Shown here: in pieces, positions 1 through 64,000 of the stretch
Layout: each line of letters opens with the position of its first letter
Numbering within the stretch: the first letter of the stretch is position 1
Source: a virus
Taxonomy: Duplodnaviria; Caudoviricetes
Reading direction: 5' to 3' (one strand)
DNA: 64,000 bases
IMG/VR virus record: IMGVR_UViG_3300030376_008775
Coordinates: 58,739 to 122,738 of that record
Notes under the pieces: model-generated
What the model was told of the DNA's origin: nothing
What the model saw: only the letters and a program-made list of their open reading frames with translations
Database searches by the model: none
Position numbers and translations under genes: made by a program

Positions 1-1
1 T

Positions 2-379
2 GATATTATTCATGAATTTGCACACGCTTTAGAAAGAGAATTTAAAAAAGAAATCTATAGCGATAAATCAATAAGAAATGAATTTTTAAGTAAGCGAAAT
101 CAATTAGAGACAATATTAAGAACATCTGGTTATGATACATTAGGTCATGATTTTGAAAAAAAAGATTATGATCAAATATTTGATGATTTCCTACTGAATA
201 CAGTAGGATATGAAACTTTTAGAAATTTAACAAATCATAGTCTTTTTATTAATCCTTATGCTGCAACTTCTCTAAGAGAATATTTTGCAACTGGATTTGA
301 AGAATATATATTGGGTGATCACAAAGAATTGCAAGTAGTTAGCCCAAAGTTATATAAAAAATTACAAGATATTATATAA
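2..379 (+). CDS. 5'-truncated putative zinc metallopeptidase (HExxH zincin-like)
   Basis: Not in the ORF track. Manual translation from nt 2 gives DIIHEFAHALERE...NPYAATSLREYFATGFEEY...LQDII*. It has HEFAH plus a downstream EYFA Glu; the stop is TAA at 377-379. Confidence 0.6.
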   Translation, partial: DIIHEFAHALEREFKKEIYSDKSIRNEFLSKRNQLETILRTSGYDTLGHDFEKKDYDQIFDDFLLNTVGYETFRNLTNHSLFINPYAATSLREYFATGFEEYILGDHKELQVVSPKLYKKLQDII

Positions 380-400
380 CTTAAAAATTAGGAGAAAAAA

Positions 401-742
401 ATGAAATTTGTAGAAAAATTAAGAGGCCATGAATTAGAAATTGAAATAAATAAATCGCCTGACGGTACATCATGTTCGGCAAATATTAAATTACCACCGT
501 ATGGATCGTACAGCAGGGGAGAAATGTATACAGCTGCAGAGTTGTATATTTTAATTAAAAAACATATCAAAGAATTTGATACACCAAAAGACTTATCTGG
601 TAGGTACAGAGCTTTAAAAAATGATTCTAGGCTTGTGACCCTATTGCTTACTAGGAGTGTAAAAAATAAAAAACAAGATCGTCTAATTAAAAAAAATAAC
701 AACTTAAAATCAAGAATTCGTAATAAAAATAAAAAATCATGA
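401..742 (+). CDS. hypothetical protein with basic C-terminus
   Basis: 113 aa ORF with an AGGAG RBS upstream; overlaps the next start (ATGA). Confidence 0.7.
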   Translation: MKFVEKLRGHELEIEINKSPDGTSCSANIKLPPYGSYSRGEMYTAAELYILIKKHIKEFDTPKDLSGRYRALKNDSRLVTLLLTRSVKNKKQDRLIKKNNNLKSRIRNKNKKS

Positions 743-1515
743 AACAACACATATCATACTCGGAACTAAAAACTTGGGCAGAGTGTAGTTGGCGCCACAA
801 ACTTCAGTACATTGATGGATTAAGTCCTTTCCAAGGAAACGAGTTTACAACTTTTGGAACAGCCTTGCACGCAGTCAGCGAAAAGTTTTTAGTTGAAGAG
901 ACAGCAAAAGATCCAGAAGTATATTTTGAACAACAGTTTTTAAATGAACTTCAAAGTTTAAAAAATAAAGATAAAAATCTGATATTGGATGCATCTTTAG
1001 TGCAACAAATGAGACAACAGGGAATAACTTTAGCTCCGCAATTAATTCCTAGTTTGCAAGAACACTTTGGAGATTATGAAGTTGTTTCTGTAGAAGAAAG
1101 ACTTTATGAGCCAATAAAAACTGAAGAGTTTAACTTTAAAGGCTTTATTGATGTTGTGTTGAAGAAAGATGATATGTATCATATTATTGATTGGAAAAGT
1201 TGTTCTTGGGGCTGGAATCAAAACAAAAAAAGAGATCAACTGATTACGTACCAGTTAACTCTGTATAAAGCATTCTTTGCTAAAAAATATAATATTGATC
1301 CTAAAAAAATTAAGACACACTTTGGATTACTTAAGAGAACTGCTAAAACAAATCAAATTGAAATATTTGAAGTTAGCTCTGGAACAAAAAAAACTGAAAA
1401 TGCCCTTAACTTAATGAATAAAGCATTGTATAATATTCACAACAAACGATTTATAAAAAATAAATTATCTTGTAAATATTGCCCATTTGATGGGACACAA
1501 CATTGCAAAAAATAA
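739..1515 (+). CDS. PD-(D/E)XK nuclease, RecB/AddB/Cas4-like phage exonuclease
   Basis: Motifs HISYS..C, FGTALH, VEERL, KGFIDVV, IIDWKS, QLTLY and C-terminal CKYC..C (1+3 Cys Fe-S pattern). Confidence 0.85.
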   Translation: MKQHISYSELKTWAECSWRHKLQYIDGLSPFQGNEFTTFGTALHAVSEKFLVEETAKDPEVYFEQQFLNELQSLKNKDKNLILDASLVQQMRQQGITLAPQLIPSLQEHFGDYEVVSVEERLYEPIKTEEFNFKGFIDVVLKKDDMYHIIDWKSCSWGWNQNKKRDQLITYQLTLYKAFFAKKYNIDPKKIKTHFGLLKRTAKTNQIEIFEVSSGTKKTENALNLMNKALYNIHNKRFIKNKLSCKYCPFDGTQHCKK

Positions 1516-1524
1516 GGTTAAGGA

Positions 1525-2784
1525 ATGACAGATAAAAAAATTAAAGTTTTAGTTCTAAGTGACCACCCACTTTCTCCTTCTGGCGTCGGAACTCAAACAA
1601 AATATATGATAGAAAGTTGCCTTAAGACAGGTAAATTTAGTTTTATTTCCCTAGGGGGAGCAATTAAACACCTAGACTATACACCTGTTCAAGTTGAACC
1701 GTACGGCAAAGATTTTGTTATTGTTCCGATTGATGGGTATGGAAACCAGGATATGATAAGATCAGTCCTAAACACCGAGAAACCAGATATGATCTGGTTT
1801 ATGACAGATCCTAGATTCTATACTTGGCTTTGGGAAATTGAAAATGAAATTAGAGCTTTGGTACCTATGGTTTATTATCACGTTTGGGATAACAAACCAT
1901 ATCCTGACTTTAATAAAATTTGGTATGATTCAAACGATTATATTTTTACAATATCAAAAGTTACTGATGATATTGTAAAAAATGTATCACCTAACGTAAA
2001 AAGTACATATTTGCCGCATGCGGTAGATAATCAAATTTTTAAAACTTTAGAAAAACAAGAAGTAATAGATTATATGGATCAGGTGATACCACAATCAAAA
2101 GATAAATTTATGTTCTTCTGGAATAGTAGAAATGCTCGTCGAAAACAAAGTGGATCTTTAATTTTTTGGTTTAATGACTTTTTAAATAAAGTTGGAAAAG
2201 ATAAAGCATGTCTAGTAATGCATACAAATCCAAAAGATCCAAACGGACAAGACTTAAATGCTATTCTGGAAAAGTTAGGTCTTGTTAACGGAGAAGTTGT
2301 ATTTTCTACACAAGCGGTTGATTCAACTCTTTTGGCTAAATTTTATAACAGGGCAGATTGCACTTTGTGTATATCAGATGCAGAAGGCTTTGGCTTATCA
2401 ACTTTAGAATCATTATCTTGCGGTACTCCAATTATTGTTAACATGACTGGAGGCTTGCAAGAGCAAGTTACTGATGGTGAAGAATGGTTTGGAATTGGCC
2501 TAGAGCCTAGTTCTAAAGCAATTATTGGATCTCAAGATGTGCCTTATATATATGAAGATAGAATCAATGGTGAAGAATTTGTAGAAGCGATGTGTAAACT
2601 TTATAATATGTCTGAGCAAGAAAGAGAAGATCTTGGTAAAAAAGGCCAAAATCACGTTAACAAGAACTATAGCTTTACACAATTGGCTGCTAAATGGCCA
2701 ATATTATTAGAAGAAATTCATAATGAAATGGGATCTTGGGAAACTAGAAAAGGATACAAATCAATGGAGTTAATCGAGGTATAA
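1525..2784 (+). CDS. glycosyltransferase family 4 (GT-B)
   Basis: N-terminal SDHP..SGVG, RNARRKQ, and the E-x7-E signature EGFGLSTLE; GGLQEQV. Confidence 0.85.
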   Translation: MTDKKIKVLVLSDHPLSPSGVGTQTKYMIESCLKTGKFSFISLGGAIKHLDYTPVQVEPYGKDFVIVPIDGYGNQDMIRSVLNTEKPDMIWFMTDPRFYTWLWEIENEIRALVPMVYYHVWDNKPYPDFNKIWYDSNDYIFTISKVTDDIVKNVSPNVKSTYLPHAVDNQIFKTLEKQEVIDYMDQVIPQSKDKFMFFWNSRNARRKQSGSLIFWFNDFLNKVGKDKACLVMHTNPKDPNGQDLNAILEKLGLVNGEVVFSTQAVDSTLLAKFYNRADCTLCISDAEGFGLSTLESLSCGTPIIVNMTGGLQEQVTDGEEWFGIGLEPSSKAIIGSQDVPYIYEDRINGEEFVEAMCKLYNMSEQEREDLGKKGQNHVNKNYSFTQLAAKWPILLEEIHNEMGSWETRKGYKSMELIEV

Positions 2785-2785
2785 A

Positions 2786-4060
2786 ATGACAAAAGTATTA
2801 GTAAGAGGACCAGCTTTAACAAGATCCGGATATGGAGAGCATACTCGATTCATATTAAGATCTTTGCGAAAACTAGAAGATAAGATTGATTTATATTTGA
2901 TTCCATTAGCATGGGGTCAAACTGGATGGTTGTCAGTTTCAGATGAAGAAAAGATTTGGCTTGATTCAATTATCAAAAAAACTCATGATTTGGTTTCGAA
3001 AAATCAGTTACAAGTTGATATTTCATTACAGGTGACCATTCCAAACGAATGGGAAAAACTAGCTCCAATTAATATTGGTGTCACAGCTGGAATTGAAACA
3101 ACCAAGATGGCTCCAATATGGGTTGAAAAAAGCAAGATGATGGATCACATTATTGTAACATCTGAATTTGCTAAAAACATTTTTGATACCACTAGTTACG
3201 AGGCAACCGTTAAAGAAACTGGTCAAATTATATCTGATTATCGATGTACAACAGACATTAAAGTAGTCTCTTATCCTGTAAAAGAATTTGAGGATATGGA
3301 TCTAGATCTACAGCTAGAATACGATTTTAATTTCTTAGCAGTAGCACAATGGGGCCCCCGAAAAAATATTGTAAATTGTTTACAGTGGTTTGTTGAGGAG
3401 TTTATTGACCAAGAAGTTGGCCTAGTATTAAAAACTAATATAACTAAAAACTCTTTATTAGATAGGCAAAAAACAAAAACACTATTAAAGAATATCCTTA
3501 ATCAAGACAAATATAAAAATAGAAAATGCAAAGTATATTTGCTTCATGGTGATATGACTGATCAAGAAATGCACCAGCTATATCGTAATTCAAAAATTAA
3601 AGCTTTCGTTTCTACTAGCCATGGCGAGGGTTTTGGTCTTCCTCATTTTGAAGCAGCTTATGAAGGCATGCCTGTTATTGCTCCGGACTGGAGTGGACAT
3701 GTTGATTTTCTCTATATGCCGATTAAAGACAAAAAAGGCAAAACAAAGAAGAAAGCAATGTATTCTAAGATTGATTACGTAATTCAGCCTGTACCGGAGT
3801 CAGCCGTTTGGGAAGGTGTTATTCAAAAAGATTCATCATGGTGTTATCCTGACCAAGGATCTTACAAGATTAAATTAAGAGAACTCTACAAAGATTATGG
3901 AAGGTTTAAAAAACAAGCAACGCAGCTTCAAAAATATTTAAAAGAAAATGTTACATTTGAAAATCAAAGCGGCTTAGTTTGTGAAGTTGTAAATAAATTT
4001 CTTCCCTCAGAAGAAGAATTAGAATGGCTTCAAAAATTAGATGAAATTGAAGTTTTATGA
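2786..4060 (+). CDS. glycosyltransferase family 4 (GT-B)
   Basis: SGYGEH, PRKN, and SHGEGFGLPHFEAA (E-x7-E). Confidence 0.85.
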   Translation: MTKVLVRGPALTRSGYGEHTRFILRSLRKLEDKIDLYLIPLAWGQTGWLSVSDEEKIWLDSIIKKTHDLVSKNQLQVDISLQVTIPNEWEKLAPINIGVTAGIETTKMAPIWVEKSKMMDHIIVTSEFAKNIFDTTSYEATVKETGQIISDYRCTTDIKVVSYPVKEFEDMDLDLQLEYDFNFLAVAQWGPRKNIVNCLQWFVEEFIDQEVGLVLKTNITKNSLLDRQKTKTLLKNILNQDKYKNRKCKVYLLHGDMTDQEMHQLYRNSKIKAFVSTSHGEGFGLPHFEAAYEGMPVIAPDWSGHVDFLYMPIKDKKGKTKKKAMYSKIDYVIQPVPESAVWEGVIQKDSSWCYPDQGSYKIKLRELYKDYGRFKKQATQLQKYLKENVTFENQSGLVCEVVNKFLPSEEELEWLQKLDEIEVL

Positions 4061-4887
4061 AAATAATATTTATAGCTGATTTTTTCAGTAGTGAATTGAA
4101 CGGAGGCGCAGAAAATAACGACTCTGTTTTGATTGATTATTTAAAAAACAATGGCTATAAAATAAGATGTATTAAATCTCATAATTTTGATGAAAGCATT
4201 TATCAAGAAAATGATTTTTTTATCGTAAGCAATTTTGTAGGACTAGATGAAAAATATAAAGCCTTGCTAAAGAAAAAGCAATATATTATTTATGAACATG
4301 ATCATAAATATGTAAAACGTAGAGATGTTAGTAAATATGCTGATTTTGTTATACCTAAAGAAGATTTTGTAAATGAAAAATTTTATAGAGATGCAAAAGC
4401 TGTTGTTGTTTTAAGTGATGTATGTAAAAAAATTCTAGACAAGAATCTTAATACAAGAAATGTTTTTAATATAGGTTGCAGTCTATGGTCTGATAAAAAA
4501 TTAGACTTAATCGCATCTTTATCTACTAAACAAAAAAATAATAAGTTTGCTATTATTAATTCAAACAATCCTATTAAAAATACAAATTTAGCAATTGCAT
4601 ATTGCAAAAAAAATAATATTGATTTTGATATGATAGAGCTTTGTAATCATGAAGAATTACTATCAAAATTATCTGACTATAAAGGTTTAGTATTTTTTCC
4701 TGGCGTTTTAGAGACCTTCTCTAGAATATCTGCGGAAGCAAAAATGCTTAATTGCAAACTGCTAACAAAGCCAAAAATGTTAGGTTTTGCGTCAGAGAAC
4801 ATATTTGCTTTTTCTGGCATTGAGTTAATAGAAGAGATAAGAGAAAGAAATAACAAAGCTTTAAAATTATTCAAGAGTTTATTATGA
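4057..4887 (+). CDS. putative short GT-B glycosyltransferase
   Basis: IIFIADFF..GGAE N-terminus and E-x7-E motif ETFSRISAE; lies in the GT cluster. Confidence 0.6.
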   Translation: MKIIFIADFFSSELNGGAENNDSVLIDYLKNNGYKIRCIKSHNFDESIYQENDFFIVSNFVGLDEKYKALLKKKQYIIYEHDHKYVKRRDVSKYADFVIPKEDFVNEKFYRDAKAVVVLSDVCKKILDKNLNTRNVFNIGCSLWSDKKLDLIASLSTKQKNNKFAIINSNNPIKNTNLAIAYCKKNNIDFDMIELCNHEELLSKLSDYKGLVFFPGVLETFSRISAEAKMLNCKLLTKPKMLGFASENIFAFSGIELIEEIRERNNKALKLFKSLL

Positions 4888-5750
4888 AAAAAATTATTGT
4901 TTTAGCCTCCGATCATAACGGAGTAGAATTAAAAGAAAAAGTAAAAAACTATTTGAAAAAGAAAGATATCCTAGCACTGGATATTGGACCATTTGACACA
5001 AATAAAAAGGTAGATTATGTCGACTATGCTGATCAACTGTCTAAAATCATTTCAAATAAAGACGCGTCACACGGTATTTTAATTTGTGGTACCGGCGTGG
5101 GAATGAGTATTGCTGCAAATAGAAATGAAAATATAAGAGCGGCACTAGTACACAATCAATTTACAGCACCTAGGTGCAGAGAACATAATGATTCAAATGT
5201 TATTTGTCTAGGAGCTTGGATAACGCCTTATCCTCAAGTTGAAGAAATATTAGATTCTTGGCTAGGCACTTCTTTTGGAGAAGGAAGGCACGTAAAAAGA
5301 ATTGAAAAGCTATCTTCAAAACAAGAAGAAATAATTTTTACAAATGGAGTTTTTGATATTATTCACACTGGTCATATCGAGTTATTGACTTTTGCCAAAA
5401 GCTTAGGAAATAAACTTGTAGTCGGTATAAATTCGGATGCAGCAGTTAAAAAAATTAAAGGGGATAACAGGCCAATCAATAATCAAGAAGATAGAAAAAA
5501 GGTTCTAGAATCACTAGGAATGGTTGATCAAGTTGTTATCTTTGATGATATATCCCCAGATAATTTAAGAGAAGAATTATGTCCTAATGTCTTGGTCAAG
5601 GGCGGAGAATGGACTAAAGAAGAGGTGCGTGAAAGAGATAATGTTTCGGATGGCATTAAAATTAAGATTTATCCATTTGTAGAAAATTACTCAACTACTG
5701 ATACTATAAAGAAAATATACGGACTAAAAACGTGGCAAAAAAAGTCTTAA
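4884..5750 (+). CDS. fusion of RpiB/LacAB sugar-phosphate isomerase and HldE/RfaE-domain-II-type nucleotidyltransferase
   Basis: N-half: ASDH, CGTGVGMSIAANR, REHNDSNV, EGRHVKR (RpiB). C-half: FTNGVFDIIHTGH (HxGH), GINSD..VKKIKG..RPIN, LVKGGEW, YSTT. Confidence 0.85.
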   Translation: MKKIIVLASDHNGVELKEKVKNYLKKKDILALDIGPFDTNKKVDYVDYADQLSKIISNKDASHGILICGTGVGMSIAANRNENIRAALVHNQFTAPRCREHNDSNVICLGAWITPYPQVEEILDSWLGTSFGEGRHVKRIEKLSSKQEEIIFTNGVFDIIHTGHIELLTFAKSLGNKLVVGINSDAAVKKIKGDNRPINNQEDRKKVLESLGMVDQVVIFDDISPDNLREELCPNVLVKGGEWTKEEVRERDNVSDGIKIKIYPFVENYSTTDTIKKIYGLKTWQKKS

Positions 5751-6496
5751 TTATAGGTGATACCATAATCGACAAAGATATTGAGCTAAAAGCTATAGGT
5801 TTATCTTTGGAATCTCCGACACTCAAAACAGAAACTCACGCTGAAAGTATTAATTTTGGCGGCGCCGCAAATGTAGCAAAATATGCACATCAATTTGGTC
5901 TTGACGTTACGTTTGCTACAACGATGTCAAAAGAAAGTGAATATCAATATCTTGAAAAATATTCTTTAAAATTATTGAATCTTGATTCAAGTATTGAAAA
6001 CACAAAATCTAGATTTTATATTTCTCATGGTGATGAAAGATATAAATATCTTCAAGTGAACAATACAAATAAGCAAGATCTTTCTGTAGGATTAAATTTA
6101 GATCTTGATAAATTTGATGTGATAGCTTTTTCTGATTATAGGTGCGGATTAATTAATAATGAAATGGTTTTTGACTCTATAAAAAGCAAAGCTAAAACTT
6201 TCGGAGCTTCGCAGATCTCAAGTAAAGAATCAAATTTTGAAAAGTATAGTAAACTAGATTATTTAGTTTGTAATAAAAATGAATCAAAGTCTTTTAAAAG
6301 AAGAAGAAATGTCTTGATAACTCAAGGTAAAGATGGTTGTAAATTGAATAGCGTTACATATCCTGCAATTTCTGTTCCGGAACCAAAAAATTTAATTGGT
6401 GCGGGAGATTGTTTTTATGCATCGTTTTTAGCATACCAAAATCCAATTATGGCAAATAAATGCGCAGCAGAGTATATACGAGGCGATTATGGATAA
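5732..6496 (+). CDS. PfkB/ribokinase-family sugar kinase (HldE/RfaE-domain-I-like)
   Basis: LIIGDTIID, GGAANVA, FSDY, and C-terminal GAGDCF signature. Confidence 0.8.
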   Translation: MAKKVLIIGDTIIDKDIELKAIGLSLESPTLKTETHAESINFGGAANVAKYAHQFGLDVTFATTMSKESEYQYLEKYSLKLLNLDSSIENTKSRFYISHGDERYKYLQVNNTNKQDLSVGLNLDLDKFDVIAFSDYRCGLINNEMVFDSIKSKAKTFGASQISSKESNFEKYSKLDYLVCNKNESKSFKRRRNVLITQGKDGCKLNSVTYPAISVPEPKNLIGAGDCFYASFLAYQNPIMANKCAAEYIRGDYG

Positions 6497-7175
6497 TATA
6501 CAAAAATTAATTGAGGTTAACCAGACACTTATTAAAGAAAAATTGGTTATTTTTACGTGGGGAAATGCTAGCTTTCGTACTTCTTCTAATACTATCTATA
6601 TTAAGCCCTCTGGGGTACCTTTTAAAGATTTAACAGAAGAAAAGATGTCCGAGGTAGCTTTAGGCAGCAAAATGCATTTAAAAGGCAATAAACCATCTGT
6701 CGACACACCTACTCACATTGAACTGTATAATAACTTTTCTAGTGTTAATGCTATAATTCACACACATTCAAAATATTGCACTATATTTGCGCAAGCAAAA
6801 AAAAATATACCATGCTTAGGTACAACGCATGCTGATTATTTTTATGGAGATATTCCGGTAGTCAACGAACTGTCGGCTCAAAAAATTGAACAAAATTATG
6901 AAGAAAACACAGGCGCGCAAATTGCTGAGTATTTTTTAGCCAATAATTTAGATCCTTTGCAAATACCAGCAGCCTTATCTCCTTCTCATGGTGTTTTTGT
7001 ATGGGGACATAACTTAGACCATGCAATTAAAAATGCCATTGTTTTAGAAAATATTGCTGAAATAGCTTACAAAACATTGACTTTGTGTTATAATGATGAC
7101 ATAAAATTTGATCGTATACTTTTAGATAAACATTTTCTAAGAAAACACGGAAGCAAAAAATATTATGGACAATAG
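6489..7175 (+). CDS. araD: L-ribulose-5-phosphate 4-epimerase-like class II aldolase/epimerase
   Basis: FTWGNAS, IKPSGV, KPSVDTPTH, HTHS, GTTHADYFYGDIP, HGVFVWG, C-terminal HFLRKHG..YYGQ. Confidence 0.85.
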   Translation: MDNIQKLIEVNQTLIKEKLVIFTWGNASFRTSSNTIYIKPSGVPFKDLTEEKMSEVALGSKMHLKGNKPSVDTPTHIELYNNFSSVNAIIHTHSKYCTIFAQAKKNIPCLGTTHADYFYGDIPVVNELSAQKIEQNYEENTGAQIAEYFLANNLDPLQIPAALSPSHGVFVWGHNLDHAIKNAIVLENIAEIAYKTLTLCYNDDIKFDRILLDKHFLRKHGSKKYYGQ

Positions 7176-7584
7176 TAAAGAAATAAAATATGGAAGACAA
7201 GAATTGCCTCCAAGATCAAAACCCATTAAAGAAGTAGAAAAGTATTGGGGCAACATGAAAACTCTGTTTGAAAATGATCATTATACGGTCAAAAGAATTT
7301 TTATGAAAAAAAATACACAAAGCAGTATGGAATACCATGTTAAGAAAGAAGAATCTTATTATATTGAATCTGGAATTCTTAAAGTTGGAACTCGAATAGG
7401 TAGAGCTAAAAATACTTCATTTTTGTTGAAGGCCGGCGATATCTTTCATATACCACCCGGGTTTATGCATATGAGAATTGCTGTAGAAGATACTGTTATT
7501 ATTGAATTTTCTACTTTAGATGATGATAGCGATTCACATATCGTTGAAGATGGAAAAACATATAAACACAAAGAGGATTTTTAA
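7165..7584 (+). CDS. cupin (mannose-6-phosphate-isomerase-like)
   Basis: VEKYWG, SMEYHVKKEESYYI, HIPPGFMH, IIEFST cupin motifs. Confidence 0.75.
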   Translation: MDNSKEIKYGRQELPPRSKPIKEVEKYWGNMKTLFENDHYTVKRIFMKKNTQSSMEYHVKKEESYYIESGILKVGTRIGRAKNTSFLLKAGDIFHIPPGFMHMRIAVEDTVIIEFSTLDDDSDSHIVEDGKTYKHKEDF

Positions 7585-8253
7585 ATGAAGTTATTTGCAG
7601 ACACTGCTAATTTAAACGAAATACGAAGCTTGTTAGAAAAAGGAGTTGTACAGGGAATTACTACAAATCCTTCGCTTTTGGCTAAAGAGCCAAAAACAGA
7701 TTTTTATGAACATATACAAAAAATTTGTGATTTATGCAGGGAGTATGATGCTTTGGTTCCAGTTTCAGTAGAAGTCTTTGCGACCGAACCAGACTCTATG
7801 GTATCCCAAGCTTTAGAAATCTATAAGAAGATAGACTATCCCAATATTAATATTAAAATACCAATTGGGTTTCAAGAGCTAAATGTGATTAATAGATTAA
7901 AAAAAGAAGGTATTCGCGTAAACTGCACGTGTTGTTTTACAGATACACAACTGCAACTAGCAGCTCTTTCTGGAGCTAGATATGTTTCTCTTTTTTACAA
8001 TCGTTTGATTGATAATGGCGGAGATCCTTTAGAAATCTTAAAAAGAACACGAAAATTTATTGATGATAATAATTTAGATTGTGAAATAATTGCGGGCTCA
8101 ATTAGAAATCCTTATGACTTAGCAGATTGTTGGGCCCAAGGTTGCCATATTGTTACCGCTGGACACAATGTTATTAAAAAAGCAACACTACATGTTAAAA
8201 CCGATGAGTCTGTTAATGGTTTTCTAAAGGACTTTGCGGAATGGATAAAATAA
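7585..8253 (+). CDS. tal: short-type transaldolase (TalC/FSA family)
   Basis: LFADTA, GITTNPSLL, VSVEV (Glu), NIKIP (Schiff-base Lys), VNCT, YVSLF (Phe as in transaldolases; FSA has Tyr), AGSIRN. Confidence 0.85.
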   Translation: MKLFADTANLNEIRSLLEKGVVQGITTNPSLLAKEPKTDFYEHIQKICDLCREYDALVPVSVEVFATEPDSMVSQALEIYKKIDYPNINIKIPIGFQELNVINRLKKEGIRVNCTCCFTDTQLQLAALSGARYVSLFYNRLIDNGGDPLEILKRTRKFIDDNNLDCEIIAGSIRNPYDLADCWAQGCHIVTAGHNVIKKATLHVKTDESVNGFLKDFAEWIK

Positions 8254-8567
8254 CATATGTATTTGATATTGATGGAACCGTTTGTACACAAACAGATGGA
8301 AGCTATGAAGATGCACAGCCTTTTCAAGAAAGGATTGAAAAAATAAACGAATTATATGATGCCGGCCACACGATCGTATTCCTTACAGCACGAGGAATGG
8401 GAAGATTTAAAAACAATAGAGCGTTGGCCGAATCTAAATTTTGGGCCTTTACAAATCAACAATTAAAATCTTGGGGATTAAAATTTCATAGTCTTTATTT
8501 AGGAAAACCAGCCGCAACTTTATATGTTGATGATAAAGGAATGAGAGACACGGAGTTTTTTAAATAA
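8241..8567 (+). CDS. small HAD-family phosphatase (capsule-biosynthesis phosphatase-like)
   Basis: FDIDGT, FLTARG, GKP..LYVDDK HAD motifs. Confidence 0.85.
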   Translation: MDKITYVFDIDGTVCTQTDGSYEDAQPFQERIEKINELYDAGHTIVFLTARGMGRFKNNRALAESKFWAFTNQQLKSWGLKFHSLYLGKPAATLYVDDKGMRDTEFFK

Positions 8568-8921
8568 ATGAAAATTGATATAAAATTTGTCCCTAAAGGA
8601 TGGGGATTTGAAAAATGGATTGTAAATAATGAAAGATACTGCGGAAAATTACTATACTTAGTAAAAGGAAAAAGGTGTTCTTGGCATTATCATAAATTAA
8701 AAGATGAAGTATTCTATGTACAATCTGGAAAAATTATGTTAAAATATTCGGACCAAGATAATCTAGAAAACGCAAAGCAAGTAATTCTAGAAAAAGGTGA
8801 TAATTTTCATGTTCCGGTTGGCTTAAAACATCAAATGCAAGCACTTGAAGACACAGAGTTGTTTGAGTTTTCAACGCAGCATTTTGATTCTGATAGCCAC
8901 AGGATCATCAAAGGTGATTAA
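8568..8921 (+). CDS. cupin (mannose-6-phosphate-isomerase-like)
   Basis: VPKGWGFEKWI, SWHYHKLKDEVFYV, HVPVGLKH, EFSTQH. Confidence 0.8.
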   Translation: MKIDIKFVPKGWGFEKWIVNNERYCGKLLYLVKGKRCSWHYHKLKDEVFYVQSGKIMLKYSDQDNLENAKQVILEKGDNFHVPVGLKHQMQALEDTELFEFSTQHFDSDSHRIIKGD

Positions 8922-10667
8922 GTGAAGATATTTTATAGCGCTGTTTTTGATAATGAAGGAGTTAGTTCCGATACTTCAAAAGCTCGCGAGCTTGAAAAAT
9001 TAGGACATGATGTCCTATCTTATAATTATAGGGTCAGAGGTGACCAACTAAATGGAAACGCTTTTGTTTCTATCAAAAGAGATGAAGAGATAATATCACT
9101 CTGTAAAAATTGGCAGCCGGATTATATAGTATTTGCAAAATGTAATGGAGTTGATATTCGTGTGTTTCACGAGTGCAAAAAAATAGCTCCTGTTTGCTAT
9201 TGGTTTGCAGATCCATTGGTAACATATTCAAACAATGAATTTTATGAAAAAACAAAAGTAGCTGACATTTTTACGTGTGATAAAAAAAATGTTTTGGAAA
9301 AAGCTAAAACTTTAAATTCTAATTGTTACATAACTTGCGATGGATTTGATAGTATATTAGAAGAGCCAAAAGATGTGCAAAAAGAATATGATGTTACTTT
9401 TATAGGAAATCTCTATGGTGATAGATTAAAAAAAATATCATCTATAGAAAAAGAAGTAACAAATATAACCGATGCATACGGTGAAAAGCATGCTCTTGAG
9501 GTATCGAAAAGTAAAATTAATTTAAATTTTTGTACAAGTGACGGCCCATCAGACAGAGTTTTTAAAGTGTTGGCAGCCGGCGGCTTTCTTTTGACAGATA
9601 ATTGGTCGGATTTTGATGATTACTTTGAAGATGGTAGAGACTTAGTAGTTTATTCTGATTTAAATGATCTAAACAATAAGATTGATTATTTTTTAAAAAA
9701 CCCAAAAGAAAGAGAACGAATCTCTGTGCAAGGATATGAAACAGTTCAGAATTATACCAGAAAAAAATGGGCTGAAAAAACGTGTGAGATATTAAAAACA
9801 ATTCCATCTGATAGAAAACCACACAAGAAAAAGCAAACAATGTTGCTAGCTGGGCCTTGGATTGGAGAATTTGGCTGGGAGTTGTTTTGCTGGCACGGTT
9901 ACTTAAGAAGTATGTCTAAATTTTATGATCGTGTTGTGTGCATATCTTCTCCTCATTCAAAATTTTTATATGAGGATTTTTGTGACAAGTTTATAGATTT
10001 TCTACCTGATGGTGGAGATTATAAAGATTCGTACTATAAGGCTGGGTATGACCTAAACGGCACAGTTATAAACTCAATATTGAAAAAAAACAATATCAAT
10101 ATTGATGAATATAAAACATCATTATTTTTACCAAGAAGAATAGGTGATCCACCAAGAACTCATTTCTCTGAAAAGTTTCAATTTGGTCCTTATTACATTG
10201 GCCCTAAATACAAAAAACTTGGAAATCATAAAGAAAAATACAAAGATGTTATTTTGTTTCATGCGCGCTCTCGCGTCCTTAGAAATGATGATAATTGGCC
10301 AACAGACAATTGGAAAAAATTAGGATCTTTGCTTAAAGAAGATGGGTATGATTTATATTCTGTTGGTTTAAAGTCAGAAGCATTGCATATCGAAGGTACA
10401 GAAGACTTTAGGGAATGTGATCAACAAGAGTTATTAGACTTAATGAATTCTGCAAAATGCATTTTTGGAAATTCATCAGGAGCATTACATCTAGCTTCTC
10501 TATGTGAATGTCCACAAGTCATATGGTCAACTAATTACAATTTGGATAGATATACAAAAAACTGGAATCCTTTTTATACTAACGTAAAATTCTTATCTGA
10601 GATGGGATGGCACCCTAGTATAGAATACGTGTATGAAAGTTTTAAAAACTCAGAGGATATGATATGA
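8922..10667 (+). CDS. two-domain glycosyltransferase (CgeB/Glyco_trans_1_2-like plus GT9 heptosyltransferase-like)
   Basis: N-half: YDVTFIG, SKINLN, DRVFKVLAAGGFLLTD, YFLKNPKERERI. C-half: AGPWIGEFGWEL, NWPTDNW, FGNSSGALHLASLC. Confidence 0.7.
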   Translation: MKIFYSAVFDNEGVSSDTSKARELEKLGHDVLSYNYRVRGDQLNGNAFVSIKRDEEIISLCKNWQPDYIVFAKCNGVDIRVFHECKKIAPVCYWFADPLVTYSNNEFYEKTKVADIFTCDKKNVLEKAKTLNSNCYITCDGFDSILEEPKDVQKEYDVTFIGNLYGDRLKKISSIEKEVTNITDAYGEKHALEVSKSKINLNFCTSDGPSDRVFKVLAAGGFLLTDNWSDFDDYFEDGRDLVVYSDLNDLNNKIDYFLKNPKERERISVQGYETVQNYTRKKWAEKTCEILKTIPSDRKPHKKKQTMLLAGPWIGEFGWELFCWHGYLRSMSKFYDRVVCISSPHSKFLYEDFCDKFIDFLPDGGDYKDSYYKAGYDLNGTVINSILKKNNINIDEYKTSLFLPRRIGDPPRTHFSEKFQFGPYYIGPKYKKLGNHKEKYKDVILFHARSRVLRNDDNWPTDNWKKLGSLLKEDGYDLYSVGLKSEALHIEGTEDFRECDQQELLDLMNSAKCIFGNSSGALHLASLCECPQVIWSTNYNLDRYTKNWNPFYTNVKFLSEMGWHPSIEYVYESFKNSEDMI

Positions 10668-12157
10668 AATCAATATGTTTAATAACCCCTCCTTCGCCCT
10701 TTTTGCTAGATGAAAGAGTCTTTATGCATATTGGCATATTAAAAGTTGCGTCTTCTTTAGAACAACAAGGATATAAGGTAGAATTTTTAGACCTAAGTGG
10801 GATTGAAAATTTTTTAGATGTAGTTAAAGACTACTGTGATAAAAGTAATGTTAAAACTTTTGGTTTGACTGCCTCAACGCCTCAAGTTCCTTTTGCTGTA
10901 CAGATTGCAAGCGTAATCAAAAACGTTGATTCTTCTAATCGATTAATTCTTGGAGGCCCACATGTTACGTTAATGAATACAGCTAGCAAGAGAGAGAAAA
11001 GAAAAGGTCTAGAAAAATCTGATCGCGCAACTAGAGATGTTGAAAATCTAAAAAATATATTTGATATTCTTGTTTGCGGCGATGGGGAATATGCAATTTT
11101 TGATGCACTTAAATTAGAAAAAGGAATTGTCGATGCTGATGATAGAAAAAGCAATTTGTTTTTAAATAATGAACAATTTTCAAAACTTCCTCTTCCTGCT
11201 AGGCATCTATTAGACGTTGACTCTTATAAATATACAATAGAAGGCAGAAGATCGGTAAGTTTAATCGCACAACTTGGTTGTCCTTTCCAGTGCACTTTTT
11301 GTAGCGGTAGAAATTCTCCGTTTTTAAGAAAAATTAGACAAAGAGATAGTGACTCGATTGTAGAAGAGATGAGACATCTTTATCACCAGTATGGTTTTAC
11401 GGGTTTCATGTTTTATGATGATGAACTAAATGTTAACAAAAGTTTAATTCAACTTCTAAATAAAATTACAGATTTACAATCGGAGGTAGGAGAAGAGTTT
11501 CGGCTTCGTGGATTTGTAAAAGCAGAATTGTTTAATGAGCAGCAGGCAGAAGCTATGTATAGGGCCGGCTTTAGATGGCTTTTAACAGGTTTTGAGTCTG
11601 GCGATGAACGAGTGCTTAAAAACATCAAGAAGATGGCTACAAGGGACGATAACACGCGCGCTGTGGAGATAGCAAAAAAACATAATTTAAAAGTTAAAGC
11701 TTTGATGTCTATTGGCCATGCAGGAGAAAGTCATAAATCTATTGAAAATACAAAGAATTGGCTTCTAGAGGTGGAACCAGAAGAATTTGATTGTACAATT
11801 ATTACAACATATCCTGGCTCACCTTATTTTGATGATGCTGTAAAAGAAAATAATTATTATACCTATACATCTAAAGTAACTGGTGATAAACTATACCAGT
11901 CGACAATTGATTATTTGTCAGAATTAGATTATTATAAGGGTGATCCAAATGGTGGATACATATCTTATGTATGGACTGATCATATTTCAGCAGTTGATTT
12001 AGTAAAAGAAAGAGATAAACTAGAAAATGAAGTTAGAAGTAAACTAGAAATTCCCTTTTATGATGCACGTCCAGCTGCAAAGTACGAACATTCAATGGGT
12101 ATGGGAAATATTGAAATACCGGAATATATTTTAAGAAAAACAAAAAATAAAAAATAA
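10664..12157 (+). CDS. cobalamin-binding radical SAM enzyme (class B methyltransferase-like)
   Basis: N-terminal B12-binding region (LILGGPHVT, GDGE), CPFQCTFC, FYDDELN, GFESG, YPGSP. Confidence 0.85.
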   Translation: MKSICLITPPSPFLLDERVFMHIGILKVASSLEQQGYKVEFLDLSGIENFLDVVKDYCDKSNVKTFGLTASTPQVPFAVQIASVIKNVDSSNRLILGGPHVTLMNTASKREKRKGLEKSDRATRDVENLKNIFDILVCGDGEYAIFDALKLEKGIVDADDRKSNLFLNNEQFSKLPLPARHLLDVDSYKYTIEGRRSVSLIAQLGCPFQCTFCSGRNSPFLRKIRQRDSDSIVEEMRHLYHQYGFTGFMFYDDELNVNKSLIQLLNKITDLQSEVGEEFRLRGFVKAELFNEQQAEAMYRAGFRWLLTGFESGDERVLKNIKKMATRDDNTRAVEIAKKHNLKVKALMSIGHAGESHKSIENTKNWLLEVEPEEFDCTIITTYPGSPYFDDAVKENNYYTYTSKVTGDKLYQSTIDYLSELDYYKGDPNGGYISYVWTDHISAVDLVKERDKLENEVRSKLEIPFYDARPAAKYEHSMGMGNIEIPEYILRKTKNKK

Positions 12158-12216
12158 ATTCAAGGTAATTCATTTAGCCATAGGTAGTGTTCTAAAAAGG
12201 CAAATATAGGAAAATA

Positions 12217-12630
12217 ATGAAGTATTATTCAAAAGTAAAAAAGGGCTTGTTATTGCATATCATTAACAGATTAGACGATATTCAAGAAAGGCTAGACATT
12301 GTTCCTTCGAATAATTTTATTCAATGTGCTACGTTAAGAATGAAAGAAGGAAAAACCTTTAAACCTCATAAACACATTAAAAAAGAAAGAGTATACAAAG
12401 AACAAATTGCTCAAGAATCTTGGATTGTTATCAAAGGTAGTGTTAAATGTATATTTTATGATATTGACGATACTGTATTGGCCACTGCGGTATTAGAAGA
12501 AGGCGACGCTAGTTTTACTTTAGAGGGTGGCCACACCTATGAAATTTTAGAAGATAACACAATCGTCTATGAGTACAAGACTGGGCCCTATGAAGGACAA
12601 CATTTAGATAAAAGGTTTTTAGATGAGTAA
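12217..12630 (+). CDS. WbuC-like cupin
   Basis: FKPHKH, QESWIVIKG, GGHTYEILED, YEYKTGPY. Confidence 0.7.
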   Translation: MKYYSKVKKGLLLHIINRLDDIQERLDIVPSNNFIQCATLRMKEGKTFKPHKHIKKERVYKEQIAQESWIVIKGSVKCIFYDIDDTVLATAVLEEGDASFTLEGGHTYEILEDNTIVYEYKTGPYEGQHLDKRFLDE

Positions 12631-13372
12631 TGATAAATTAGAAAATTTTGGAGTCTATATATGGACAAGCAATCAGTTGATGCATTGCATACCAGCGTGG
12701 TGCTATCTGTTTAATAAATTTTGGCCTTACGAACAGAAAGTAAAAGTTCTAGGCTATAATCTTCCAAACTTTGAAATGCCATCAAATTTTGAATATGTAT
12801 CTTTAGGAACGCAAAGAGGACCAAAATATTGGTCCGATGACATGCTTGAATATTTTAAAGACTGTGAACATGATTGTTTTTATTTAACGACTGAGGATGG
12901 GTTTATAGTAGAGCCAGTAAATAAAGATATTCTAAGTCTTGCAATTAAAACAGCATTAGTTAATCCAAATGATCGATTTTTAAGATTTAATTTAACTTGT
13001 GATGTGCAAAGCCGCGCCCATCAAATTTTAAAACAGTATGAGGGCTACAGCTTGATAAAATCAGCACAGTTTACTTATTATCGACAATCTTTAAACCATT
13101 CAATCTGGAGAAAAGAGTCTTTAGTTAATAAGTTGATACCGGGTCAATCTCCGTGGGACTTTGAATTAGATAACCAGAGAGCGATGTTTGATAATTTAGA
13201 TGTATACGCTACAAAAGATAAATTTGCTATTTCTTGTGGCCATGGCTATAAGAAAGGAAAAAAACTTGCAAAATGGTATGAATGTACCCATCCTCATATA
13301 ACAGGTAAGCAAGGTTTGTCGCGGGAAGATATAAATTACATAGAGGGAAAAGGATGGATGCCAGAGATTTAA
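12623..13372 (+). CDS. hypothetical protein, possible GT-A glycosyltransferase
   Basis: WSDD, TEDGFI, SIWRKE, PWDFE pattern; lies inside the glycan cluster. Confidence 0.4.
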   Translation: MSNDKLENFGVYIWTSNQLMHCIPAWCYLFNKFWPYEQKVKVLGYNLPNFEMPSNFEYVSLGTQRGPKYWSDDMLEYFKDCEHDCFYLTTEDGFIVEPVNKDILSLAIKTALVNPNDRFLRFNLTCDVQSRAHQILKQYEGYSLIKSAQFTYYRQSLNHSIWRKESLVNKLIPGQSPWDFELDNQRAMFDNLDVYATKDKFAISCGHGYKKGKKLAKWYECTHPHITGKQGLSREDINYIEGKGWMPEI

Positions 13373-13388
13373 ATTTTGGAGACACACA

Positions 13389-14339
13389 ATGTATTTTAAA
13401 AAAGTTGCGATAAAAGGCACAGGTACTGCGCTACCAAAAAAGATATATACTAATAAAGAAATAGAAGAAAGCGCTCCCACGACAGAAATTTGGATTCAAG
13501 AAAAATTAGGAATATTTGAGAGAAGACAAGCAGTAAGCGAAACAGTGTCTAGTTTAGGTACCGAGGCAGCAAAAAATGCAATATTGGATGCTGGAATTGA
13601 AAAAAAAGACATTGATCTTATAATTGTAGCAACGTCTAGCCCGGAAAAGATATCTCCGGCGACGGCATGTACTATTCATAAGAATTTAAATTTAGATAAT
13701 ACACCAGCGTTTGATGTAAATGCAGTTTGTGCTGGCTTTGTTTTTGCTCTAACAATCGCTGCACCATTTATAAGTAATGGAATCTATAAAAATGTTTTAA
13801 TTATAGCCTCTGAAGTTTATTCAAAAATTACTGATTGGAATAACAAGAATAGTGTATTTTTTGGTGACGGTGCCGGCGCAATTATTTTAGGGCCATCAGC
13901 AGAAAGTGATATGTTTGCCAATATAACGAGCAATGGTGGAGGAACAGGTTCAACAGGATTTTTTTGTAACCTCAATGAGAGCTATAGTACTCGACCTAAA
14001 GAAGTCTGGCAACAGGCTGTAAAAGTTCTTCCGGACTCAATTAATGAAGTCTTGACAGAATCTAAATTAAGCGTAGAAGAAATTGATATGTTTGTACCTC
14101 ACCAAGCTAGTCTCAATATGCTAAAATTAATAGCGAAAAAAATTGGAATAAAAGAAAAAAATATCTCAACAGTTATGGATAAATATGCTAATATAGCAGG
14201 TGCATCAATTCCAATTGCATTAGACGATGCTATAAAAAAATCAAAAATTAAAAATAAAGATACACTACTATTGAGCGCAATTGGTTCTGGCTGGTCCTGG
14301 GGATCAGTAGTTGTCAACTATGAAAAATATGAAGTTTAA
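13389..14339 (+). CDS. fabH: 3-oxoacyl-ACP synthase III (KAS III) family
   Basis: Catalytic triad in DVNAVCAGF (Cys), FVPHQAS (His) and YANIAGASIP (Asn); FGDGAGA; GSGWSWG. Confidence 0.9.
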   Translation: MYFKKVAIKGTGTALPKKIYTNKEIEESAPTTEIWIQEKLGIFERRQAVSETVSSLGTEAAKNAILDAGIEKKDIDLIIVATSSPEKISPATACTIHKNLNLDNTPAFDVNAVCAGFVFALTIAAPFISNGIYKNVLIIASEVYSKITDWNNKNSVFFGDGAGAIILGPSAESDMFANITSNGGGTGSTGFFCNLNESYSTRPKEVWQQAVKVLPDSINEVLTESKLSVEEIDMFVPHQASLNMLKLIAKKIGIKEKNISTVMDKYANIAGASIPIALDDAIKKSKIKNKDTLLLSAIGSGWSWGSVVVNYEKYEV

Positions 14340-14850
14340 GGAAATAGGAATCGATGTTAGAATAAGTGACTTAGCACATATAGCTAGACCTGAGTTGGTA
14401 TCGATTGGAAGTCATATCGCAATTGATATGTGGACCTACATTTCTACACAATTAATACTCGGAGATTATATTCATATAGCTCCAAGCGTATCCATTATTG
14501 GCGGTGCACCCGCACTTCTAAAAATGGGTAATTTTACTAATATCGGATCAGGTGGCCGCATTGTGTGCGCGACTGATGATTTTAGTCAAGGGTTAATCTC
14601 ACCAGTAGTGCCTATAGAACATAGAACAGTTATTAACAAGCCAATAATATTTGAAGATTTTTCTACGCTAGGTGTTAATTGCTCTGTTCTTCCCGGTGTT
14701 ACTTTAGGAGAAGGATGCATCATCGGCGCTAATTCTGTTGTGATAAAGGATACAGAACCATGGATGATTTATGCAGGCGCCCCCGCTCGTCCCATAAAAA
14801 AACGTGAAAAAGAAAGAATTTTGCAAAGTGCAGCAGAATTAGGATATTAA
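14311..14850 (+). CDS. hexapeptide-repeat (left-handed beta-helix) acyltransferase
   Basis: LGVNCSVLPGVTLGEGCIIGANSVV, YAGAPARPIK. The true start may be a slightly downstream ATG. Confidence 0.85.
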   Translation: MSTMKNMKFKEIGIDVRISDLAHIARPELVSIGSHIAIDMWTYISTQLILGDYIHIAPSVSIIGGAPALLKMGNFTNIGSGGRIVCATDDFSQGLISPVVPIEHRTVINKPIIFEDFSTLGVNCSVLPGVTLGEGCIIGANSVVIKDTEPWMIYAGAPARPIKKREKERILQSAAELGY

Positions 14851-14851
14851 G

Positions 14852-15787
14852 ATGAAAAACTATTTAGAAGATAAGTCAGCTTTAACTATTCCTTGGGTCG
14901 AATCACCATTTTTTTATAGTTTGCTTGAAAATTCCAAATATACGGAAGAGCAAAAGTCTCTGTGTATTAAGTATCATGAAGATGGATATGTTATTATAGA
15001 TTTAAACCTGACAGAAGAGGAAATACAAGAAGTTGTTGATGATATGTACGCATCTCTTGAAAGAGAGACAACTGTTTATCATGCGGATCATTTTCAATAC
15101 ACAGAGAGTAGGCGAATATTTGAACTTTGGAAGCAAAGCAATGCATCTGCAAACTTATGTTTAAATAAAAAAGTCCTGGATACATTGGAATTGTTATATG
15201 GCAGAGAGCCATATCCATTTTCAACGATTAATTTTTTCAAAGGCAGTAATCAGCCGTTACACAGCGATATAATACATTTTCATAGCAGTCCGCCACTTTG
15301 GATGGCTGGCGTATGGGTGGCTTTCGAAGATGTGGACGAAACTAATGGATCATTAAAAATTATTCCTGGAAGTCATAAATGGGGGTTATGGGAATATGAC
15401 GAATTAGGTCTTCCACATCCGGATGATATCGAAAACGGTGAAGAAGTTAATTATAGAGAATATGAACACTTTTTAGTCGAGTTAATTAAAGAGAAGAAAG
15501 CAGAATCATATATAGCAAAATTAAAAAAAGGCCAAGCCTTGATATGGTCAGCTAATATATTACACGGAGGATGTAATGTAGAAGGAATCACCAATTTAGA
15601 AAAAACAAGACTTACACAAGCACAACATTATTTTTTCAAGGGTTGTAATCAATATTATCATCCAATGTTCACAAAAAAATATGAAGGAAAGTATGCTTCT
15701 AAATGGTGCGATGATAATAATAATATACGGACATATTTAGAAAGCGGCTCGGTTAAAATATTTGATAAAGTACTGGAAATAAAATAA
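14852..15787 (+). CDS. phytanoyl-CoA dioxygenase (PhyH)-family Fe/2-oxoglutarate dioxygenase
   Basis: QPLHSD (HxD), WVAFED..NGSL.IIPGSH, ILHGG. Confidence 0.85.
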   Translation: MKNYLEDKSALTIPWVESPFFYSLLENSKYTEEQKSLCIKYHEDGYVIIDLNLTEEEIQEVVDDMYASLERETTVYHADHFQYTESRRIFELWKQSNASANLCLNKKVLDTLELLYGREPYPFSTINFFKGSNQPLHSDIIHFHSSPPLWMAGVWVAFEDVDETNGSLKIIPGSHKWGLWEYDELGLPHPDDIENGEEVNYREYEHFLVELIKEKKAESYIAKLKKGQALIWSANILHGGCNVEGITNLEKTRLTQAQHYFFKGCNQYYHPMFTKKYEGKYASKWCDDNNNIRTYLESGSVKIFDKVLEIK

Positions 15788-15814
15788 AAATATTTGAAAA
15801 ATGTACTAGAAATA
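15755..15814. repeat. imperfect direct tandem repeat (about 27 bp x2) across the dioxygenase stop codon
   Basis: AAAATATTTGATAAAGTACTGGAAATA (15755-15781) versus AAAATATTTGAAAAATGTACTAGAAATA (15787-15814). Confidence 0.55.
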
Positions 15815-15850
15815 TATTTAAGTGTATTAAATTGACGCAAGAGAAAAAAT

Positions 15851-16441
15851 ATGAGTTTTGATATAATTAAAAATTTTGAAAATGAAATAGCTAATTTTTT
15901 TGGCGCCCCCAATGCTGTAGCTGTTGATTGTTGTACACATGGACTAGAACTTTGTTTGAGATACAAAAAAATAAAACATTTTTCGGTACCTAGAAGAACT
16001 TATATTTCTGTACCTTTTTTGGCTCAAAAATTAAACATCGAATTTGATTGGAAAGATGAAGATTGGCAAGATTATTATTATCTAGGTGGTACCAATATTA
16101 TTGACGCTGCGGTTTTATGGGAGCAGAATAGCTATATTTCTGGTACCTTGATGTGTGTTAGTTTTCAATTTCGTAAACATTTAAGTCTAGGAAGAGGGGG
16201 AATAATTTTATTAGATAATAAAAACATTGCTTTGGACTTAAAAAAAATGTCATATGATGGTAGAATACCTGATATACCTTGGCGTGAACAAAATATAAAC
16301 TCTGTTGGTTATCATTATTACATGACTCCGGAAACTGCAGAGAAAGGCCTTTTAAAGCTTCCGGAAGCTGTGGCTTCAGCGCCTAAAAAATGGACTGTAA
16401 GTGATTGGCCAGACTTAACAAAAATGGATATTTTTAAATGA
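15851..16441 (+). CDS. short DegT/DnrJ/EryC1/StrS PLP sugar aminotransferase
   Basis: FENEIANFFG..AVAVDCCTHGL, IIDAA, SFQFRKHLSLGRGG (PLP Lys), GYHYYMT; only 196 aa. Confidence 0.75.
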   Translation: MSFDIIKNFENEIANFFGAPNAVAVDCCTHGLELCLRYKKIKHFSVPRRTYISVPFLAQKLNIEFDWKDEDWQDYYYLGGTNIIDAAVLWEQNSYISGTLMCVSFQFRKHLSLGRGGIILLDNKNIALDLKKMSYDGRIPDIPWREQNINSVGYHYYMTPETAEKGLLKLPEAVASAPKKWTVSDWPDLTKMDIFK

Positions 16442-17406
16442 AAGCACTAATAACTGGAATTAATGGACAAGATGGAAGTTACCTATCTGAATATTTATTA
16501 TCTTTAGGATATGAAGTACATGGGATTGTAAGAAGACATTCTGTAGCAGAAAATCAAAATCATCGACTTTATAAAATTGGCATTCATAATCAAATACAAA
16601 CTCATTATGGTGATTTAACTGATTATCCTTCATTGATTAGGGTGATTAGCGAGGTTATGCCAGACGAAATTTATAATCTAGGAGCAATGAGTCACGTTAG
16701 AATTAGCTTTGATATGCCTTCGTTTACAATACAAACGAACGCATTGGGCGTTTTAAACATGCTTGAGGTATATAGAACAGTTTGCCCACAGGCAAAATTT
16801 TATCAAGCTAGCTCATCTGAAATGTTTGGTAACTCTGTTGATGATGATGGAGTGCAACGTTTAACAACTCCTATGAATCCTGTTAGTCCATATGGGTGCG
16901 CAAAGGTTATGGGATATAATCTAGTAAGACACTATCGGCATGCCTATAAGTTACACGCATGTAACGGCATCTTGTTTAATCATGAGTCTCCTCGACGAGG
17001 CGCAAATTTTGTTACAAATAAAGTTGTCAAGGGCGCCGTCTCAATCAAAAAAGGATTACAAGATAAACTTGAACTAGGCAATATGGATTCTTATCGCGAT
17101 TGGGGGCATTCTAAAGATTATGTTAGAGCAATGCACGCAATTATAAACCACCACGAAGCAGACGAATTTATTGTTGCTACCGAAAAAACACACTCTGTGA
17201 GAGAATTGTGTGAGATTGTGTTTAGCAAACTGGATATGGATTATAAAGACTACATAATACAAAATCCAAAATTTATGCGCCCGGAAGAATTAAAGTATCT
17301 GAAAGGTGATTCTTCAAAGTCTAGAGAAGTTTTAGGCTGGGAGCCAGAATACACTTTTGAGACCATGCTTGATGAGATGATTGAAAGATGGATGAAAGAA
17401 ATTTAA
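16438..17406 (+). CDS. gmd: GDP-mannose 4,6-dehydratase
   Basis: ALITGINGQDGSYL, YNLGAMSHV, FYQASSSEMFG, SPYGCAK, GILFNHESPRRG..FVT, LGNMDSYRDWGH. Confidence 0.95.
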   Translation: MKALITGINGQDGSYLSEYLLSLGYEVHGIVRRHSVAENQNHRLYKIGIHNQIQTHYGDLTDYPSLIRVISEVMPDEIYNLGAMSHVRISFDMPSFTIQTNALGVLNMLEVYRTVCPQAKFYQASSSEMFGNSVDDDGVQRLTTPMNPVSPYGCAKVMGYNLVRHYRHAYKLHACNGILFNHESPRRGANFVTNKVVKGAVSIKKGLQDKLELGNMDSYRDWGHSKDYVRAMHAIINHHEADEFIVATEKTHSVRELCEIVFSKLDMDYKDYIIQNPKFMRPEELKYLKGDSSKSREVLGWEPEYTFETMLDEMIERWMKEI

Positions 17407-17591
17407 ATTTTGAGATTGGAGATTTAGTAGAATGGACAGAACTAATTGGCGACGGCCTTTTAGTTAAAGATCGTGGACTAGGAATTGTAGTTAAAAAAGT
17501 TGGTAACTTTTACAAAGTTCATCGAGCAATTAAACAAGATATTATAAACTTCAACATAAATGAGATAAAAAAAATTAATGAAAATGTATAA
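17388..17591 (+). CDS. small hypothetical protein (SH3/KOW-like)
   Basis: FEIGDLV..GLGIVV; overlaps both neighbouring genes. Confidence 0.5.
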   Translation: MDERNLNFEIGDLVEWTELIGDGLLVKDRGLGIVVKKVGNFYKVHRAIKQDIINFNINEIKKINENV

Positions 17592-18420
17592 AATTGGAAT
17601 AATTGGAAATGGATTTGTAGGATCTGCTATAGCGGCCGGCTTTGGACTGCACACAAATGTATCTATATATGACGTGTCACCAGAAAAAAGTCTCAATTCT
17701 TTTGAAGAAACAATAACAGCAGATTTTGTTTTTGTTTCTGTGCCAACTCCAATGAGTTTAAAGAAAAAAAACGAGATTGATTTAAGTATTATTGTCTCTG
17801 TTTTCAAAAAAATATCCGAGTTTAAAAATCTAAACAAAGATACAATTTTTATTCTTAAATCAACGGTGGTTCCACAAACGACGTTAGAGTTGTCTAAACA
17901 ATTCCCTAATCTAAACATTGTTTTCAATCCAGAGTTTTTAACTGAAAGATCAGCTAGATTAGATTTTATTAATGCTTCTAGGATTGTTATAGGAGGACCA
18001 CAACATCTTTGTGATAGAGTTGAAAACTTGTATCGTATTAGGTTTCCACATACAAAAATCATCAAGACAGATAGTTGCACAGCAGAATTTATAAAATATC
18101 TTTGTAATACTTTTTTTGCTACGAAAGTTAGTTTTATGAATGAGATGAAACAAATAAGTGATAAACTAAATTTAGACTGGGACAAGGCAATGGATGGATT
18201 TATTTCTGATGGTAGAATAGGAAATTCACACTTAGATGTTCCTGGTCATGATGGTAGTCCTGGATTCGGCGGAAAATGTTTTCCTAAAGATATCAATGCT
18301 TTGATAAATTTTTGTAAAAAAAATAATATAGATCCAAAAATTTTAATTGCTGCTTGGGAAAAAAATCTAGAGGTCCGTAATAACCACGATTGGAATAGTA
18401 TCGAGGGAGCAACAAGTTGA
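17578..18420 (+). CDS. UDP-glucose/GDP-mannose dehydrogenase family, lacking the C-terminal domain
   Basis: IGIIGNGFVG, VSVPTP, KSTVVP, FNPEFLTE, AEFIKY..N, GFGGKCFPKD. Confidence 0.85.
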   Translation: MKMYKIGIIGNGFVGSAIAAGFGLHTNVSIYDVSPEKSLNSFEETITADFVFVSVPTPMSLKKKNEIDLSIIVSVFKKISEFKNLNKDTIFILKSTVVPQTTLELSKQFPNLNIVFNPEFLTERSARLDFINASRIVIGGPQHLCDRVENLYRIRFPHTKIIKTDSCTAEFIKYLCNTFFATKVSFMNEMKQISDKLNLDWDKAMDGFISDGRIGNSHLDVPGHDGSPGFGGKCFPKDINALINFCKKNNIDPKILIAAWEKNLEVRNNHDWNSIEGATS

Positions 18421-19283
18421 GAGTTATAGTTACTGGCGGCGAAGGATTTGTAGGGTCAAACCTTATTAAACACTTAGTTCAACAAGATGAGATCCACAGC
18501 GTTTTTAGCTTGGACAATCAATTTACTAGCAGTAAAGACAATATAGTTCATAATAAAAAAGTAAGGTATTGGACTGGCTCCACTACCAGTATCAATAGAA
18601 TTTTAATGAATTGGGATGTAGATGCTGTTTTTCATTTTGGAGAATACTCAAGAATTGATCCTAGTTTTGATGATCTTGATGATGTATTTAACTATAATAT
18701 GAAGGGTACCTGGGAAGTAATACAATATTGCAAAAAAAAGAAAATACCTATGATATACTCGGGCTCAAGCAGTAAATTTGGCCACGATAAAAATCAACAT
18801 TTATCTCCGTATGCCTGGACAAAAGCAAAAAATACAGAGATAATTAAAAATTTTTCTGATTGGTTCGGCTTAGAATATAAGATTTTATATTTTCATAATG
18901 TGTATGGCCCCGGACAAATAATGGAAGGAAAATACGCAACAGTTATAGGAATTTTTGAAAAACAAGTAGAAAATGATAAGCCAATAACAGTAGTTTCACC
19001 CGGTTCTCAGAGAAGAGATTTTACGCATGTTGATGATATCGTTGATGGAATTTGGAAAGCGTATAAGAATGCACCTCCGAATACAGAATTTAGCCTAGGC
19101 ACAGGCACAAACTATTCTATTATGGAAATAGCTGAAGCATTTGACCATACTATTGAAGTAATACCCTCAAAAAGAGGCGAACGAAACACTTCTTTAGCCG
19201 ACATAGAAAATACTACAAAAGTCTTAAAATGGCGTCCTACAATCGACGTCATCGAATACATTAAAAACAAAAGGAGAAAATAA
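18417..19283 (+). CDS. NAD-dependent sugar epimerase/dehydratase (extended SDR)
   Basis: VTGGEGFVG, YSGSSS, SPYAWTK (YxxxK), FHNVYGP, RRDFTHVDD. Confidence 0.9.
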   Translation: MRVIVTGGEGFVGSNLIKHLVQQDEIHSVFSLDNQFTSSKDNIVHNKKVRYWTGSTTSINRILMNWDVDAVFHFGEYSRIDPSFDDLDDVFNYNMKGTWEVIQYCKKKKIPMIYSGSSSKFGHDKNQHLSPYAWTKAKNTEIIKNFSDWFGLEYKILYFHNVYGPGQIMEGKYATVIGIFEKQVENDKPITVVSPGSQRRDFTHVDDIVDGIWKAYKNAPPNTEFSLGTGTNYSIMEIAEAFDHTIEVIPSKRGERNTSLADIENTTKVLKWRPTIDVIEYIKNKRRK

Positions 19284-19483
19284 TGTTAAAACTTTCGGAT
19301 GAAGCCCTCGGCGCAGTTATGATGGCGCTACAAAAATCATTGATGGAACAAAGTGATATTGTACCAGTTCTAAAAGGATTTAATTTTCAAACAAATGAAA
19401 ATGATGAATTGTTTGTAATGAATCCCCCAACTTTTAAAATGAGTCACGAGGATGTGGAAACTTTGATTGATACTGATGCCTAA
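19283..19483 (+). CDS. hypothetical protein
   Basis: 66 aa with AGGAG RBS; translationally coupled. Confidence 0.65.
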   Translation: MLKLSDEALGAVMMALQKSLMEQSDIVPVLKGFNFQTNENDELFVMNPPTFKMSHEDVETLIDTDA

Positions 19484-19751
19484 ATATTTTTATTCGTGTA
19501 AAGAGTGTGATCATTCTTTTAGGGCGTATCATAGCGGAAAAGAAAGGTTAAAAAATTGTCCACAGTGTGATACAATTGATGGACTGGTTCGCCAAGTCAA
19601 TAAAGTATTTATTAGCAAGCAAACGCTATCTGATACAAAAAAAGTTGGCGAATTAACTAAAGAGTTCATAGAAGATAATCGTGAAATCTTAAAAGATATT
19701 AAAAAGGAGTTTAAAGATAATGAATATAGTGGCGAAAATAACACTGATTAG
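19476..19751 (+). CDS. FmdB-family zinc-ribbon protein
   Basis: MPKYFYSCKEC..F...CPQC pattern; the ATG at 19476 is preferred over the TTG at 19467. Confidence 0.75.
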   Translation: MPKYFYSCKECDHSFRAYHSGKERLKNCPQCDTIDGLVRQVNKVFISKQTLSDTKKVGELTKEFIEDNREILKDIKKEFKDNEYSGENNTD

Positions 19752-20115
19752 CTCTGTAATTTTAAATTCTTTTCTTTTGATATATTTGTTTGGATTAATA
19801 CCATTCTTTTTATTCATATCTGCTGTTACAAATTTAGCTTTTTTGTCTTACCTTTCTTATCTTCTTAGGGAAAGAACGGATCTTCAAAATGATTTTTTTG
19901 ATTTGCTAGGAAGCATAGAAACTTATTCGAATAAGCTTGTGAGTACTTATGAATTAGAAATGTTTTACGGTGATGATACCTTAGAAGATCTACTACGTAA
20001 CTCTAAAATATTAGTCAATAAATTTTATGATTATGAGGACAAATATTACACAGAACCGCAAGGAAATAACGAAGATAATGACACAGAAGCCCAAGAAACG
20101 CAGAGCGCCCCGTAA
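19720..20115 (+). CDS. hypothetical membrane protein
   Basis: Long hydrophobic N-terminus (1-2 TM segments) followed by YELEMFYGDDTL. Confidence 0.6.
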   Translation: MNIVAKITLISSVILNSFLLIYLFGLIPFFLFISAVTNLAFLSYLSYLLRERTDLQNDFFDLLGSIETYSNKLVSTYELEMFYGDDTLEDLLRNSKILVNKFYDYEDKYYTEPQGNNEDNDTEAQETQSAP

Positions 20116-20785
20116 AAAAAATCTATACTTTACTAAAGTTCACGAACAAGCAATTATTGAATATGCACTATCTGATTGCAACAAAGAGAAAACAGAGTTG
20201 TATTTAAGTCTTATACAGCCAGCATTTAGTGAAATGGTAGATAAAATTGTTTATACGTATAAGTTTACAAATTTGCCAAACATCGATTATTTAAAAGATG
20301 ATTGCAAGATATGGCTTACTACAATTTTAGACAAATATGATCCAAATAGAAAATCAAAAGCTTTTTCGTATTTTAGCGTTATAACCAAAAATTGGTTTAT
20401 TCACAAAGTTAAAAAGAATTCCAAAAGTTTAAAAAGAGAAATATGCTATGAAGATTTTGCACAGACAAATACCCATCAAGAAAGTCTAGTTGTAGAAAAT
20501 GGATATTACGACGCGCGCCACCATTATGAATTTATGCAAAATTTAAAAAAAGAGATTTCGAATTGGGAGCAATTAAATCTCAAAGACAACGAAAGAAAAA
20601 TCTTGAATGCAATTAAAATTCTTTTTGATAGTGTTGATGATATAGAAATTTTTAATAAAAAAGCTATTTACCTTTACATAAGAGAAATTACTGGCTTGAA
20701 TACAAAACAGGTTGTTAATAATCTGAATAAGATGAGAATCAGGTACAGAGATTTCAAATGTAAGTGGGATAAAGGCGAAATTTAA
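20078..20785 (+). CDS. phage sigma factor, T4 gp55-like (late transcription)
   Basis: Region-2-like LDKYDPNRKSKAFSYFSVITKNWF; lies at the head of the structural block. The ATG at 20078 is chosen over the ORF-track start at 20027. Confidence 0.65.
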   Translation: MTQKPKKRRAPRKKNLYFTKVHEQAIIEYALSDCNKEKTELYLSLIQPAFSEMVDKIVYTYKFTNLPNIDYLKDDCKIWLTTILDKYDPNRKSKAFSYFSVITKNWFIHKVKKNSKSLKREICYEDFAQTNTHQESLVVENGYYDARHHYEFMQNLKKEISNWEQLNLKDNERKILNAIKILFDSVDDIEIFNKKAIYLYIREITGLNTKQVVNNLNKMRIRYRDFKCKWDKGEI

Positions 20786-20787
20786 AA

Positions 20788-21084
20788 ATGGCTAAAAAAA
20801 ACAACAACTTAGATTCTCTTATAGAGGAATCTCTTGATAATATACGTCAAGATAGAGCTGTTGCATCAACTCTTTTAGTCGATATTGTATCGCACATCAA
20901 AACTAATAAGCACGAGCATAAAGAATCTGGCCAAGTAGCGGCTAAATATCTAGAAACGCTACAGAGATCAAATGAACAATTGGTGAAGTTAAACACATTG
21001 TTATTTAAGAAAAGTTCAATGTCTGATGGCCTCACTGATCACGACAAAGAAGAATTATATAATTTGATTAACAAGGAGGAGTAA
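20788..21084 (+). CDS. hypothetical helical protein
   Basis: 98 aa, directly after the sigma gene. Confidence 0.65.
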   Translation: MAKKNNNLDSLIEESLDNIRQDRAVASTLLVDIVSHIKTNKHEHKESGQVAAKYLETLQRSNEQLVKLNTLLFKKSSMSDGLTDHDKEELYNLINKEE

Positions 21085-21086
21085 TT

Positions 21087-24000
21087 TTGTCAGACACACC
21101 TCCTAATGATAATGTTGATAATTCTAATTTAAGATTTGATCAACAAAAATATGCCGATCTCAATTCTCAGATCAGGCCTAAATCCTATAAGCCTGTTCGA
21201 ACTTCTTACAGTAGTCGTATAGGTGAAATAAGAAATGCTCTTAATGAAAGAGTCAAAGACAACGAAACTGAAGGAGTAAATGAGTTTTTAGCTCGTGTAT
21301 TGAGAGTTGAAAATAAAAATAATGATAACCAAGATGATTCTGGAGTTATTAATTGGTTTGGATCTTTGTTTGAAGATGAGAAAGTAACACCTCCTGTAAT
21401 TACTGCAATTATTGATGCTGACGTGCACGCACTGGCCTGGGGTCGAAGCGGCGTAGGACATCCAGATTTTATTTTACCAAACGATAATGGTCAAGGTGGA
21501 AGCGCAAACGCTAATGATATAATTAATAAAATCAGAGATGCGCATAAAGGCAAATTTACAGCTCCGAACAACGGCGTTCCTGTTCCAAAAGTCGGAGAAT
21601 TAGTTTGGGTAACTTTTGCTGACTTAGAAAATAGAAAAGACGGAGTTTATTTAAGGCCACTAATAGATCGTGATAGCAATTCAGATGTTGACAGTAATTC
21701 ACAAGCCGGCGATAATAATTCAAAAAAAGATCCGTGCAATAAACTAAAAAGTAAGAGACCAAAAGGAAGAAGTACTAGAAATAAAAACGCAGCTGCAGGA
21801 TCGAGATCAAATAGAGGCAGAAAAGAAAGCATCGATGCTAAAAAAGAAAGAGGCCAACCTCCAATTGGAAAAGGTGTGTTTACCGGATTTCCAGATGTAA
21901 AAACACATAAAGTAAGCCAAGCACTACATTGTAGTTTAAATTTTGTTTGTTATACAGGCCTAAAACAGGATAAAGACGGCAATATAGAATCTGCCAATAT
22001 AAGTAAAATAAAAAAATTCGCTAAGAAATACCATAAAAATGGAATAAGAACTTATATTATGGGCTACCCTGCTTATGGCCACGAAGAACAATTTTTAGCT
22101 AAACTTTTTTCGTTGGCTAATTCTGGTGATGCAATTGGTGTAATATTAAACCTAGATCATTATTATGGCGGCAAAGCTGCTGAAAGTCCGTATGAGAAAG
22201 AAAATTATCTAATGAGCGAGTTTAAAAAATACGCTGATAAGAAAAATTTTGCCACTGGTTTGACAGCAACTGATATTGCGGCCAATCCAAATATACCTTG
22301 GAAGATATTTGCAGAACCTAAAACAGGTGTTGATTTTGCAATACCTCAAGTTTTTGCACAAGAATATAACTCTTTAAGAGATCAACAGATAGAAAAAGCT
22401 GCTCCAACTCCCCCTCCGGAAGCCTCGGAGGGACAGCCAACTTCTTTTGATAGTTTGTTACCTGGAACGTATCACGATATCGCTGAGATTGCCCAACTTC
22501 CCGAAGGATTTTTAGAAAAATGGGACTCTTCAACTGGGTTTGATTCTGTGGGTGGAGAAAATTCTGATTTTAATGTTCGTAGTCTTTTCATGAAAGCCGC
22601 TGCAGAGATAGTAGAACAATATTGGAAACAGATACTTCCGGGTCAAAATCCTAAAGTATTTATTACTAGTCACCATCGTCCCGGCGCCGGAAAAGGAAAT
22701 CATACTACTGGTGGTGCTTTTGATATAAGGATCGAACTTGGCGATCATCAAAGAGGTGAAGCACCAGTGTCTGATCGTGTGCCGGTGCTACAAACTTGGG
22801 CTAGCCTTAAAAAATTGCAACTTGCAGGAAGGATACCTCTTGGAGGTACCGGAATATATTTAAATACTGAAACGAGCGGTACAAAAACAGGAATTAGCGG
22901 TCTACGACCTGATCAGGCCGGTAGCATTACCGGCGGTACTGGACTTAAGGCCGGCCCAGGAGGCTCTGCAGCACCGCATTATGATATGAGAGGGTTTTTG
23001 TATGTTGGAGGCGGTAAAACAAGAAACACAATATGGGTTAATCTAGACACGAATGCGGATGGAAAAGATGATATTAAAAGTTCTGCGACAGCGCGCTCAC
23101 GTTTAAGAAAAGATGGTCTTGGCGAAGTTGCTGATTACCTTTATCGAGACGATGGCACCTGGGCAAACGATGGTAATTATACCGATGGTTACTTACCCGC
23201 CGTTGGACCGGGAGTGCAAAATATGCTTCAAGTTTTAGGCTTGGACAGTCAACCTCCAGTAGAGATTCTTTCTTCAGCTGAGGGCCCATTTGTTAAGAAA
23301 TTTATGGCTTGGAAACAAACTGGATTTAAACATATTGTTCCTGGATTAGGTATGATAGGTGATTCTCCAAATCCAAATGGATGGATTCCAGATGCCTATA
23401 ATACTGTTCATAAGTCTCCTGCGCGCATGAGAGAAGACGCAACCTGGACGTTTACTTCTGTAAAGGATGCGTTAGGCACATCAATGGCTAACGCTGCTAT
23501 ATGGTGGGACTGGGAGGGCGCTAGCCGCACAGCAGTAAACTGGCCAGAAAAAAGATGGGATGTCATACGAGAATTAGGTGATGCGATCGCCACCGCACAA
23601 AAATTAAACAAAATTAAAAATTCATCAATTTCTCAAGCTGAAAAAGACAAAATAATTAATTGGCAGCTTGGAACGTTTATGAAGTCTAGTGATAGTCCCG
23701 GCGAGGCAAAAACAAAACAACAGAAGAAAGAAGATCCTCCACCGGAGCCTCCAGCAGATAAAACTCCAAGTGAAACACCAGCAGAAGCAACGCCAACTCC
23801 AAGCGGTTTAACAGAAGAGAAAAGACAAGAAATACAAAACAATATTGACAACAGAACAAAGCAGTTGAAAGCAAAAGAAGCAGAGCTATCTCAACTCAAG
23901 ACAGAACTTACAAATGCGCAAAATGCTGGTACTAACACCGATACACAATTAGCAGCGATTAAAACAAAAACAGAGGAGATTAGACAAGAAGTAGCACAGA

Positions 24001-24791
24001 TAAATAATTTAAGAGCGCAACTAGGACAAGAAGCAATTGCTGGATCTTCCGGAGAGCCAAAAGATCCTTGTGCAAACCTTACTTTGGGAAAACCTACAAA
24101 AATAGATCCGGAGCTTCCTGGAGTTGAATTTCTTGATTATGGTTTAAAAAAAGGAAAGCCATTAAAGTCTAGAAGCTACGTTGTTATTCACGAGCCGGGC
24201 GGCGGTACAAAAGTTGAAGGAGTGTTAAGATATCTTAAAAAAGAAGGCAATAGTGTACATTTTACCGTCTCGATGAGAGGAAAAGTTCAACAACACGCAA
24301 GTATGCAACTAGCTACTTTTCACGCTGGGAACAGTGTGAATTATAATTCAATCGGAATAGAAGTAATGAATCCATCTCCTGAAGGCGCCCCTGGTAAAAA
24401 ATATAAGCCTGGATCTAGACAACAACTAGAAGCTTTGTGGACACTTGCTAAAAAAATTGCTAAAGCTGGTAGTCCTGAAATTCCTCTTTCATTTGTCGCA
24501 GCTGCTAAAAATAACGAGCCGTACAAGTGGAGAGAAAAACTACCTTTAAAGCCAGGAATACACGCTCATAGAATGCAAGGAAATACTAACCATAGCGACG
24601 GAGCGTTTCCAGTACTCTATATGAGTTTGAGAAATCAAGGCCTAGGCCCAGGTGATGCATATAAAAAGGCTTTGGATTTGTTCTCTAAAAAATCTGGTGT
24701 AAAAGTTCCTCTTGTTGAGCAAGCAGCTCCCGAAGAGACACCAGAAACACCTAGTCCAGAAACACCTAGTCCAGAAACTGCAGGAAGTTAA
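21087..24791 (+). CDS. multi-domain baseplate-hub/virion lysin (OB-like, GH-like barrel with M15-like peptidase, coiled coil, Amidase_2)
   Basis: PVPKVGELVWVTF (gp5/VgrG OB-like). SHHRPG..NHTTGGAFD..GTGIY..HYDMRG (M15-like Zn peptidase). VVIHEPGG..SVHF..TFHAG..NYNSIGIEV..HAHR (amidase). TTG start with GGAGG upstream. Confidence 0.65.
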   Translation: MSDTPPNDNVDNSNLRFDQQKYADLNSQIRPKSYKPVRTSYSSRIGEIRNALNERVKDNETEGVNEFLARVLRVENKNNDNQDDSGVINWFGSLFEDEKVTPPVITAIIDADVHALAWGRSGVGHPDFILPNDNGQGGSANANDIINKIRDAHKGKFTAPNNGVPVPKVGELVWVTFADLENRKDGVYLRPLIDRDSNSDVDSNSQAGDNNSKKDPCNKLKSKRPKGRSTRNKNAAAGSRSNRGRKESIDAKKERGQPPIGKGVFTGFPDVKTHKVSQALHCSLNFVCYTGLKQDKDGNIESANISKIKKFAKKYHKNGIRTYIMGYPAYGHEEQFLAKLFSLANSGDAIGVILNLDHYYGGKAAESPYEKENYLMSEFKKYADKKNFATGLTATDIAANPNIPWKIFAEPKTGVDFAIPQVFAQEYNSLRDQQIEKAAPTPPPEASEGQPTSFDSLLPGTYHDIAEIAQLPEGFLEKWDSSTGFDSVGGENSDFNVRSLFMKAAAEIVEQYWKQILPGQNPKVFITSHHRPGAGKGNHTTGGAFDIRIELGDHQRGEAPVSDRVPVLQTWASLKKLQLAGRIPLGGTGIYLNTETSGTKTGISGLRPDQAGSITGGTGLKAGPGGSAAPHYDMRGFLYVGGGKTRNTIWVNLDTNADGKDDIKSSATARSRLRKDGLGEVADYLYRDDGTWANDGNYTDGYLPAVGPGVQNMLQVLGLDSQPPVEILSSAEGPFVKKFMAWKQTGFKHIVPGLGMIGDSPNPNGWIPDAYNTVHKSPARMREDATWTFTSVKDALGTSMANAAIWWDWEGASRTAVNWPEKRWDVIRELGDAIATAQKLNKIKNSSISQAEKDKIINWQLGTFMKSSDSPGEAKTKQQKKEDPPPEPPADKTPSETPAEATPTPSGLTEEKRQEIQNNIDNRTKQLKAKEAELSQLKTELTNAQNAGTNTDTQLAAIKTKTEEIRQEVAQINNLRAQLGQEAIAGSSGEPKDPCANLTLGKPTKIDPELPGVEFLDYGLKKGKPLKSRSYVVIHEPGGGTKVEGVLRYLKKEGNSVHFTVSMRGKVQQHASMQLATFHAGNSVNYNSIGIEVMNPSPEGAPGKKYKPGSRQQLEALWTLAKKIAKAGSPEIPLSFVAAAKNNEPYKWREKLPLKPGIHAHRMQGNTNHSDGAFPVLYMSLRNQGLGPGDAYKKALDLFSKKSGVKVPLVEQAAPEETPETPSPETPSPETAGS
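24741..24778 (+). repeat. 15-bp coding tandem repeat (PETPS)
   Basis: CCAGAAACACCTAGT twice, plus a partial third copy. Confidence 0.85.
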
Positions 24792-24793
24792 TA

Positions 24794-25726
24794 ATGACAG
24801 ATTTAGTAGATAAGACCGGATGGTCAAAGAAAACATTAGAGGCGTTTAGACGAGGCGCCAAAGGTATCGACAACTCAATTATGGCAGAAGGCCTGCCAAT
24901 TTATAATGAGGCCGTAAATGAAATTGTAGAAAAAGGAAGAAACAATACTTATATAGTTTTGGGCCGCGACCGCCCCGGTGGCAAAACTTCTGGATACGGT
25001 GGTCTTGGAGCAAGTCACTGCGGTGCAATTAGTTTGGTCGCAGGCAGAAGAGGCCAGAAAGCAGCCGACATTGATGACAAAGGCAACATAATGTATGCTG
25101 ATCCAAACCATAGAACGGACGCAGCATTTATTTATATTTCACAAAAAACAGATGTCGATATTAACCTTAATTTAGCAGATGGTAAAGTTGGAAACGCAAT
25201 TGCAAAGTCTGCAGTTGTTCTAAAAGCGGATAATCTTCGTTTTATATCCAGGCAAGGTGTTAAGATAGTTACTGGAACAGATGATAAGTTATCAACAGAT
25301 GGGCCATCAGAAGCAGTCTATGGCGTTGATATTATTGCTGGTAATAATGATAAGGATCTTCAGCCGATGGTAAAAGGTGATAATTTGATTGAGTGTTTGG
25401 GAGAACTTAAAGAAGAGATATCAAAATTAAATGGAGCTTTGACAGGTTTTGTAAATTATCAAAAAGACTTTAATTTAGCAACTTTAAATCATTATCATAT
25501 TTCAAGCTGGGCCCTGGGCCCGACTTCTCCAACAATAATCACCCCCGGAGATCCTTTGAGCACCCAAGGGCCAAAAATAATTAAAAAACAAACAGAGAGA
25601 ACTCTTAGAACTCTATCTAATCAAAGATATAATTTAAATCGTCTTGAAACAACTTATCTTCGTAGAGGCCACGCAAAAGATGGCAAAACAAATTATATAA
25701 ACTCTTTATATAATAATGTAAACTAA
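24794..25726 (+). CDS. putative baseplate central spike protein
   Basis: Beta-rich repeats (IVLGRDR, AFIYISQKTD, VVLKADNLRFISR), PMVKGDNL, and an H-x-H (HYH) apex-like motif; follows the hub/lysin gene. Confidence 0.55.
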   Translation: MTDLVDKTGWSKKTLEAFRRGAKGIDNSIMAEGLPIYNEAVNEIVEKGRNNTYIVLGRDRPGGKTSGYGGLGASHCGAISLVAGRRGQKAADIDDKGNIMYADPNHRTDAAFIYISQKTDVDINLNLADGKVGNAIAKSAVVLKADNLRFISRQGVKIVTGTDDKLSTDGPSEAVYGVDIIAGNNDKDLQPMVKGDNLIECLGELKEEISKLNGALTGFVNYQKDFNLATLNHYHISSWALGPTSPTIITPGDPLSTQGPKIIKKQTERTLRTLSNQRYNLNRLETTYLRRGHAKDGKTNYINSLYNNVN

Positions 25727-25753
25727 TAATATTAAAAGAGAATAAGTACTAAT

Positions 25754-28700
25754 ATGGCAAACGCAACAAAAGAGCAAATAAATCAACTTTGGAAAAGATT
25801 ATTAACAGCCCACAAAGAACCAGATCCATTTAAAAAATTAGATATTTTATCTGCTTCTCCTGCTGTTAAGAGTTTTGATGCCGGATGTGTAGACGGCAGT
25901 GATATGTCGATTTGTCCGGACAATAATATTTTCTTTAAAAATATTATAATGGAAGATGCTAGTTTAGAATATCCTTCTAAAATTGAGGGAGAAAACCCTA
26001 CTGATCTTAATACTAATGAGCAGAGCAAAAACGATAATTTGTCTGCCGCACAAAATTTAATTAATGTACCGGATATACCAGAGCCAGAGGATGGAACAAA
26101 CATTGGTGCGACACACTATGTTTTTATACCATCAACTTTTTATGGCGAAGAAAACTTTGCCGAAGCTGTTGTAAGAGCTGGATTTATATCTAGCAAAGAA
26201 AATCCTGAAAAAATTACAGAACTTGATATTGTTGTTAATGGAAAATACAATATGAGTAAGAATTTGTTTAAATCAGCAGTTTATGGTTCGGGCCCTCCTG
26301 AAAAAAGAATTAACTGGGGCCCCTCGGCTGTGATAGAAACACTTCCTCACTTTACTCCTGTACGTGTGATCAGAGAAGGTTTCGGAATCTTTGGTTATTT
26401 TTCACAAATAGCTTGGTATGATACAGACGAGATCAGTGGTACGGAAGAATGGAAAAATCTTGCGCGCCCAGTGGGATATAAAAGCCGTACTAATGACAAA
26501 AGCGACCAAAATTATGCTTTTATTGATAGCAGATTATTAAAAAGGTATCGTTCGTACTACGATAGCCTACAAGCTCTAGATTCTGTCTTGGAACAAGAAA
26601 TATCTAAAATTAAATTACATCCGAGTAATCCGGCAACTTTTATATTTGATTATTTAAAACGAGCTGATCTTCCACTTATTCAAACAAATGACCCAACTAA
26701 GTCCCCATCTTACGATAATATAGCAGACAGATCTTTATTTTTTAGTCCGATTTCTGATACGTATCAAGCGTTTTTTAATCAAGAGACACTAGAATACGTA
26801 GCAGTACTTAATCTTCCTACTAATACTACAATCGAAACGGCGAAAAAAGAAGGAATTAAATTTCTGCTAGAGTTCTATGGTAAAAGATTTGATGACTTTT
26901 TAATAGATCGTTTAATGTACCTAGGGGGAGACAATTATAATATTGGCACGCGCCCCCAAATTAACAACGCATCCTTTATACAAAATAAAACTCAAGGTTT
27001 GTTTGCAAAGGTTAAGCGAGTATCATCTTCTGAACGTCCCGATGGTTTAAAAACTTTTACTGTTGCTATTCCGGCTACGTATATGGATCACCCATCTTTA
27101 GAGCCAGATCTATCAAATTTATTAACAAGAAAGCAATACATTGATAGCGATATTGTTAGCTATTTGTACTGGCACAATCTGGCCGGGGAATTCTTCCTGA
27201 GGAACTTGCGGCTGCAAGATGATCTTCAAATTTTTAAAAAAAGAATTGAAGCCCATGAGGGATCTTTAACTATAACCTCGGCAGATATAGATGACAAGAT
27301 AAAAAGAATCACATCTTTTCGTGATCAAATGTTTGGTTTTCTAACGATTAATGATATAGATATGACCCGCAGTCCGAATGCGCTCGGTAAAGAGGAAATT
27401 GAATTTGGGTTAGACGATAACTTTAAAGTTGTTTTTGTTACGTATACTGATGAGACAGGCAAAGCGCGCTTTTTGAGAAAAGGTATGAATGTTCTCAATG
27501 AAGCAATCCAAGCTTTTGCCGATCCAACTACTAGCGCTTATTTGTTTTATGCTGATCAAATTCGCGAAGCTATAAAAGAAGATACGTATCACGGGATTGA
27601 TTTAGTTCAGAAGTTTACTTTTCCAATACCTGTCGCGCGCCCATCTGATAAAAGTCAAGAATCAGATTCGAATAGCAGCCCTGCTCCAAAAAAAGAAGAC
27701 GAGCAAGAAATTGAATCGCTACAGAAAAAAGATAGCAAGACCGCAGAAGATGTAAAAAAAGAAAATAGTCTCTTAGGTTCTCCTGAGAGAAAAAGATTTA
27801 AAGCAGAGATTGTTAACAAAGAAACATTTGATTCTGGAGACGAAGTTTATCAAAGTTTCGACAGGATAATAAATTCCTCTAACAGTGTCGAAGGCGTATT
27901 CAATAATGTCTTGGATAAAGCACCAGTGTATAATTTAATGGCAAAGTCTGCTCTTTGTTTAGCAAATCGATCTGATGCTCTTAGTGGTACAACACTTATC
28001 GAAGGTCTAGAATTAACACTCGACGCGTTACAGGATTTTACAAAAATAAAAAATCAAGTCGAGATTCTAAGTAAAAATTTGGATCAAATAGGGTTTGAGT
28101 TTCCAAAACTTAGTTATTCTGATGATCCTCTGGCAGAAATGTCAGACAATATAAGAATAGAAATATTAAATACTTTGAATACAGAACTGCTGCCAGTTGT
28201 GCAAACAGTTTTGCAAGATTTATCTAATTTTTGCCAAGGTTTGAACCTTAACTTGCCTTTAGAAAGTCCACCAGATTCAGATCCAAACTTTGATCAGCTA
28301 AGCCCAGATGAATTAGAAAACTTAAATAACTTATTTAACGCTTCTGCAAAAACAAATTTTCCAGGTGACCAAAATATATTTGACAGCCTGAACCCTGGAG
28401 CTTTGCAAAATATTCGCAGTAGTTTATATGAGATTGTAGAACAAATGTCGGGTATGCCACTAAGCCCACAAGTAGTTAGTGATTTACAAAATTTATTGCA
28501 AGTGCTTTCAAGTATACTGAGGCCTACAGAAATATGTAGTCTTTTGGCCGGCGAGGCAACTCAACTAGTATTGAGCATATGTCTTACAATAATAAGACAG
28601 CGAGAAGAATTTCTACTTCTAAGCGAATATCTTAACACCACTGACGCAGTTAAGAAGTTTTTTATAGGCTTAGGAAAATATGCTAATAAAAGCATATGCT

Positions 28701-31700
28701 CGACAGCAGTCTCTGATTTAAGTTTGATTTCATTATTATGTGAAAACGAATTAAACCAAAGAGCATATTGTGAAGTTTTACAAAAGAAAGGTTTTACTCC
28801 GGAAGAGTGTCAAGAGATTATAGAAGAAAACAACAATGACGATCAACAAAAATTAAAAACTTTGACTGAGATTCTATCAGCAGAAAATATATCTGATTAT
28901 TTTCAAGAAAGATTACCAGAAGTATTTTGTAATGCTGACGAGCCTGGACTAGCTCCTGTAAATGATGATTTCATGACAGAGATTATTGAGTCTTCTATAT
29001 CAAGTACACTACAACTGTTGGAAACTACTTTGAACGCCGAACTCAAAGGCGTAACTACGATGTTGATACACGAAAGAACAGAGGCTTACGGCGGCGAAAC
29101 TCCGCGTCCACCAGAAATTGGTCGCGACTACACAAATCAAGATTTTCCTCTTGGATCCTCGGGCACCCCTATGTCGGGAAAACTTTTTTATAAAACTGCA
29201 TATCTTGACACCGATGTCGCGCCCGAGGTGACACTAGATATGTTGCCACCCGGAATGTCGATGGACGATTATGAAGATCTTGAAGTAGGTTCCCCACTAA
29301 CTGATAACTGGCCAAAAACAGATAAAACAGTAAGAGAAGTATCGCCAAAATTTGTTGAGAATGCAAATGCGACAAGAGATATAGGCAGTATCAAGATTGA
29401 AACAAAAAATACTAGTGAATTTACAAAAAGATTTTCTGTATCTATTGATCAACTAGAGCAATCTTTATTGAATTCTGCGCAGGATGAATTTCTTAGATTA
29501 GTAAATACGAGCGGGGAAGAATCCTTAGATCAGCTGTCTCCCTCTCAAAAAGCCGAGGTAGAACAGACTTATAATAATATTATGAATAGTTTGGCAGATA
29601 GAGTAGAACAAAAAAACTTAGTTTCTTACAAACTGCCATCATACCAATATTTATCAAGTACTGAAGCCGAAGAAAGAAACTTACCAATTAGTTATAGTCA
29701 ATTTGCGGTAACTAAAATTCCCGCAGTTAAGGATGGCAATAATTATAAAACAGTTTTGTTAAACGGATTTGAAGAAGTTTCCGACAAAGAAACAATTAAC
29801 AGAATTGAATTTTTAAAAGATTATCCTCAAGCTGCCGGCCAAGGTACTATCGAGCTAACAGATACTTCAAAGATAACTCTACAAGAATACACATTTGCAA
29901 AAATTTTGTCTATCTCTTTAGCTGAATTGAATTCGTCTGAGTCGGGTAATGCAGATGTAAAAGTAGAATTAGAAAATGAATTTGTTAACCTATTTTCTTT
30001 TGCTCTTGCTAGTAAACAGAATGAAATTATTGAAGAATGTTTAAAATCTAGATTTTTTACAGCCACAAATTTAGACAAAATATTGCTTGAACCAGTGACT
30101 GGAGACGCCTATGACGCCCTTGCTTGCTCAGATCATCCAAATATAGATTTAGAAAACCTTAGAAAAGGACTGCTAGACTTTGGTGATACCATAAAAGAAG
30201 TTACTGATTTCTATAATGATATGGCTTGTGAAACTCACGAGAGATCTGACGATGAAGCTGATCCGCTATCGGACGCAATACGTTATGGCACTATGCTTAT
30301 CTTTGTAAAACTAATAGTAGCAGAAGCAGTAATTAACTCTCTCTTTTTCTTTTCTCGCTTCGACGCGTTAGAAACAATGTCAAATTCAAATATGTTTCTT
30401 TCAATGATTATGTCTAAATTTAAAAATCAAGCTGAGGACTCAAAAGTTAATCCATTGTTTTTTGAAGAGGTAGAAGAAGTAGCTTATAAAAAAATGTTTA
30501 CCAATGCATCTGGGTTTTCAAAAATTAATTTTCTATCAAAAGAAATTATTTTTGATGATAATGAAAACGTTGATGACCGCCAATACACAAACTTTAGAGA
30601 AAATATTTTTAATGTTCATGATGTCAAGGTGTTGAAAGAATGGCAAGAAACACAAGAATACACGCCTGTAGTAAAGAAAATTTTAGAGATTAATCCTCTA
30701 GAAGAAATAATTCCTGATCCCGATGATGATCAAATGGCCGCAGTGTTACTTTTGGCCGCTGGCCAAGATGATGGATTACAGGTGTTAATAGATCCTGTTT
30801 TGGCATTTTATGAAACAAGGTTTAAAGATTTAGCAGTTAAACTTATGATCAACGACGCTATAACAAAAATGGCTCCAAGAGTAAATTCCATATTTCTAGA
30901 TATTGACAGAGCAAGAATCGATACTAAAAAAACTTTATTGTCTTCAAATATACTTTTTGACTTACAAAATGATTTGGTTGATATTGAAGGAGGTATCGAA
31001 AGACAAGGTTTTGAGTCAACAACACAACTTTTTCAAAATGTAGAAGAAGAGATCTTGACGTCTGAAACAGCAATATTTAAGTATATTAAATCAAGTGATA
31101 GCCCAGGCCAAGGACAGGTGCGATTCAATTTCAGTGAATTTATCCCCCCAGAGATTACATACGGACCAGAATCACCTCGTCAAAATATAATTGAGGGAAT
31201 TGATTACAAAAGTGAAAAAACTAAAGCTAGTTTAGCTCAGACAACAGCAGTTAAGAATATTTGTTTAGACGCTTATGATAATTCTAAGTATTATTATGCT
31301 GCAGCTACAAAAAGTACTTTTTATGATAGTAGTGGAAACTTAACAAAACTAGGAGAATCAACTAAAAATGGTGGTTTTATATTACAAAAATATATTTCAA
31401 TTAAATTTAATAATAAAGACGCCATTAATTTTAACAGTGAGGCTAGCCCTTATTTTGGACCTAACGAATACGATAAATTTGTAAAAGACTTTAGAAAAGT
31501 TATTAATACTGGCGTTTTTGCAATTGACACAGTAACCGAAGAAATTTATGATGTTAATCCGGAGAACTATGATGAGGGGCTAGTTCCCTGGGGCGAAGAT
31601 CCGATTGAAGTAACAACAACTACAACAACAGGGTTATATGGAAAATCTAACGAGCTATTATTGTCACACAAACAATTTGATTTTGCTCTTCGAGCAGCCT

Positions 31701-33181
31701 GTACTTCTATCTCTGGCATCGATGTAAAATTAAACAAAATATTTAAATATATTCGTCACGGTGTTAGATTGGTGTATGTTATGCCGCACAATATGCAAAA
31801 ATTAAGTTTGAAATCACAACAAGATTTTGCTGTAAAGCTCTCGTCACCGGAAAGATTTGTAGCCAAAGGTTCGGCTCCTGCCGAAAAAATATTTTTAGGA
31901 GAGGCTACTCAAGGACAAATAGAAAATCTTTTATTAACTAGAGGCTTTCCAAATGAAGCTGACGATTTAAAAGTTGAAATATTTTCTAAGAAAGTATACC
32001 AAATAAAAGAGCCTGCTCCCTCCAATGTTGTAATTACAGAAAATTTACCTGGAGTTGATAAATTTTATAACTTTTATTTATCTAATATAGCGGATAATAT
32101 AGGGCTTAATGAAGAATTAAATTTTGATATTTTTAATCCTTATACATTTAGTTCTAAAAAAATACAATCTTTTTACTTAATTCCTATTTTTGATGCCAAC
32201 GAAGAAGAAGATTTAAATTCATTAGAAAACTTAAACATCAGCGACGTTTTGTTTATTCTTAAAGATGATCCCGGCCAACCTTTGCAAGCCTGGAACGAGG
32301 ACGTAGAAAATCAAAAATTAGCTTTTAGACCTTCTATTGCTGTCAGAATGGGAGCAAAACCGCGTTCATTAGTTGATTCTATCTTTGAAAAGCCAAATGT
32401 AAAAGTTTTAAATGATTATACTTTATCAAGTAAAAATTTATTGAATTTCGCTGTCCTTCAGCAGACATATTTTCCGCATAATGAAAGTTTTGACATTGAT
32501 AAATTATTTCAAGGCACTAAAAATATGCTTGACAGTTTATTTGAAGATAGCCAGGAAGGTAGAGATGATTGGTCTCCTATGGTCACCAAAGACGTATTAG
32601 CCGGTTGGGGCGAAGAAATGAATCGTGCAATGTCTGCAATTCTTCCACAGGGTTCATTTTATCAATGGTTATCACAAGTTATTCCTAAATGGGCGTTAAG
32701 ACACCTCTTAAAAGCAACGGATCCTTGTATGAAGGTTGCTTTTAATCAGCAGGAAGCTTATGGCTGGGATGATTCTAAATTACCAGAAATTATTTTTGGC
32801 TCTCTATTAGTTAATCCTACAAACTGTGTTCCAACTGATTTTGATCCATTTGGCTTAAATATAGTTAATAATATTCCAAAAGATCCAAGTGATCCGGCAA
32901 AAGTTTGTGCCCCAGGAATCAGACCAGTGCCTATATTCCCGCCGATATTCCCTTTCTTTGGCAATCCATTTTTACCAATTACGCCTCCTGGTTTAACCTA
33001 CGTGGGTATGCAATTCTTAACAGGATTTACAGACAAATATACGCCACAGCAAGATACATCAACCGAAGATGCCCAACTAGTAGATTTGGAACAAACAGGA
33101 GTTTCTTCAAATGATTCTTCACTTTGTGGACCGGATTCTAACTTAAATCAAGATCCGTATCTAATTACTCAAGAAGATTAA
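25754..33181 (+). CDS. very large (2475 aa) hypothetical, probably virion/baseplate-associated
   Basis: Uninterrupted acidic ORF between the spike and gp25-like genes; no confident domain recognised. Confidence 0.5.
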   Translation: MANATKEQINQLWKRLLTAHKEPDPFKKLDILSASPAVKSFDAGCVDGSDMSICPDNNIFFKNIIMEDASLEYPSKIEGENPTDLNTNEQSKNDNLSAAQNLINVPDIPEPEDGTNIGATHYVFIPSTFYGEENFAEAVVRAGFISSKENPEKITELDIVVNGKYNMSKNLFKSAVYGSGPPEKRINWGPSAVIETLPHFTPVRVIREGFGIFGYFSQIAWYDTDEISGTEEWKNLARPVGYKSRTNDKSDQNYAFIDSRLLKRYRSYYDSLQALDSVLEQEISKIKLHPSNPATFIFDYLKRADLPLIQTNDPTKSPSYDNIADRSLFFSPISDTYQAFFNQETLEYVAVLNLPTNTTIETAKKEGIKFLLEFYGKRFDDFLIDRLMYLGGDNYNIGTRPQINNASFIQNKTQGLFAKVKRVSSSERPDGLKTFTVAIPATYMDHPSLEPDLSNLLTRKQYIDSDIVSYLYWHNLAGEFFLRNLRLQDDLQIFKKRIEAHEGSLTITSADIDDKIKRITSFRDQMFGFLTINDIDMTRSPNALGKEEIEFGLDDNFKVVFVTYTDETGKARFLRKGMNVLNEAIQAFADPTTSAYLFYADQIREAIKEDTYHGIDLVQKFTFPIPVARPSDKSQESDSNSSPAPKKEDEQEIESLQKKDSKTAEDVKKENSLLGSPERKRFKAEIVNKETFDSGDEVYQSFDRIINSSNSVEGVFNNVLDKAPVYNLMAKSALCLANRSDALSGTTLIEGLELTLDALQDFTKIKNQVEILSKNLDQIGFEFPKLSYSDDPLAEMSDNIRIEILNTLNTELLPVVQTVLQDLSNFCQGLNLNLPLESPPDSDPNFDQLSPDELENLNNLFNASAKTNFPGDQNIFDSLNPGALQNIRSSLYEIVEQMSGMPLSPQVVSDLQNLLQVLSSILRPTEICSLLAGEATQLVLSICLTIIRQREEFLLLSEYLNTTDAVKKFFIGLGKYANKSICSTAVSDLSLISLLCENELNQRAYCEVLQKKGFTPEECQEIIEENNNDDQQKLKTLTEILSAENISDYFQERLPEVFCNADEPGLAPVNDDFMTEIIESSISSTLQLLETTLNAELKGVTTMLIHERTEAYGGETPRPPEIGRDYTNQDFPLGSSGTPMSGKLFYKTAYLDTDVAPEVTLDMLPPGMSMDDYEDLEVGSPLTDNWPKTDKTVREVSPKFVENANATRDIGSIKIETKNTSEFTKRFSVSIDQLEQSLLNSAQDEFLRLVNTSGEESLDQLSPSQKAEVEQTYNNIMNSLADRVEQKNLVSYKLPSYQYLSSTEAEERNLPISYSQFAVTKIPAVKDGNNYKTVLLNGFEEVSDKETINRIEFLKDYPQAAGQGTIELTDTSKITLQEYTFAKILSISLAELNSSESGNADVKVELENEFVNLFSFALASKQNEIIEECLKSRFFTATNLDKILLEPVTGDAYDALACSDHPNIDLENLRKGLLDFGDTIKEVTDFYNDMACETHERSDDEADPLSDAIRYGTMLIFVKLIVAEAVINSLFFFSRFDALETMSNSNMFLSMIMSKFKNQAEDSKVNPLFFEEVEEVAYKKMFTNASGFSKINFLSKEIIFDDNENVDDRQYTNFRENIFNVHDVKVLKEWQETQEYTPVVKKILEINPLEEIIPDPDDDQMAAVLLLAAGQDDGLQVLIDPVLAFYETRFKDLAVKLMINDAITKMAPRVNSIFLDIDRARIDTKKTLLSSNILFDLQNDLVDIEGGIERQGFESTTQLFQNVEEEILTSETAIFKYIKSSDSPGQGQVRFNFSEFIPPEITYGPESPRQNIIEGIDYKSEKTKASLAQTTAVKNICLDAYDNSKYYYAAATKSTFYDSSGNLTKLGESTKNGGFILQKYISIKFNNKDAINFNSEASPYFGPNEYDKFVKDFRKVINTGVFAIDTVTEEIYDVNPENYDEGLVPWGEDPIEVTTTTTTGLYGKSNELLLSHKQFDFALRAACTSISGIDVKLNKIFKYIRHGVRLVYVMPHNMQKLSLKSQQDFAVKLSSPERFVAKGSAPAEKIFLGEATQGQIENLLLTRGFPNEADDLKVEIFSKKVYQIKEPAPSNVVITENLPGVDKFYNFYLSNIADNIGLNEELNFDIFNPYTFSSKKIQSFYLIPIFDANEEEDLNSLENLNISDVLFILKDDPGQPLQAWNEDVENQKLAFRPSIAVRMGAKPRSLVDSIFEKPNVKVLNDYTLSSKNLLNFAVLQQTYFPHNESFDIDKLFQGTKNMLDSLFEDSQEGRDDWSPMVTKDVLAGWGEEMNRAMSAILPQGSFYQWLSQVIPKWALRHLLKATDPCMKVAFNQQEAYGWDDSKLPEIIFGSLLVNPTNCVPTDFDPFGLNIVNNIPKDPSDPAKVCAPGIRPVPIFPPIFPFFGNPFLPITPPGLTYVGMQFLTGFTDKYTPQQDTSTEDAQLVDLEQTGVSSNDSSLCGPDSNLNQDPYLITQED

Positions 33182-33193
33182 GGAGAATTTTAA

Positions 33194-33571
33194 ATGTATG
33201 GAATTTCACCAAAGTTACCACTAATTGTAAATGATTTGGACGGCCATTATGGTTTAAACAAAACTATTCGTCAAGCAATCAAGCAAAATTTTAAAAATTT
33301 AATTTTAACTTCTCCGGGCGAAAGAGTTATGGATATTCAATTCGGAGTTGGATTAAGAAACTACTTTTTTGAAAACTTCACAGAAGAAGTAGCAGATAAT
33401 ATTAGATTTAGAATCGTAAATCAAACAAGATTATATATGTCTTTTATTGAAATCAACTCTATTGATATCAACCAAGGAGAAACAAATCCTAATGCGTTAT
33501 TCGTTAAAATTGACTATTCGATTCCAAAACTAGGCGCTAATGATAATTTGATCTTAAATGAAACAACTTAA
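33194..33571 (+). CDS. baseplate wedge subunit, T4 gp25/gpW-like
   Basis: IKQNFKNLILTSPGERVMDIQFGVGL..YFFE is the gp25-family signature. Confidence 0.9.
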   Translation: MYGISPKLPLIVNDLDGHYGLNKTIRQAIKQNFKNLILTSPGERVMDIQFGVGLRNYFFENFTEEVADNIRFRIVNQTRLYMSFIEINSIDINQGETNPNALFVKIDYSIPKLGANDNLILNETT

Positions 33572-33611
33572 AAAACAAAACAAAACTAATTAATATTGTT
33601 GAGGATATTAG

Positions 33612-35417
33612 ATGGCAACAACAGATGTAAAAGAACTAGCGATAGATTATACCGCAAGAAATTTCTCTTCAATCAGGGAAGAGCTGGTAACATACGCAAA
33701 AAGATATTACCCTGATACTTTTAAAGACTTTAATGAAGCATCTTTCGGCGCTTTAATGTTAGATATGGTTTCCTATGTAGGAGATATATTATCATTCTAT
33801 ACTGATTACCAAGCCAATGAAAGCTTTTTGCAGACTGCATTGGAATATAATAATGTAATTAAGTTAGCTAGACAATTAGGGTATAAATTTAATGCGTCTC
33901 CAACGGCCCACGGTATTCTTCAATTTTATATTTTAGTGCCTGTAGCATCTGTTGGAGGTGGCCCCGACACAAATTATTTACCGATATTGAAAAGAGGAAC
34001 AACTCTTAACTCTACAAATGGGGCCAGCTATATTCTTGTTGAAGATATTAATTTTGCCAATTCTTCAAATGAAGTAGTCGTAGGAGCTGTAAATGATGTA
34101 ACTGGCGCCCCCACAAGTTACGCGATTAAAGCGTCCGGGGCCGTAATTTCTGGCCAGTTTGCAATTTTAGATTTTGAAATTGGAGAATTTGAAAAATTTA
34201 GAAAAATAGAAATTCCCGGAGGACAAATTGTATCAGAGATAGTTTCAGTAACCGACAGTAACGGAAATGAGTACACAGAAGTAGACTACCTATCACAAGA
34301 TGTAGTATATAGCACAATCGTTAATCCGGATGCAGATCAAAGAATTATGACGCCTAGTATCATTAAGCCAGTCGCTGTTCCAAGAAGGTTTGTTTTAGAG
34401 AGAGAAGCACAAAATACATTTATTATCTTTGGCCATGGATCCGAATCTGACCTAAGAACTGACCCAGTAGCTGAACCAAATAAAGTTATTCTTGATTTAC
34501 ACGGCAAAGATTATGTTACTGATAAAAGTTTTGATCCTAACAATCTTATAAGCTCTGATAAATTAGGTGTTGGGCCGGCCAACACAACACTCACTGTTGT
34601 ATTTCGAACAAATCGCTCGAACACAGTAAACTCACCAGTAGGTGCTGTAACACGCGTTGGAACTAGTAATTTTAGATTTAATAGTGCTTTTAGTTTAAAT
34701 GGCAGCAGTATGAACAGTGTGATTAACTCATTACAGGTTAATAACGAAACTCCAATTTTAGGAGATCCAATAAATGCTTCTACCGATGAGATCAGACAAA
34801 AGGCATACGGTTCATTTTTTAGTCAAAACAGAGCGGTAACACTGCAAGATTACAAAAATCTAGTGTATTCTATGCCTTTACGTTTTGGTTCAATTTCGCG
34901 CTGTAGTATGGTAAAAGACAGCGATTCCTTTAAAAGAAATTTAAATTTATATGTTTTAAGCAAGAATAACAATGGTACTTTAACAAATTCAAACTCTACA
35001 TTAAAATTAAATTTAAAAACTTGGCTCAATAAGTATAGAATGATTAATGATAGTGTTGATATTTTAGACGCTAGAATTATTAATCTAGGAGTTACTTTTG
35101 ATATTATAGGTCGTAGGGGATTCAATAAAGCAACTATTCTAAACGATTGTTTACAAGCATTAGGAAACTTATTTGCAGTTGCTCCTGACATAGGTGAATT
35201 TTTAGAAATAACAACCATTTATAAAACTTTAAATTTAGTTGAAGGTGTTGCTGACACTGTTAATGTTGAAGTTAATCAAAAATTAGGTTCTCTTTACTCT
35301 GATACGTTTTTTGATATTGAGAGCGCTTATTCGGCAGATCGCAGATTTATAAGATTTCCTATTGACACTATATACGAATTTAAATATTCAACTGATTTTG
35401 AGGGTACAATAAGATAA
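33612..35417 (+). CDS. baseplate wedge protein, T4 gp6/baseplate-J-like
   Basis: IDYTARNFSSI, DFNEASFG, SYVGDILSFY, ESFLQTA, ARQLGY, FGHG, QNRAVTLQDY. Confidence 0.9.
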   Translation: MATTDVKELAIDYTARNFSSIREELVTYAKRYYPDTFKDFNEASFGALMLDMVSYVGDILSFYTDYQANESFLQTALEYNNVIKLARQLGYKFNASPTAHGILQFYILVPVASVGGGPDTNYLPILKRGTTLNSTNGASYILVEDINFANSSNEVVVGAVNDVTGAPTSYAIKASGAVISGQFAILDFEIGEFEKFRKIEIPGGQIVSEIVSVTDSNGNEYTEVDYLSQDVVYSTIVNPDADQRIMTPSIIKPVAVPRRFVLEREAQNTFIIFGHGSESDLRTDPVAEPNKVILDLHGKDYVTDKSFDPNNLISSDKLGVGPANTTLTVVFRTNRSNTVNSPVGAVTRVGTSNFRFNSAFSLNGSSMNSVINSLQVNNETPILGDPINASTDEIRQKAYGSFFSQNRAVTLQDYKNLVYSMPLRFGSISRCSMVKDSDSFKRNLNLYVLSKNNNGTLTNSNSTLKLNLKTWLNKYRMINDSVDILDARIINLGVTFDIIGRRGFNKATILNDCLQALGNLFAVAPDIGEFLEITTIYKTLNLVEGVADTVNVEVNQKLGSLYSDTFFDIESAYSADRRFIRFPIDTIYEFKYSTDFEGTIR

Positions 35418-37054
35418 TGGCTATCAAAAGATACACTGCAGACAAAGATAACACTATAACGAATGCATTCGAAGAGAACCTTACGACTAGGGCTACTGGA
35501 TCAAATATGGGTGCTTCTGATGTACTTGAGGTATTTTCTATCTATGGGCAAACGTTTAGCTCTGCATCTACAACCGGAATAACACAAACACAAGAGCTAT
35601 CTCGCGTTTTAGTTCAATTTCCGGTTGCAGATGTTATAGCAGATAGAGCTGCCGGCCATATTCCTGCTTCAGGAAGTGTAGACTTCTATTTGTGTATGTA
35701 CAATGCTAAACATGGCGAGACAGTACCAAAACAAGCAACATATGTTGTTGTACCTGTCTCTTCTTCTTGGGAAGAGGGTATCGGACTTGATATGGAAAAC
35801 TATCAAGATTTAACAAATAACAAAGAAGGCTCTACTTGGATTAAAAGAGCTGGAAACACTAGCTGGAATACTATCGGAGGAACTTACTTAACTGCAGCTG
35901 CAGGAAATAATTATGGAGACCGAAGACAAACAGTAACATTAGAAAATGGAACAGAAGATTTAAAAATTGATGTTACTGACGATGTAGAAAGGTGGATTAA
36001 AGGTACATTAGCAGCGGGAGGTTTTCCAAACTATGGATTTGGAGTATTCTTAACATCTAGTCAAGAAGCTTACTTTTCCAGCTCGGCAGGTACTTTCTCA
36101 AGTGGAAACTCAATTCAAAATGTTTCTGGAGCAACACGCTCTTATTACACAAAAAGATTTTTTGCTAGAACTAGTCAATTTTTTCACAAGAGGCCAGCTG
36201 TTGAAGCAAGATGGGATTCATCAATAAAAGATAATCGAGGAAATGTACAATATAGTAGTTCCTTATTGTCGGCAACCGATAATTTAAATACTGTTTATTT
36301 ATATAATTTTGTTAATGGCCAATTAAAAAATATTCCTGGGATTGCAGATGCGTCTAAAAGAATATATGTCCAGTTGTTTTCTGGATCAAGCACTCCTTCC
36401 GGATCACCAATTGATTTAGTTACTACGACTGATTTTACAACTACTGCTGTACCAACTGTGGTAACCGGAGGCTACGTTGCAACAGGAATATATTCGGCAT
36501 CTTTTGCATTGACCGCTGCAGCTCCTCCACTAAGTAAAATATTTGATGTGTGGTACTTGGATGGTACCAATAAGCTCGGCGCGCAAGTAAACACTTCATC
36601 TTTCGAACCTAGTGTTTTTAAAAGTTCTACTGAAAACGTGCCTAGCTCATACGTTATAAACATTAATAATCTTAAATCTAGTTACAACAACAATGAAATT
36701 GCTAGGTTTAGAGTATTTACTAGGCTAAAAGATTGGAATCCTACAATATATACAAGAGCAATTGCAAAAGTAGAAAATTACTTGTTAGACGATATGTATT
36801 TCAAAATCAATAGAACTGTTGATGATGAAAATATTATATCGTATGGAACTGGCAGTACATCACCTCAAGCAGTTGGTACCAATACTTCTTACACTAGATT
36901 ATCTTATGATATATCTGGTTCTTATTTTGATTTGGACATGTCGATCTTAGAGCCTGGGTATATGTATTATATACAAGTTGCATATTATGATAACAACTCT
37001 TACAAACAATTTAATCAAACATTTAATTTTAAAGTAGAAGACAACGGATATTAG
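35417..37054 (+). CDS. virion structural protein with DNRLRE/CBM-like N-terminal domain
   Basis: ADKDNTI..NMGAS..SRVLVQF..SWEEG..IDVT..W..NYGF pattern; Ser/Thr/Gly rich. Confidence 0.55.
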   Translation: MAIKRYTADKDNTITNAFEENLTTRATGSNMGASDVLEVFSIYGQTFSSASTTGITQTQELSRVLVQFPVADVIADRAAGHIPASGSVDFYLCMYNAKHGETVPKQATYVVVPVSSSWEEGIGLDMENYQDLTNNKEGSTWIKRAGNTSWNTIGGTYLTAAAGNNYGDRRQTVTLENGTEDLKIDVTDDVERWIKGTLAAGGFPNYGFGVFLTSSQEAYFSSSAGTFSSGNSIQNVSGATRSYYTKRFFARTSQFFHKRPAVEARWDSSIKDNRGNVQYSSSLLSATDNLNTVYLYNFVNGQLKNIPGIADASKRIYVQLFSGSSTPSGSPIDLVTTTDFTTTAVPTVVTGGYVATGIYSASFALTAAAPPLSKIFDVWYLDGTNKLGAQVNTSSFEPSVFKSSTENVPSSYVININNLKSSYNNNEIARFRVFTRLKDWNPTIYTRAIAKVENYLLDDMYFKINRTVDDENIISYGTGSTSPQAVGTNTSYTRLSYDISGSYFDLDMSILEPGYMYYIQVAYYDNNSYKQFNQTFNFKVEDNGY

Positions 37055-37061
37055 GATCTAG

Positions 37062-40000
37062 ATGGATAAAAAATTTACACAAAATAAATTTTCTGAACAA
37101 CAGAAGTCGCTCGCCAACCTTTTTACAGGAGTTGTAATTGGTAGTTCAAGTACAACTGCTTCTTTTTCTGATGATGCGGAATCAAGTAATTTTGTAAAAT
37201 CTTATAAAGAACAAGAAAATCGTTTTGTACCTCAAATTAATTTTGCCACGGCCTCTAATTTTGCAAAATTTGGCTCTGCTACTTCTTACTATGAAGACGC
37301 TTATACTAGAATTCACAATCAGTATCCGTATGATGGTTCTCACCGAGAAAAAGTATTATGGAATCTTTCTTCAAGTTACTTAGACAAATACGTATTTGAT
37401 AATCTTTACCCAAGAACAAATGGATTTATTAATATAAATAGCGGCTCTAACAGCTATACATCTACAAAAGCATCAGAGTATTATAGTAGTAGCGCTCCAC
37501 AATACGTATCGTTCAAAGGAGGCCCCCATGCTGATCCTAACGGAAATTTTAAGCTTGATATATCTACAGGTCTAAGTACCACTTCAATATCTAAAGCAAA
37601 TATCTATGATACTGGAAGCAAAAGAAATAATAATTTAGAAATAAACACTGATAACGGAATTACAATAGAATTTTGGCTTAAGAAAAATGGCTGGCCAACA
37701 ACACCCGACGCGGGCTCTCACAAAGAAGTAATTCTAAATGTTACAACAACCGGCTCAGTTAATAATGACTCCTACTGTATCTTGTATCTAAGCTCCTCGG
37801 CAAAAGATAATTTATATTTTAATATTACATCAGGTTCTGTGTCTTCGACGACTTCCGCAGCTTTTCTTTTTGATACAGAACTGACAGATATTGCTGATGG
37901 AAAGTGGCATCATTATGCGATCACTGCTAAAACTAGTGGATCTGTTACGGCCGCAAATTTATATTTAGATGGTGTTTTTAAAACTAAACAGGTTTCTGGA
38001 TCAGTTTTAAATCCTGTAACTGCTTCAACTCAAGGCGCCTTGGGAGCTTGGGCCGGCCATCTTAAAGCCGCCGGCAACACTTTTTTTGGCCCGGGCTACG
38101 GCAATCTAGTATCGGCTTCTGTTGACGAATTTAGATATTGGAAGACAGAAAGAAATGCTAAACAAATTGGAAGATATTATATTAGTGATGTAAATGGCGG
38201 AACGAATACAGATCTTGCTAATGTTGATTTAGGAGTTTACTTTAAATTTAACGAAGGGATAACACAAACATCCTCTGTTGACCAGACAGTACTTGATTAT
38301 TCTGGAAGATTAAGTAACGGAAGAATTGTTAATTATAATTCAACTAATGGCAGATCAATCAATTCTGCCATTGTACAATCAGGTAAATCAAGTTTAGAGT
38401 TTAAAGATCCTATTGTCTATTCTTTTCATCCAACTGTTAAATCTAGTCTTGCTGATCTAAAAATTAAAGGCAATGAACACGATTTTAATAACTCTAACTC
38501 CTTAATTAATAGCATACCTGCGTGGATCATTGAGAATGATCAAACAGAAGGAACTGGTCAACTAGCTAATTTAATTCAAATTTGTGCAAATTATCTAGAC
38601 AGCCTGTACCTTCAAGTCGAAGCATTGCCAACAATTCGAAATATTAATTATGCATCGTCTAGTGCAAAACCACATTTCTTTAACGATAGGTTATTAAAAG
38701 ATTATGGATTTAACGTTGATGAAATATTAACAGATGTTAGTTTATTTTCAAGCGCAAATACTAGAGACGAAAATAGAGTATTTGAAAGAAAGTTATACGA
38801 AGTAAAAAATCAAATTTACAAAAATATTTACAACAATCTTGTTCATATATATAAAACAAAAGGAACTAAAAAATCTTTCCGCAACCTTATGAGGTGTATT
38901 GGTATTGATGAAGAACTAATTCGTCTAAACCTTTATGGAATGAATACAGATTGGCAAGCACAAACAAACACTCGTGACGTATCATCTAAAACAAAGTATG
39001 CAGATTTTTTCAATAATAATCAAGCAGTTGTATATGGATACCCCGAGCCAGGAAATTCAAATTCACGTAGTTTTATTTCTGGATCTGGCGACGCAACTAG
39101 CGGAATTGATAAATTATCTTCAATAACAATAGAAGCAGACGTACTATTTCCAAAATATCCTCTAAACTCTAGTGCTAATAATAAGAATTTTCCGTTTTTA
39201 TCCTCTTCGATTTTTGGTATGAACGGAGTAAAACACCCGGAGGATGCTGATAACTTAAGTTGGCCGGCAACAAATATAAATGCTTCTTCTTCTTTACAGG
39301 TGTATGCAGTAAGAAAACAAAAACAAACATCGGTAGACAATCCAGAGGTATTTTTTATGCTGTCAGGTAGTATGCTGACCGCTCCAATCACCTCTTCTAC
39401 ATACTCTGATGTTTATCAAAATTCAAAATGGAAGTTAGCTGTTCGTCTCAAACACAGATCTCAGGGTGCAGGATTAGATTTTGTTTCTGGTTCTATCAGT
39501 GATGAAGTTATTGATGTTAGTCTATTCGGTGCTCAAATTATTGCGGATTCGGTTTTAAATCAATTTAATATTTCAGGGACAGTGCAAGATAGCTTAAAAG
39601 ATGGGCCATTTATTGAAGCAAAAAGAATATTTGCTGGCGCCTACCGTAATGATTTTACGGGATCAATTTTGCAGAGAGCAGACACGTTTATAACAAATGT
39701 AAGATACTGGAATTCATTCATAGAAGACGAAACTTTATTTTATCATGCTAAAAATGATCAATCTTATGGAACACAACATCCTTACAGAAATACTTATTTG
39801 TTTGAAGGAAAGAAGACAACTGGCTTGTCAACAACAGAGATGCCAAAAATTGAATCTTTGGCTTTGAATTGGAATTTCAATCAAGTAACCTCTAGTGATT
39901 CGTCTGGTCGTTTTGTAGTATCAGATTTTTCAAGTGGATCTAATGAATCCTCGGATTATAAATTATCAAATATTACGCAAAGGCAGCACACTGGCCGCGG

Positions 40001-43000
40001 CGACTTTTTTACTTTTAGTTCTTCTGAAGTTGTAGAAAAAAAGTTTGAGCCTTCAACAAGACTGGTGCCGTTTGATCAAATAAACTCTGATGATATGGTT
40101 GAAGTTGTTGACTTCGAAGGTGAGATATTTACTAGAGAAAGTCGACCACAGGAATATTTCTTTGCTTTTGAGAAAAGCATGTATGCAAATATTTCTGATG
40201 AAATGTTAAATATGTTTGCAACAATTAGAGATTTTCATAATATTGTTGGAGAGCCTGTCAATAGGTATCGAAAAGAATATAAAGAAATGGAAAAACTACG
40301 TCAGCTTTTCTTTAGAAGAGTTGGCAATACTCCTGACTTAGATAAGTTTATAGAGTACTATAAGTGGATTGATAATTCTATTTCAACTATGTTAATGAAC
40401 TTGGTTCCTGCGACGGCTAATTTTGCAAACAGTGTTAGAACTTTAATCGAAAGCCACGCGCTAGAAAGAAATAAGATAGAGACTAAATTTCCAACTTTAG
40501 AGCTAAATCAGCCTGAGCCTATCGGACAAATTAAAGCAATCAATGAATTAGATTATGATTGGAAACACGGTCACAGTCCAATTTCTGGAAAACAGAACGA
40601 TAATTGTTTATATTGGAAAGATAGAGCAGAAAGAAACGGTACCGCTACAACTTCTGGCAATTCGGCAGTTGATGCCCAAAGAGAAACAATTAGAAGAGTA
40701 GCGAATACAGTAGTCTCTGGCTCTACCTATGTTTTAAGAAAGTTAACCAGACCTTACAAGTTTACCGCAAAAAGATCTGAAGATTTTACAATCGACAATA
40801 TAAAACTAAATTTTGCCAAAACAGAACTGAATAGAAGTAACCCAACAGAAAATATTGTGCTGCAGCGCATCAAAAACTTTAAAGATTGCAATGATGACAA
40901 AGAGCTTCGATCTAAAAGAAAAATTGATTTTCAAGCTAATGTCAACGGAGCATTGCTTAATGGAGCAACTGTAGCACCATTTACTATATATTCATCATCT
41001 GTGTCTACTGGCTATAAAGGCGCCCTAAGTGTATTTAGCAATCAAGTAGAAATCAATAACAATCATATTGATGCATATGGAACAGAAACACAGGCTCCGT
41101 TACAAGGGCCATTCTCCAATATTCACGTCGGTGGTAAAAAATCAAGAAAAGCCGAGCCTTTCTCTACCACGGATCGTGTTGAAGAATATGTTTTGTCTGC
41201 AAGCGCAACAAAAATAACCCTTAAACAGGTGCCTTCCGACAAGCCACAATCGTCGTATTTCCTAGATGAGATTGCTAAACGTCCGGTCGTAATCAAAAAT
41301 ATTAAAAGCACTACATCGTCAGTGTATTTAGGTAACTATTCTAAAGATTATCAAATTGTTCAAACAGTTGGAGCCGACACTCAAAGAGGCTGGCTAAAAG
41401 ACAATTTTGGATCGGTAACACAAGTTACACCAGAGATACTTAATTTAAGCGGAAATATCAACTTCAGCAACTTCGATAGAAGTAACAACTCACTTAAGAG
41501 TGTAACGATCGCTGACCGCTTCTCTGGACCCGGTTCTCCGGAAGCAATGTCCCCAGGCTACCTTGACCCTGCCTCGCACACGTTCTCCGTTTATAACGGC
41601 ATAAACTACCGTAATATAACCGTTCGTTTACCAAGATCAAACGTTACGTTTACATCTTCAAATAGCGCACCGGCGGCACAGAATTATCAATTTAAGCCTT
41701 TTGGCGGTAATCCAGATCAAAACTTGAGAACTTTGCGAACAGGCGTTCCGTTGAGAAGTTTGCTAAGACATCCAATGTCTACAGAAGGAGCTGATATGTA
41801 CTTGTCGGCACCAAACGGAAGTTTTATTACTGCATCAATTCATAAAGTAAACAGAAATAAAAAGAATTCACCAATACCTTTTGGTGTCTTCGTTATCAAT
41901 CACGCCCTTCGTGACAATGGTTTTGTGCAGCATGCCATACCTCAAAGTGACAGACAATACACCTGGATTACTGCATCATTAAAAAATTCTATGGCCGGCC
42001 CAAATATCAATACTTCTTTGTTTTACGGCGGCGGCGGAGATGGAACAACAGCTCCTTTAGGATATTCAGTAAAATCAAACGATACAACTTTTATTAGTGC
42101 TAGTAGCGTTGGAATTACAAATGCTACTCTGTTTGTTGATTTTGCTAATTTAAATATTTTAGTTAACGATCCTCTAGATCTATCATCAAACCTAATAAGC
42201 TCTTCGACAGGAGAATATAGACAGACAAACATAACAACAATTCCTCAAGTTGAAGTTTTGAATTCTCTGATCAATCATCGTCAAGGCCCATACGGCTGGC
42301 CAAGTTGGAAACAAACACGCGGCGGCTTAAATCCAATTGTAAGAAGCCATAGAAAGACAAATACGTTCAGCACAATAGATAGATCGGCTCCTGTTTTCGA
42401 TGTCCTTCCTTATAGTTGGCCCGATAATATTATGGAAAATGCTACTAAATCGTTTGTAGACGGAAGAAGACAAATCATTAACTTGACTGAATCTGTTGTA
42501 ACCATAAATTATAAACCAATGCATATTGATGTCTTTATGAAAGGAATCGGAAATAATGGTTTGCCTGCTGATACAAATAAAGCGCTATCACAAAAGTTTA
42601 AATTTACATATGGTAATGAAACCGCATACTTTGCTGAGGATAGAATATTTAATTCTCTAACGGCAGATAACTATAAAGACATTCTAGACGCTAGCAGAAG
42701 CAGATCGGAAGCTTACAAAGCAATTGTGGGTCTGTACTCACCAGACTCAGCAGATGCTACTAGCGTAGTCAACCCTGTACAGCAATTTGGATCACTTAAG
42801 GCTTCACAAATTGTTTGGCCGAGGACTAGAAACACGTTCCTCTACAGAACAAATGCTAGAAACAGTTACACAGAACAAGCTGGATATGGATCAAATGGAT
42901 ATGATAGAATTAGTCATAGAAGCTTTTGGAGAAATAGCATTGAAGATAGAAAAAGGACTGATTTAACTGCTTTAAATAGTCAAGGTTTGGTATTATCACA

Positions 43001-46000
43001 ATCATCGTTTATTGGTGTAAGGCCATCATCAAATACGTATAGCGGCTCTACTAATGCAGGGGCCCTACCTGGATTAAGCGTTTGGCCACTGGATGGAAGA
43101 TATACTGGCACTGGTGCTGATTTAATTATAGATGGCGAAGGCCGCGCCATGCCTTTTGGATCGATTCAAATAGGGGCAGAGCAATTTATTTTAGACGCCG
43201 GCGTCGGCAATAAGTCCGCAGGCTCGGGATATCCTGCAAGAAATGCATCAATAAGTGGAGAGTTATTTTCTAGCGGAATGTACAGAAGTATGACTTACAA
43301 TGTTGGCGGAGGTCCAAATACGGTAGATGTTGCGAATAGATTTGTAACTGCCAGTGCTAGATACCATGGTGTTGATTGGAATATGAGTGCCTATAGCGGA
43401 TCCGGCAGACGATTAGGGACTATCAACACTAGACCTCAAGTGTTGCAATATACCGCTTCATCAAACATTGAATGGACCACAAATATTGATTCTGGCAAAA
43501 ATCCCTGGTATGATTCTTATGATGATTATGCTGCAGATTTGAGAAAAATTGGTAAAGACTATTCGGTGGTACCGGAATTTAATATTTCTGATCATATGCA
43601 CTATTATGTAAATGAGAAAAAGTCTGATTTCTTAAGTGAAATGCCAACAGACAAATTAATAATTCAAGGTATACATAATTCTTCTAGCGTTAATTCAAGA
43701 TTCTATGAAGATTATTCACATTCAGATTTCTTAAAAAACTTTGATCTGGTAATTAATGACCACAAAGAAATCGCTGATGTCAAAACAATTAATTTAACTT
43801 GCCATGGTCTTAAAAAGTTATTGCCTTACAATGGTTTTTATCCTGTAACCAGAACTTTACAGATGGCGACGCTGTTATCGGAGTCGATAGGTTCTAGAAT
43901 TGTTGGCAGCGGCAGCGGAAACGACGCAGTGTACGCGCCCTCTGTCTATCCTCCACTTCCGGATGTTCAAGGTCTCCAAGCTTTATTGCAGCCATTGATG
44001 GCGCCCGGCATTCTATACAATACGATAAAATCTGGAATTGCAGTAGATTGGCCTTTATACACAGGTTCAGCGCCTACTGCAGGCATAACAGGACAAGTTT
44101 TTACTACTTTGGTTGATGTTAAGAACTATATTAGCTCGTCTGCTAATTATAGACTTCCATTTGAGGCAATCTATAATTTAGATAATATTCCTATTTCTAA
44201 AGAAGGAGATGTAAAAGAGATTTATGCTCTTACAAATGAAACAACTGATGCACACTTTAGTTGGACTGGCAACAGAAACAATGATCTCTATGAGAGGGCA
44301 ATGAATAATTTTCTAGCGGAAAGTGTTAATTTATTTTTAGATTCTGGAAAGTTAACTTCATTCAAATCAAAACCAATGTCGGAAGTTAGTTTTAAAAATG
44401 GCGTTAATTATAGAATGTCCATTGATATTCAGAAAACAGCAGGATTTTTAATGACCGAGGGCGCCAGTTCAGACTCAATTGCTAGTTCTGATTTATGGAA
44501 ATCTGCTAATTTTGTTACTCAATCATTTGCTTGGCATGGCACTGCTAAAAGAGGAATTATTTACGGGCCCGCAGTAAGATTTTTTGATGTAAAAAGCACG
44601 GGACGTCTTTCATCATCAGGCTGGCCATACTGTGAACAAAATGATCCGGCTTTCGCGCCATATACACCGCCTTACTTTTACGGTAAAGCAACTGTTGACT
44701 TGGTGTATACAAATACTGTAGATCATACAGAAACTCCTTCATTGTCAACAATATTTGCGTACACTTCTGCTTCATACTCTAATGATCTAAACAATATACC
44801 AACAGGATCTTATTACACTTCATCGGTAGCTGTTCGAACTAACGGATTGCCTTGGCGAACCATTGTTAGTTCTTCTAGTCCTGCAATTCAAACAATGATG
44901 CAAGTTTCATCTTCGATTAATTTATTCGGAAGAACAAACAGTCTATTACAAACAGTTGCCCCTGACGGCACCCCGATAAGCTTTACTGATCCGGAAGATC
45001 CCACAGATCAAGAAAGATGGGTCATATCAACCAAATATGAGTGCCCGGTGCTAAACTTTAATCATTATACAAAGGATACTAAAGCGAGAGGTATGTGGAA
45101 TGGCTATGGCAATATTCCGGACTACAGCACAGAAGGCATCGAGATCAAATTAAGAGAGACAAATCCAACAGCTTTATTTAATCCATCAATCAATAGTACC
45201 GAGGGCTCACTCTTAATGAAGTTCTTTGGTGCCGAGCAGAAAAGAAAATCAGTTGGTAAATTAGCAAAAGACTTTACAAAATCTATATCTGAGTGTATTG
45301 TTGCAATACCGTACTTGCCTGGAAATAACGCAAGCAATAGTCTTGCAGCTGCATATGATTGTATATATTCGAGAGATGACGATAAATATTTCTTCCCAAT
45401 TAAGTTTGGTTCCGAGGGAACAAAATTTGTAGGCAGTGTTCCTGCAGGAGGCGCCCAATTAAAAGAAGAGGATAAAGCTTCAGAATCGACCGAAGGCTTG
45501 ATAGAAAAAATGAAAAAGTTTGTTTTTCCTCCAAGGTATGACTGGGTAAATAATGAAGAGCCAGTTCTAAGTCCATTTGCTATGTTTGCGTTTGAATTCA
45601 AACATTACTTCTCAAGACAAGAATTAGCAGATATGTGGCAGGGAGTAATGCCTGATATTGCAACGAAGGTAGTACCAGAGACAACTTCTTTAAGTATACC
45701 AGTCGCCCCCGGTGAATTAATGGGTGAGTTCTTTGCAAAGATTTCTCAAGAAGATAATTCGAATAGTGATATAACAAATACTATGAAAAACCTAAAATGG
45801 ATGGTATTTAAAGTTAAGCAGAGAGCAAAAAATGTATATGCGAATATAACAGAAGATATAACGGATAACAAATCCGGTACTTTTTTTGGAGTAGGCGAAT
45901 TATTTAACGAAAATGAATTGCCATATAGTTATAACTGGCCTTATGATTATTGTTCATTAGTTGAGCTAGCTAAATTTGAAGCAGGGATAGAAATTAAATA

Positions 46001-46001
46001 A
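37062..46001 (+). CDS. giant (2979 aa) baseplate wedge/tail protein with LamG (concanavalin-like) domain
   Basis: ITIEFWLK, DGKWHHYAIT, LYLDG, VDEFRYW, YFKFNEG, DYSG (LamG). IYKTKGT..FRNL (P2 gpI/T4 gp7-like wedge motif). Confidence 0.7.
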   Translation: MDKKFTQNKFSEQQKSLANLFTGVVIGSSSTTASFSDDAESSNFVKSYKEQENRFVPQINFATASNFAKFGSATSYYEDAYTRIHNQYPYDGSHREKVLWNLSSSYLDKYVFDNLYPRTNGFININSGSNSYTSTKASEYYSSSAPQYVSFKGGPHADPNGNFKLDISTGLSTTSISKANIYDTGSKRNNNLEINTDNGITIEFWLKKNGWPTTPDAGSHKEVILNVTTTGSVNNDSYCILYLSSSAKDNLYFNITSGSVSSTTSAAFLFDTELTDIADGKWHHYAITAKTSGSVTAANLYLDGVFKTKQVSGSVLNPVTASTQGALGAWAGHLKAAGNTFFGPGYGNLVSASVDEFRYWKTERNAKQIGRYYISDVNGGTNTDLANVDLGVYFKFNEGITQTSSVDQTVLDYSGRLSNGRIVNYNSTNGRSINSAIVQSGKSSLEFKDPIVYSFHPTVKSSLADLKIKGNEHDFNNSNSLINSIPAWIIENDQTEGTGQLANLIQICANYLDSLYLQVEALPTIRNINYASSSAKPHFFNDRLLKDYGFNVDEILTDVSLFSSANTRDENRVFERKLYEVKNQIYKNIYNNLVHIYKTKGTKKSFRNLMRCIGIDEELIRLNLYGMNTDWQAQTNTRDVSSKTKYADFFNNNQAVVYGYPEPGNSNSRSFISGSGDATSGIDKLSSITIEADVLFPKYPLNSSANNKNFPFLSSSIFGMNGVKHPEDADNLSWPATNINASSSLQVYAVRKQKQTSVDNPEVFFMLSGSMLTAPITSSTYSDVYQNSKWKLAVRLKHRSQGAGLDFVSGSISDEVIDVSLFGAQIIADSVLNQFNISGTVQDSLKDGPFIEAKRIFAGAYRNDFTGSILQRADTFITNVRYWNSFIEDETLFYHAKNDQSYGTQHPYRNTYLFEGKKTTGLSTTEMPKIESLALNWNFNQVTSSDSSGRFVVSDFSSGSNESSDYKLSNITQRQHTGRGDFFTFSSSEVVEKKFEPSTRLVPFDQINSDDMVEVVDFEGEIFTRESRPQEYFFAFEKSMYANISDEMLNMFATIRDFHNIVGEPVNRYRKEYKEMEKLRQLFFRRVGNTPDLDKFIEYYKWIDNSISTMLMNLVPATANFANSVRTLIESHALERNKIETKFPTLELNQPEPIGQIKAINELDYDWKHGHSPISGKQNDNCLYWKDRAERNGTATTSGNSAVDAQRETIRRVANTVVSGSTYVLRKLTRPYKFTAKRSEDFTIDNIKLNFAKTELNRSNPTENIVLQRIKNFKDCNDDKELRSKRKIDFQANVNGALLNGATVAPFTIYSSSVSTGYKGALSVFSNQVEINNNHIDAYGTETQAPLQGPFSNIHVGGKKSRKAEPFSTTDRVEEYVLSASATKITLKQVPSDKPQSSYFLDEIAKRPVVIKNIKSTTSSVYLGNYSKDYQIVQTVGADTQRGWLKDNFGSVTQVTPEILNLSGNINFSNFDRSNNSLKSVTIADRFSGPGSPEAMSPGYLDPASHTFSVYNGINYRNITVRLPRSNVTFTSSNSAPAAQNYQFKPFGGNPDQNLRTLRTGVPLRSLLRHPMSTEGADMYLSAPNGSFITASIHKVNRNKKNSPIPFGVFVINHALRDNGFVQHAIPQSDRQYTWITASLKNSMAGPNINTSLFYGGGGDGTTAPLGYSVKSNDTTFISASSVGITNATLFVDFANLNILVNDPLDLSSNLISSSTGEYRQTNITTIPQVEVLNSLINHRQGPYGWPSWKQTRGGLNPIVRSHRKTNTFSTIDRSAPVFDVLPYSWPDNIMENATKSFVDGRRQIINLTESVVTINYKPMHIDVFMKGIGNNGLPADTNKALSQKFKFTYGNETAYFAEDRIFNSLTADNYKDILDASRSRSEAYKAIVGLYSPDSADATSVVNPVQQFGSLKASQIVWPRTRNTFLYRTNARNSYTEQAGYGSNGYDRISHRSFWRNSIEDRKRTDLTALNSQGLVLSQSSFIGVRPSSNTYSGSTNAGALPGLSVWPLDGRYTGTGADLIIDGEGRAMPFGSIQIGAEQFILDAGVGNKSAGSGYPARNASISGELFSSGMYRSMTYNVGGGPNTVDVANRFVTASARYHGVDWNMSAYSGSGRRLGTINTRPQVLQYTASSNIEWTTNIDSGKNPWYDSYDDYAADLRKIGKDYSVVPEFNISDHMHYYVNEKKSDFLSEMPTDKLIIQGIHNSSSVNSRFYEDYSHSDFLKNFDLVINDHKEIADVKTINLTCHGLKKLLPYNGFYPVTRTLQMATLLSESIGSRIVGSGSGNDAVYAPSVYPPLPDVQGLQALLQPLMAPGILYNTIKSGIAVDWPLYTGSAPTAGITGQVFTTLVDVKNYISSSANYRLPFEAIYNLDNIPISKEGDVKEIYALTNETTDAHFSWTGNRNNDLYERAMNNFLAESVNLFLDSGKLTSFKSKPMSEVSFKNGVNYRMSIDIQKTAGFLMTEGASSDSIASSDLWKSANFVTQSFAWHGTAKRGIIYGPAVRFFDVKSTGRLSSSGWPYCEQNDPAFAPYTPPYFYGKATVDLVYTNTVDHTETPSLSTIFAYTSASYSNDLNNIPTGSYYTSSVAVRTNGLPWRTIVSSSSPAIQTMMQVSSSINLFGRTNSLLQTVAPDGTPISFTDPEDPTDQERWVISTKYECPVLNFNHYTKDTKARGMWNGYGNIPDYSTEGIEIKLRETNPTALFNPSINSTEGSLLMKFFGAEQKRKSVGKLAKDFTKSISECIVAIPYLPGNNASNSLAAAYDCIYSRDDDKYFFPIKFGSEGTKFVGSVPAGGAQLKEEDKASESTEGLIEKMKKFVFPPRYDWVNNEEPVLSPFAMFAFEFKHYFSRQELADMWQGVMPDIATKVVPETTSLSIPVAPGELMGEFFAKISQEDNSNSDITNTMKNLKWMVFKVKQRAKNVYANITEDITDNKSGTFFGVGELFNENELPYSYNWPYDYCSLVELAKFEAGIEIK

Positions 46002-47005
46002 TGGAATTTTTTGATAAAAAAGAAGAGGTTTTGGATATCCAAATAACTCCTTTAGGGAAGAGATTGATGCAAATGGGGCAATTTAAACCTCATTCTTATG
46101 CTTTTTTTGATAATGATATCATATACGATTCAAAATTTGCAGGCGTAACAGAAACTCAAAATAATACCCAAGAGAGAATCAAAGAAGTTCCACGACTGAA
46201 ACAACAAGTATACCTTTATTCGCCGGAAGAAAAAATCAATAGCAATACCGAAGATATTGATTTAGTAACGTATAATGAAAATTTATTTCAAGATAAGTCT
46301 GTAACAGGGCCCCAATCTTTAGCGAGCGAATACAATATACAAAAACAAGAATCGAGACAACTTGAGCTTGAATCATTCGGCCCATTAGGAAATATGGCTT
46401 TTCACGCCGATTCTATTCCTGCTTGGGATATAAGATTTTTTGAAGCCACTTTAACAGGCTCAACTTCTATTGTAACAACGAATAATCAAAGAATACCAAA
46501 CTTAGACTGTGATGTTCAGTATAAATTCAACCTTAAGAGTATAGATCTTGATATGATAGAAGAGCCCGAAGACGAGGCTTTGCTTTCAGAGATACAAGAT
46601 AATCTTTTTATAACTACTACTCCAGTCAGCAAAGATGGTAGCTATCTAGAACTTGAGCCTGAAGCTTTTTTTATTAGAGCCAGCGAGAATAATACAAATT
46701 TTTTAAATGACAATTTTGACATTGAAATTTTTAAGGTCGGCTCGGAAGGAGAAGAACAACAATTATTTTTTGATGATGAAGGCACTAGTTTTGAAGATAG
46801 TCCATTGGCAGTTGAATACTGGTTTAACGTCGAGGTCGACGCAGAGATTCCTGATAGTATATATTGTAAACAAGTCAAATCAGAAAAACTTGAAGTTACC
46901 TATACCGATAAGTTCTTGTTTAACTGTGATGATCTGATTGATGAAAATCTAGCAGTTGATCAAATCTACAACATTCCTGCTGGAGATACGGAGCCTTGTG
47001 ATTAA
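46001..47005 (+). CDS. tail/baseplate structural protein
   Basis: N-terminus (EVLDIQITPLGKRLMQMG.F....YAFFDNDIIY) is paralogous to that of 53754..54734. Confidence 0.55.
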   Translation: MEFFDKKEEVLDIQITPLGKRLMQMGQFKPHSYAFFDNDIIYDSKFAGVTETQNNTQERIKEVPRLKQQVYLYSPEEKINSNTEDIDLVTYNENLFQDKSVTGPQSLASEYNIQKQESRQLELESFGPLGNMAFHADSIPAWDIRFFEATLTGSTSIVTTNNQRIPNLDCDVQYKFNLKSIDLDMIEEPEDEALLSEIQDNLFITTTPVSKDGSYLELEPEAFFIRASENNTNFLNDNFDIEIFKVGSEGEEQQLFFDDEGTSFEDSPLAVEYWFNVEVDAEIPDSIYCKQVKSEKLEVTYTDKFLFNCDDLIDENLAVDQIYNIPAGDTEPCD

Positions 47006-50000
47006 TGGCAGATAGCATAACAAATATTTCAAATCTAGTACAGACTAGCGTACCTAAAGTCTCTATACAAAGAATTGTATTAGAAACTGGCGCCCCACCA
47101 GTAAAAGTACAAAAAGATCCTCATATTGTTTTACCAAATGAGCTGCAGCCACCAACAAATACTGACACTAGTTTCGAAAAACTTTTAAGGGCAGCGCTTA
47201 AAATAGACCTAACACTTTCTTTAAAAGGCTTTGGAAGAAGAAACCTTAAAAGTGATAATTTATTATCAGATATATTTGATAATTTAAATTTAATGAAATT
47301 ACTAAAAACTTCGGTATATCAAATTGATAACCAAGGTTTAAAAAATCTAGGTATCGCTGCAGGTTTTGCTAATATGTTTGGTTCTCCTGGCAATCCTAAT
47401 GGAGTCGGAACAGGTGTTTCTTATCAAGAAATATATAATTTAATTAAAGATAGCCCACTGGATATTGTAACTAAAAAAGAAATTAATATTTTTGAAGAAT
47501 TAAGTTCTTTAGAGGAAGGAGATTTAGCTAGATTTTCGCATAGGACATCAGATGGTTCAACTTTTTATAACTTTCCTTTTAGACTAGATACATTTGTTAG
47601 TCTCAATCCTGACCCTAAATTCCTAGCTTATATGGTTGTTACGGAAGTTGACAATGATATGCTAATTAATCATATCAAAGAAACAATTGGTGGCTCTGCC
47701 GATTACCAATTACCAACTGAAGTAGAACAATATTTACAGACTCTCAATGTTGATATATCAAACAAATCAATTTCATTTGATATTGTAATCAACAATAGTG
47801 GCGTTAATGATCAGGCAGCACTACTACAAAGAACAGATACACAAGAAATTTGGTTCGGTGGTTATCACGAAATGCAAGACGGTACTCTTATGACAGGTGC
47901 CACCCACAATGATCAAACACTCGCTGCAAAAGATAGAGACGTAGTATTAAGGCCAGTACTCATGGCAAATACAAAAATTGTTGACTTGAGAGACGATGAA
48001 GAGATTGAAAAAGTATTCCTTAAGGAACTTTATGAACTAGAAAATGTTTTTGAAGCGATTCAAAAAGCAACAAATCAACCCAAGACAACAACTGAAAAAT
48101 TAAAACTAGAACTACCTGAAAAATTTTCTACTTCCTATATGTCAAAAGGTTTTGATGGAACCCACTCTTACCTTTTTGCTGTTGACAAACTAAAAGTATT
48201 AGCTAATAAATCTTTATTGGCTAGAATAGGACAGAATTTATTAAATTCTAATACACTTGTTAACGACCTAAAAGAGAAAATATTGGGAGATTCAGTGATA
48301 AAACAACTTAGAATCTTTAGAAGAAGAGTTAAAGTTGATGGGTTCGGGCAAAATAGATTAGGTACTCCAAATATAAATCAAGAAAGCTTCAAACACAATG
48401 TTTTGGACGCAGACGTAGAAAATTATTATGAAGATGTGATTCCAAAACGAGTTGCTATTTTAAGAGATGGTCTTAAAAAAATAGAAGGCTTAAGTTTTCT
48501 TGAGACAGCTTTAGATGAAAAAAGATATTGTTATTACTCTTTTAAAGATACAGAACTGAACAATATTAAACACGGAAATTATGAATATTTTTACGAACTT
48601 GTTTTAGAAGATGGTATAAGAAAAACATTAACGGAAAAAATAAAATTTTTGTCTTTGTACTACGAAGATATTAAGTCTTATTATGATTTTATTAATACAA
48701 ATATTGAGGATTGTTATAGTGATTTAACCGATCAATTTAATTTTAGTTTTTTACAAGCGCAAGGATACGGAGACATAGGTAGTACACTTGCAAATATTGT
48801 TGGCCAGATGTCAGATATACTAAAAATGTTCAATCCTCAAAACGCTTCATCATATGGCATGATGAATAAAAAATTATTAATTATTTCTAATCCAATTTCT
48901 GGTAACATACAAGGTTTGATAAAGTTTATAAATACTTGTGAAACTTTTATTTCTAAGATACAAAGTTTGTCGGGAATTAAGACAGGGTTAAACAAGCATT
49001 TAGATCTAGCAGTAACAAACTTAAATACTGAAACAATTGAAGTACCAAATACTGTAAAAGTAACAGAAGTTTTTGCCGACAACGCAAACCTAGAAAATAT
49101 TAATGCTGGATACGAATATATTATTGCTAATGATTTGATTGAAGACGCAACCAAAGCAGATAGCAAAAATTCAATCAGAACAATATCAACAACATTATAT
49201 CTATCAATGGCTAACGCCCAACTGCAAGAAAATTTCTTACTGGACGAAACAAATACTAGTCCGCTAGGAAATATTAGCAACCCAAATAAACTTAGATATT
49301 TTACTCCGACTCAAGTATTTATTGACAATCGAAAATATTTAACTAACTCATTGCCTACAAGCAATTCAGTGTTTTTATCTAGCGTTCTTAAGCCTTTTAG
49401 AGTCGACTTTGATTATTACAAGCCTATAATTTTAGATATTTTAGAATATTATCATAACAAAAATATGGATAGTAAATTAATCTCTATGGGAGAAAAGAAT
49501 AATATAAGGAAACTAATAGATATTGCAGGCAGGTATGGTGTATTGTTTGATAATAGTTTCGTTAAGCAGTTAGATTATTTGTCTGATCCGGCCAAAGATG
49601 AAAATAGTGAAAAATATTCTGACTCATCAAAATTAAAAAATAACCAACAGCAAACAAGCAAAAATACAAGCTTATCTGCATTTCAATTCACACCCGAAGT
49701 TAATGAAGCTTCTGATTATGAAGATAATACATTTGAATCTGATTTAAGTCAGAATATAGAAAATTTCTTATTTGGAATGGTAAGCAATATTGTTTTAAAA
49801 GACGAAAGTCTAATACCAGAAAAGTATAAAGGCCCCGATCTTTCTGGGTATCAGCAGCTGCCTATTTGTCTTCAAGCATTGATAACACAATTTGCACCAC
49901 AGGGGGTACAGATAAAACAGTATTTGGCCGGCCAACCACAATTAGGCTTTGGTTTGTTTAAAGAGACACCCTTGAGTTTAAATACCATTGGCTGGTGGTG

Positions 50001-50691
50001 GTTTAATTACTCAAACGTTGTAGAAGTAAGATATCTTGAACGATACGACTCTTTTTTCAATCCAGTCTGGACTCCCTTAACATCAGATTCATTCAACAAT
50101 CTTGCTGCTTCTGACACTCCAAAAAGAATTATATGTAAATTGTATAAATATGAAAATTCTGCATGGGGAATTAGAAATAATAATAAATTTTTAGAGCTAC
50201 CAATCTTAAATGAGTACTTTATAATCGATCCGGGGGAAGCAACCGTAACAGCAGTTGCAGAGAAAGAAGCCCTATTGGCTATTGACCAAGAGGACGAAAC
50301 AGACGTTGAGACAAAAACAAAACAAGATCTAGATGATATAATTGTTTTAGGAAATAGTCCTGATCTTAAGTCAGCCATAAGCACAGATCCAAAAGTAGTG
50401 CAAAATAAAAATGCAGTTAGGATTAATAGAGTAGCTGAAACCTTAGTTAGTCAAGCTCGTCAACAAACAGAGCCAGTTCCTACTAGGGCAATACAACAAG
50501 CAGAACTAAGAGAAGATATTACCGGCCCGAGTCCAAGAGCAGTGAATACAAATCCACGCGCTATTAATGCTGCAACTAACGCAATTGCCCCACGCGCCCA
50601 AGAGCCCAACAGAGAGGTGCAAGGGGCGCGCGCTCCGCAAGATTCTCAGACTCGTGGTGTAACCGAAGGCCGCGGCGGAGGTTATTCATGA
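47005..50691 (+). CDS. large hypothetical virion protein
   Basis: 1228 aa in the structural block; contains YHEMQDGTLMTGATH. Confidence 0.5.
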   Translation: MADSITNISNLVQTSVPKVSIQRIVLETGAPPVKVQKDPHIVLPNELQPPTNTDTSFEKLLRAALKIDLTLSLKGFGRRNLKSDNLLSDIFDNLNLMKLLKTSVYQIDNQGLKNLGIAAGFANMFGSPGNPNGVGTGVSYQEIYNLIKDSPLDIVTKKEINIFEELSSLEEGDLARFSHRTSDGSTFYNFPFRLDTFVSLNPDPKFLAYMVVTEVDNDMLINHIKETIGGSADYQLPTEVEQYLQTLNVDISNKSISFDIVINNSGVNDQAALLQRTDTQEIWFGGYHEMQDGTLMTGATHNDQTLAAKDRDVVLRPVLMANTKIVDLRDDEEIEKVFLKELYELENVFEAIQKATNQPKTTTEKLKLELPEKFSTSYMSKGFDGTHSYLFAVDKLKVLANKSLLARIGQNLLNSNTLVNDLKEKILGDSVIKQLRIFRRRVKVDGFGQNRLGTPNINQESFKHNVLDADVENYYEDVIPKRVAILRDGLKKIEGLSFLETALDEKRYCYYSFKDTELNNIKHGNYEYFYELVLEDGIRKTLTEKIKFLSLYYEDIKSYYDFINTNIEDCYSDLTDQFNFSFLQAQGYGDIGSTLANIVGQMSDILKMFNPQNASSYGMMNKKLLIISNPISGNIQGLIKFINTCETFISKIQSLSGIKTGLNKHLDLAVTNLNTETIEVPNTVKVTEVFADNANLENINAGYEYIIANDLIEDATKADSKNSIRTISTTLYLSMANAQLQENFLLDETNTSPLGNISNPNKLRYFTPTQVFIDNRKYLTNSLPTSNSVFLSSVLKPFRVDFDYYKPIILDILEYYHNKNMDSKLISMGEKNNIRKLIDIAGRYGVLFDNSFVKQLDYLSDPAKDENSEKYSDSSKLKNNQQQTSKNTSLSAFQFTPEVNEASDYEDNTFESDLSQNIENFLFGMVSNIVLKDESLIPEKYKGPDLSGYQQLPICLQALITQFAPQGVQIKQYLAGQPQLGFGLFKETPLSLNTIGWWWFNYSNVVEVRYLERYDSFFNPVWTPLTSDSFNNLAASDTPKRIICKLYKYENSAWGIRNNNKFLELPILNEYFIIDPGEATVTAVAEKEALLAIDQEDETDVETKTKQDLDDIIVLGNSPDLKSAISTDPKVVQNKNAVRINRVAETLVSQARQQTEPVPTRAIQQAELREDITGPSPRAVNTNPRAINAATNAIAPRAQEPNREVQGARAPQDSQTRGVTEGRGGGYS

Positions 50692-50723
50692 GCGTTCTAA
50701 TTATAATTAACGGATAAATAAAT

Positions 50724-53678
50724 ATGGCACCAGAATTAGATAACAATAACAAACCTTTAGGTTATCAAACTTTATTTGTTAACAGTAAAGAGACTCAAAT
50801 ATTACCATATAAATATGGAATTCCATTAACGGCGCCCTTGCGTTTAGCTAATGATTTTTCTCAAACAACGCCACCGCCTACAGCGTTTGATGTATCTAAC
50901 CAAGATATTGACGATACTGATTTACTACGTTATAATTTAGGTAAATTCTTTTTTAAAATCGGAGAGCAATATAGATTTGTAGACCCGAAGTCAGTTAATG
51001 TTTCCCATACCAAAACGTTGAATCCTAATAAGACATCAATTATTACAGATTTTTCACATTTTAGACCTCCTTTGAGGTATTTTATTGGAGTGAAATCTTT
51101 GTCACCAGAGTTAGAAACTTTTGATTATGGTTTTTTAACAGGTATAGATGGAATTCAAGAAATGCTAGATTTACAAAATCTTGAAATTAGAAATACAACT
51201 TTTATTGCCCTTATATTAGATTTTGATGAGCAAGATAGTAAAAAAGAAAGTCGTTTGGGAGACAGACTAAAGTATCTAGGTGCCAATATTACGGGCGAAG
51301 ATAATGAAAAAGTTTTATTTAACTATTATCTATCCAAAGGAAAAACAACGTCATTAGAACAAAATGCAAGTCCACAATATCTAGGACTCCAGCAAGCATT
51401 TTTACTAGGTACCCCTGGCGCCTTACCTCCTACCTCTGTGCAAAAATTTTTAGATCATACATTTACTTATTCGCATCCCCATTCATTAAGCAAACAAGAT
51501 GATTTTGGAAGCATAAAAGTTTTATATTCGAATGTAATACCGGAGTATAATTTTTATCAAGAATCATATGAAAAAAGCTTGAATAAGTTTAAAAACATAA
51601 CTATCAATGATGTACCAAGTGAATTGTATCTTCCAAATTTATACACCATAATAGAGGAAACTAAAACAGATTTTGAAGAGTATGGAGAAAACTTAAATTA
51701 TAGAATTCACTCAACTTTAAATTATAAAATCGAAGGCAATTCTTTGAGAACTCTTAAAAATGAAAAAGGAGAATATTCCGAAGTAAAAGGAAGAGTTGCA
51801 AATCAGTACCTAGATGAATGGTCAAGAGTTGTAAACACGGACTTTTTAGACACATTTTCTAATTTAGATTTAGCAATTGTTGCAGATAAATATAAAAATT
51901 TAATTTTTTCTCCAAACGCTGTAAAAAATAATGAAGTTAATACTTCAAAAGCAGTGTTTCCTTTTTACAATGAAATTACTTTCAATACAGACACTTCTAA
52001 TAAGATAGCAGATATTTTATCAAATTCAAAATTATTTGATATTTTAGTATTAGATTACATTTGGCAAAAAGAACAAAATGGCGATAGAATGTTTGATATT
52101 AATTTTCATACATATCAAGATTCGATGAACACTCCTTTATCCGACGAAGCAGATGAAAACCTAGGACAACAAATTTTTAATCTTAAACAAGCAGGAGATC
52201 AATATAAAGCTTATGATTTCGATAAGTTTGTAGAAGAAATTAAAAATTTAAATTCCTTCAGTGGAGTAGTCAGCAGCGCTGTACAAGGATCAACTAGATC
52301 TATTTCCGCCAATGGAGAAGAGTTTTCCGATAGTACTTTGAATATATTTGAGAGCGATCCATTGACACGGCTAATTTATAAAATGACATTTTTATCAAAC
52401 TATGCTTCGGTTGTAAAAGAAAATCTTAGAAATTATCAAGATATTGTTAACGGAAAAAGTGCGTATAGTGAAACTCTTTTTTATAGAGTTGAAAAAAGAG
52501 ATATTAATGATAATTTAGTACAAAACTTTTATGTTTTAAACGATTCTGAATTAATCGATGTAAATCTTATTGATACACAAGTTATATACGGAAAAAATTA
52601 TAAATATCAAATATTTGCTGTACAATTGATTATCGGAAATGAGTATTTCTATGTTAAAGGCCCCGACGACCCAAGAGCTTATTTTGATCAAGGAAATCCA
52701 TATTTAACAGCACCAGGATCTACTGATACACGCAAGGGCGAATATACATTTAATTTAATTGCCGATACAAAACAATCGGTCAAATTAATTGAAATACCAT
52801 ACACATCTCCTGCGACAATTAAATTACAAGAAGCACCTCCTGTACCACCAAATATTAATTTTGTCCCTTATGTAGGCGTTGATAATGAAATTTTAATTAC
52901 CTTTAACACTGGAGTAGATGAATATTACGATACATACATTCCAATTTTAGAAGAAGATTTTGAAATAATTGAAAATTCTTCTATAACAAATAATAAAAAT
53001 CAAACTTTATTTAAATCGGAGGGTGACGCAACAGGCTTCGATATGTTTAGAATCTCTGCGGTTCAAATGCCTGAAGGCCCGGAGTCATACACAGACTTTG
53101 GAATCCCAGGCTTAGCTAAACGTGTGACTCTAAATCGTAATTTAGGTGATCCGACTTTTATAGATAGAATTTTACCAAATACAAAATACTGGTATACGTT
53201 TAGAACAAATGACAAAAAACACTTAGAAACAGAAAAAGCTCCTGATTTCTCTAATCCAACAGTTGTTTATCAAATCGAAATGGTAAACAATGAAGGTGCA
53301 ATCTATTTGATTGTAGAGACCTATGACGTAAACTTTTTTAATTCACAGAAAATTATTTTAGAAAAACAAAAAACTAAAACAATGAGAAAATATTTAAGAA
53401 TTACTCCTTCGTTCGACCAAAGTTTAATTAATACAACAGTTGAAGAAGGTGGAACTGACTATTATGAACCACAAATAAATGACTCAATACAAAATTACGT
53501 AGAAAATAATTTAAATGAAGATGTAAGTGGCTTAAAGATAGGCTACAGACAGCAATCTGTTTTTGGAAATCTTGATGATGATACAAATAATAGATTTAAA
53601 ATTCGACTAACATCGAAAAAAACAGGAAGAAAAATTGATATCTTTTTACGGTTTAAGAAACCAACCTTAGAAAAATAA
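50724..53678 (+). CDS. large hypothetical virion protein with probable Ig/FN3-like C-terminal region
   Basis: DTQVIYGKNYKYQI, PPVPPNI, FIDRILPNTKYWYTFR resemble FN3 strands. Confidence 0.5.
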   Translation: MAPELDNNNKPLGYQTLFVNSKETQILPYKYGIPLTAPLRLANDFSQTTPPPTAFDVSNQDIDDTDLLRYNLGKFFFKIGEQYRFVDPKSVNVSHTKTLNPNKTSIITDFSHFRPPLRYFIGVKSLSPELETFDYGFLTGIDGIQEMLDLQNLEIRNTTFIALILDFDEQDSKKESRLGDRLKYLGANITGEDNEKVLFNYYLSKGKTTSLEQNASPQYLGLQQAFLLGTPGALPPTSVQKFLDHTFTYSHPHSLSKQDDFGSIKVLYSNVIPEYNFYQESYEKSLNKFKNITINDVPSELYLPNLYTIIEETKTDFEEYGENLNYRIHSTLNYKIEGNSLRTLKNEKGEYSEVKGRVANQYLDEWSRVVNTDFLDTFSNLDLAIVADKYKNLIFSPNAVKNNEVNTSKAVFPFYNEITFNTDTSNKIADILSNSKLFDILVLDYIWQKEQNGDRMFDINFHTYQDSMNTPLSDEADENLGQQIFNLKQAGDQYKAYDFDKFVEEIKNLNSFSGVVSSAVQGSTRSISANGEEFSDSTLNIFESDPLTRLIYKMTFLSNYASVVKENLRNYQDIVNGKSAYSETLFYRVEKRDINDNLVQNFYVLNDSELIDVNLIDTQVIYGKNYKYQIFAVQLIIGNEYFYVKGPDDPRAYFDQGNPYLTAPGSTDTRKGEYTFNLIADTKQSVKLIEIPYTSPATIKLQEAPPVPPNINFVPYVGVDNEILITFNTGVDEYYDTYIPILEEDFEIIENSSITNNKNQTLFKSEGDATGFDMFRISAVQMPEGPESYTDFGIPGLAKRVTLNRNLGDPTFIDRILPNTKYWYTFRTNDKKHLETEKAPDFSNPTVVYQIEMVNNEGAIYLIVETYDVNFFNSQKIILEKQKTKTMRKYLRITPSFDQSLINTTVEEGGTDYYEPQINDSIQNYVENNLNEDVSGLKIGYRQQSVFGNLDDDTNNRFKIRLTSKKTGRKIDIFLRFKKPTLEK

Positions 53679-53753
53679 TTAATATTAAACAAGAAAGACT
53701 AATTAAAGTAGTACACTATTTATTTAGAATTCTTTATAATTTGGAGAACTTAA

Positions 53754-54734
53754 ATGGGATTTTTAGACAACTCGGGCGATATTATTCTAGACGCCGTATT
53801 AACAGACCTTGGACGTGAAAGATTAGCCAGAGGCGACGGATCTTTCAAAATCACAAAATTTGCTGCAGCTGATGATGAAATTGATTATGCAAAATATAAT
53901 AAAAATAATTCATCCGGCTCTGCTTATTATGACTTGGATATTTTAACAACACCTGTTTTAGAGGCTTTTACAAATAATATTAGCTCTTGTAAACATAAGT
54001 TAATGACAATTCCTCGCAATAACTTACTTTATTTGCCTGTTGTTAAATTGGCAAATAATGTCAATGGTGTTAACGCGGAACTTTGTACAACCACAACTGT
54101 GAGTGGGTTGTATTTGGTGACAGTTGATAACGAGACTTCTGTCAACAAAGTTGGCACAAAAGAGTTATACACGCAGCTTGGAATTATAAGGGGAGATGGA
54201 CAGCCTGCAGGAAATGGTGGTGATGGCTCAACTCAGATTGTCGTTGATCAAGGTTTAGATACAACAAAGATTCCAAGTAGCTTCACATTAGATTCTGATC
54301 TTATGGAAAATCAATATATTATTGAGATCGATGACCGCCTAGGCAAGATCAACACTCCTCTTGAGGCAGGAAATGCTCTAGCAAATCCAAATTTTATTGA
54401 TGACGATAGAATCGCTAGTTATTACTTATCTGCAACAAGTAATCCAAATTTTGTATCTTCATTGCCAGCAGCAACGAATAATGAAGGGACAAACAATAGT
54501 AACATTTCGGCCGTCGCCGGCCCAAGAGGAACAAGATTAAAATTTACAATCAGAGCTTCATTAGAATTAAACACAAGCACTAGTTTATTTTCTCGACTGG
54601 GTGGTACTTTTGGACTCAATACCGATTCAAAGAACTATGGAAGCCACCGCTTTATTGACTCAACAGTAAGGATTACTGGTGTTACAACTGGATACAGGTT
54701 AGATATTCCTGTGCGATTTATTAAAAAAGTCTAA
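53754..54734 (+). CDS. tail/baseplate structural protein
   Basis: MGFLDNSGDIILDAVLTDLGRERLARG..FKITKFAAADDEIDY; GGAG RBS. Confidence 0.6.
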   Translation: MGFLDNSGDIILDAVLTDLGRERLARGDGSFKITKFAAADDEIDYAKYNKNNSSGSAYYDLDILTTPVLEAFTNNISSCKHKLMTIPRNNLLYLPVVKLANNVNGVNAELCTTTTVSGLYLVTVDNETSVNKVGTKELYTQLGIIRGDGQPAGNGGDGSTQIVVDQGLDTTKIPSSFTLDSDLMENQYIIEIDDRLGKINTPLEAGNALANPNFIDDDRIASYYLSATSNPNFVSSLPAATNNEGTNNSNISAVAGPRGTRLKFTIRASLELNTSTSLFSRLGGTFGLNTDSKNYGSHRFIDSTVRITGVTTGYRLDIPVRFIKKV

Positions 54735-54752
54735 ACATATAGGATAAAAATA

Positions 54753-55877
54753 ATGGCAAGCACTTTTAAAACATTTTTAAATAACGATAAGACAACAACA
54801 AGAACTTTATTACACGAAGCAATTCCTGTAACTGGAACAATACTTTCGGGAACATACGGAACTGGTGTTTACGAAGTTGGAGCAGAAGCAAATATTAAGA
54901 ATTATTCACATGGTATGTTTCAATCGGTTTACGATTATCCTTTTTTAAGTTCTTCTGCAAACCATATTTTAGATTTAACTGTGGGCTACTCAACCGGCTC
55001 GGTTCTTTCCGGATCAACAACTGATGCAACGCAAAGAAAAAATAAAGTTAATATCTACAATCAGCTAGCTCAAGTACTTGTTGGACATGATAAAGATGGC
55101 AAGATTCAAAGATTCGACATCGATGGCAATCTTGCTGACGGTGCTGGCAAGATGAATGATGTTTTCTTTATTAACTTCGCGCGCCTATTATCAAAAGATG
55201 AAATTAAGAAAGGTTCATTTAAACTAGATCTTGGTGTGGGCGGTAAATTTGGTACTGCGAATGCTATGGCTGCCCAGATTAGATTAGCAGATACGTCTGG
55301 CTCAGATGGATATTTTGTAAATTCACCTGCAGGGGAGTATGGTGTTTTGTTTGCGTCTAACTTAGTCGGCAGTCCAATTAAGACTGCCCCAACCAAGACT
55401 ACTGAGGCCGCGGGCCTTATCTATTATCAAGCGGGCATAGCAGTTGTTACAGCTTCTGTCTTTATGAGTGGCTCAGAATTAGGTATTTCTGCATCTGCGG
55501 GCGTGCCAGAAATGCAAGTTAATGCCGCCGGCCTAAAGATGACTCAGGCACTTACAAGCTCTGCTTTATCGTCTAGTTGCAATCATATTAGACACAGAAT
55601 TGAAAGCATTGAATTTAACAATACAACAGAATTAAACTCAACAATCTATTTTTGCCGAATGAATAACAACGAGTTTAATTACAGCTCTAACCCAACTTAT
55701 TTGTCTTCAAGTCAAATTGTTACAAAAACTGTTTCGACGGATTTACCTGTGTCATATGTGACAACGTTAGGTCTTTACTCTGCGGATAATGAATTGCTAG
55801 CAACGGCTAAGCTGTCAGAACCTCTTCGCAAAGATCCATCAAATGAGTTAACAGTTAGAGTTAGACTAGATTACTAA
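54753..55877 (+). CDS. tail-collar/fibre-attachment-like structural protein
   Basis: C-terminal TTLGLYSADNELLATAKLSEPLRKD..VRVRLDY; paralogue of the next gene. Confidence 0.6.
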   Translation: MASTFKTFLNNDKTTTRTLLHEAIPVTGTILSGTYGTGVYEVGAEANIKNYSHGMFQSVYDYPFLSSSANHILDLTVGYSTGSVLSGSTTDATQRKNKVNIYNQLAQVLVGHDKDGKIQRFDIDGNLADGAGKMNDVFFINFARLLSKDEIKKGSFKLDLGVGGKFGTANAMAAQIRLADTSGSDGYFVNSPAGEYGVLFASNLVGSPIKTAPTKTTEAAGLIYYQAGIAVVTASVFMSGSELGISASAGVPEMQVNAAGLKMTQALTSSALSSSCNHIRHRIESIEFNNTTELNSTIYFCRMNNNEFNYSSNPTYLSSSQIVTKTVSTDLPVSYVTTLGLYSADNELLATAKLSEPLRKDPSNELTVRVRLDY

Positions 55878-55888
55878 GGTGCTATAAT

Positions 55889-57028
55889 ATGCCTTACTAC
55901 GAATTTGAAAAAAATGATGTTTTTATTAACACCATAGAATTAAATCCGGATTGTAATTTTTTTATATATAAATCGAAAGCTTATTATAAAAACAAAGATC
56001 AACTTCTTTCCAATTCTAACACTCCCTCTGGGCATATCAATCTTTATGAATTAAATGTTAATCGACCTGCAGCAAGTTTGATATACCCATTTTTACCCAA
56101 AGGATCATCTTTGGAAAGATTTAGAACAGTTAGTACTAGTCAATATGCTGCTTTGGACGCCGGCGCCTTGATGCAAGGAACTTATCCTCTGACTGCTTCT
56201 ATAACAACGGCAGTCTATGACACAAGTGCCACAAGAAAGCAAGTTGATGCTCTTAAAAACACTTTAAATTTTTATAAATACAGAAGTCAGCATTATGCTT
56301 TTTCTTCTTCTCTTGGCAATAAAGGAACTCAACGATTATCAATGCTTGACTTTCCCTCTATTTTTTATGGAAGTAATATAAAGCCCGGCACGGTAGATTT
56401 AAGATTTTATTTATCTGGTTCCTTATTAGGAAAGCTAACAGATAAAAATAGAAATGGAGAATTAATCCAATCATCTGGAACAATTTCTGCAAACGATAAC
56501 AAAGTAGCAGGAGTTGTACTTTACAATGAAGGGATTATTATTTTAACCGGATCTTGGGATCTTAACACAACACATACGGCAAAATATGTTACTGATGGAG
56601 GCGCCGCCCAACGTCCAAGATGGAATGCATTTGCAAGAAAAACGGAGGAGACTGTTTCTTCTAGTTACGGAATAAATGTAAAGGGCACACAAAAACTCAA
56701 TATGATGACAATGTTTGCGCATGCTATTCCTGGAGATTTAAATTTTTCTCCTAATCCAACATACGCAACTTTTGATAATGCTGTTAAAAATGAAATAACT
56801 TATGTTACCTCATCGACCTCCTATACTGAGCCCGGAGGTATCAAGCTAGTGAATACAGTGAGTAGCTCATATTTGAACTATGATGAGAAATTTCAAAAAC
56901 AAACTTTTATCTCTAAGATTGGAATATACGACTCAAATCGTAATTTAATCGCAATTGCAAAATTAGCAACTCCTGTTCGCAAAAAAGAAAATGATCAATA
57001 TACATTTAAACTTAAGCTAGATTACTGA
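55889..57028 (+). CDS. tail-collar/fibre-attachment-like structural protein (paralogue)
   Basis: C-terminal SKIGIYDSNRNLIAIAKLATPVRKK..FKLKLDY; shares IKPG/IKKG and G-x-x-x-Y-x-x-G-I motifs with the previous gene. Confidence 0.6.
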   Translation: MPYYEFEKNDVFINTIELNPDCNFFIYKSKAYYKNKDQLLSNSNTPSGHINLYELNVNRPAASLIYPFLPKGSSLERFRTVSTSQYAALDAGALMQGTYPLTASITTAVYDTSATRKQVDALKNTLNFYKYRSQHYAFSSSLGNKGTQRLSMLDFPSIFYGSNIKPGTVDLRFYLSGSLLGKLTDKNRNGELIQSSGTISANDNKVAGVVLYNEGIIILTGSWDLNTTHTAKYVTDGGAAQRPRWNAFARKTEETVSSSYGINVKGTQKLNMMTMFAHAIPGDLNFSPNPTYATFDNAVKNEITYVTSSTSYTEPGGIKLVNTVSSSYLNYDEKFQKQTFISKIGIYDSNRNLIAIAKLATPVRKKENDQYTFKLKLDY

Positions 57029-57034
57029 TATAAT
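57026..57034 (+). promoter_or_regulatory. extended -10 promoter (TGnTATAAT), possible leaderless transcript for the resolvase
   Basis: TG-A-TATAAT at 57026-57034; the ATG is at 57041 and no SD sequence is visible. Confidence 0.45.
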
Positions 57035-57040
57035 CTATAT

Positions 57041-57571
57041 ATGATTTTAGGTTTAGATATCAGCACTAGTATAACAGGTGTGACAGTAATTGATAAAAAT
57101 GGCAAAGTTCTTCATAATGAAGCTTGGGATTTAAGAAAGTATAAAGAATTCTTTCAAAAAGCAGAAATTATCAAAGGCAAGGTTCAAGAATTAAACGATA
57201 CCTTTGCAATCAAAGAAATTTATATCGAACAATCTCTTCAAAGTTTTAGAAGTGGTTTTTCTTCGGCAAAAACACTCTCTACGTTATCTCGCTTCAACGG
57301 TATTGTTTCGTGGCTGTGCTATGATTTGCTAAACATAAAGCCCGAATACATTGCTGCGACCTCTGCAAGAAAAAAATGCGGCATTAAAGTGCCGAAAGGT
57401 GTCAAAGCAAAACAAGTCGTAATTCAGTATGTACTAGACAATGTTCCCGCTGTTAATATACTATATACAAAACACGGTAATCCCAAGCCTGACTGTTTTG
57501 ATAAAGCAGACAGCTGGGTTATCGCACAAGCAGGGTATTTATGTCAGATGGAAAAAAACGTTCAATCCTAA
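57041..57571 (+). CDS. RuvC-like Holliday junction resolvase
   Basis: ILGLDIS, IYIEQ and DKADS catalytic acidic motifs. Confidence 0.8.
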   Translation: MILGLDISTSITGVTVIDKNGKVLHNEAWDLRKYKEFFQKAEIIKGKVQELNDTFAIKEIYIEQSLQSFRSGFSSAKTLSTLSRFNGIVSWLCYDLLNIKPEYIAATSARKKCGIKVPKGVKAKQVVIQYVLDNVPAVNILYTKHGNPKPDCFDKADSWVIAQAGYLCQMEKNVQS

Positions 57572-58482
57572 GAAGCACTTTAGGGTATTGTCATCAATCT
57601 GGAAACGAACTTCTTTTTGCTTGTCCGAAATGCAATCATCACAAAAATAAATTATCTGTTAATATAGAGCGAGATGTTTTTAAATGTTGGGTTTGCGAAT
57701 ATTCTGGACGGTCAATCTATCGCCTTATTCGTCGCTATGGAAGCTATGAACAGAGAAAAGAGTGGGGACAACTAACACAACAAATTGATGTTTCAACTTT
57801 TGCGGAAGTCTTGTTACAAGATGATAATTTTGTTGAGGAAGAGCAAACGCTTGATTTACCAGAAGAGTTTGTATCGCTAGCAAACAAAAATCTTCCAAAA
57901 ACTTCTTTGTACGCCTTAAATTACTTAGAAAGCCGCGGCATTTACAAGGAAGATATTGTTAAATGGAAGATTGGCTATTGCGACGACGGCGATTTTGGAT
58001 CACGAATTATTATTCCTTCGTTTGGCTTAACCGGAAAAGCAAACTTTTTTATTGCTAGAAGTTACGGAGACGACTGGAGAAAGTATAAAAATCCACAAGC
58101 TAGCAAGGATATTGTCTTTAATGAGTTATATCTTGACTTTGATGAAGATATGATTTTGGTTGAGGGTGTTTTTGATGCTATAAAAGCTGGAGATAATTCT
58201 GTTCCAATTCTTGGCTCAACATTAAGAGAACATTCAAAACTATTTCAGAAGATTGTAGAAAATGATACACCTGTCTACATTGCTTTAGATCCGGATGTCG
58301 ACAGAAAAACATTAAAAATTATAAAACTTTTATTAGAATATGACATTGAAGTTCATAAAATTAATATTTTGCCATACAACGACGTCGGCGAAATGTCTAG
58401 ACAACAGTTTATAAAGAGAAAAGAAGAAGCTACATTTATCAAATCTTATGACTATTTAATTAATGAAATCTTTAATTTGTAA
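57541..58482 (+). CDS. DNA primase (zinc finger plus TOPRIM), phage type
   Basis: CPKCNH..LSVN..FKCWVC, YLESRG, RIIIP, KYKNP, LVEGVFDA, IALDPD, DVGEM. Confidence 0.9.
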   Translation: MSDGKKRSILRSTLGYCHQSGNELLFACPKCNHHKNKLSVNIERDVFKCWVCEYSGRSIYRLIRRYGSYEQRKEWGQLTQQIDVSTFAEVLLQDDNFVEEEQTLDLPEEFVSLANKNLPKTSLYALNYLESRGIYKEDIVKWKIGYCDDGDFGSRIIIPSFGLTGKANFFIARSYGDDWRKYKNPQASKDIVFNELYLDFDEDMILVEGVFDAIKAGDNSVPILGSTLREHSKLFQKIVENDTPVYIALDPDVDRKTLKIIKLLLEYDIEVHKINILPYNDVGEMSRQQFIKRKEEATFIKSYDYLINEIFNL

Positions 58483-58495
58483 AGGAGATTGATTA

Positions 58496-58597
58496 ATGAA
58501 AAAAGTATTACATAAGTTAGTAAATTTATTCAACAAGAATCATTGCAGCTGCTGCTGCGAGACTTGTGCTTGTGAAAGTTGTTGTGAGAAATGTTAA
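58496..58597 (+). CDS. 33-aa Cys-rich peptide (metallothionein-like)
   Basis: Below the ORF-track cutoff. MKKVLHKLVNLFNKNHCSCCCETCACESCCEKC*. AAAGGAG RBS at 58481-58487; its stop abuts the next GTG. Confidence 0.75.
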   Translation: MKKVLHKLVNLFNKNHCSCCCETCACESCCEKC

Positions 58598-59050
58598 GTG
58601 AAACTCTTATTTGAAAATTGGCGAAAGTATTTAATCGAGGCCATTGGCGCTGATGAAAACCCAGATTTATCTCAAGACGCTAAAGCATTTAAAACTGCTA
58701 AAAAACCTATTCCACTTAATTTTAGGTATGCAAAAGATGATGAAGTGATACAAACAAAAGAAGGCCCAGTTAAAGCTAACGCTGGAGATGCTATCATGAC
58801 TGGTACTAAAGGCGAAAATTGGCCTATTCCCGTCAAGAAGTTTAAGCAAACATACGATATTCTAGAACCTGGAAAAGCTGCAAAGAAAAATATTCCAGTA
58901 TTTGCCAAAGAAATGCAAGAACCATTTCAAGTAAAGGTATCTTGGTCTGCAGATCTATTACAAGGGGAAGCAGGAGATTTTTTAGTTCAATATGGTCCGG
59001 GAGATTATGGTGTTGTTGGAGCAGAAATATTTAAGGAAACTTATAAATGA
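58598..59050 (+). CDS. PGDYG-family protein with N-terminal leader
   Basis: QYGPGDYGVV; two internal repeats of AGD....G(E/D)....FK.TY; leader MKLLFENWRKYLIE. Confidence 0.7.
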   Translation: MKLLFENWRKYLIEAIGADENPDLSQDAKAFKTAKKPIPLNFRYAKDDEVIQTKEGPVKANAGDAIMTGTKGENWPIPVKKFKQTYDILEPGKAAKKNIPVFAKEMQEPFQVKVSWSADLLQGEAGDFLVQYGPGDYGVVGAEIFKETYK

Positions 59051-59526
59051 AACTTATATTTGAAAGCTGGCGAAAGTATTTAAAAGAAGAGGCCTCTGAA
59101 GAAAAGATTGAAGACGTTGTTGTAGACGTTTTAAAAGATGAAGGCGGAGCTGCAGGGCTAGATCCTATTGAGAAAGCTGTTGATGAGTTGGAATTACCAG
59201 AAGGTTTTGATTTAAAAGACTTTCTGAAAGGTTTAAGAGGCGTAGGACAGCATGAAGACGGCGATTACATCTTGGAAGACGGTGAAGAAATTCACGTAAA
59301 AGAAGGCATTGAAATTTTCTTGGAAGCGCAAGAAGAAATGCTTGACGAAAAAAAACGCAAAAAGAAAAAAAAGAAAAAGAAGAAGAAAGGTAAAAAAGAT
59401 GCTTGCTATCACAAAGTAAGATCAAGATATAGTGTCTGGCCTTCAGCGTATGCGTCTGGGGCCCTTGTAAAGTGTCGCAAAGTCGGCGCCAAGAATTGGG
59501 GCACAGGCGGGAAGAAAAAGAAATGA
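59047..59526 (+). CDS. leader-bearing protein: acidic N-half, poly-Lys run, basic Cys-containing C-domain
   Basis: MKLIFESWRKYLKE..LDEKKRKKKKKKKKKKGKKDACYHKV..WPSAYASGALVKCRK. Confidence 0.75.
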   Translation: MKLIFESWRKYLKEEASEEKIEDVVVDVLKDEGGAAGLDPIEKAVDELELPEGFDLKDFLKGLRGVGQHEDGDYILEDGEEIHVKEGIEIFLEAQEEMLDEKKRKKKKKKKKKKGKKDACYHKVRSRYSVWPSAYASGALVKCRKVGAKNWGTGGKKKK

Positions 59527-59858
59527 AAATCTCTGAAGAAGAATTAAACCAAATTATCAGGGAAGAAGTTCTAAAATATTTGGAAGAAAAGAAAAAAAGA
59601 AAATTAACTGCAAAGCCAAGTTCCGAAACTAGTCTTCGTGATTGGTTTGGAAGAAAAGGCGCAAAAGGCAAAAAAGGCGGATGGGTTGATTGTAACACTT
59701 GCCGCAAAGATAAAAAAACAGGCCGCAAGAAATGTAGTGCTTGTGGTAGATCTGGCGGAGAAAAGAGAGCAAAATATCCATCTTGTCGTCCAACACCCGG
59801 CGCTTGTGGTAAAAAAGGAAATTACGGCAAAAAATCAAAAGCCGGCAAAAAAGGATAA
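59523..59858 (+). CDS. leader-bearing basic Cys-rich protein
   Basis: The ATG at 59523 (ATGA overlap with the previous stop) gives MKISEEELNQIIREEVLKYLEE..LRDWF..WVDCNTC..CSACGR..YPSCRP. Confidence 0.75.
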   Translation: MKISEEELNQIIREEVLKYLEEKKKRKLTAKPSSETSLRDWFGRKGAKGKKGGWVDCNTCRKDKKTGRKKCSACGRSGGEKRAKYPSCRPTPGACGKKGNYGKKSKAGKKG

Positions 59859-59863
59859 CCATT

Positions 59864-60100
59864 ATGAAAATCACAAAAGAAAATTTAGAGCAGATTATTA
59901 AAGAAGAATTAGAAGCAGTCTTAACAGAAAAAAAAGAAGAACCAAAGTACGTTCGTGATGATAAGTATGTAGCAAAATATGATCCCGCTTTTCGTAAGGA
60001 AGTATGCCTTGGAAAAAAACGTAATGGCGAATTTGTAGATTGGTTTGTTAGAGATGGCAAAGGAAGATGTGAATATGTTACACTAGACGAAAGTAGCTAG
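59864..60100 (+). CDS. leader-bearing small protein
   Basis: MKITKENLEQIIKEELEAVLTE; AAGGA RBS. Confidence 0.75.
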   Translation: MKITKENLEQIIKEELEAVLTEKKEEPKYVRDDKYVAKYDPAFRKEVCLGKKRNGEFVDWFVRDGKGRCEYVTLDESS

Positions 60101-60118
60101 GACAATAAGGAATAAACA

Positions 60119-60517
60119 ATGAAAATCACAAAAGAATATCTACAAGAAATTATTAAAGAAGAGTTAGAGGCTGTTCTTAGCGAAGAAGAATTTTACGAAG
60201 TTGATGCTAAGGATATAAATGAAGAATTCTGCCCAGTTTGCGCTCCACTAGAAGAGAAAAAAAAGAAGAAGAAAAAGAAGAAAGCCTGCAAGCCATCCAA
60301 AGGCAAAAGGTTTGCTAAAAGAGTTGATGGCAAATGTCGCTCATTCGGGCAAGCCGGCCAAGCAAAAGGTGGTGGCGACAGAATTCGTCCCGGCACAGCA
60401 AAAGGTGATGCATACTGCGCAAGATCAGCTGGCATCAAAAAATGTAAAAATCCGCCATGCGCAAATACACTTTCTAGAAAGAAGTGGAAATGCCGCGGCA
60501 AAAAATCAATGAAATAA
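60119..60517 (+). CDS. leader-bearing basic Cys-rich protein with poly-Lys run
   Basis: MKITKEYLQEIIKEELEAVLSE..LEEKKKKKKKKKACKP..FGQAG..YCARSAG..KKWKC; AAGGA RBS. Confidence 0.75.
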   Translation: MKITKEYLQEIIKEELEAVLSEEEFYEVDAKDINEEFCPVCAPLEEKKKKKKKKKACKPSKGKRFAKRVDGKCRSFGQAGQAKGGGDRIRPGTAKGDAYCARSAGIKKCKNPPCANTLSRKKWKCRGKKSMK

Positions 60518-60522
60518 ATTAC

Positions 60523-60832
60523 GGGGATGAACTGGTATCGACTGAGTATTGAAAATTTAATGTGCAAGGCTGTGTGAGTGTGGCACAGCAAAAACACTCA
60601 ACAATTTAAACGCCAACGATAACGTTAGCTTTGATTACGCCCTAGCGGCTTAATTACGGGGTTGTAGTCGCCTTGTTAACCAAGACTACGAAAAAAGTTT
60701 TTGGCTTCTTTAAAGAGCCAATGCCGCGCTGGATAGGATAAGTTTGTCAGAGTTCGTAAACTGAATAACCTTGTGAATGACATTATTTTTAAAATATTTA
60801 GGACTCGGGTTCGACTCCCGACATCTCCACCA
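60523..60832 (+). ncRNA. ssrA: tmRNA (one-piece, 310 nt), tag ANDNVSFDYALAA
   Basis: 5' GGGGATG pairs with 3' CATCTCC-ACCA including a G3-U wobble. T-arm TCGGGTTCGACTCCCGA. Pseudoknot 1: GCTGTG/CACAGC plus TGAGTGT/ACACTCA (60569-60600). Tag ORF 60612-60653 ends YALAA*. Confidence 0.95.
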
Positions 60833-60861
60833 ACTACTTAATATTAGAGAGGATTATCTTT

Positions 60862-61104
60862 ATGAAAATTACAAAACAAAAACTAAACAAAATTATCAAC
60901 GAAGAAATTGAACGCCACAGCATTTTACGAGAAGCAAATCGTACTGTTTTAGTTGAGAACAATAATCCAACTCTAAGAAAAGTATTGAAAGAACGCTTTG
61001 AAAAGTTAGGCGGTTATTATTTTGAAGCCCTTGAGGAAGGCGACAAAGAGTTAGCAAAAACTCTTCAAGAAGAAATGACCAGAATCTTCGAGGATCTAAC
61101 GTAA
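60862..61104 (+). CDS. leader-bearing small helical protein
   Basis: MKITKQKLNKIINEEIERHSILRE; GAGG RBS. Confidence 0.75.
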   Translation: MKITKQKLNKIINEEIERHSILREANRTVLVENNNPTLRKVLKERFEKLGGYYFEALEEGDKELAKTLQEEMTRIFEDLT

Positions 61105-61111
61105 TGGGGTA

Positions 61112-61576
61112 GTGCTGTATTATGCATTTTTCTTTATAGCAGGATTGTTATATACAAACATTCTAGAATGGGTGTTGCACAAATACGTACTACACGGCTT
61201 AGGCAAAAACAAAAAAAGCAACTGGTCTTCTCATTGGAGCGTCCATCATAAAAAATCAAGAAAGAATGATTTTTACGATGACGATTATGAGAAAAGTTGG
61301 CACTCCTCGGGATCCCGTTCAGAGATCATGGGCTTAATATTATTAGCTTTGCTACATTCACCGTTATATTTTTTATCCTTACCTTTTTATCTTGGTCTTC
61401 TTTACGGAGGCCTAGGTTATTATTTTGTACACAAACAAGCTCATTTAGATCCTGAATGGGCAAGAAAACACGTCCCTTGGCATTACGATCACCATATGGG
61501 AAAAAATCAAGATGCTAACTGGGGAGTCACAACCGACTGGGTTGATAGATTAATGGGAACAAGAATTAAATATTGA
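61112..61576 (+). CDS. fatty acid hydroxylase/sterol desaturase family membrane enzyme
   Basis: His boxes EWVLHKYVLH, HWSVHH, VHKQAH, HYDHH; NWGV..W.D..MGT; hydrophobic segments. Confidence 0.85.
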   Translation: MLYYAFFFIAGLLYTNILEWVLHKYVLHGLGKNKKSNWSSHWSVHHKKSRKNDFYDDDYEKSWHSSGSRSEIMGLILLALLHSPLYFLSLPFYLGLLYGGLGYYFVHKQAHLDPEWARKHVPWHYDHHMGKNQDANWGVTTDWVDRLMGTRIKY

Positions 61577-61600
61577 CTTTATCTTTGTTGTTGTTATAAT
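61573..61600 (+). promoter_or_regulatory. sigma70-type promoter upstream of the Mre11-Rad50 gene
   Basis: TTGACT (61573-61578), 16-nt spacer ending TGT, TATAAT (61595-61600); GGAG RBS before the ATG at 61624. Confidence 0.7.
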
Positions 61601-61623
61601 AAACTTATATTAATGGAGATCTT

Positions 61624-64000
61624 ATGCGTTTTGCGCACATAGCGGATACTCATATCCGAAATTTAAAATATCATAAAGAATATAGAGAAGTTTTTAGTCA
61701 ACTGTACAAAAACCTCCGAGAACAAAAACCAGACTACATAATTCATTGCGGAGATATCGCACACACGAAAACTCAGATTAGCCCTGAATATGTTCAGATG
61801 TGTTCTGATTTTCTCAAGAATTTAGCAGACATAGCACCAACTTACGTCATTCTTGGCAATCACGATGGGAACCTACGTAACTCAAGCCGTCAGGACGCCC
61901 TTACGCCTATCGCCAACGCATTGGAGCACGAAAGTCTATACCTACTTCGTGATGCGGGAGAAACGCCGTTAAACGACCGTTTCTCGTTGAATGTGCTGTC
62001 TGTGTTTGACGAGGACAATTGGATTGAACCAACTGATACAAATCGAATAAACATTGCATTATACCATGGATCTATTTCAAATTGTGAAACAGATCATGGA
62101 TGGAGAATGGAGAGAGGTGAAAATGATATTAGCATCTTTGATAATTTTGACTATGGTTTTCTTGGTGATATACACAAGACCAATCAAATCTTGGACAGAA
62201 AAGGCAAGGTACGTTATCCTGGCTCAACGGTCCAACAGAATCACGGAGAAACCAATGACAAAGGATACTTGCTCTGGGACATCGAAGACAAAGAAAATTA
62301 CACGTGCAGACATTTTGTTTTAAAAAACCCCAAGCCTTTTATTACAATTCCTTTGACACCAACTGGTAAAATTTCTAAAAGAGTAGAGGTACAAACAGGT
62401 GCACGCTTGCGTCTTGTTTCCGAGAATCATCTGCCTTTAGATGTGATTCGAAAAGCAATTGATATTGCAAAAACACGTTTCAAGCCCGAGGCTATTACAT
62501 ATTTAAATCGTGCACAAGGAGATCGTGTAAATTTAGAAGATATAACTAATTCTTTAGTAAAAGAAGATTTACGAGATATTAATGTCCAGGAGGAGTTAAT
62601 TGAAGAGTATCTGCAAGAGTATCAAGTCGATTCCGAAACGACTAAGAAGGTTCTTGACCTTAATCGAGCTTACAAAAAAAGAGTTGAAGAGGAGGAGGAG
62701 ATCTCACGCAACGTCAACTGGCGTTTAAAAAAAGTAGAGTGGGATAATCTTTTTAACTACGGCGAAAAAAATTCAATTCGGTTTGACAATTTAAATGGTA
62801 TTGTTGGTATTTTTGGTAAGAATTTTTCTGGAAAGTCCAGTATTGTTGATTCAATCTTATATACAATGTTCAACACAACATCAAAAAACAACCGCAAGAA
62901 TCTTAATATTATTAATCAAAACAAAGATTACTGCCGAGGATACGTTGAGATTGATGTTGGTACAAAAACTTATAAGATCGAGCGCATTAGTACAAAGTAT
63001 AAGAAAAAACTTAAAGGTAATATAACAGACGAAGCAAAAACAGATCTTGAGTTTAATGTTTACGATAACGCCATTCAAGAAGAAAAAAGCCTTAACGGAA
63101 CATCTAGAAATCAAACAGACAAAAATATTAAAAAGATTTTTGGAACAATGGAAGATTTTCTTTTAACTTCAATGGCGTCACAATTAGGATCCCTTTCATA
63201 TATTAGCGAAGGCTCCACGCGCCGCAAAGAAATTCTTGCTAAGTTTTTAGACCTTGAAGTTTTTGAGCGCAAGTTTAGGATGGCGAAAGAAGAAGCTTCG
63301 GACACAAAAGCTTTGTTACGTCGGTGGCAGAACAGAAATTTTGATGAAGAAATTGAAGAAGCACAAGAAGTTTACAGTGAAAACAATATTAAGCTAGAAC
63401 AAAAAGAGCTGCATTGTAGTAGCCTTAAACAGCAGTTAGCTAATAAACAACAAGACTTACAAGAAATTTCTCTAAAGTTGAAAGAGATTCCTGACGATAT
63501 AGTAGATATCAAAGATTTGATGTCGGATATCAAGGAACAGAATGAATTGTTAAGAGGGTATGAAAATAATCGTGTAAGTCTTGTAGCAGAAAGCACAGCA
63601 AAAGAAAAGTATATTTTTGAAGTAGAGGAGTTTTTAGAAGAATTTCCAATTGAGGAAGTTCAACAAAAACAAAAAGAGATAGAAGAAAGAATTGAAAGAA
63701 TTAAAGACTTAGAAAATGATATTCAAAAACTGCAAGACAAGATAAGAAGACAAAAAAAGAAGATTAAGCTACTGGACGAAGTTCCTTGTGGTGATGAATT
63801 TCCTACTTGCAAGTTTATTGATGATGCTCACAAATCAAAAAAAGTTTTGAACGGTTCTAGCGTATCTCTTGATAAGCTATCAATCAATAAAGTTAAGTCA
63901 GAACAAGAGTTGAAAAACTTAGATCCCGACAATAACGTTGAAGTACTAGACAATTATAAGTCTTTCCACTTAAAACTAACAGATGCTAGAATAGAGCTTC
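61624..64000 (+). CDS. fused Mre11/SbcD nuclease - Rad50/SbcC ATPase (3'-truncated by the window)
   Basis: Not in the ORF track. Manual translation gives MRFAHIADTH..CGDIAH..GNHD..YHG..LGDIH..YPGS (metallophosphoesterase), then in the same frame NLFNYG..GKNFSGKSS (Walker A), a coiled coil, and CGDEFPTC. No stop before 64000. Confidence 0.9.
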   Translation, partial: MRFAHIADTHIRNLKYHKEYREVFSQLYKNLREQKPDYIIHCGDIAHTKTQISPEYVQMCSDFLKNLADIAPTYVILGNHDGNLRNSSRQDALTPIANALEHESLYLLRDAGETPLNDRFSLNVLSVFDEDNWIEPTDTNRINIALYHGSISNCETDHGWRMERGENDISIFDNFDYGFLGDIHKTNQILDRKGKVRYPGSTVQQNHGETNDKGYLLWDIEDKENYTCRHFVLKNPKPFITIPLTPTGKISKRVEVQTGARLRLVSENHLPLDVIRKAIDIAKTRFKPEAITYLNRAQGDRVNLEDITNSLVKEDLRDINVQEELIEEYLQEYQVDSETTKKVLDLNRAYKKRVEEEEEISRNVNWRLKKVEWDNLFNYGEKNSIRFDNLNGIVGIFGKNFSGKSSIVDSILYTMFNTTSKNNRKNLNIINQNKDYCRGYVEIDVGTKTYKIERISTKYKKKLKGNITDEAKTDLEFNVYDNAIQEEKSLNGTSRNQTDKNIKKIFGTMEDFLLTSMASQLGSLSYISEGSTRRKEILAKFLDLEVFERKFRMAKEEASDTKALLRRWQNRNFDEEIEEAQEVYSENNIKLEQKELHCSSLKQQLANKQQDLQEISLKLKEIPDDIVDIKDLMSDIKEQNELLRGYENNRVSLVAESTAKEKYIFEVEEFLEEFPIEEVQQKQKEIEERIERIKDLENDIQKLQDKIRRQKKKIKLLDEVPCGDEFPTCKFIDDAHKSKKVLNGSSVSLDKLSINKVKSEQELKNLDPDNNVEVLDNYKSFHLKLTDARIEL

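What the first reader, a model, noticed from the sequence alone, without database searches (positions are those of the whole stretch)
4884..10667. Phage operon that looks like a GmhA-independent higher-carbon (heptose/octose) nucleotide-sugar pathway
Seen, contiguous and overlapping or abutting: RpiB-nucleotidyltransferase fusion, HldE-like kinase, AraD-like epimerase, cupin, transaldolase, HAD phosphatase, second cupin, then a GT with a GT9 (heptosyltransferase-like) half. Established: ADP-heptose synthesis uses isomerase, kinase, phosphatase and nucleotidyltransferase steps, and the lincomycin octose pathway adds a transaldolase to build the C8 chain first. No GmhA/SIS isomerase is visible in the window. 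Inference: transaldolase with RpiB/AraD-supplied pentose phosphates builds a C7/C8 ketose of possibly unusual stereochemistry, a cupin or RpiB isomerises it, and it is activated for the adjacent GT. The transaldolase would then be biosynthetic rather than the usual pentose-phosphate auxiliary gene.
Basis: partly seen in the sequence, partly recalled or inferred. Interest (0 to 1): 0.8.

Follow-up and report, generated by a model that had tools for sequence, protein, structure and literature searches.

The report
Phage operon for unusual activated sugar
An uncultured marine T4-like phage carries a tightly packed, widely conserved but undescribed set of soluble enzymes that most likely builds and nucleotide-activates a seven- or eight-carbon sugar without the usual first and third enzymes of the heptose pathway; which sugar it makes cannot be settled from sequence.

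Summary
Window 4884-10667 is eight overlapping or abutting genes: RpiB fused to an HldC-like nucleotidyltransferase (NT), an HldA-like kinase, AraD, a cupin (cupinA), a transaldolase, a 108-aa HAD phosphatase, a second cupin (cupinB) and a two-part glycosyltransferase.

The cassette recurs in 31 other contigs, all viral or phage-like. A search seeded only with the transaldolase recovered the whole set in 28 of 31 loci; two more are cut off by contig ends.

Four near-complete relatives have no GmhA/SIS isomerase, transketolase, Rpe or ThyA-family enzyme. Each has one transaldolase, inside the cassette.

Kinase, NT and the GT9-like half point to an ADP-heptose-type route with GmhA and GmhB replaced. 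Cyanophages carry a simpler NT/kinase/HAD/cupin module beside an HldD-like epimerase. Some phages carry both sets, so this cassette probably makes a different sugar.

An octose built from ribose-5-phosphate by the transaldolase is my best single guess (about 0.35). A heptose (0.25) and a pentofuranose (0.18) remain open. The HAD's only characterised relatives are arabinose-1,5-bisphosphate phosphatases, and RpiB and AraD look canonical.

This scan has flagged the same cassette on other DNA several times. I found no paper describing it.

The parts
4884..5750 (+). RpiB (residues 5-147) fused to an HldC/HldE-domain-II-like nucleotidyltransferase (residues 141-279)
   Evidence: Invariant D10, H11, C68, H101, N102, R135, H136 and R139 across 14 fusion-family members. 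HxGH motif seen in the translation. Best solved relatives are RpiB 3he8 (6e-30) and HldC 5x9q (1.7e-29).
5732..6496 (+). HldA-like PfkB-family sugar-phosphate (anomeric) kinase
   Evidence: A profile of 13 orthologues has as best solved relative 4e84, D-beta-D-heptose-7-phosphate kinase, at 2.3e-18 over the full length. The next hit is 2.9e-11 and covers only the C-terminal part. GG, NxxE and GAGD motifs are invariant.
6489..7175 (+). AraD-type L-ribulose-5-phosphate 4-epimerase (class II aldolase fold)
   Evidence: NF006047 263 bits, above its cut-off of 257. The metal histidines, the HADYFYG motif and the C-terminal KYYGQ are present. Present at 43% identity or more in 21 of the 31 other contigs. 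A divergent class II aldolase takes its place in 6, and 4 have none.
7165..7584 (+). cupinA: small metal-site cupin resembling type II mannose-6-phosphate isomerase; candidate ketose-phosphate to aldose-phosphate isomerase
   Evidence: PF01050 29.9 bits, above the 23.6 threshold. Invariant H58, E63, H102, K43, K61 and D123. AF2 model has pLDDT 87. Fold hits are generic cupins, including CapF, Thermococcus PMI and D-lyxose isomerase. Always adjacent to the transaldolase.
7585..8253 (+). Short (TalC-type) transaldolase
   Evidence: PF00923 4.2e-45. Invariant D6, E63, K91, N113, S135, F137 and R140. By my knowledge of TalB versus FSA, Glu63 plus Phe137 mark a transaldolase rather than a fructose-6-phosphate aldolase. 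Single copy per genome and inside the cassette.
8241..8567 (+). 108-aa cap-less HAD phosphatase (TIGR01689 / AfhF family); candidate terminal-phosphate phosphatase standing in for GmhB
   Evidence: DxDGT, T49, K89 and DD motifs are present. Best solved relatives are 9iqw (1.4e-13) and 1xpj. It is 36-41% identical over its full length to the HAD of arabinosyl-5-hydroxycytosine phages DLP3, LC53 and Maestro, and 48-57% identical to cyanophage homologues.
8568..8921 (+). cupinB: orthologue of the cupin in the cyanomyophage NT/kinase/HAD/cupin module
   Evidence: 64-70% amino-acid identity to P-SSM2 and P-TIM68, and 66-72% nucleotide identity. An accessory part of the cassette, present in about a third of loci.
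8922..10667 (+). Two-part glycosyltransferase: Glyco_trans_1_2 N-terminal half and GT9-like (heptosyltransferase-like) C-terminal half
   Evidence: Full-length orthologues follow the mini-HAD in L029 and L037, where GT9 scores 24.1 and 26.8 bits, above the threshold of 22. Partial (N-terminal-half) matches follow it in L031-33 and L035. The two halves are separate genes flanking the cassette in L050-52.
1525..4887 (+). Conserved upstream block: two GT4-family glycosyltransferases and a 276-aa protein of unknown family
   Evidence: The same block (PD-(D/E)XK nuclease, GT4, GT4, u276) precedes the cassette in L004, L007, L029-L033, L035 and L037.
18417..19283 (+). SDR nucleotide-sugar epimerase/dehydratase-family protein in the same island; a possible but unproven tailoring enzyme
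   Evidence: In NCBIfam heptose_epim scores 94.8 bits against GalE at 88, so the two are not discriminated.

Best explanation
The operon is a self-contained, fully soluble route to a nucleotide-activated, probably ADP-linked, non-standard sugar of seven or eight carbons. The sugar is then used by the flanking glycosyltransferases, most plausibly on a cytoplasmic acceptor such as virion proteins.

Proposed logic. The family assignments are shown; the substrates are inferred.
1. The transaldolase builds a ketose phosphate by moving a C3 unit from fructose-6-P or sedoheptulose-7-P onto an aldose phosphate. My best guess for the acceptor is ribose-5-P kept available by RpiB, which gives octulose-8-P as LmbR does in lincomycin synthesis. 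The alternative is erythrose-4-P, which gives sedoheptulose-7-P.
2. The neighbouring PMI-like cupinA isomerises the ketose phosphate to the aldose phosphate. This is GmhA's job.
3. The HldA-like kinase phosphorylates the anomeric position.
4. The mini-HAD removes the terminal phosphate. This is GmhB's job.
5. The HldC-like NT fused to RpiB makes the NDP-sugar.
6. A GT9-like transferase uses it.

cupinB, possibly together with the mini-HAD, belongs to or is shared with the simpler cyanophage-type module, which looks like a true heptose route.

AraD looks like a real L-ribulose-5-P/D-xylulose-5-P epimerase. Its place in the route is unresolved. It may supply a stereochemically different pentose-phosphate acceptor.
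For: Conservation:
- The cassette is found in 31 other contigs (30 IMG/VR viral contigs and one phage-like MAG contig). A transaldolase-only seed recovered RpiB-NT, kinase, cupinA, Tal and mini-HAD in 28 of 31 loci. Two more (L043, L046) are cut off by contig ends and one (L056) is a distant 29%-identity Tal without the fusion.

Heptose-pathway likeness:
- Kinase profile: best solved relative is the heptose-7-P kinase HldA, 4e84, at 2.3e-18 over the full length.
- NT: best solved relative is HldC, 5x9q, at 1.7e-29; TIGR02199 scores 160 bits.
- GT9 scores above the Pfam threshold in two orthologous GTs, and the GT9-like half is linked to the cassette even where it is a separate gene.

Replacement of GmhA:
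- No SIS or SIS_2 domain in the contig or in four 93-100% complete relatives.

The transaldolase is dedicated:
- One copy per genome, always next to cupinA. No phage transketolase or Rpe.
- Only 30-34% identical to cyanophage TalC.
- Catalytic residues are those of a transaldolase.

RpiB is integral to the pathway:
- It is fused to the NT here, and it is fused independently to a non-homologous NTP_transferase in the cyanophages Bellamy and SynMITS9220M01, beside a PfkB-like kinase and a HAD.

The simpler cyanophage module looks like a heptose route:
- Its adjacent SDR is specifically HldD-like, TIGR02197 185-210 bits, with the next family below 55 bits.
- P-SSM2, P-TIM68 and S-CAM1 have no GmhA.

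The product probably differs from that heptose:
- L030 and L031/32 carry both sets in one phage. Paralogue identities are 46-48% for the NTs, 37-38% for the cupins and 24-25% for the kinases.

Soluble acceptor:
- No protein between window positions 1 and 19283 has a transmembrane segment. The one clear membrane ORF in the scan lies just beyond the sugar genes at 19720-20115.
- No ThyA-family enzyme in the contig or the relatives.

Precedent for a transaldolase acting on ribose-5-P: LmbR, as described in PMC5854111 citing Sasaki et al. 2012.
Against: - No chemistry exists. Every substrate is inferred.
- RpiB and AraD are canonical in all catalytic and phosphate-binding residues. AraD has no role in either the octose or the heptose scheme.
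- The only characterised relatives of the mini-HAD dephosphorylate a pentofuranose-1,5-bisphosphate (PMC13326640).
- The kinase scores far below the HldE equivalog cut-off, 64 against 345 bits.
- The cupin fold search cannot separate an isomerase from a CapF-type NDP-sugar epimerase.
- Octoses are very rare in known glycans (my knowledge).
- A host GmhA could in principle supply heptose-7-P.
Confidence: 0.6

Rival explanations
1. Pentofuranose route. RpiB and the cupin together convert abundant ribose-5-P through ribulose-5-P to arabinose-5-P, or AraD plus an isomerase gives an L-pentose-5-P. The kinase, mini-HAD and NT then make an NDP-pentofuranose, as RB69-, DLP3- and HY126-type phages do with API, AfhE and AfhF. 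The transaldolase only tops up pentose phosphates.
For: - The mini-HAD is 36-41% identical over its full length to the HAD of arabinosyl-5-hydroxycytosine phages. That enzyme's characterised form, AfhF, removes the 5-phosphate of arabinofuranose-1,5-bisphosphate (PMC13326640).
- RpiB passes the RpiB equivalog cut-off and AraD passes its subfamily cut-off. Both keep canonical residues.
- Independent RpiB-NT fusions sit with a kinase, a HAD and a small cupin but no transaldolase in Bellamy and SynMITS9220M01.
Against: - Kinase, NT and GT are heptose-type.
- The NT is as HldC-like as the NT of the heptose-type module, 160 against 151 bits.
- The transaldolase is strictly conserved inside the cassette, while no transketolase or Rpe is encoded.
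- The sister module has an HldD-like epimerase, which has no target in a pentose.
- No ThyA-family base-modifying enzyme is present, so the known use of phage NDP-arabinose does not apply.
Confidence: 0.18
2. Ordinary heptose with supply genes. [quoted passage not shown] Tal, RpiB and AraD are auxiliary metabolic genes that raise the sedoheptulose-7-P supply in a heterotrophic host.
For: - Heptose markers.
- The cyanophage module manages without Tal, RpiB or AraD. Its hosts run the Calvin cycle, which makes sedoheptulose-7-P (my knowledge).
- Transaldolase is a well-known auxiliary gene of marine phages; it is present in 502 phage records.
Against: - The RpiB fusion to the NT arose twice.
- Phages with both sets keep two kinases, two NTs and two cupins. 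That is redundant if both make the same heptose.
- AraD cannot feed sedoheptulose-7-P.
- No transketolase is encoded.
Confidence: 0.15
3. The cupins are not isomerases but metal-dependent NDP-sugar epimerases, as in the CapF/WbuC type. RpiB is the only aldose/ketose isomerase. The pathway then starts from an RpiB product and the sugar is tailored after activation.
For: - The top fold hit of the cupinA model is the cupin domain of CapF.
- cupinB has a weak WbuC-family hit.
- Cupins often sit next to SDR enzymes in the cyanophage modules.
Against: - P-SSM2, S-CAM1 and P-TIM68 have the cupin but neither RpiB nor GmhA. Without a cupin isomerase that module has no isomerase at all.
- 8 of 11 family members match the type II mannose-6-phosphate isomerase model.
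- cupinA is always adjacent to the transaldolase, not to an SDR.
Confidence: 0.07

Closest known systems
ADP-L-glycero-beta-D-manno-heptose pathway (GmhA; HldE or HldA + HldC; GmhB; HldD) with GT9 heptosyltransferases
   Same: The four-step logic of isomerase, anomeric kinase, terminal phosphatase and nucleotidyltransferase. The kinase is homologous to HldA and the NT to HldC. A GT9-like transferase sits next door. The sister module in cyanophages has an HldD-like epimerase.
   Different: There is no GmhA; a PMI-like cupin or RpiB takes its place. There is no GmhB; an AfhF-family mini-HAD takes its place. The NT is fused to RpiB rather than to the kinase. A transaldolase and AraD are built into the operon. 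Kinase and NT both score below the equivalog cut-offs.
Lincomycin methylthiolincosamide octose pathway (LmbR transaldolase, LmbN isomerase, LmbP kinase, LmbK phosphatase, LmbO nucleotidyltransferase)
   Same: It starts with a transaldolase that adds a C3 unit to ribose-5-P, followed by isomerase, kinase, phosphatase and NT. With RpiB supplying ribose-5-P, this is the only known scheme that gives every core gene here a direct role.
   Different: By my knowledge of the Lmb proteins, only the transaldolase step could be homologous. The isomerase, kinase, phosphatase and NT here belong to other families. The product would be ADP-linked rather than GDP-linked. The setting is a phage glycan island, not an antibiotic cluster.
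UDP-D-arabinofuranose pathway of arabinosyl-5-hydroxycytosine phages (arabinose-5-P isomerase, AfhE kinase/NT, AfhF phosphatase; RB69, DLP3, HY126)
   Same: Phage-encoded, with the same four-step logic. The phosphatase is a true homologue of the mini-HAD here.
   Different: The isomerase (SIS), kinase (APH-like) and NT (NTP_transferase) belong to other families. There is no transaldolase, AraD or cupin. That pathway serves DNA modification and needs a ThyA-family 5-hydroxycytosine synthase, which is absent here.
Cyanomyophage 'LPS' module (P-SSM2 309-313, S-CAM1 216-220, P-TIM68 191-196)
   Same: Orthologous mini-HAD (48-57% identity) and cupinB (64-70%). Homologous NT and kinase. Also lies beside tail-fibre genes.
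   Different: It lacks RpiB, AraD, cupinA and the transaldolase. It has an HldD-like SDR and often a carbamoyltransferase. Its kinase is only about 27% identical to the one here.
Cyanophage TalC auxiliary metabolic gene
   Same: The same short transaldolase subfamily with the same catalytic residues.
   Different: Only 30-34% identical. Here it is embedded in a sugar-activation operon and is the sole copy in the genome.

Membership tests
ADP-heptose pathway | GmhA (SIS_2) sedoheptulose-7-P isomerase | tested here: not met
   No PF13580 or PF01380 match in the 122.7-kb contig or in four 93-100% complete related phage genomes, while control genomes gave matches.
ADP-heptose pathway | HldE domain I / HldA heptose-7-P kinase | tested here: inconclusive
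   The best solved relative of the family profile is HldA 4e84, at 2.3e-18 over the full length. TIGR02198 scores only 64 bits against a cut-off of 345.
ADP-heptose pathway | GmhB (HAD-IIIA) heptose-1,7-bisphosphate phosphatase | tested here: not met
   The phosphatase is a 108-aa TIGR01689-type mini-HAD. HAD-IIIA scores 25.9 bits against a cut-off of 44.6. Its nearest relatives are 9iqw, 1xpj and the HAD of the arabinosyl-DNA phages.
ADP-heptose pathway | HldE domain II / HldC heptose-1-P adenylyltransferase | tested here: inconclusive
   TIGR02199 scores 160 bits against a cut-off of 181.5. The best solved relative is HldC 5x9q at 1.7e-29. It is 42.5% identical to Salmonella RfaE domain II.
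ADP-heptose pathway | HldD ADP-heptose 6-epimerase | tested here: not met
   The SDR at window 18417-19283 scores 94.8 bits for heptose_epim and 88 for GalE, so it is not specific. The SDRs of the cyanophage sister module score 185-210 bits specifically for heptose_epim.
GT9 heptosyltransferases | Match to PF01075 above the gathering score | tested here: inconclusive
   The window protein scores 18.2 bits, below the threshold of 22. Orthologues in L029 and L037 score 24.1 and 26.8 bits. TIGR02193 gives 1.4e-4.
Lincomycin-type octose pathway | Transaldolase that accepts ribose-5-P | not testable with these tools
   A catalytically intact transaldolase is present. Acceptor specificity cannot be read from sequence.
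Lincomycin-type octose pathway | SIS isomerase, GHMP kinase, GmhB-like phosphatase and NTP_transferase-type NT (LmbN/P/K/O) | tested here: not met
   The families found here are cupin/RpiB, PfkB, mini-HAD and cytidylyltransferase-like. The Lmb family assignments come from my own knowledge.
Phage UDP-arabinofuranose pathway (API/AfhE/AfhF) | AfhF-family HAD phosphatase | tested here: met
   36-41% identity over 92-98% of the length to the HADs of DLP3, LC53, Maestro and JS98-type phages. Function of the family is taken from PMC13326640. I did not verify that PDB entry 9iqw is AfhF.
Phage UDP-arabinofuranose pathway (API/AfhE/AfhF) | SIS arabinose-5-P isomerase, and a ThyA-family 5-hydroxycytosine synthase as the user of the sugar | tested here: not met
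   No SIS domain. No PF00303 match in the contig or in four near-complete relatives.
RpiB ribose-5-phosphate isomerase | Equivalog score and catalytic residues | tested here: met
   TIGR01120 scores 144.5 bits, above its cut-off of 138.65. D10, H11, C68, H101, N102, R135, H136 and R139 are invariant in both fusion families.
AraD L-ribulose-5-phosphate 4-epimerase | Family score and catalytic motifs | tested here: met
   NF006047 scores 263 bits, above its cut-off of 257. TIGR00760 scores 238.5 bits, below its cut-off of 389. The metal histidines, HADYFYG and the C-terminal YYGQ are present. Residue roles come from my knowledge of E. coli AraD.

The most novel reading that the evidence does not exclude
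The cassette is an ADP-octose pathway. RpiB supplies ribose-5-P. The transaldolase extends it to octulose-8-P. A PMI-like cupin, an HldA-like kinase, an AfhF-like phosphatase and an HldC-like NT turn this into an ADP-activated eight-carbon sugar. GT9-like enzymes then attach it to the phage's own tail proteins. This would be the first octose glycan route outside lincosamide antibiotics, and it would be widespread in marine T4-like phages.
Probability: 0.3. Interest if true: 0.85.

Novelty: new variant of a known kind. Interest (0 to 1): 0.6.

Why it matters
If the reading holds, abundant marine T4-like phages carry their own complete factory for a rare activated sugar.

- Two textbook steps, those of GmhA and GmhB, are done by unrelated enzymes.
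- A transaldolase, usually read in phages as a pentose-phosphate auxiliary gene, is used as a chain-building enzyme.
- This would change how transaldolase, RpiB and 'rfaE' hits in viromes are interpreted.
- It would correct long-standing mis-annotations in cyanophage reference genomes.
- It would add new isomerase and phosphatase families to heptose and octose biochemistry.
- It would give a concrete donor sugar for the suspected glycosylation of phage tails.

Related modules occur in cultured cyanophages (P-SSM2, S-CAM1, Bellamy, SynMITS9220M01), so the idea can be tested directly.

Tried and rejected
- **DNA-sugar hypermodification of the RB69 type.** Rejected. No ThyA-family enzyme was found in the contig or in four near-complete relatives.
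- **Lipid-linked O-antigen assembly.** Unlikely. No protein between window positions 1 and 19283 has a transmembrane segment; the one clear membrane ORF (19720-20115) lies just beyond the sugar genes. No flippase, polymerase or priming transferase appeared in the family searches.
- **Fructose-6-phosphate aldolase (FSA) rather than transaldolase.** Rejected on the invariant Glu63 and Phe137 (residue rule from my knowledge).
- **RpiB as a sedoheptulose-7-P isomerase replacing GmhA.** Considered unlikely because the phosphate-binding and catalytic residues are fully canonical. Not excluded.
- **Fold search of the cupinA model.** It gave only generic cupin hits and could not assign a reaction. A profile search of solved structures was equally weak.
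- **Cellular homologues of cupinB in 185,579 species genomes.** Only five MAG contigs were found. Four of the five MAGs also hold homologues of this phage's baseplate wedge protein (44-48% identical and near full length in three, only weak partial matches in one). For two of them (the loci L022 and L024) the homologue lies on the same contig as the module. These are therefore probably binned phage DNA. I could not confirm a cellular distribution.
- **A first genome scan with an 11-sequence cupin alignment.** It failed for lack of a conserved stretch.
- **The look-up of encoding contigs.** Neighbourhoods of the more than 2,700 metagenomic homologues of the fusion could not be read.
- **Literature searches.** None found a paper on this cassette.

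Full report
**What is there**

The window is the last 64 kb of a 122,738-bp linear IMG/VR virus record that CheckV rates 68% complete. Between 4884 and 10667 lie eight plus-strand genes that overlap by 8-19 nt or abut.

- RpiB is fused to a cytidylyltransferase-fold NT. RpiB scores 144.5 bits on the TIGR01120 equivalog, above its cut-off of 138.65. The NT scores 160 bits on rfaE_dom_II against a cut-off of 181.5.
- A PfkB kinase follows.
- AraD scores 263 bits on NF006047, above its cut-off of 257.
- cupinA passes Pfam's threshold for the type II mannose-6-phosphate isomerase domain.
- The transaldolase is of the short type.
- The HAD is 108 aa and of the TIGR01689 type.
- cupinB is a second cupin.
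- The 581-aa glycosyltransferase has a C-terminal half that resembles GT9 only weakly in this copy (18.2 bits).

Reading the translations and the family alignments shows intact catalytic motifs in all of them:
- RpiB keeps D10, H11, C68, H101, N102, R135, H136 and R139.
- AraD keeps the metal histidines, HADYFYG and the C-terminal YYGQ.
- The transaldolase keeps K91 with E63 and F137. By my knowledge of TalB and FSA this is the transaldolase pattern, not the fructose-6-phosphate-aldolase pattern.
- The HAD keeps DxDGT, T, K and DD.
- The kinase keeps GG, NxxE and GAGD.

**Context**

The operon sits in an 18-kb island of soluble sugar enzymes directly upstream of tail and baseplate genes. The island holds two GT4 transferases, a B12-radical SAM enzyme, FabH, an acyltransferase, a dioxygenase, a DegT-like protein, Gmd and SDR enzymes.

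No protein between window positions 1 and 19283 has a transmembrane segment. The one clear membrane ORF in the scan (19720-20115) lies just beyond the sugar genes.

The phage is only distantly T4-like. Its baseplate wedge protein is 32-34% identical to those of Microcystis phage Mel-JY01 and Flavobacterium phage immuto.

**Conservation**

A search seeded with the RpiB-NT fusion found nine viral contigs with the same gene order.

An independent search seeded only with an alignment of the transaldolase found 31 loci. The results break down as follows:
- 28 loci carry RpiB-NT, kinase, cupinA, transaldolase and mini-HAD.
- Two more (L043, L046) hold parts of the cassette but are cut off by contig ends.
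- One (L056) is a distant transaldolase at 29% identity with a mini-HAD but no fusion.
- cupinA and the transaldolase are adjacent wherever cupinA is present.

Counting distinct contigs, I have 31 besides the window: 30 IMG/VR viral contigs and one phage-like MAG contig.
- A true AraD (43% identity or more) is present in 21. A divergent class II aldolase is present in 6. None is present in 4.
- cupinB is present in about a third.
- Full-length orthologues of the GT follow the mini-HAD in L029 and L037. Partial matches follow it in L031-33 and L035.
- In L050-52 the two halves of the GT are separate genes flanking the cassette.
- The GT9 match passes Pfam's threshold in the L029 and L037 orthologues, at 24.1 and 26.8 bits.
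- The upstream block of GT4, GT4 and a 276-aa unknown is also conserved in L004, L007, L029-L033, L035 and L037.

The fusion has more than 2,700 metagenomic homologues. The best 120 are all fusions. Some variants carry two NT domains. No cultured phage in the collection has this fusion.

**Is it GmhA-independent?**

No SIS or SIS_2 domain occurs in the contig or in four related phage genomes rated 93-100% complete. Control genomes gave matches.

The same genomes lack Rpe, transketolase and ThyA-family enzymes. Each has exactly one transaldolase, the one in the cassette.

So the phages chose RpiB, AraD and the transaldolase specifically. They do not make a sugar for RB69-type DNA modification.

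**What the parts resemble**

- A profile of the kinases hits HldA, the D-beta-D-heptose-7-phosphate kinase (4e84), over its full length at 2.3e-18. Ribokinases follow at 1e-10 or weaker and match only the C-terminal part.
- The NT's best solved relative is Burkholderia HldC, 5x9q.
- The mini-HAD is unrelated to GmhB. Its best solved relative is 9iqw, followed by 1xpj.
- The mini-HAD is 36-41% identical over its full length to the HAD of phages that arabinosylate 5-hydroxycytosine: DLP3, LC53, Maestro and the JS98 group. Its characterised form, AfhF, removes the 5-phosphate of arabinofuranose-1,5-bisphosphate (PMC13326640).
- The two cupins are paralogues (36% identical) sharing an (H/E)xH...E...H metal site and invariant lysines.
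- 8 of 11 cupin family members match the type II phosphomannose isomerase model.
- The AF2 model of cupinA is confident (pLDDT 87). Its fold neighbours are generic cupins: CapF, cysteine-dioxygenase-like YubC, KdgF, Thermococcus PMI and D-lyxose isomerase. Atlas neighbours are mostly viral cupin/PMI/lyxose-isomerase-like clusters.

**The sister module in cyanophages**

The mini-HAD and cupinB are 48-70% identical to genes of cultured cyanomyophages, and 66-72% identical at the nucleotide level.

In P-SSM2, S-CAM1 and P-TIM68 these genes form a module of a stand-alone HldC-like NT, an HldA-like kinase, the mini-HAD, a cupin and an SDR.

RefSeq labels the mini-HAD 'phosphoheptose isomerase' and the cupin 'cysteine dioxygenase'. 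Both labels look wrong.

The SDR is specifically HldD-like. TIGR02197 scores 185-210 bits and the next family scores below 55. These phages have no GmhA.

HldD acts on the side-chain carbon that only heptoses (or longer sugars) have. This five-gene module is therefore best read as an ADP-L,D-heptose-type pathway in which a cupin replaces GmhA and the mini-HAD replaces GmhB.

**Two further observations bear on the cassette in the window**

First, the cyanophages Bellamy and SynMITS9220M01 encode an independent fusion of RpiB to a non-homologous NTP_transferase. It is annotated 'phosphatase'. It lies beside a PfkB-like kinase, a HAD and, in Bellamy, a small cupin. A class II aldolase and a mini-HAD lie nearby. 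RpiB has thus been welded to a sugar-activating NT twice, so it is an integral part of such routes and not a stray metabolic gene.

Second, contigs L030 and L031/32 carry both sets in a row. RpiB-NT, kinase, AraD, cupinA, transaldolase and mini-HAD are followed by a second NT (rfaE_dom_II 151 bits in L031), a second and much more HldE-like kinase (rfaE_dom_I 140-153 bits) and cupinB. Within one phage the paralogues are 46-48% identical for the NTs, 37-38% for the cupins and 24-25% for the kinases. The second kinase of L031 is 42.5% identical to that of P-SSM2.

Keeping two full sets argues that the cassette with RpiB and transaldolase makes a different sugar from the simple heptose module. The pattern of a conserved NT, a diverged isomerase and a strongly diverged kinase is what I would expect if the ring end of the sugar is similar and the phosphorylated tail differs. 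This last step is inference.

**Mechanism**

I commit to the following. The family assignments are shown; the substrates are inferred.
1. The transaldolase makes a ketose phosphate.
2. cupinA isomerises it.
3. The HldA-like kinase phosphorylates the anomeric position.
4. The mini-HAD removes the terminal phosphate.
5. The HldC-like NT makes an ADP-type sugar.
6. A GT9-like transferase uses it.

The only known scheme that gives RpiB, the transaldolase and a second isomerase each a direct role is the lincomycin one. There LmbR adds a C3 unit to ribose-5-P to give octulose-8-P, followed by isomerase, kinase, phosphatase and NT (PMC5854111, citing Sasaki et al. 2012).

My probabilities for the sugar made:
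- Octose: about 0.35.
- Heptose, standard or a stereo-variant: about 0.25.
- Pentofuranose: about 0.18.
- Something else: the rest.

AraD is canonical and nearly core, yet it fits none of the higher-carbon schemes cleanly. It may provide an L-configured pentose phosphate. This is the main unexplained piece.

The acceptor is probably soluble, because none of the island's enzymes is a membrane protein. I did not test that.

**Distribution caveat**

Earlier notes of this scan describe the cassette as shared with small archaea, CPR bacteria and SAR11.

My one scan of species genomes found only five MAG contigs. Four of the five MAGs also hold homologues of this phage's baseplate wedge protein. In three of them these are 44-48% identical and near full length. 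In the fourth they are weak partial matches at 25-32% identity. For two of the loci (L022 and L024) the homologue lies on the same contig as the module.

The hits I could check therefore look like phage DNA binned into MAGs. I cannot speak for loci I did not see.

**Novelty and standing**

The same cassette has been flagged repeatedly by this scan on other genomes, with similar conclusions. I reached mine before reading those notes, and they are not independent evidence.

I found no paper describing the cassette. The pelagimyophage survey only mentions 'rfaE' and glycosyltransferases in the hypervariable region (PMC7029224).

I class it as a new variant of a known kind of pathway. It is of real interest to glycobiology and phage ecology, but everything beyond family assignment and synteny remains to be shown at the bench.

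Noticed in passing
L059:6489-7646 (Synechococcus phage Bellamy gene 206) and L019:5632-6789 (SynMITS9220M01_192): Genes annotated 'phosphatase' are fusions of an NTP_transferase (PF00483) to RpiB. They sit beside a PfkB-like kinase, a HAD and, in Bellamy (gene 207), a small cupin. This is an independent RpiB-nucleotidyltransferase fusion in phages that can be cultured.
   Followed up: partly
L001:7986-8667; L002:6911-7680; L020:6822-7482: RefSeq cyanophage records label the 102-114-aa mini-HAD 'phosphoheptose isomerase' and the small cupin 'cysteine dioxygenase' or 'putative nucleotidyltransferase'. Motifs and family hits indicate a HAD phosphatase and a PMI-like cupin.
   Followed up: partly
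L030:7995-9480; L031:8801-10311: Some phages carry a second NT, a second more HldE-like kinase and cupinB directly after the RpiB/transaldolase cassette. These are two parallel sugar-activation sets that apparently share one mini-HAD.
   Followed up: yes
L021, L022, L024, L025 (MAG contigs labelled Woesearchaeota, Pelagibacter TMED166, Bacteriovoracaceae, Verrucomicrobiales): Three of these MAGs (Pelagibacter TMED166, Bacteriovoracaceae, Woesearchaeota) hold 44-48% identical, near full-length homologues of this phage's baseplate wedge protein. The Verrucomicrobiales MAG has only weak partial matches. For L022 and L024 the homologue is on the same contig as the module. They are probably phage contigs binned into cellular MAGs.
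   Followed up: partly
window 10664-12157: A B12-binding radical SAM enzyme overlaps the end of the glycosyltransferase by 4 nt. A 65%-identical orthologue lies just upstream of the cassette in L005/L006. It is a candidate sugar C-methylase or other tailoring enzyme.
   Followed up: no
window 15851-16441 and 17578-18420: The DegT-like ORF is only 196 aa and the UDP-glucose/GDP-mannose dehydrogenase-like ORF only 280 aa. Both are much shorter than typical family members and may be truncated or split.
   Followed up: no
L058:1282-1929 and 5848-7233 (Synechococcus phage S-CAM9): The talC gene lies about 600 bp upstream of that phage's glycan cluster. Gene gp067 is a HAD_2 plus NTP_transferase fusion.
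   Followed up: no
P0002, P0008, P0051 (metagenomic homologues of the fusion): Longer variants (441-469 aa) carry RpiB together with two cytidylyltransferase-like NT domains, in the order RpiB-NT-NT or NT-RpiB-NT.
   Followed up: partly
window 2-379: An ORF that is open at its 5' end has zinc-metallopeptidase-like matches (Peptidase_M90, and the ATLF family exactly at its threshold). It is conserved upstream of the PD-(D/E)XK nuclease in L007/L034.
   Followed up: no

Follow-up and report, generated by a model that had tools for sequence, protein, structure and literature searches.

Virion O-glycosylation by phage-encoded glycosyltransferases has reportedly been described for the mycobacteriophages Che8, Corndog and Myrna, in which the modification is said to have been shown chemically and to lie on Ser/Thr-rich C-terminal extensions of siphovirus capsid and tail-tube proteins. 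SdgA and SdgB are paired GT4 protein O-glycosyltransferases acting on Ser-Asp repeats, and in the GtfA/GtfB pair, whose two members are defined by a DUF1975 domain, GtfB is a non-catalytic chaperone. GtfA and GtfB are the paired GT4 O-glycosyltransferases of the serine-rich repeat proteins, adhesins of Gram-positive bacteria (PMC5796085). The bacterial autotransporter heptosyltransferases TibC and Aah act on TibA and AIDA-I, and TibC-family enzymes work in the cytoplasm, where they glycosylate loop serines of beta-helical proteins (PMC4358343). The mycobacteriophage work (Freeman et al. 2023) is cited in PMC11256854 and in other papers.

We analysed a 64,000-nucleotide stretch of an uncultured marine T4-like phage (the window), in which the short motif [ST][GAS]S is concentrated on four tail or baseplate proteins (Table 1). 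Like the mycobacteriophages, this phage has genes for soluble glycosyltransferases of its own (two GT4 proteins with E-x7-E, a 581-aa glycosyltransferase and a third GT-like ORF), whose proposed substrates are structural virion proteins in the host cytoplasm. Unlike that system, with its chemically shown glycan, the present candidate is proposed from sequence; its putative sites are a defined short motif strewn through the baseplate and fibre proteins of a clade of T4-like myoviruses, and its clade-wide glycosyltransferase core is accompanied by a variable sugar island of about 15 kb at most. A C-terminal Ser/Thr-rich acceptor extension of the mycobacteriophage type was not found, the motifs spanning the whole baseplate and fibre proteins. 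With TibC and Aah the proposed system would share a cytoplasmic hyper-glycosylation in which a beta-rich, repetitive surface protein presents many serines on its loops, and a glycosyltransferase with a GT9-like half and a candidate nucleotide-sugar pathway, putatively of the heptose type, also recall them; however, the conserved enzymes are here GT4 and not GT9/BAHT, and the substrates would be virion proteins and not secreted adhesins. With GtfA/GtfB and SdgA/SdgB the phage shares two adjacent GT4-fold genes, whose products would prime the O-glycosylation of serines in the cytoplasm, short Ser-containing motifs and variable further glycosyltransferases that would extend the glycan. Unlike GtfA and GtfB, the phage GT4 proteins carry no DUF1975 in Pfam searches, and unlike the pair with the non-catalytic GtfB, both keep E-x7-E and are predicted to be active; unlike the long tandem Ser repeats of the GtfA/GtfB substrates, the phage proteins are repeat-free with dispersed motifs. 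GT4-A and GT4-B are generic GT4 proteins, at 15-21 bits against NCBIfam cut-offs of 575-800 for GtfA, SdgA and SdgB (TIGR02918, the GtfA model, gives 16.7 bits against 574.6), and the phage glycosyltransferase genes fall far under all curated NCBIfam cut-offs.

Table 1. Features of the window. Motif numbers are [ST][GAS]S observed against those expected from whole-protein shuffles; functions are predicted.
Feature	Position	Strand	Evidence
GT4-A, retaining-type GT-B glycosyltransferase	1525..2784	+	PF00534, E 2e-13; intact E-x7-E
GT4-B, second core GT4, adjoining GT4-A	2786..4060	+	PF00534 and GT4-conflict matches; E-x7-E
276-aa third core ORF	4057..4887	+	37% identical in G004 and G008; fused to GT4-B in G002
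Variable sugar-nucleotide synthesis/tailoring island	4884..19283	+	Pfam and NCBIfam matches: RpiB-nucleotidyltransferase (cytidylyltransferase-like) fusion, PfkB kinase, class II aldolase, cupins, transaldolase; 581-aa glycosyltransferase with GT9-like half, B12 radical SAM enzyme, FabH-like enzyme, hexapeptide acyltransferase; PhyH dioxygenase, DegT-type aminotransferase, GDP-mannose dehydratase, dehydrogenase, epimerase
545-aa motif-rich baseplate protein	35417..37054	+	13 vs 3.0 motifs; Ig, FN3, CBM-like beta-sandwich chain
2979-aa giant motif-rich tail or baseplate protein	37062..46001	+	50 vs 14.5, z = 9.6
Two large motif-free tail proteins, 1228 and 984 aa	47005..53678	+	contrast set; 0 vs 2.1 and 0 vs 1.4
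374-aa motif-rich conserved tail protein	54753..55877	+	10 vs 2.1; >8000 marine homologues
379-aa motif-rich distant paralogue of the 374-aa protein	55889..57028	+	7 vs 1.4

The computed counts agree with those made by eye in the earlier note (about 13, 45-50, about 10 and about 7), and shuffling the same four ORFs under preserved composition, the check which that note had proposed, places them at z 4.8 to 9.6. Pooled over the four proteins, 80 motifs stand against 21.3 expected (3.8-fold), and this excess sharpens with context: preceded by one hydrophobic residue, as had been noticed, the motif occurs 54 times against 6.7 expected, and preceded by two it occurs 31 times against 2.1 (14.7-fold); in the 2979-aa protein, 32 of the 50 motifs follow a hydrophobic residue. 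Shuffles confined to blocks of 10, 20 or 40 residues leave z at 10-12. Thr in the third place is not enriched ([ST][GAS]T, 19 vs 15.9 expected), nor is the control tripeptide [GA][GAS]S (14 vs 15.3), and the excess is absent with T, N, D, P, V, L, K or E as middle residue. Every Ser, Thr, Gly and Ala codon is used at the motif positions, which points to selection on the protein and not to a word in the DNA. The motif is indeed dispersed and not tandem: sites lie along the entire length of the proteins at irregular spacings of 1 to 281 residues, and no internal repeats were found in the four proteins, the 2979-aa one included. Similarity among the four is detectable only between the 374-aa and 379-aa distant paralogues (BLASTP E 3e-10, with TAS and TGS motifs aligned). 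Since the carriers are otherwise mutually non-homologous and free of repeats, the inheritance of a copied domain does not account for the excess.

The same phage avoids the motif elsewhere. Near absence from the large neighbours had been claimed, and we count 2 motifs in the protein at 25754-33181 and none in those at 47005-50691 and 50724-53678; the neighbouring structural proteins pooled hold 4 against 15 expected (0.27-fold, block-shuffle z about -3). Depletion extends across relatives in the families of the 1228-aa and 984-aa proteins (0.52-fold and 0.59-fold), the neighbour tail-protein families standing at 0.5-0.6-fold in 14-59 relatives and the primase at 0.95-fold. The 1228-aa and 984-aa proteins are only about 24% identical to, or unmatched in, the complete relative G002, and such hypervariability suggests that they are perhaps receptor-binding.

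The motif is a property of the whole phage clade, kept as a class in thousands of marine homologues in which TAS, SGS, SAS and SSS interchange. Three of the protein families hold 8-14 motifs per protein against 2-3 expected, with 2-5 sites fixed and 10-15 polymorphic; the 545-aa family has a mean of 13.7 motifs per protein (3.2 expected) in 5 fixed, 15 polymorphic and 35 rare columns. The 374-aa family counts 622 motifs in 80 relatives against 179.8 expected (3.5-fold), its position 233 being TAS, SGS, SAS, TSS or TGS in 120 of 121 sequences, and the 379-aa family counts 707 against 174.9 across relatives (4.0-fold). The G002 orthologue of the 2979-aa protein, 5534 aa long, carries 53 against 25.3, and in that whole genome enrichment is flagged only in the four tail-protein orthologues, two fibre proteins and three small ORFs. 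At polymorphic sites the replacements are turn residues of the N-G-N, D-G-K or N-A-Q type, which suggests that these turns are exposed and that Ser is favoured there over the residues that commonly form turns. Fixed sites lose the last Ser (to Asn, Ala or Thr) more readily than the first Ser/Thr or the Gly, and this fits a turn. Enrichment, conservation as a class and the protein-level signal agree with the earlier proposal of a selected short linear motif.

As in a T4-type baseplate, a gp25-like (PF04965 GPW_gp25, 40.4 bits against a cut-off of 27.2) and a gp6-like wedge protein (phrog_219, E 1.3e-20) are both found; their genes lie directly upstream of the motif-rich genes, the 545-aa gene being next, and the gene order of this baseplate module is the same in RM378, Flavobacterium phage immuto and Microcystis phage Mel-JY01. 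Unlike T4 proteins, to which they show no detectable match of sequence or fold, the motif-rich proteins have the excess; T4 gp6-gp12 and gp34-gp37 have none. The 2979-aa protein matched no Pfam or PHROG family, and a fold search with the 374-aa protein matched no known fold. The earlier note expected surface turns on predicted structures. The AF2 model of the 545-aa protein (pLDDT 73.6), which matches Ig, FN3 and CBM folds, has its motifs mostly in loops or immediately past strand ends; in the 1778-aa fibre of G002 the motif follows a strict 10-residue register in which D-x-D replaces it every third unit, a pattern that looks structural.

Of 14 long relatives, 10 carry an orthologue of GT4-A (58-68% identity), among them all three that are at least 90% complete, and the four without one are truncated contigs; orthologues are also present in immuto, Mel-JY01 and RM378. 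Full-length orthologues of GT4-B adjoin that of GT4-A in immuto, Mel-JY01, G002, G004 and G008. The 276-aa ORF has no match in Pfam or NCBIfam; its language-model features in the atlas lead to clusters with 18-65% PF00534 members (score 0.96), and it is probably a short divergent GT-B-like protein, which we offer as a lead. Judging by these orthologues, the gene core of the clade includes the GT4 pair and the third GT-like ORF, and no enzymes other than glycosyltransferases are co-conserved with the motif. GT4-A and the 374-aa tail protein are found in the same 7 of 50,697 phage records, a co-occurrence that may come simply from shared descent. The pair is conserved in phages of Bacteroidota, Cyanobacteria and Rhodothermus, and such different hosts favour a phage-borne over a host-specific substrate. 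Mel-JY01, a distant relative, encodes a fusion of GT4, methyltransferase and a homologue of TibC (E 1e-68 to PDB 4RAP), of the protein O-heptosyltransferase type, directly after two motif-saturated fibre genes. TibC homologues were sought in this phage (G000) and in its relatives G002, G004, G008 and immuto and none was found, Mel-JY01 alone having one, and the 581-aa glycosyltransferase has no match to TibC in a search of the PDB.

Glycosyltransferases had been placed at 1.5-19 kb, and there we find the GT4 pair (1525..4060) followed by the large, soluble sugar-synthesis and glycosyltransferase island, which ends at 19283. The island differs in each of the four genomes compared. At this site G002, G004 and G008 lack counterparts of most of its genes and bring other sugar genes instead (such as NeuB, formyltransferase, PIG-L, sulfotransferase and GT2). 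Its RpiB fusion, PfkB kinase, aldolase and transaldolase could make a higher-carbon sugar nucleotide, possibly of the heptose type, and its Pfam matches include no flippase, polymerase or priming transferase. No hydroxymethylase of the ThyA type (thymidylate synthase) was found in G000 and three near-complete relatives, which argues against a T4-style glucosylation of DNA.

The best explanation, in our judgement evenly poised between right and wrong, is that the motif is an acceptor or recognition motif for an O-glycosylation that the phage's own soluble enzymes carry out in the cytoplasm on a chosen subset of tail and baseplate proteins. Depletion in the neighbours, absence from T4, the weakness of the motif in the pelagiphage HTVC008M, the clade-wide glycosyltransferase core and the TibC homologue next to the Mel-JY01 fibres count for it; the register of the G002 fibre, the loss of the last Ser, the excess that HTVC008M still shows, the non-enrichment in RM378, the generic nature of the GT4 proteins and the lack of a TibC homologue in this phage and its close relatives count against it. 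HTVC008M has no match to a group-1 glycosyltransferase (PF00534) and yet shows the motif 1.8-fold overall (1.6-fold after two hydrophobic residues), with a 2.9-fold excess of S-[GAS]-S, a weaker form, in its baseplate proteins; RM378 has GT4-A, yet its homologue of the 374-aa family is not motif-enriched. Several of these points would follow if the motif were purely structural, that is, the end of a beta-strand (two buried hydrophobics) entering a tight turn or bulge of small hydroxyl residues, a habit of folding or packing in the clade's beta-sandwich and trimeric fibre folds, the glycosyltransferases acting on something else such as host envelope, lipids or DNA. We consider this main alternative possible, if somewhat doubtful. 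The D-x-D for S-x-S in equivalent fibre units, the strand-end motifs in the sandwiches of the 545-aa protein, the near-invariance of some sites even between the 374-aa and 379-aa paralogues, the first Ser/Thr and Gly that outlast the last Ser, and HTVC008M all suit it. It gives no reason to expect that other beta-rich tail proteins of this phage should fall below baseline, or that the number of motifs should stay steady amid the turnover of sites, with N-G and D-G losing; the T4 homologues of the same baseplate module have no excess, Thr is excluded from the third place although usually interchangeable with Ser in turns, and the structural reading offers no account of the conserved glycosyltransferase core, of the island that varies beside it or of the fibre-adjacent TibC homologue.

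Enrichment, avoidance and conservation as a class would fit any partner that reads the sequence, and the motif might thus serve another process, such as Ser phosphorylation or acylation, or the binding of an assembly chaperone or tail-fibre assembly factor. The island has acyl-handling enzymes that would suit this (FabH-like, hexapeptide transferase, radical SAM), but their neighbourhood, which includes a dehydratase and an aminotransferase, is typical of sugar tailoring, no protein kinase is among the Pfam matches of the ORFs of the window, and the only enzymes co-conserved with the motif are glycosyltransferases; we consider such a role unlikely. It is hardly credible that amino-acid composition or low-complexity Ser-rich stretches produce the excess as a by-product: the four proteins are richer in Ser (about 10-11%) and Thr than their neighbours, but this reading is contradicted by the composition-matched and 10-residue block shuffles (z still about 10) and by the related tripeptides from the same residues, and only one Ser run gives overlapping motifs.

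If O-glycosylation is the right explanation, the acceptor would be hydrophobic-hydrophobic-[Ser/Thr]-[Gly/Ala/Ser]-Ser, usually where a beta-strand enters a loop or turn, and the core of two GT4 proteins and the third GT-like protein would add the first sugar or sugars to a motif hydroxyl on late proteins just after their synthesis. Unusual nucleotide sugars and extra transferases would come from the variable island downstream, and receptor-binding and inner tail proteins, in which the motif is avoided, would be left unmodified. Of the phage-encoded protein-glycosylation system that the earlier note had put forward, the sugar and glycosyltransferase island and the selected, class-conserved motif stand, and the link from motif to enzyme is what we infer, together with the acceptor residue and the purpose of a coat; a literature search found no report of a glycan on the virions of any relative. 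Each phage lineage would then place a different glycan on one shared protein code, and the motif may be the code by which a sugar coat is attached to the tail.

The [ST][GAS]S tripeptide, flagged by the earlier note as a candidate phage O-glycosylation sequon, is strongly enriched in four tail and baseplate proteins of the window. The counts made by eye were reproduced exactly (13, 50, 10 and 7 in the proteins of 545, 2979, 374 and 379 aa), against 3.0, 14.5, 2.1 and 1.4 expected from composition-preserving shuffles. Pooled, the four proteins hold 80 motifs for 21.3 expected, 54 of them with one hydrophobic residue ahead of the motif (6.7 expected) and 31 with two (2.1 expected), the preferred flanks being Tyr/Phe and Leu/Val/Ile/Tyr at -2 and -1, and Val/Ala/Thr at +3. 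The signal is narrow: no excess is seen with Thr at the third position (19 vs 15.9 expected), with Gly/Ala at the first (14 vs 15.3 expected) or with other middle residues.

Several trivial origins were ruled out. An artefact of composition or low complexity is incompatible with the whole-protein shuffles, with block shuffles of 10, 20 or 40 residues that keep local composition (z still 10-12) and with the control tripeptides. A DNA-level word or codon artefact is likewise rejected, since all codons occur within the motif, with the same variety as outside it; selection therefore acts at the protein level. Nor are repeated homologous domains the source: the giant 2979-aa protein has no internal repeats (self BLAST) and the four proteins are unrelated by sequence except for the 374/379-aa pair (cross BLAST), so that the motif is dispersed, as had been claimed. 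The claimed near absence from the neighbours was borne out as well: of the structural proteins encoded from 21 to 55 kb, the nine others have 4 motifs where 15 are expected (z about -3, a count reached or undercut by no more than 1 in 1000 block shuffles). Among non-structural genes of the contig the count is 36 for 30 expected, and the sole outlier is the NAD-dependent epimerase that ends the sugar island (4 motifs vs 0.4 expected, p = 0.003; 3 after a hydrophobic residue), probably a chance excess among 46 ORFs.

The window is the final 64 kb of a 122.7-kb IMG/VR virus contig (completeness 68%, CheckV), with a GC content of about 33% and nearly all genes on the + strand. The nearest cultured relatives, Flavobacterium phage immuto, Microcystis phage Mel-JY01 and Rhodothermus phage RM378, are distant, with a gene order common to all. 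Searches of PHROGs and Pfam gave no match for the four motif-rich proteins. Downstream, a single ORF combines a calcineurin-like phosphoesterase (Mre11-type; the family includes Mre11 and gp47) with an AAA_23/SMC_N part (Rad50 or gp46-like). In T4, the Mre11-like gp47 and the Rad50-like gp46 are two separate genes.

Features of the window and, where a genome is named, of its relatives
Feature	Position	Strand	Remarks
Conserved block	739-4887		PD-(D/E)XK nuclease, then GT4-A, GT4-B, 276-aa ORF
GT4-A	1525..2784		GT core
GT4-B	2786..4060		GT core
276-aa ORF	4057..4887		GT core
Sugar island	1.5-19.3 kb		two GT4; RpiB-nucleotidyltransferase fusion; PfkB kinase; class II aldolase; cupins; transaldolase; 581-aa GT with GT9-like half; B12 radical SAM enzyme; FabH-like enzyme; hexapeptide acyltransferase; PhyH dioxygenase; DegT-type aminotransferase; GDP-mannose 4,6-dehydratase; dehydrogenase; epimerase
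NAD-dependent epimerase	18417-19283		end of island
1234-aa hub or lysin protein	upstream of baseplate wedge genes		amidase domain
gp25-like gene	33194-33571		PF04965, 40.4 bits
gp6-like baseplate wedge gene	33612-35417		phrog_219, E 1e-20
545-aa protein	35417..37054	+	motif-rich
2979-aa giant protein	37062..46001	+	motif-rich
334-aa protein	46001-47005
1228-aa and 984-aa tail proteins	47005..53678		motif-free
374-aa protein	54753..55877	+	motif-rich
379-aa protein	55889..57028	+	motif-rich
DnaG-type primase	downstream of tail module
Phosphoesterase-AAA_23/SMC_N ORF	61624-63999		runs off window end
RM378, two adjacent unannotated proteins	64825-67547		motif-enriched
G002 (related contig), 1778-aa fibre, loci L093-L102	183282-188618	-
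Mel-JY01 (L118), 1227-aa fusion	4747-8430		directly 3' of two fibre genes

Comparison with relatives confirmed that this is a selected, clade-wide short linear motif. Homologues in marine metagenomes number more than 8000 for the 374-aa protein and more than 4000 for the 545-aa protein. Across 80 related viral contigs, the motif is enriched 3.5-fold in the 374 family, 4.0-fold in the 379 family and 2.4-fold in C-terminal pieces of the giant protein, and stands at 0.45-0.6-fold in the families of the 1228-aa, 984-aa and 176-aa proteins; in the primase family of related contigs it is at 0.95-fold. The tail modules of immuto, Mel-JY01 and the related contig G002 show an enrichment of 2.4-3.3-fold for the bare motif and of 4.6-7.4-fold when its context is required; [ST][GAS]T stays at about 1.0. 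In immuto (vB_FspM_immuto, host Flavobacterium sp. LMO8) the motif-rich ORFs lie at 84135-85244, 92327-93400 and 96965-100775. The 374, 379 and 545 families keep 8-14 motifs per protein (2-3 expected), in alignment columns that are fixed (2-5), polymorphic (10-15) or rare (35-62). At fixed columns residue swaps stay within the motif class (TAS, SGS, SAS, TSS, TGS, SSS); at polymorphic ones the alternatives are N-G-N, D-G-K, N-A-Q and similar, residues that are usual in exposed turns. The 334-aa protein has a single motif here, yet its family is enriched 3.7-fold (68 relatives), and the set of motif-bearing proteins therefore varies slightly among lineages. The whole genome of the thermophilic RM378 has 38 motifs in the two-hydrophobic context for 10 expected, and two of its adjacent, unannotated proteins are motif-enriched.

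As a general property of myovirus tails the motif was ruled out for T4, where gp5-gp12, wac, gp18-gp29, gp48, gp54 and gp34-gp37 have about 38 motifs for 42 expected, hence no excess, and a weak form only was found in Pelagibacter phage HTVC008M, in which no PF00534 glycosyltransferase was found. In the baseplate proteins of HTVC008M the motif is enriched 1.8-fold overall, S-[GAS]-S 2.9-fold and the two-hydrophobic context only 1.6-fold, with related control tripeptides at 1.3-1.4-fold; some of the Ser-x-Ser excess is thus a trait of Ser-rich tail proteins at large. What sets the clade apart is the strength of the motif, its tolerance of Thr as the first residue and the hydrophobic context.

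The sugar and glycosyltransferase cluster that had been claimed at 1.5-19 kb proved to be a genuine sugar island (Pfam, NCBIfam). Both GT4 proteins of its core keep the E-x7-E motif, and the pair has full-length, adjoining orthologues in immuto and Mel-JY01; RM378 has an orthologue of GT4-A. Ten of the 14 long related contigs carry GT4-A (58-68% identity), among them each of the three with a completeness of 90% or more. The other four are 56-81% complete and, from gene spacing in this phage and G002, the site would lie past their ends. A GT4-A homologue occurs in 7 of 50,697 phage records, and a homologue of the 374-aa tail protein in exactly the same 7. The block formed by the nuclease and the core is conserved in this phage and in the contigs G002, G004 and G008; in G002 the counterpart of the 276-aa ORF, which Atlas features suggest to be a short GT1-like protein, is fused to GT4-B. 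Downstream of the block nearly all genes differ among the four genomes, G002 having NeuB, a formyltransferase, a PIG-L deacetylase, a sulfotransferase, a methyltransferase, a GT2 and further GT4 genes, so that the site has the character of a hypervariable glycan locus. T4-style DNA glucosylation is an unlikely task for the core, since no ThyA-type hydroxymethylase was found in this phage or in three near-complete relatives (the search covered the ThyA family).

Mel-JY01 (motif-rich ORFs at 635-4591) has two fibre genes packed with the motif, one collagen-like (805 aa, 47 motifs) and one of 508 aa (24 motifs vs 7.5 expected, 17 after a hydrophobic residue). The adjoining fusion protein joins a GT4 domain, a sugar-O-methyltransferase-like domain and a C-terminal domain with near full-length homology to TibC (E 1.2e-68 to PDB 4RAP); it is annotated merely as 'methyltransferase FkbM'. 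Enzymes of the TibC family work in the cytoplasm, where they transfer heptose to protein serines in loops of beta-helical autotransporters (PMC4358343). Within the clade, the Mel-JY01 protein is the only enzyme from a family known to act on proteins. The gene is accessory, with no homologue in this phage, three close relatives or immuto. Three megaphage records (LR756501, LR756503, LR756504) also have TibC homologues, beside which the genes are not motif-rich.

A glycosylation sequon is, in our view, the best single explanation of the motif, although we would put its chances of being right at about even. It covers both enrichment and avoidance, turnover at constant motif number, a conserved glycosyltransferase core with a variable island that shows no export genes among its Pfam matches, and the TibC-like neighbour in Mel-JY01. 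On AF2 models (pLDDT 62.8 and 73.6 for the 374-aa and 545-aa proteins; placement judged by secondary structure and pLDDT), all 10 motifs of the former and 9-10 of the 13 in the latter lie in loops, in helix caps or just past a strand end. Ig, FN3 and CBM-like beta-sandwiches follow one another along the 545-aa protein. The 374-aa protein matched no solved fold (Foldseek best E 0.07; VIA best Z 3.3), and an Atlas search returned only unnamed viral clusters.

A serious rival, which we hold to be somewhat improbable, is that the motif is a structural signature of strand ends and turns. Conservation at fixed sites is higher for the first Ser/Thr and the Gly than for the last Ser, and a conserved TAS/TGS site aligns across the old 374/379-aa paralogues. 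RM378 has GT4-A but its counterpart of the 374-aa protein is not motif-enriched, though two other RM378 proteins are. The 1778-aa fibre of G002, a complete genome, has 62 motifs, 59 after a hydrophobic residue, in a strict 10-residue register (hydrophobic, S-G-S, 3 residues, hydrophobic; hydrophobic, S-S-S, etc.), with D-x-D taking the place of S-G-S/S-S-S in each third unit. Along this fibre, a short collagen-like stretch gives way to about 1300 residues of the 10-residue sub-repeat; the repeat found no significant PDB match and, collagen stretch apart, only fragmentary Pfam matches, and may be an undescribed fibre fold. Even a merely structural motif would be a clade-wide folding signature that helps to recognise otherwise unannotatable tail proteins.

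Developing the sequon reading further, one might tentatively propose, at somewhat less than even chances, that this abundant marine and freshwater T4-like clade of RM378, immuto and Mel-JY01 relatives encodes an O-glycosylation code. The conserved core of three glycosyltransferases would recognise hydrophobic-[ST]-[GAS]-S on particular tail and baseplate proteins, and the hypervariable island would then elaborate the glycan, giving each lineage a different coat on one protein scaffold. In its workings the putative system would resemble both TibC/Aah and the paired GT4 systems known from Gram-positive adhesins, yet it belongs to neither family. DUF1975 is absent from the phage glycosyltransferases, their scores fall far under the curated thresholds, and a TibC homologue is lacking in this phage. 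We found no literature on glycosylation in RM378, immuto or Mel-JY01; to our knowledge glycosylated phage particles are known in few cases only, and a sequon has been defined for none.

If the core does read the motif, a very abundant aquatic phage group, to judge from the homologues of one tail protein in public metagenomes, would dress its tail in sugars that differ by lineage, the phage equivalent of O-antigen or flagellin-glycan diversity. This would explain the large auxiliary sugar islands without export genes in these genomes, and from a simple sequence rule substrates could be predicted and glycosylated proteins engineered. It would also bear on phage adsorption, on resistance to proteases or aggregation and on evasion of host surface defences.

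Follow-up and report, generated by a model that had tools for sequence, protein, structure and literature searches.

What do two recurrent N-terminal leaders do on six small, otherwise unrelated proteins of an uncultured marine T4-type phage? The genes lie in the window, a stretch of 64,000 nucleotides taken from a 123-kb record that is 68% complete. An earlier note on this DNA had read the leaders as modular addresses that load diverse cargo into the phage head for cleavage during maturation, as in T4. Its description of the six open reading frames (ORFs) and of their N-termini agreed with our ORF check, which gives the following genes (window positions):

58598..59050, plus strand: cargo A1, GTG start, 150 aa; type A leader at residues 1–14 (58598–58639), then a beta-rich domain of the PGDYG family
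59047..59526, plus strand: cargo A2, 159 aa; type A leader (59047–59088)
59523..59858, plus strand: cargo B1, ATG start overlapping the preceding stop, 111 aa; type B leader (59523–59588)
59864..60100, plus strand: cargo B2, 78 aa; type B leader (59864–59929), small body
60119..60517, plus strand: cargo B3, 132 aa; type B leader (60119–60184)
60862..61104, plus strand: cargo B4, 80 aa; type B leader (60862–60933), helical body

The bodies behind these leaders differ widely. Residues 56–150 of A1 belong to the PGDYG family (Pfam PF14083, E-value 5.5e-20; 72.1 bits vs. a gathering cut-off of 27), a membership that concerns the body only. In the AF2 model of A1, the body is predicted with a pLDDT above 90, and the leader helix (residues 2–13), with a pLDDT below 50, is not packed against it; a Foldseek search of the PGDYG model against the PDB returned nothing below E 0.1 and hence no clear fold neighbor. 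In A2, the leader gives way to a stretch of about 85 residues that is acidic and contains five more [LIVM]-x-Glu sites, the last of them, at residue 101, immediately preceding a poly-Lys block. A basic, Cys-containing C-terminal domain matched by phrog_727 at 2e-23 completes the protein (charge per 20-residue block: 0, −5, −5, −4, −6, +13, +3, +8). B1 has a strongly basic body (net +22) with six Cys, its Glu sites ending at residues 14 and 22 and its Lys-rich block starting at residue 23. B3 is arranged as leader, short acidic stretch, poly-Lys block, and basic body with eight Cys (net +19), the Glu site that ends at residue 46 abutting the Lys block. A Glu site thus abuts the poly-Lys block in all three basic proteins of the window. 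B2, whose leader is recognized by its profile at E 6e-10, has neither a Pfam nor a PHROG match, and B4 is the sole member of the cluster kept in the syntenic relative G006, where its counterpart h67 is 79% identical; an additional B4 ortholog was found in contig L069.

Profiles of the two leaders set the true instances (E-values of 1e-5 to 1e-13) apart from every other ORF start in the genome, and the pattern is far beyond chance. The scan of the full genome that the earlier note had proposed recovered further type A copies at genome positions 38930 and 39586 (minus strand) and type B copies at 31788, 32222, 33558, 34295, and 40452. With four type A and 9–10 type B leaders in the record, at least 13 unrelated small proteins are tagged, and the two leader families on otherwise unrelated proteins are larger than first reported. 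Nor are the leaders confined to paralogs: the 53 tagged proteins of the record and related contigs fell into 45 BLASTP clusters, one and the same type A tag of 12 residues stands in front of unrelated bodies in 29 IMG/VR stretches, and from a library of 1.84 billion representatives the type B profile retrieved 12,390 protein clusters. The Pfam domains found on tagged proteins comprise PGDYG, protein kinase (two members), NT5C, 5′-nucleotidase, and, weakly, a papain-like toxin domain; searching Pfam with ten further tagged or tag-like proteins of the genome gave nothing usable.

The tags are modular and interchangeable, and the locus that holds them is plastic. PGDYG orthologs carry the type A leader, except one that bears type B instead. 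The anchor genes of the locus are 67–86% identical to those of G006, whereas five cargo genes have no counterpart there. The cargo swapping suggested earlier agrees with this cargo turnover between conserved anchors, and a leader swap is seen on the PGDYG family. Hyperplastic loci have likewise been described for the internal-protein genes of T-even phages (PMC3012670).

Both leader types hold an (I/L/V)-x-Glu motif at residues 12–14. In type A, Glu occupies residue 14 in 24 of 29 proteins, compared with 9.7% Glu in the bodies, and among the PGDYG orthologs of A1 this Glu14 is kept in at least 90% of the sequences, the divergent leader variants still ending in [LIVM]-x-Glu. In type B, the motif at residues 12–14 is invariant, and a second [LIVM]-x-Glu ends at residues 17–26 in 84 of 113 proteins (18% expected), most often at residues 21–22 (63/113). 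Glu outnumbers Asp by 63 to 7 at this second site, compared with a ratio of about 1:1 in the bodies, and Ala or Gly usually comes directly after it; the helix preference for Glu may be a partial source of the bias. It had been claimed that similarity stops at an L-x-E. Type B conservation does end there (residues 21–24, reaching background by about residue 23), but the L-x-E in question is the second site and an earlier one stands at residues 12–14. The T4 prohead protease gp21 cleaves after L/I-x-E, a specificity first noticed at a Glu-Ala bond, and processing is blocked when the site carries Asp (PMC9026906). An L-K-Glu with Ala after it occurs at residue 59 in the gp23-like capsid protein of G006, at the position of the cut in T4 gp23.

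A protease of the gp21 family (Peptidase_S77) was not found in the record, which breaks off about 5 kb before the head module. For the same reason, PHROG and Pfam scans of the large structural proteins of the window returned only gp6- and gp25-like baseplate matches and no head genes. The syntenic relative G006 encodes a gp21-type protease about 13 kb past the point where the record ends, and the protease domain PF03420 was detected in 15 of the 16 leader-bearing contigs tested, including four of five fragments that are only 13–31% complete. Moreover, a type B gene adjoins the protease in G006 and in L033. The tags thus travel with gp21-type proteases, and the head protease that the earlier note had anticipated is present in the lineage, though absent from the record itself. 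This link is drawn from a relative and from co-occurrence, which fits any other T4-core gene equally. Two likenesses were also considered. A derivation of type B from the N-terminus of the conserved h84-family small core-like protein, encoded 3′ of the G006 protease, was suggested by eye and is not claimed here (profile E-values of at least 0.4), and a resemblance by eye of type A residues 3–8 to gp21 residues 6–11 found no statistical support.

All carriers of the tags found to date are uncultured. Querying 50,697 phage records with the region by megablast yielded no match, and the type B pattern was matched neither in the T4 genome and four cultured Kyanoviridae nor in immuto, Mel-JY01, and RM378, the nearest cultured relatives, whose hosts are Flavobacterium, Microcystis, and Rhodothermus. 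A tblastn search with a 24-residue leader and a two-leader protein as queries likewise found no leader match in cultured phages, a result to which low-complexity masking may contribute. Occurrences of the eight-base T4 late-promoter consensus in the genome do not lie upstream of structural or leader genes and are silent on timing.

Several explanations other than capsid targeting may be envisaged. Conservation might act on the nucleic acid, as a translation-initiation or mRNA element or as a recombination cassette, the peptide being a by-product. Both repeated DNA strings pointed out in the earlier note are indeed present (identical 16–18-nt strings common to two pairs of window genes), and the locus is recombinationally plastic. 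The same 12 residues of the type A tag are, however, written by 23 distinct DNAs in 32 instances, with the full set of six codons used for Leu and for Arg alike, in genomes ranging from 36% to 45% G+C; identity is 85% inside the tag, falling to the background level of 32–36% in the flanks, it is 68% at third positions of the tag DNA, and upstream regions share nothing. Selection thus acts on the tag as a peptide, and we give the nucleic-acid explanation very little credence. Type B could also be mainly the protease-cut joint of polyproteins, marking where to cut, with the single-gene forms as pieces of such chains. The 150 best database matches to type B all hold 2–4 copies per ORF (median spacing 135 residues), although the ranking by summed score favors multi-copy proteins, and one ORF of G001 carries two copies. 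Yet 141 of these 150 proteins still start with the tag, 110 of the 174 internal copies begin with Met, and every significant copy in the record and in G006 is N-terminal. The internal copies, which are preceded by a semi-conserved run of three residues (Glu at −3, Lys at −1), look like tandem genes fused in frame. This explanation, which overlaps capsid targeting rather than excluding it, seems to us improbable.

The tags might instead be recognized by a modifying enzyme such as a radical-SAM/SPASM maturase, an idea compatible with a radical-SAM gene in the record and in G006. In the record, however, this gene lies in the glycan island, some 47 kb away from the cluster. PF04055 was missing from G001–G003, three tag-bearing genomes that are complete (100%) and all have the protease, and this highly improbable role was rejected. 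A more serious contender, albeit an unlikely one, is that the tags are generic amphipathic docking helices that are not removed and act in the infected cell, their partner being the protein itself (self-association), a membrane, a chaperonin, or a replication/transcription factory. It accords with the modeling of the tag as a free amphipathic helix, with NT5C, 5′-nucleotidase, and kinase cargos, usually expressed by phages in the cell, and with a GroEL-like protein (g8) encoded in the genome, and the protease linkage is indistinguishable from linkage to the whole T4-type core. But it leaves unexplained the position-specific preference for Glu over Asp at the tag ends and the Ala or Gly that follows, the Glu sites abutting poly-Lys blocks, the tagged genes lying within the head-morphogenesis module beside the protease, and the overrepresentation of the protease on short fragments that carry tags.

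We therefore consider it probable, on sequence grounds, that the leaders are capsid-targeting propeptides in the manner of T4, with swappable cargo encoded in a hyperplastic locus. The computable predictions of this reading (cargo range, a protease in the lineage, and swaps) were borne out, one limit being that the record itself has no protease. Further points run counter to it: the nucleotidase cargos look ordinary, with no obvious reason for being packaged, and two to four tags in one ORF are not predicted by a purely N-terminal address. We infer docking, cleavage, packaging, and injection of the tagged proteins as follows. Each leader would be a short amphipathic N-terminal helix, separate from the folded body, that docks the protein on the prohead's scaffolding core. 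There, the prohead protease of the gp21 family would cut after (I/L/V)-x-Glu at residues 12–14 and, in type B, a second time close to residue 22; for the three basic proteins, an extra cut at the Glu site before the poly-Lys block would remove the tag together with the acidic pro-region. The freed bodies would remain in the head with the DNA, and some would probably be injected. Among these bodies are Lys/Cys-rich, DNA-binding-like proteins in the case of the window; elsewhere, they include kinases and nucleotidases besides many unknown proteins. Because the tag alone would suffice, cargo genes could be gained, lost, and re-tagged freely.

The closest parallel is the capsid-targeting sequence (CTS) of T4 internal proteins, reportedly described by Mullaney and Black in 1996. 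It is carried by IPI, IPII, IPIII, and Alt and is removed by gp21 (PMC9026906, PMC3012670). Both systems consist of short N-terminal amphipathic propeptides (10–20 residues in T4, 14–24 here, where they are predicted from sequence) that end in (L/I)-x-Glu and whose conservation spans proteins that are often basic and otherwise unrelated; in both, the lineage encodes a protease of the gp21 family together with a gp23-type capsid protein with its own L-x-Glu maturation site, and the cargo genes lie in polymorphic loci. By contrast, the tags show no detectable homology to the T4 leader, as known from reviews; there are two interchangeable tag families instead of one, two Glu sites in type B, and a dozen or more cargos per genome, and kinase, nucleotidase, and acidic-pro-region/poly-Lys cargos as well as multi-tag ORFs are found here. 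In encapsulins, a short terminal peptide is enough to bring cargo of many kinds into a shell of the HK97 fold. The likeness lies in the short terminal peptide and the diversity of cargo, but encapsulin peptides usually lie at the C-terminus, attach to the shell itself, and stay uncleaved. Adenovirus pVII and pre-mu are highly basic DNA-condensing precursors trimmed inside the capsid by the virion protease. They recall the acidic-pro-region/poly-Lys proteins at 59047, 59523, and 60119, although virus lineage, protease, and motif are unrelated and no modular tag is spread across unrelated cargos. In phiKZ, 201phi2-1, and SPN3US, ejection and inner-body proteins bear long N-terminal propeptides; these head proteins are propeptide-targeted and cut after Glu by a diverged gp21 homolog, with identical N-termini on diverged paralogs and multiple cut sites per propeptide (PMC5694885). 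There, however, the propeptides mostly exceed 100 residues, the motif is S/A-x-Glu, and common N-termini occur on paralogs rather than on unrelated bodies (PMC5694885).

The tags could further be a general, interchangeable address code of a large clade of uncultured T4-type (“far-T4”) phages from the ocean, and the more than 12,000 tagged clusters virion-delivered effectors, a proposal to which we would grant somewhat less than an even chance. If it is true, the effector catalog would span DNA-condensing proteins, kinases, nucleotidases, toxin-like proteins, and probably anti-defense proteins. In T4, the class of virion-carried proteins includes anti-restriction and host-takeover factors. The acidic-pro-region/poly-Lys architecture suggests protease-activated DNA condensers in the phage head. 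Effectors would be findable by a motif of 14–22 residues and re-targetable by tag swapping, and a sequence rule would pick virion-borne, first-acting proteins among the unknown genes of abundant marine phages. Capsid targeting on the T4 principle, familiar from a single model phage and its close relatives, would then reach a very large uncultured group, the new element being two exchangeable tags, and natural tags would become available for loading foreign proteins into other capsids.

The source record, from IMG/VR, comes from an uncultured virus (122,738 bp, 36% G+C, CheckV completeness 68%), and its final 64 kb make up the window. The six ORFs described in the earlier note, with the N-termini claimed for them, are all present among the ORF calls of the window, and the repeated DNA strings reported for the leader genes occur in the sequence. 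Leader profiles recovered both families that had been distinguished: type A, a 14-residue leader whose residues 1–12 are almost invariant, and type B, of 22–24 residues. True copies were found at E-values of 1e-5 to 1e-13, set apart from all other ORF starts of the genome. The further copies expected beyond the window were likewise found when the genome and a syntenic relative, G006, were scanned, on many unrelated cargos. The genome total, including copies outside the window, is four type A and 9–10 type B leaders, plus several looser look-alikes, and all significant copies in the record and G006 are N-terminal.

A run of 10 N (G000:C1:35079–35088, G000 being the record under study) shows the record to be scaffolded; leftward of this run, 35 kb of sequence differ from the rest in style of gene content, although the same gene families are found in G006. 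A 33-residue ORF (window 58496–58597, + strand) separates the first leader gene from the primase; its last 17 residues include nine Cys, and neither Pfam nor PHROG gave a match. About a dozen proteins of 55–75 residues, forming a separate family with the common start Met-Lys-Val-Gly-Asp-Leu-Val, appear, unlike the leaders, to be related over their whole length, as paralogues of a single small domain. They are encoded at:

G000:C1:16009–18589, 25809–27842 and 35640–35837, in the record
G006rc 152085–154289, in the relative

By searching IMG/VR with the 12-residue type A core in degenerate back-translation, we found this core in 29 stretches, in front of bodies of 69–585 residues that have nothing else in common (mean column identity of the type A protein alignment A1, 13%). 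The 53 tagged proteins from the record, two related genomes and the IMG/VR type A loci fell into 45 BLASTP clusters, and few bodies are known to Pfam (PGDYG, protein kinase [two], NT5C, 5'-nucleotidase, and a weak papain-like toxin domain). Across 32 instances, 23 distinct DNAs encode this 12-residue core, with each of the six Leu codons and each of the six Arg codons in use; identity is 85% inside the tag versus 32–36% in the 30 bases on either side, and the upstream regions of the record's own leader copies have nothing in common. Because of these 23 codings, background-level flanks and unlike upstream regions, the constraint is on the peptide and not on DNA or RNA, and the codon data exclude a nucleic-acid element as the cause of leader conservation. 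A looser type B pattern was present in at least 119 stretches, and a 32-column type B profile, run against 1.84 billion 50%-identity representatives, matched 12,390 clusters with E-values no higher than 0.001.

Orthologs of the first window protein (58598; 155 matches, abundant in marine metagenomes) mostly carry type A, and one has type B on the same body, so that the two families are, from these alignments, evidently interchangeable on one body. More divergent relatives have other leader variants, still ending in [LIVM]-x-Glu. In an AlphaFold2 model built from the ortholog alignment, the body has pLDDT above 90, and residues 1–11 form a helix (pLDDT below 50) that is not packed on it; the tag is thus predicted to be structurally detached.

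The Glu at the tag end is itself conserved. In type A, Glu14 is found in 24 of 29 distinct proteins, with Glu at 15 in three more that have one extra residue (the Glu content of the bodies is 9.7%), and Glu14 is at least 90% conserved among orthologs of the first window protein. Every type B copy has (I/L/V)-x-Glu at residues 12–14, where type A has its motif; this was imposed by the search pattern for the IMG/VR set, and it holds in the genome's profile-detected copies too. A second [LIVM]-x-Glu, ending at residues 17–26, is present in 84 of 113 type B copies, versus 18% expected from the bodies, and is most often followed by Ala or Gly. At residues 21–22 Glu outnumbers Asp 63 to 7, the two motifs being equally common in bodies. 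Residues left free by the pattern are still conserved, with information content reaching background by about residue 23. The T4 prohead protease gp21 cuts after L/I-x-E, cleavage having first been observed at a Glu-Ala bond; Asp at the cut site of the T4 leader prevents processing but not targeting (PMC9026906). The Glu-specific tag ends match this specificity. In the window's three very basic proteins, a poly-Lys block directly follows the last Glu site (residues 101, 22, and 46); cleavage at that site would free a strongly cationic body of both the tag and the acidic pro-region.

Neither a Peptidase_S77 match nor any recognizable head gene was found in the truncated record (68% complete). 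G006 (157.7 kb), found via the window gene at 53754, is collinear with it, and tail genes, a resolvase-like gene and the primase are 62–86% identical. Both share the order tmRNA and leader-gene cluster, fatty-acid-hydroxylase-like gene, SbcCD-like gene:

window 60523–60832, + strand: tmRNA (Rfam RF00023, 113.6 bits), after the fifth leader gene and before the sixth
window 61624–63999, + strand: fused Mre11/SbcD-like nuclease and SbcC/Rad50-like ATPase in one ORF (1050 residues in G006)

The phage tmRNA tag peptide has 13 residues, ending Ala-Leu-Ala-Ala, and tmRNA genes are also present in G006 and in the complete tag-bearing genome G001. The record ends inside the SbcCD-like gene, just after which the head module of G006 starts:

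1, large terminase
2, gp20-type portal
3, small membrane protein
4, gp21-type protease (PF03420, 3e-33; phrog_207, 4e-58)
5, type B-tagged protein
6, 362-residue protein with a leader-like start
7, small core-like protein with many Glu sites
8, ribosomal protein bS21
9, 472-residue acidic scaffold-like protein
10, gp23-type capsid protein

At residue 59 of the capsid protein, whose nearest cultured relatives are in Microcystis phage Mel-JY01, Flavobacterium phage immuto and Rhodothermus phage RM378, L-K-Glu precedes Ala, in the place of the L-T-Glu that precedes Ala at residue 65 of T4 gp23. In a further genome, L033, the gene right after the protease is likewise of type B. The gp21-type prohead protease sought since the earlier note, missing from the truncated record itself, is encoded in G006 and in 15 of the 16 tag-bearing contigs tested. 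Because it is present even on four of five fragments only 13–31% complete, this points to physical linkage of the tags to the head module, in a small sample (16 contigs) whose expected rate was estimated, not measured.

Throughout the clade, a bS21 gene lies inside the head-morphogenesis module, between protease and capsid genes. By eye and without statistical support, the type A core is similar to the start of gp21-type proteases: residues 6–11 of T4 gp21 are L-L-I-E-T-W, residues 3–8 of type A are L-L-F-E-N-W, and a comparable Leu-Leu-x-Glu-aromatic run opens the far-T4 proteases. Type A may mimic the protease's own prohead-targeting propeptide. The genes concerned are:

L041:4474–4707, − strand: bS21, G006
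L182:6143–6370: bS21, Mel-JY01
L030–L034: bS21 and gp21-type proteases, far-T4 regions
L190:2949–3587: T4 gene 21
L041:6686–7330: gp21-type protease, G006

The best-supported reading, and in our judgment a probable one, is a T4-style capsid-targeting propeptide system, in which the helix would dock cargo on the scaffolding core, a Glu-specific prohead protease would remove it together with acidic pro-regions, and the freed bodies would stay with the DNA and possibly be injected. Its main rival, a docking helix for another intracellular partner, seems unlikely. We give still less credit to type B as a polyprotein joint. Many database ORFs do carry 2–4 type B tags (median spacing 135 residues; for example, P0121, P0123–P0125, P0127, and the G001 ORF at 158679–159644), and Glu at −3 and Lys at −1 often come before internal copies. 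However, a tag still opens 141 of the 150 best multi-tag ORFs, and Met is the first residue of most internal copies, as it would be in tandem genes fused in frame; such ORFs look like fusions of this kind or true cargo polyproteins. The reading as a recognition tag for radical-SAM enzymes finds no support, no radical-SAM gene being present in three complete tag-bearing genomes.

The leader-gene cluster (window 58598–60517) contains five genes without counterpart in the L041/L042 region of G006, which has three different type B genes in their place. The flanking genes are kept (primase, 86%; last leader gene, 79%; hydroxylase-like gene, 67%). Judged by this comparison, the cluster is a hyperplastic locus, and behaves like the internal-protein loci of T-even phages, which are polymorphic (PMC3012670).

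The loose type B pattern had no match in T4, Syn9, S-PM2, P-SSM2, HTVC008M, immuto, Mel-JY01 or RM378; the uncultured 484-kb phage LR756508 had five matches. From these searches, the carriers so far appear to be uncultured marine far-T4-type phages only. No occurrence of the leader strings was found in the literature searched. The capsid-targeting principle is known from the T4 capsid targeting sequence (CTS), and a 2022 review suggests it as a possible general loading route in T4-like phages. The principle would probably be the same here, with two interchangeable tag families in the record and its relatives; this pair, its interchangeability, its scale and its restriction so far to such phages appear to be undescribed.
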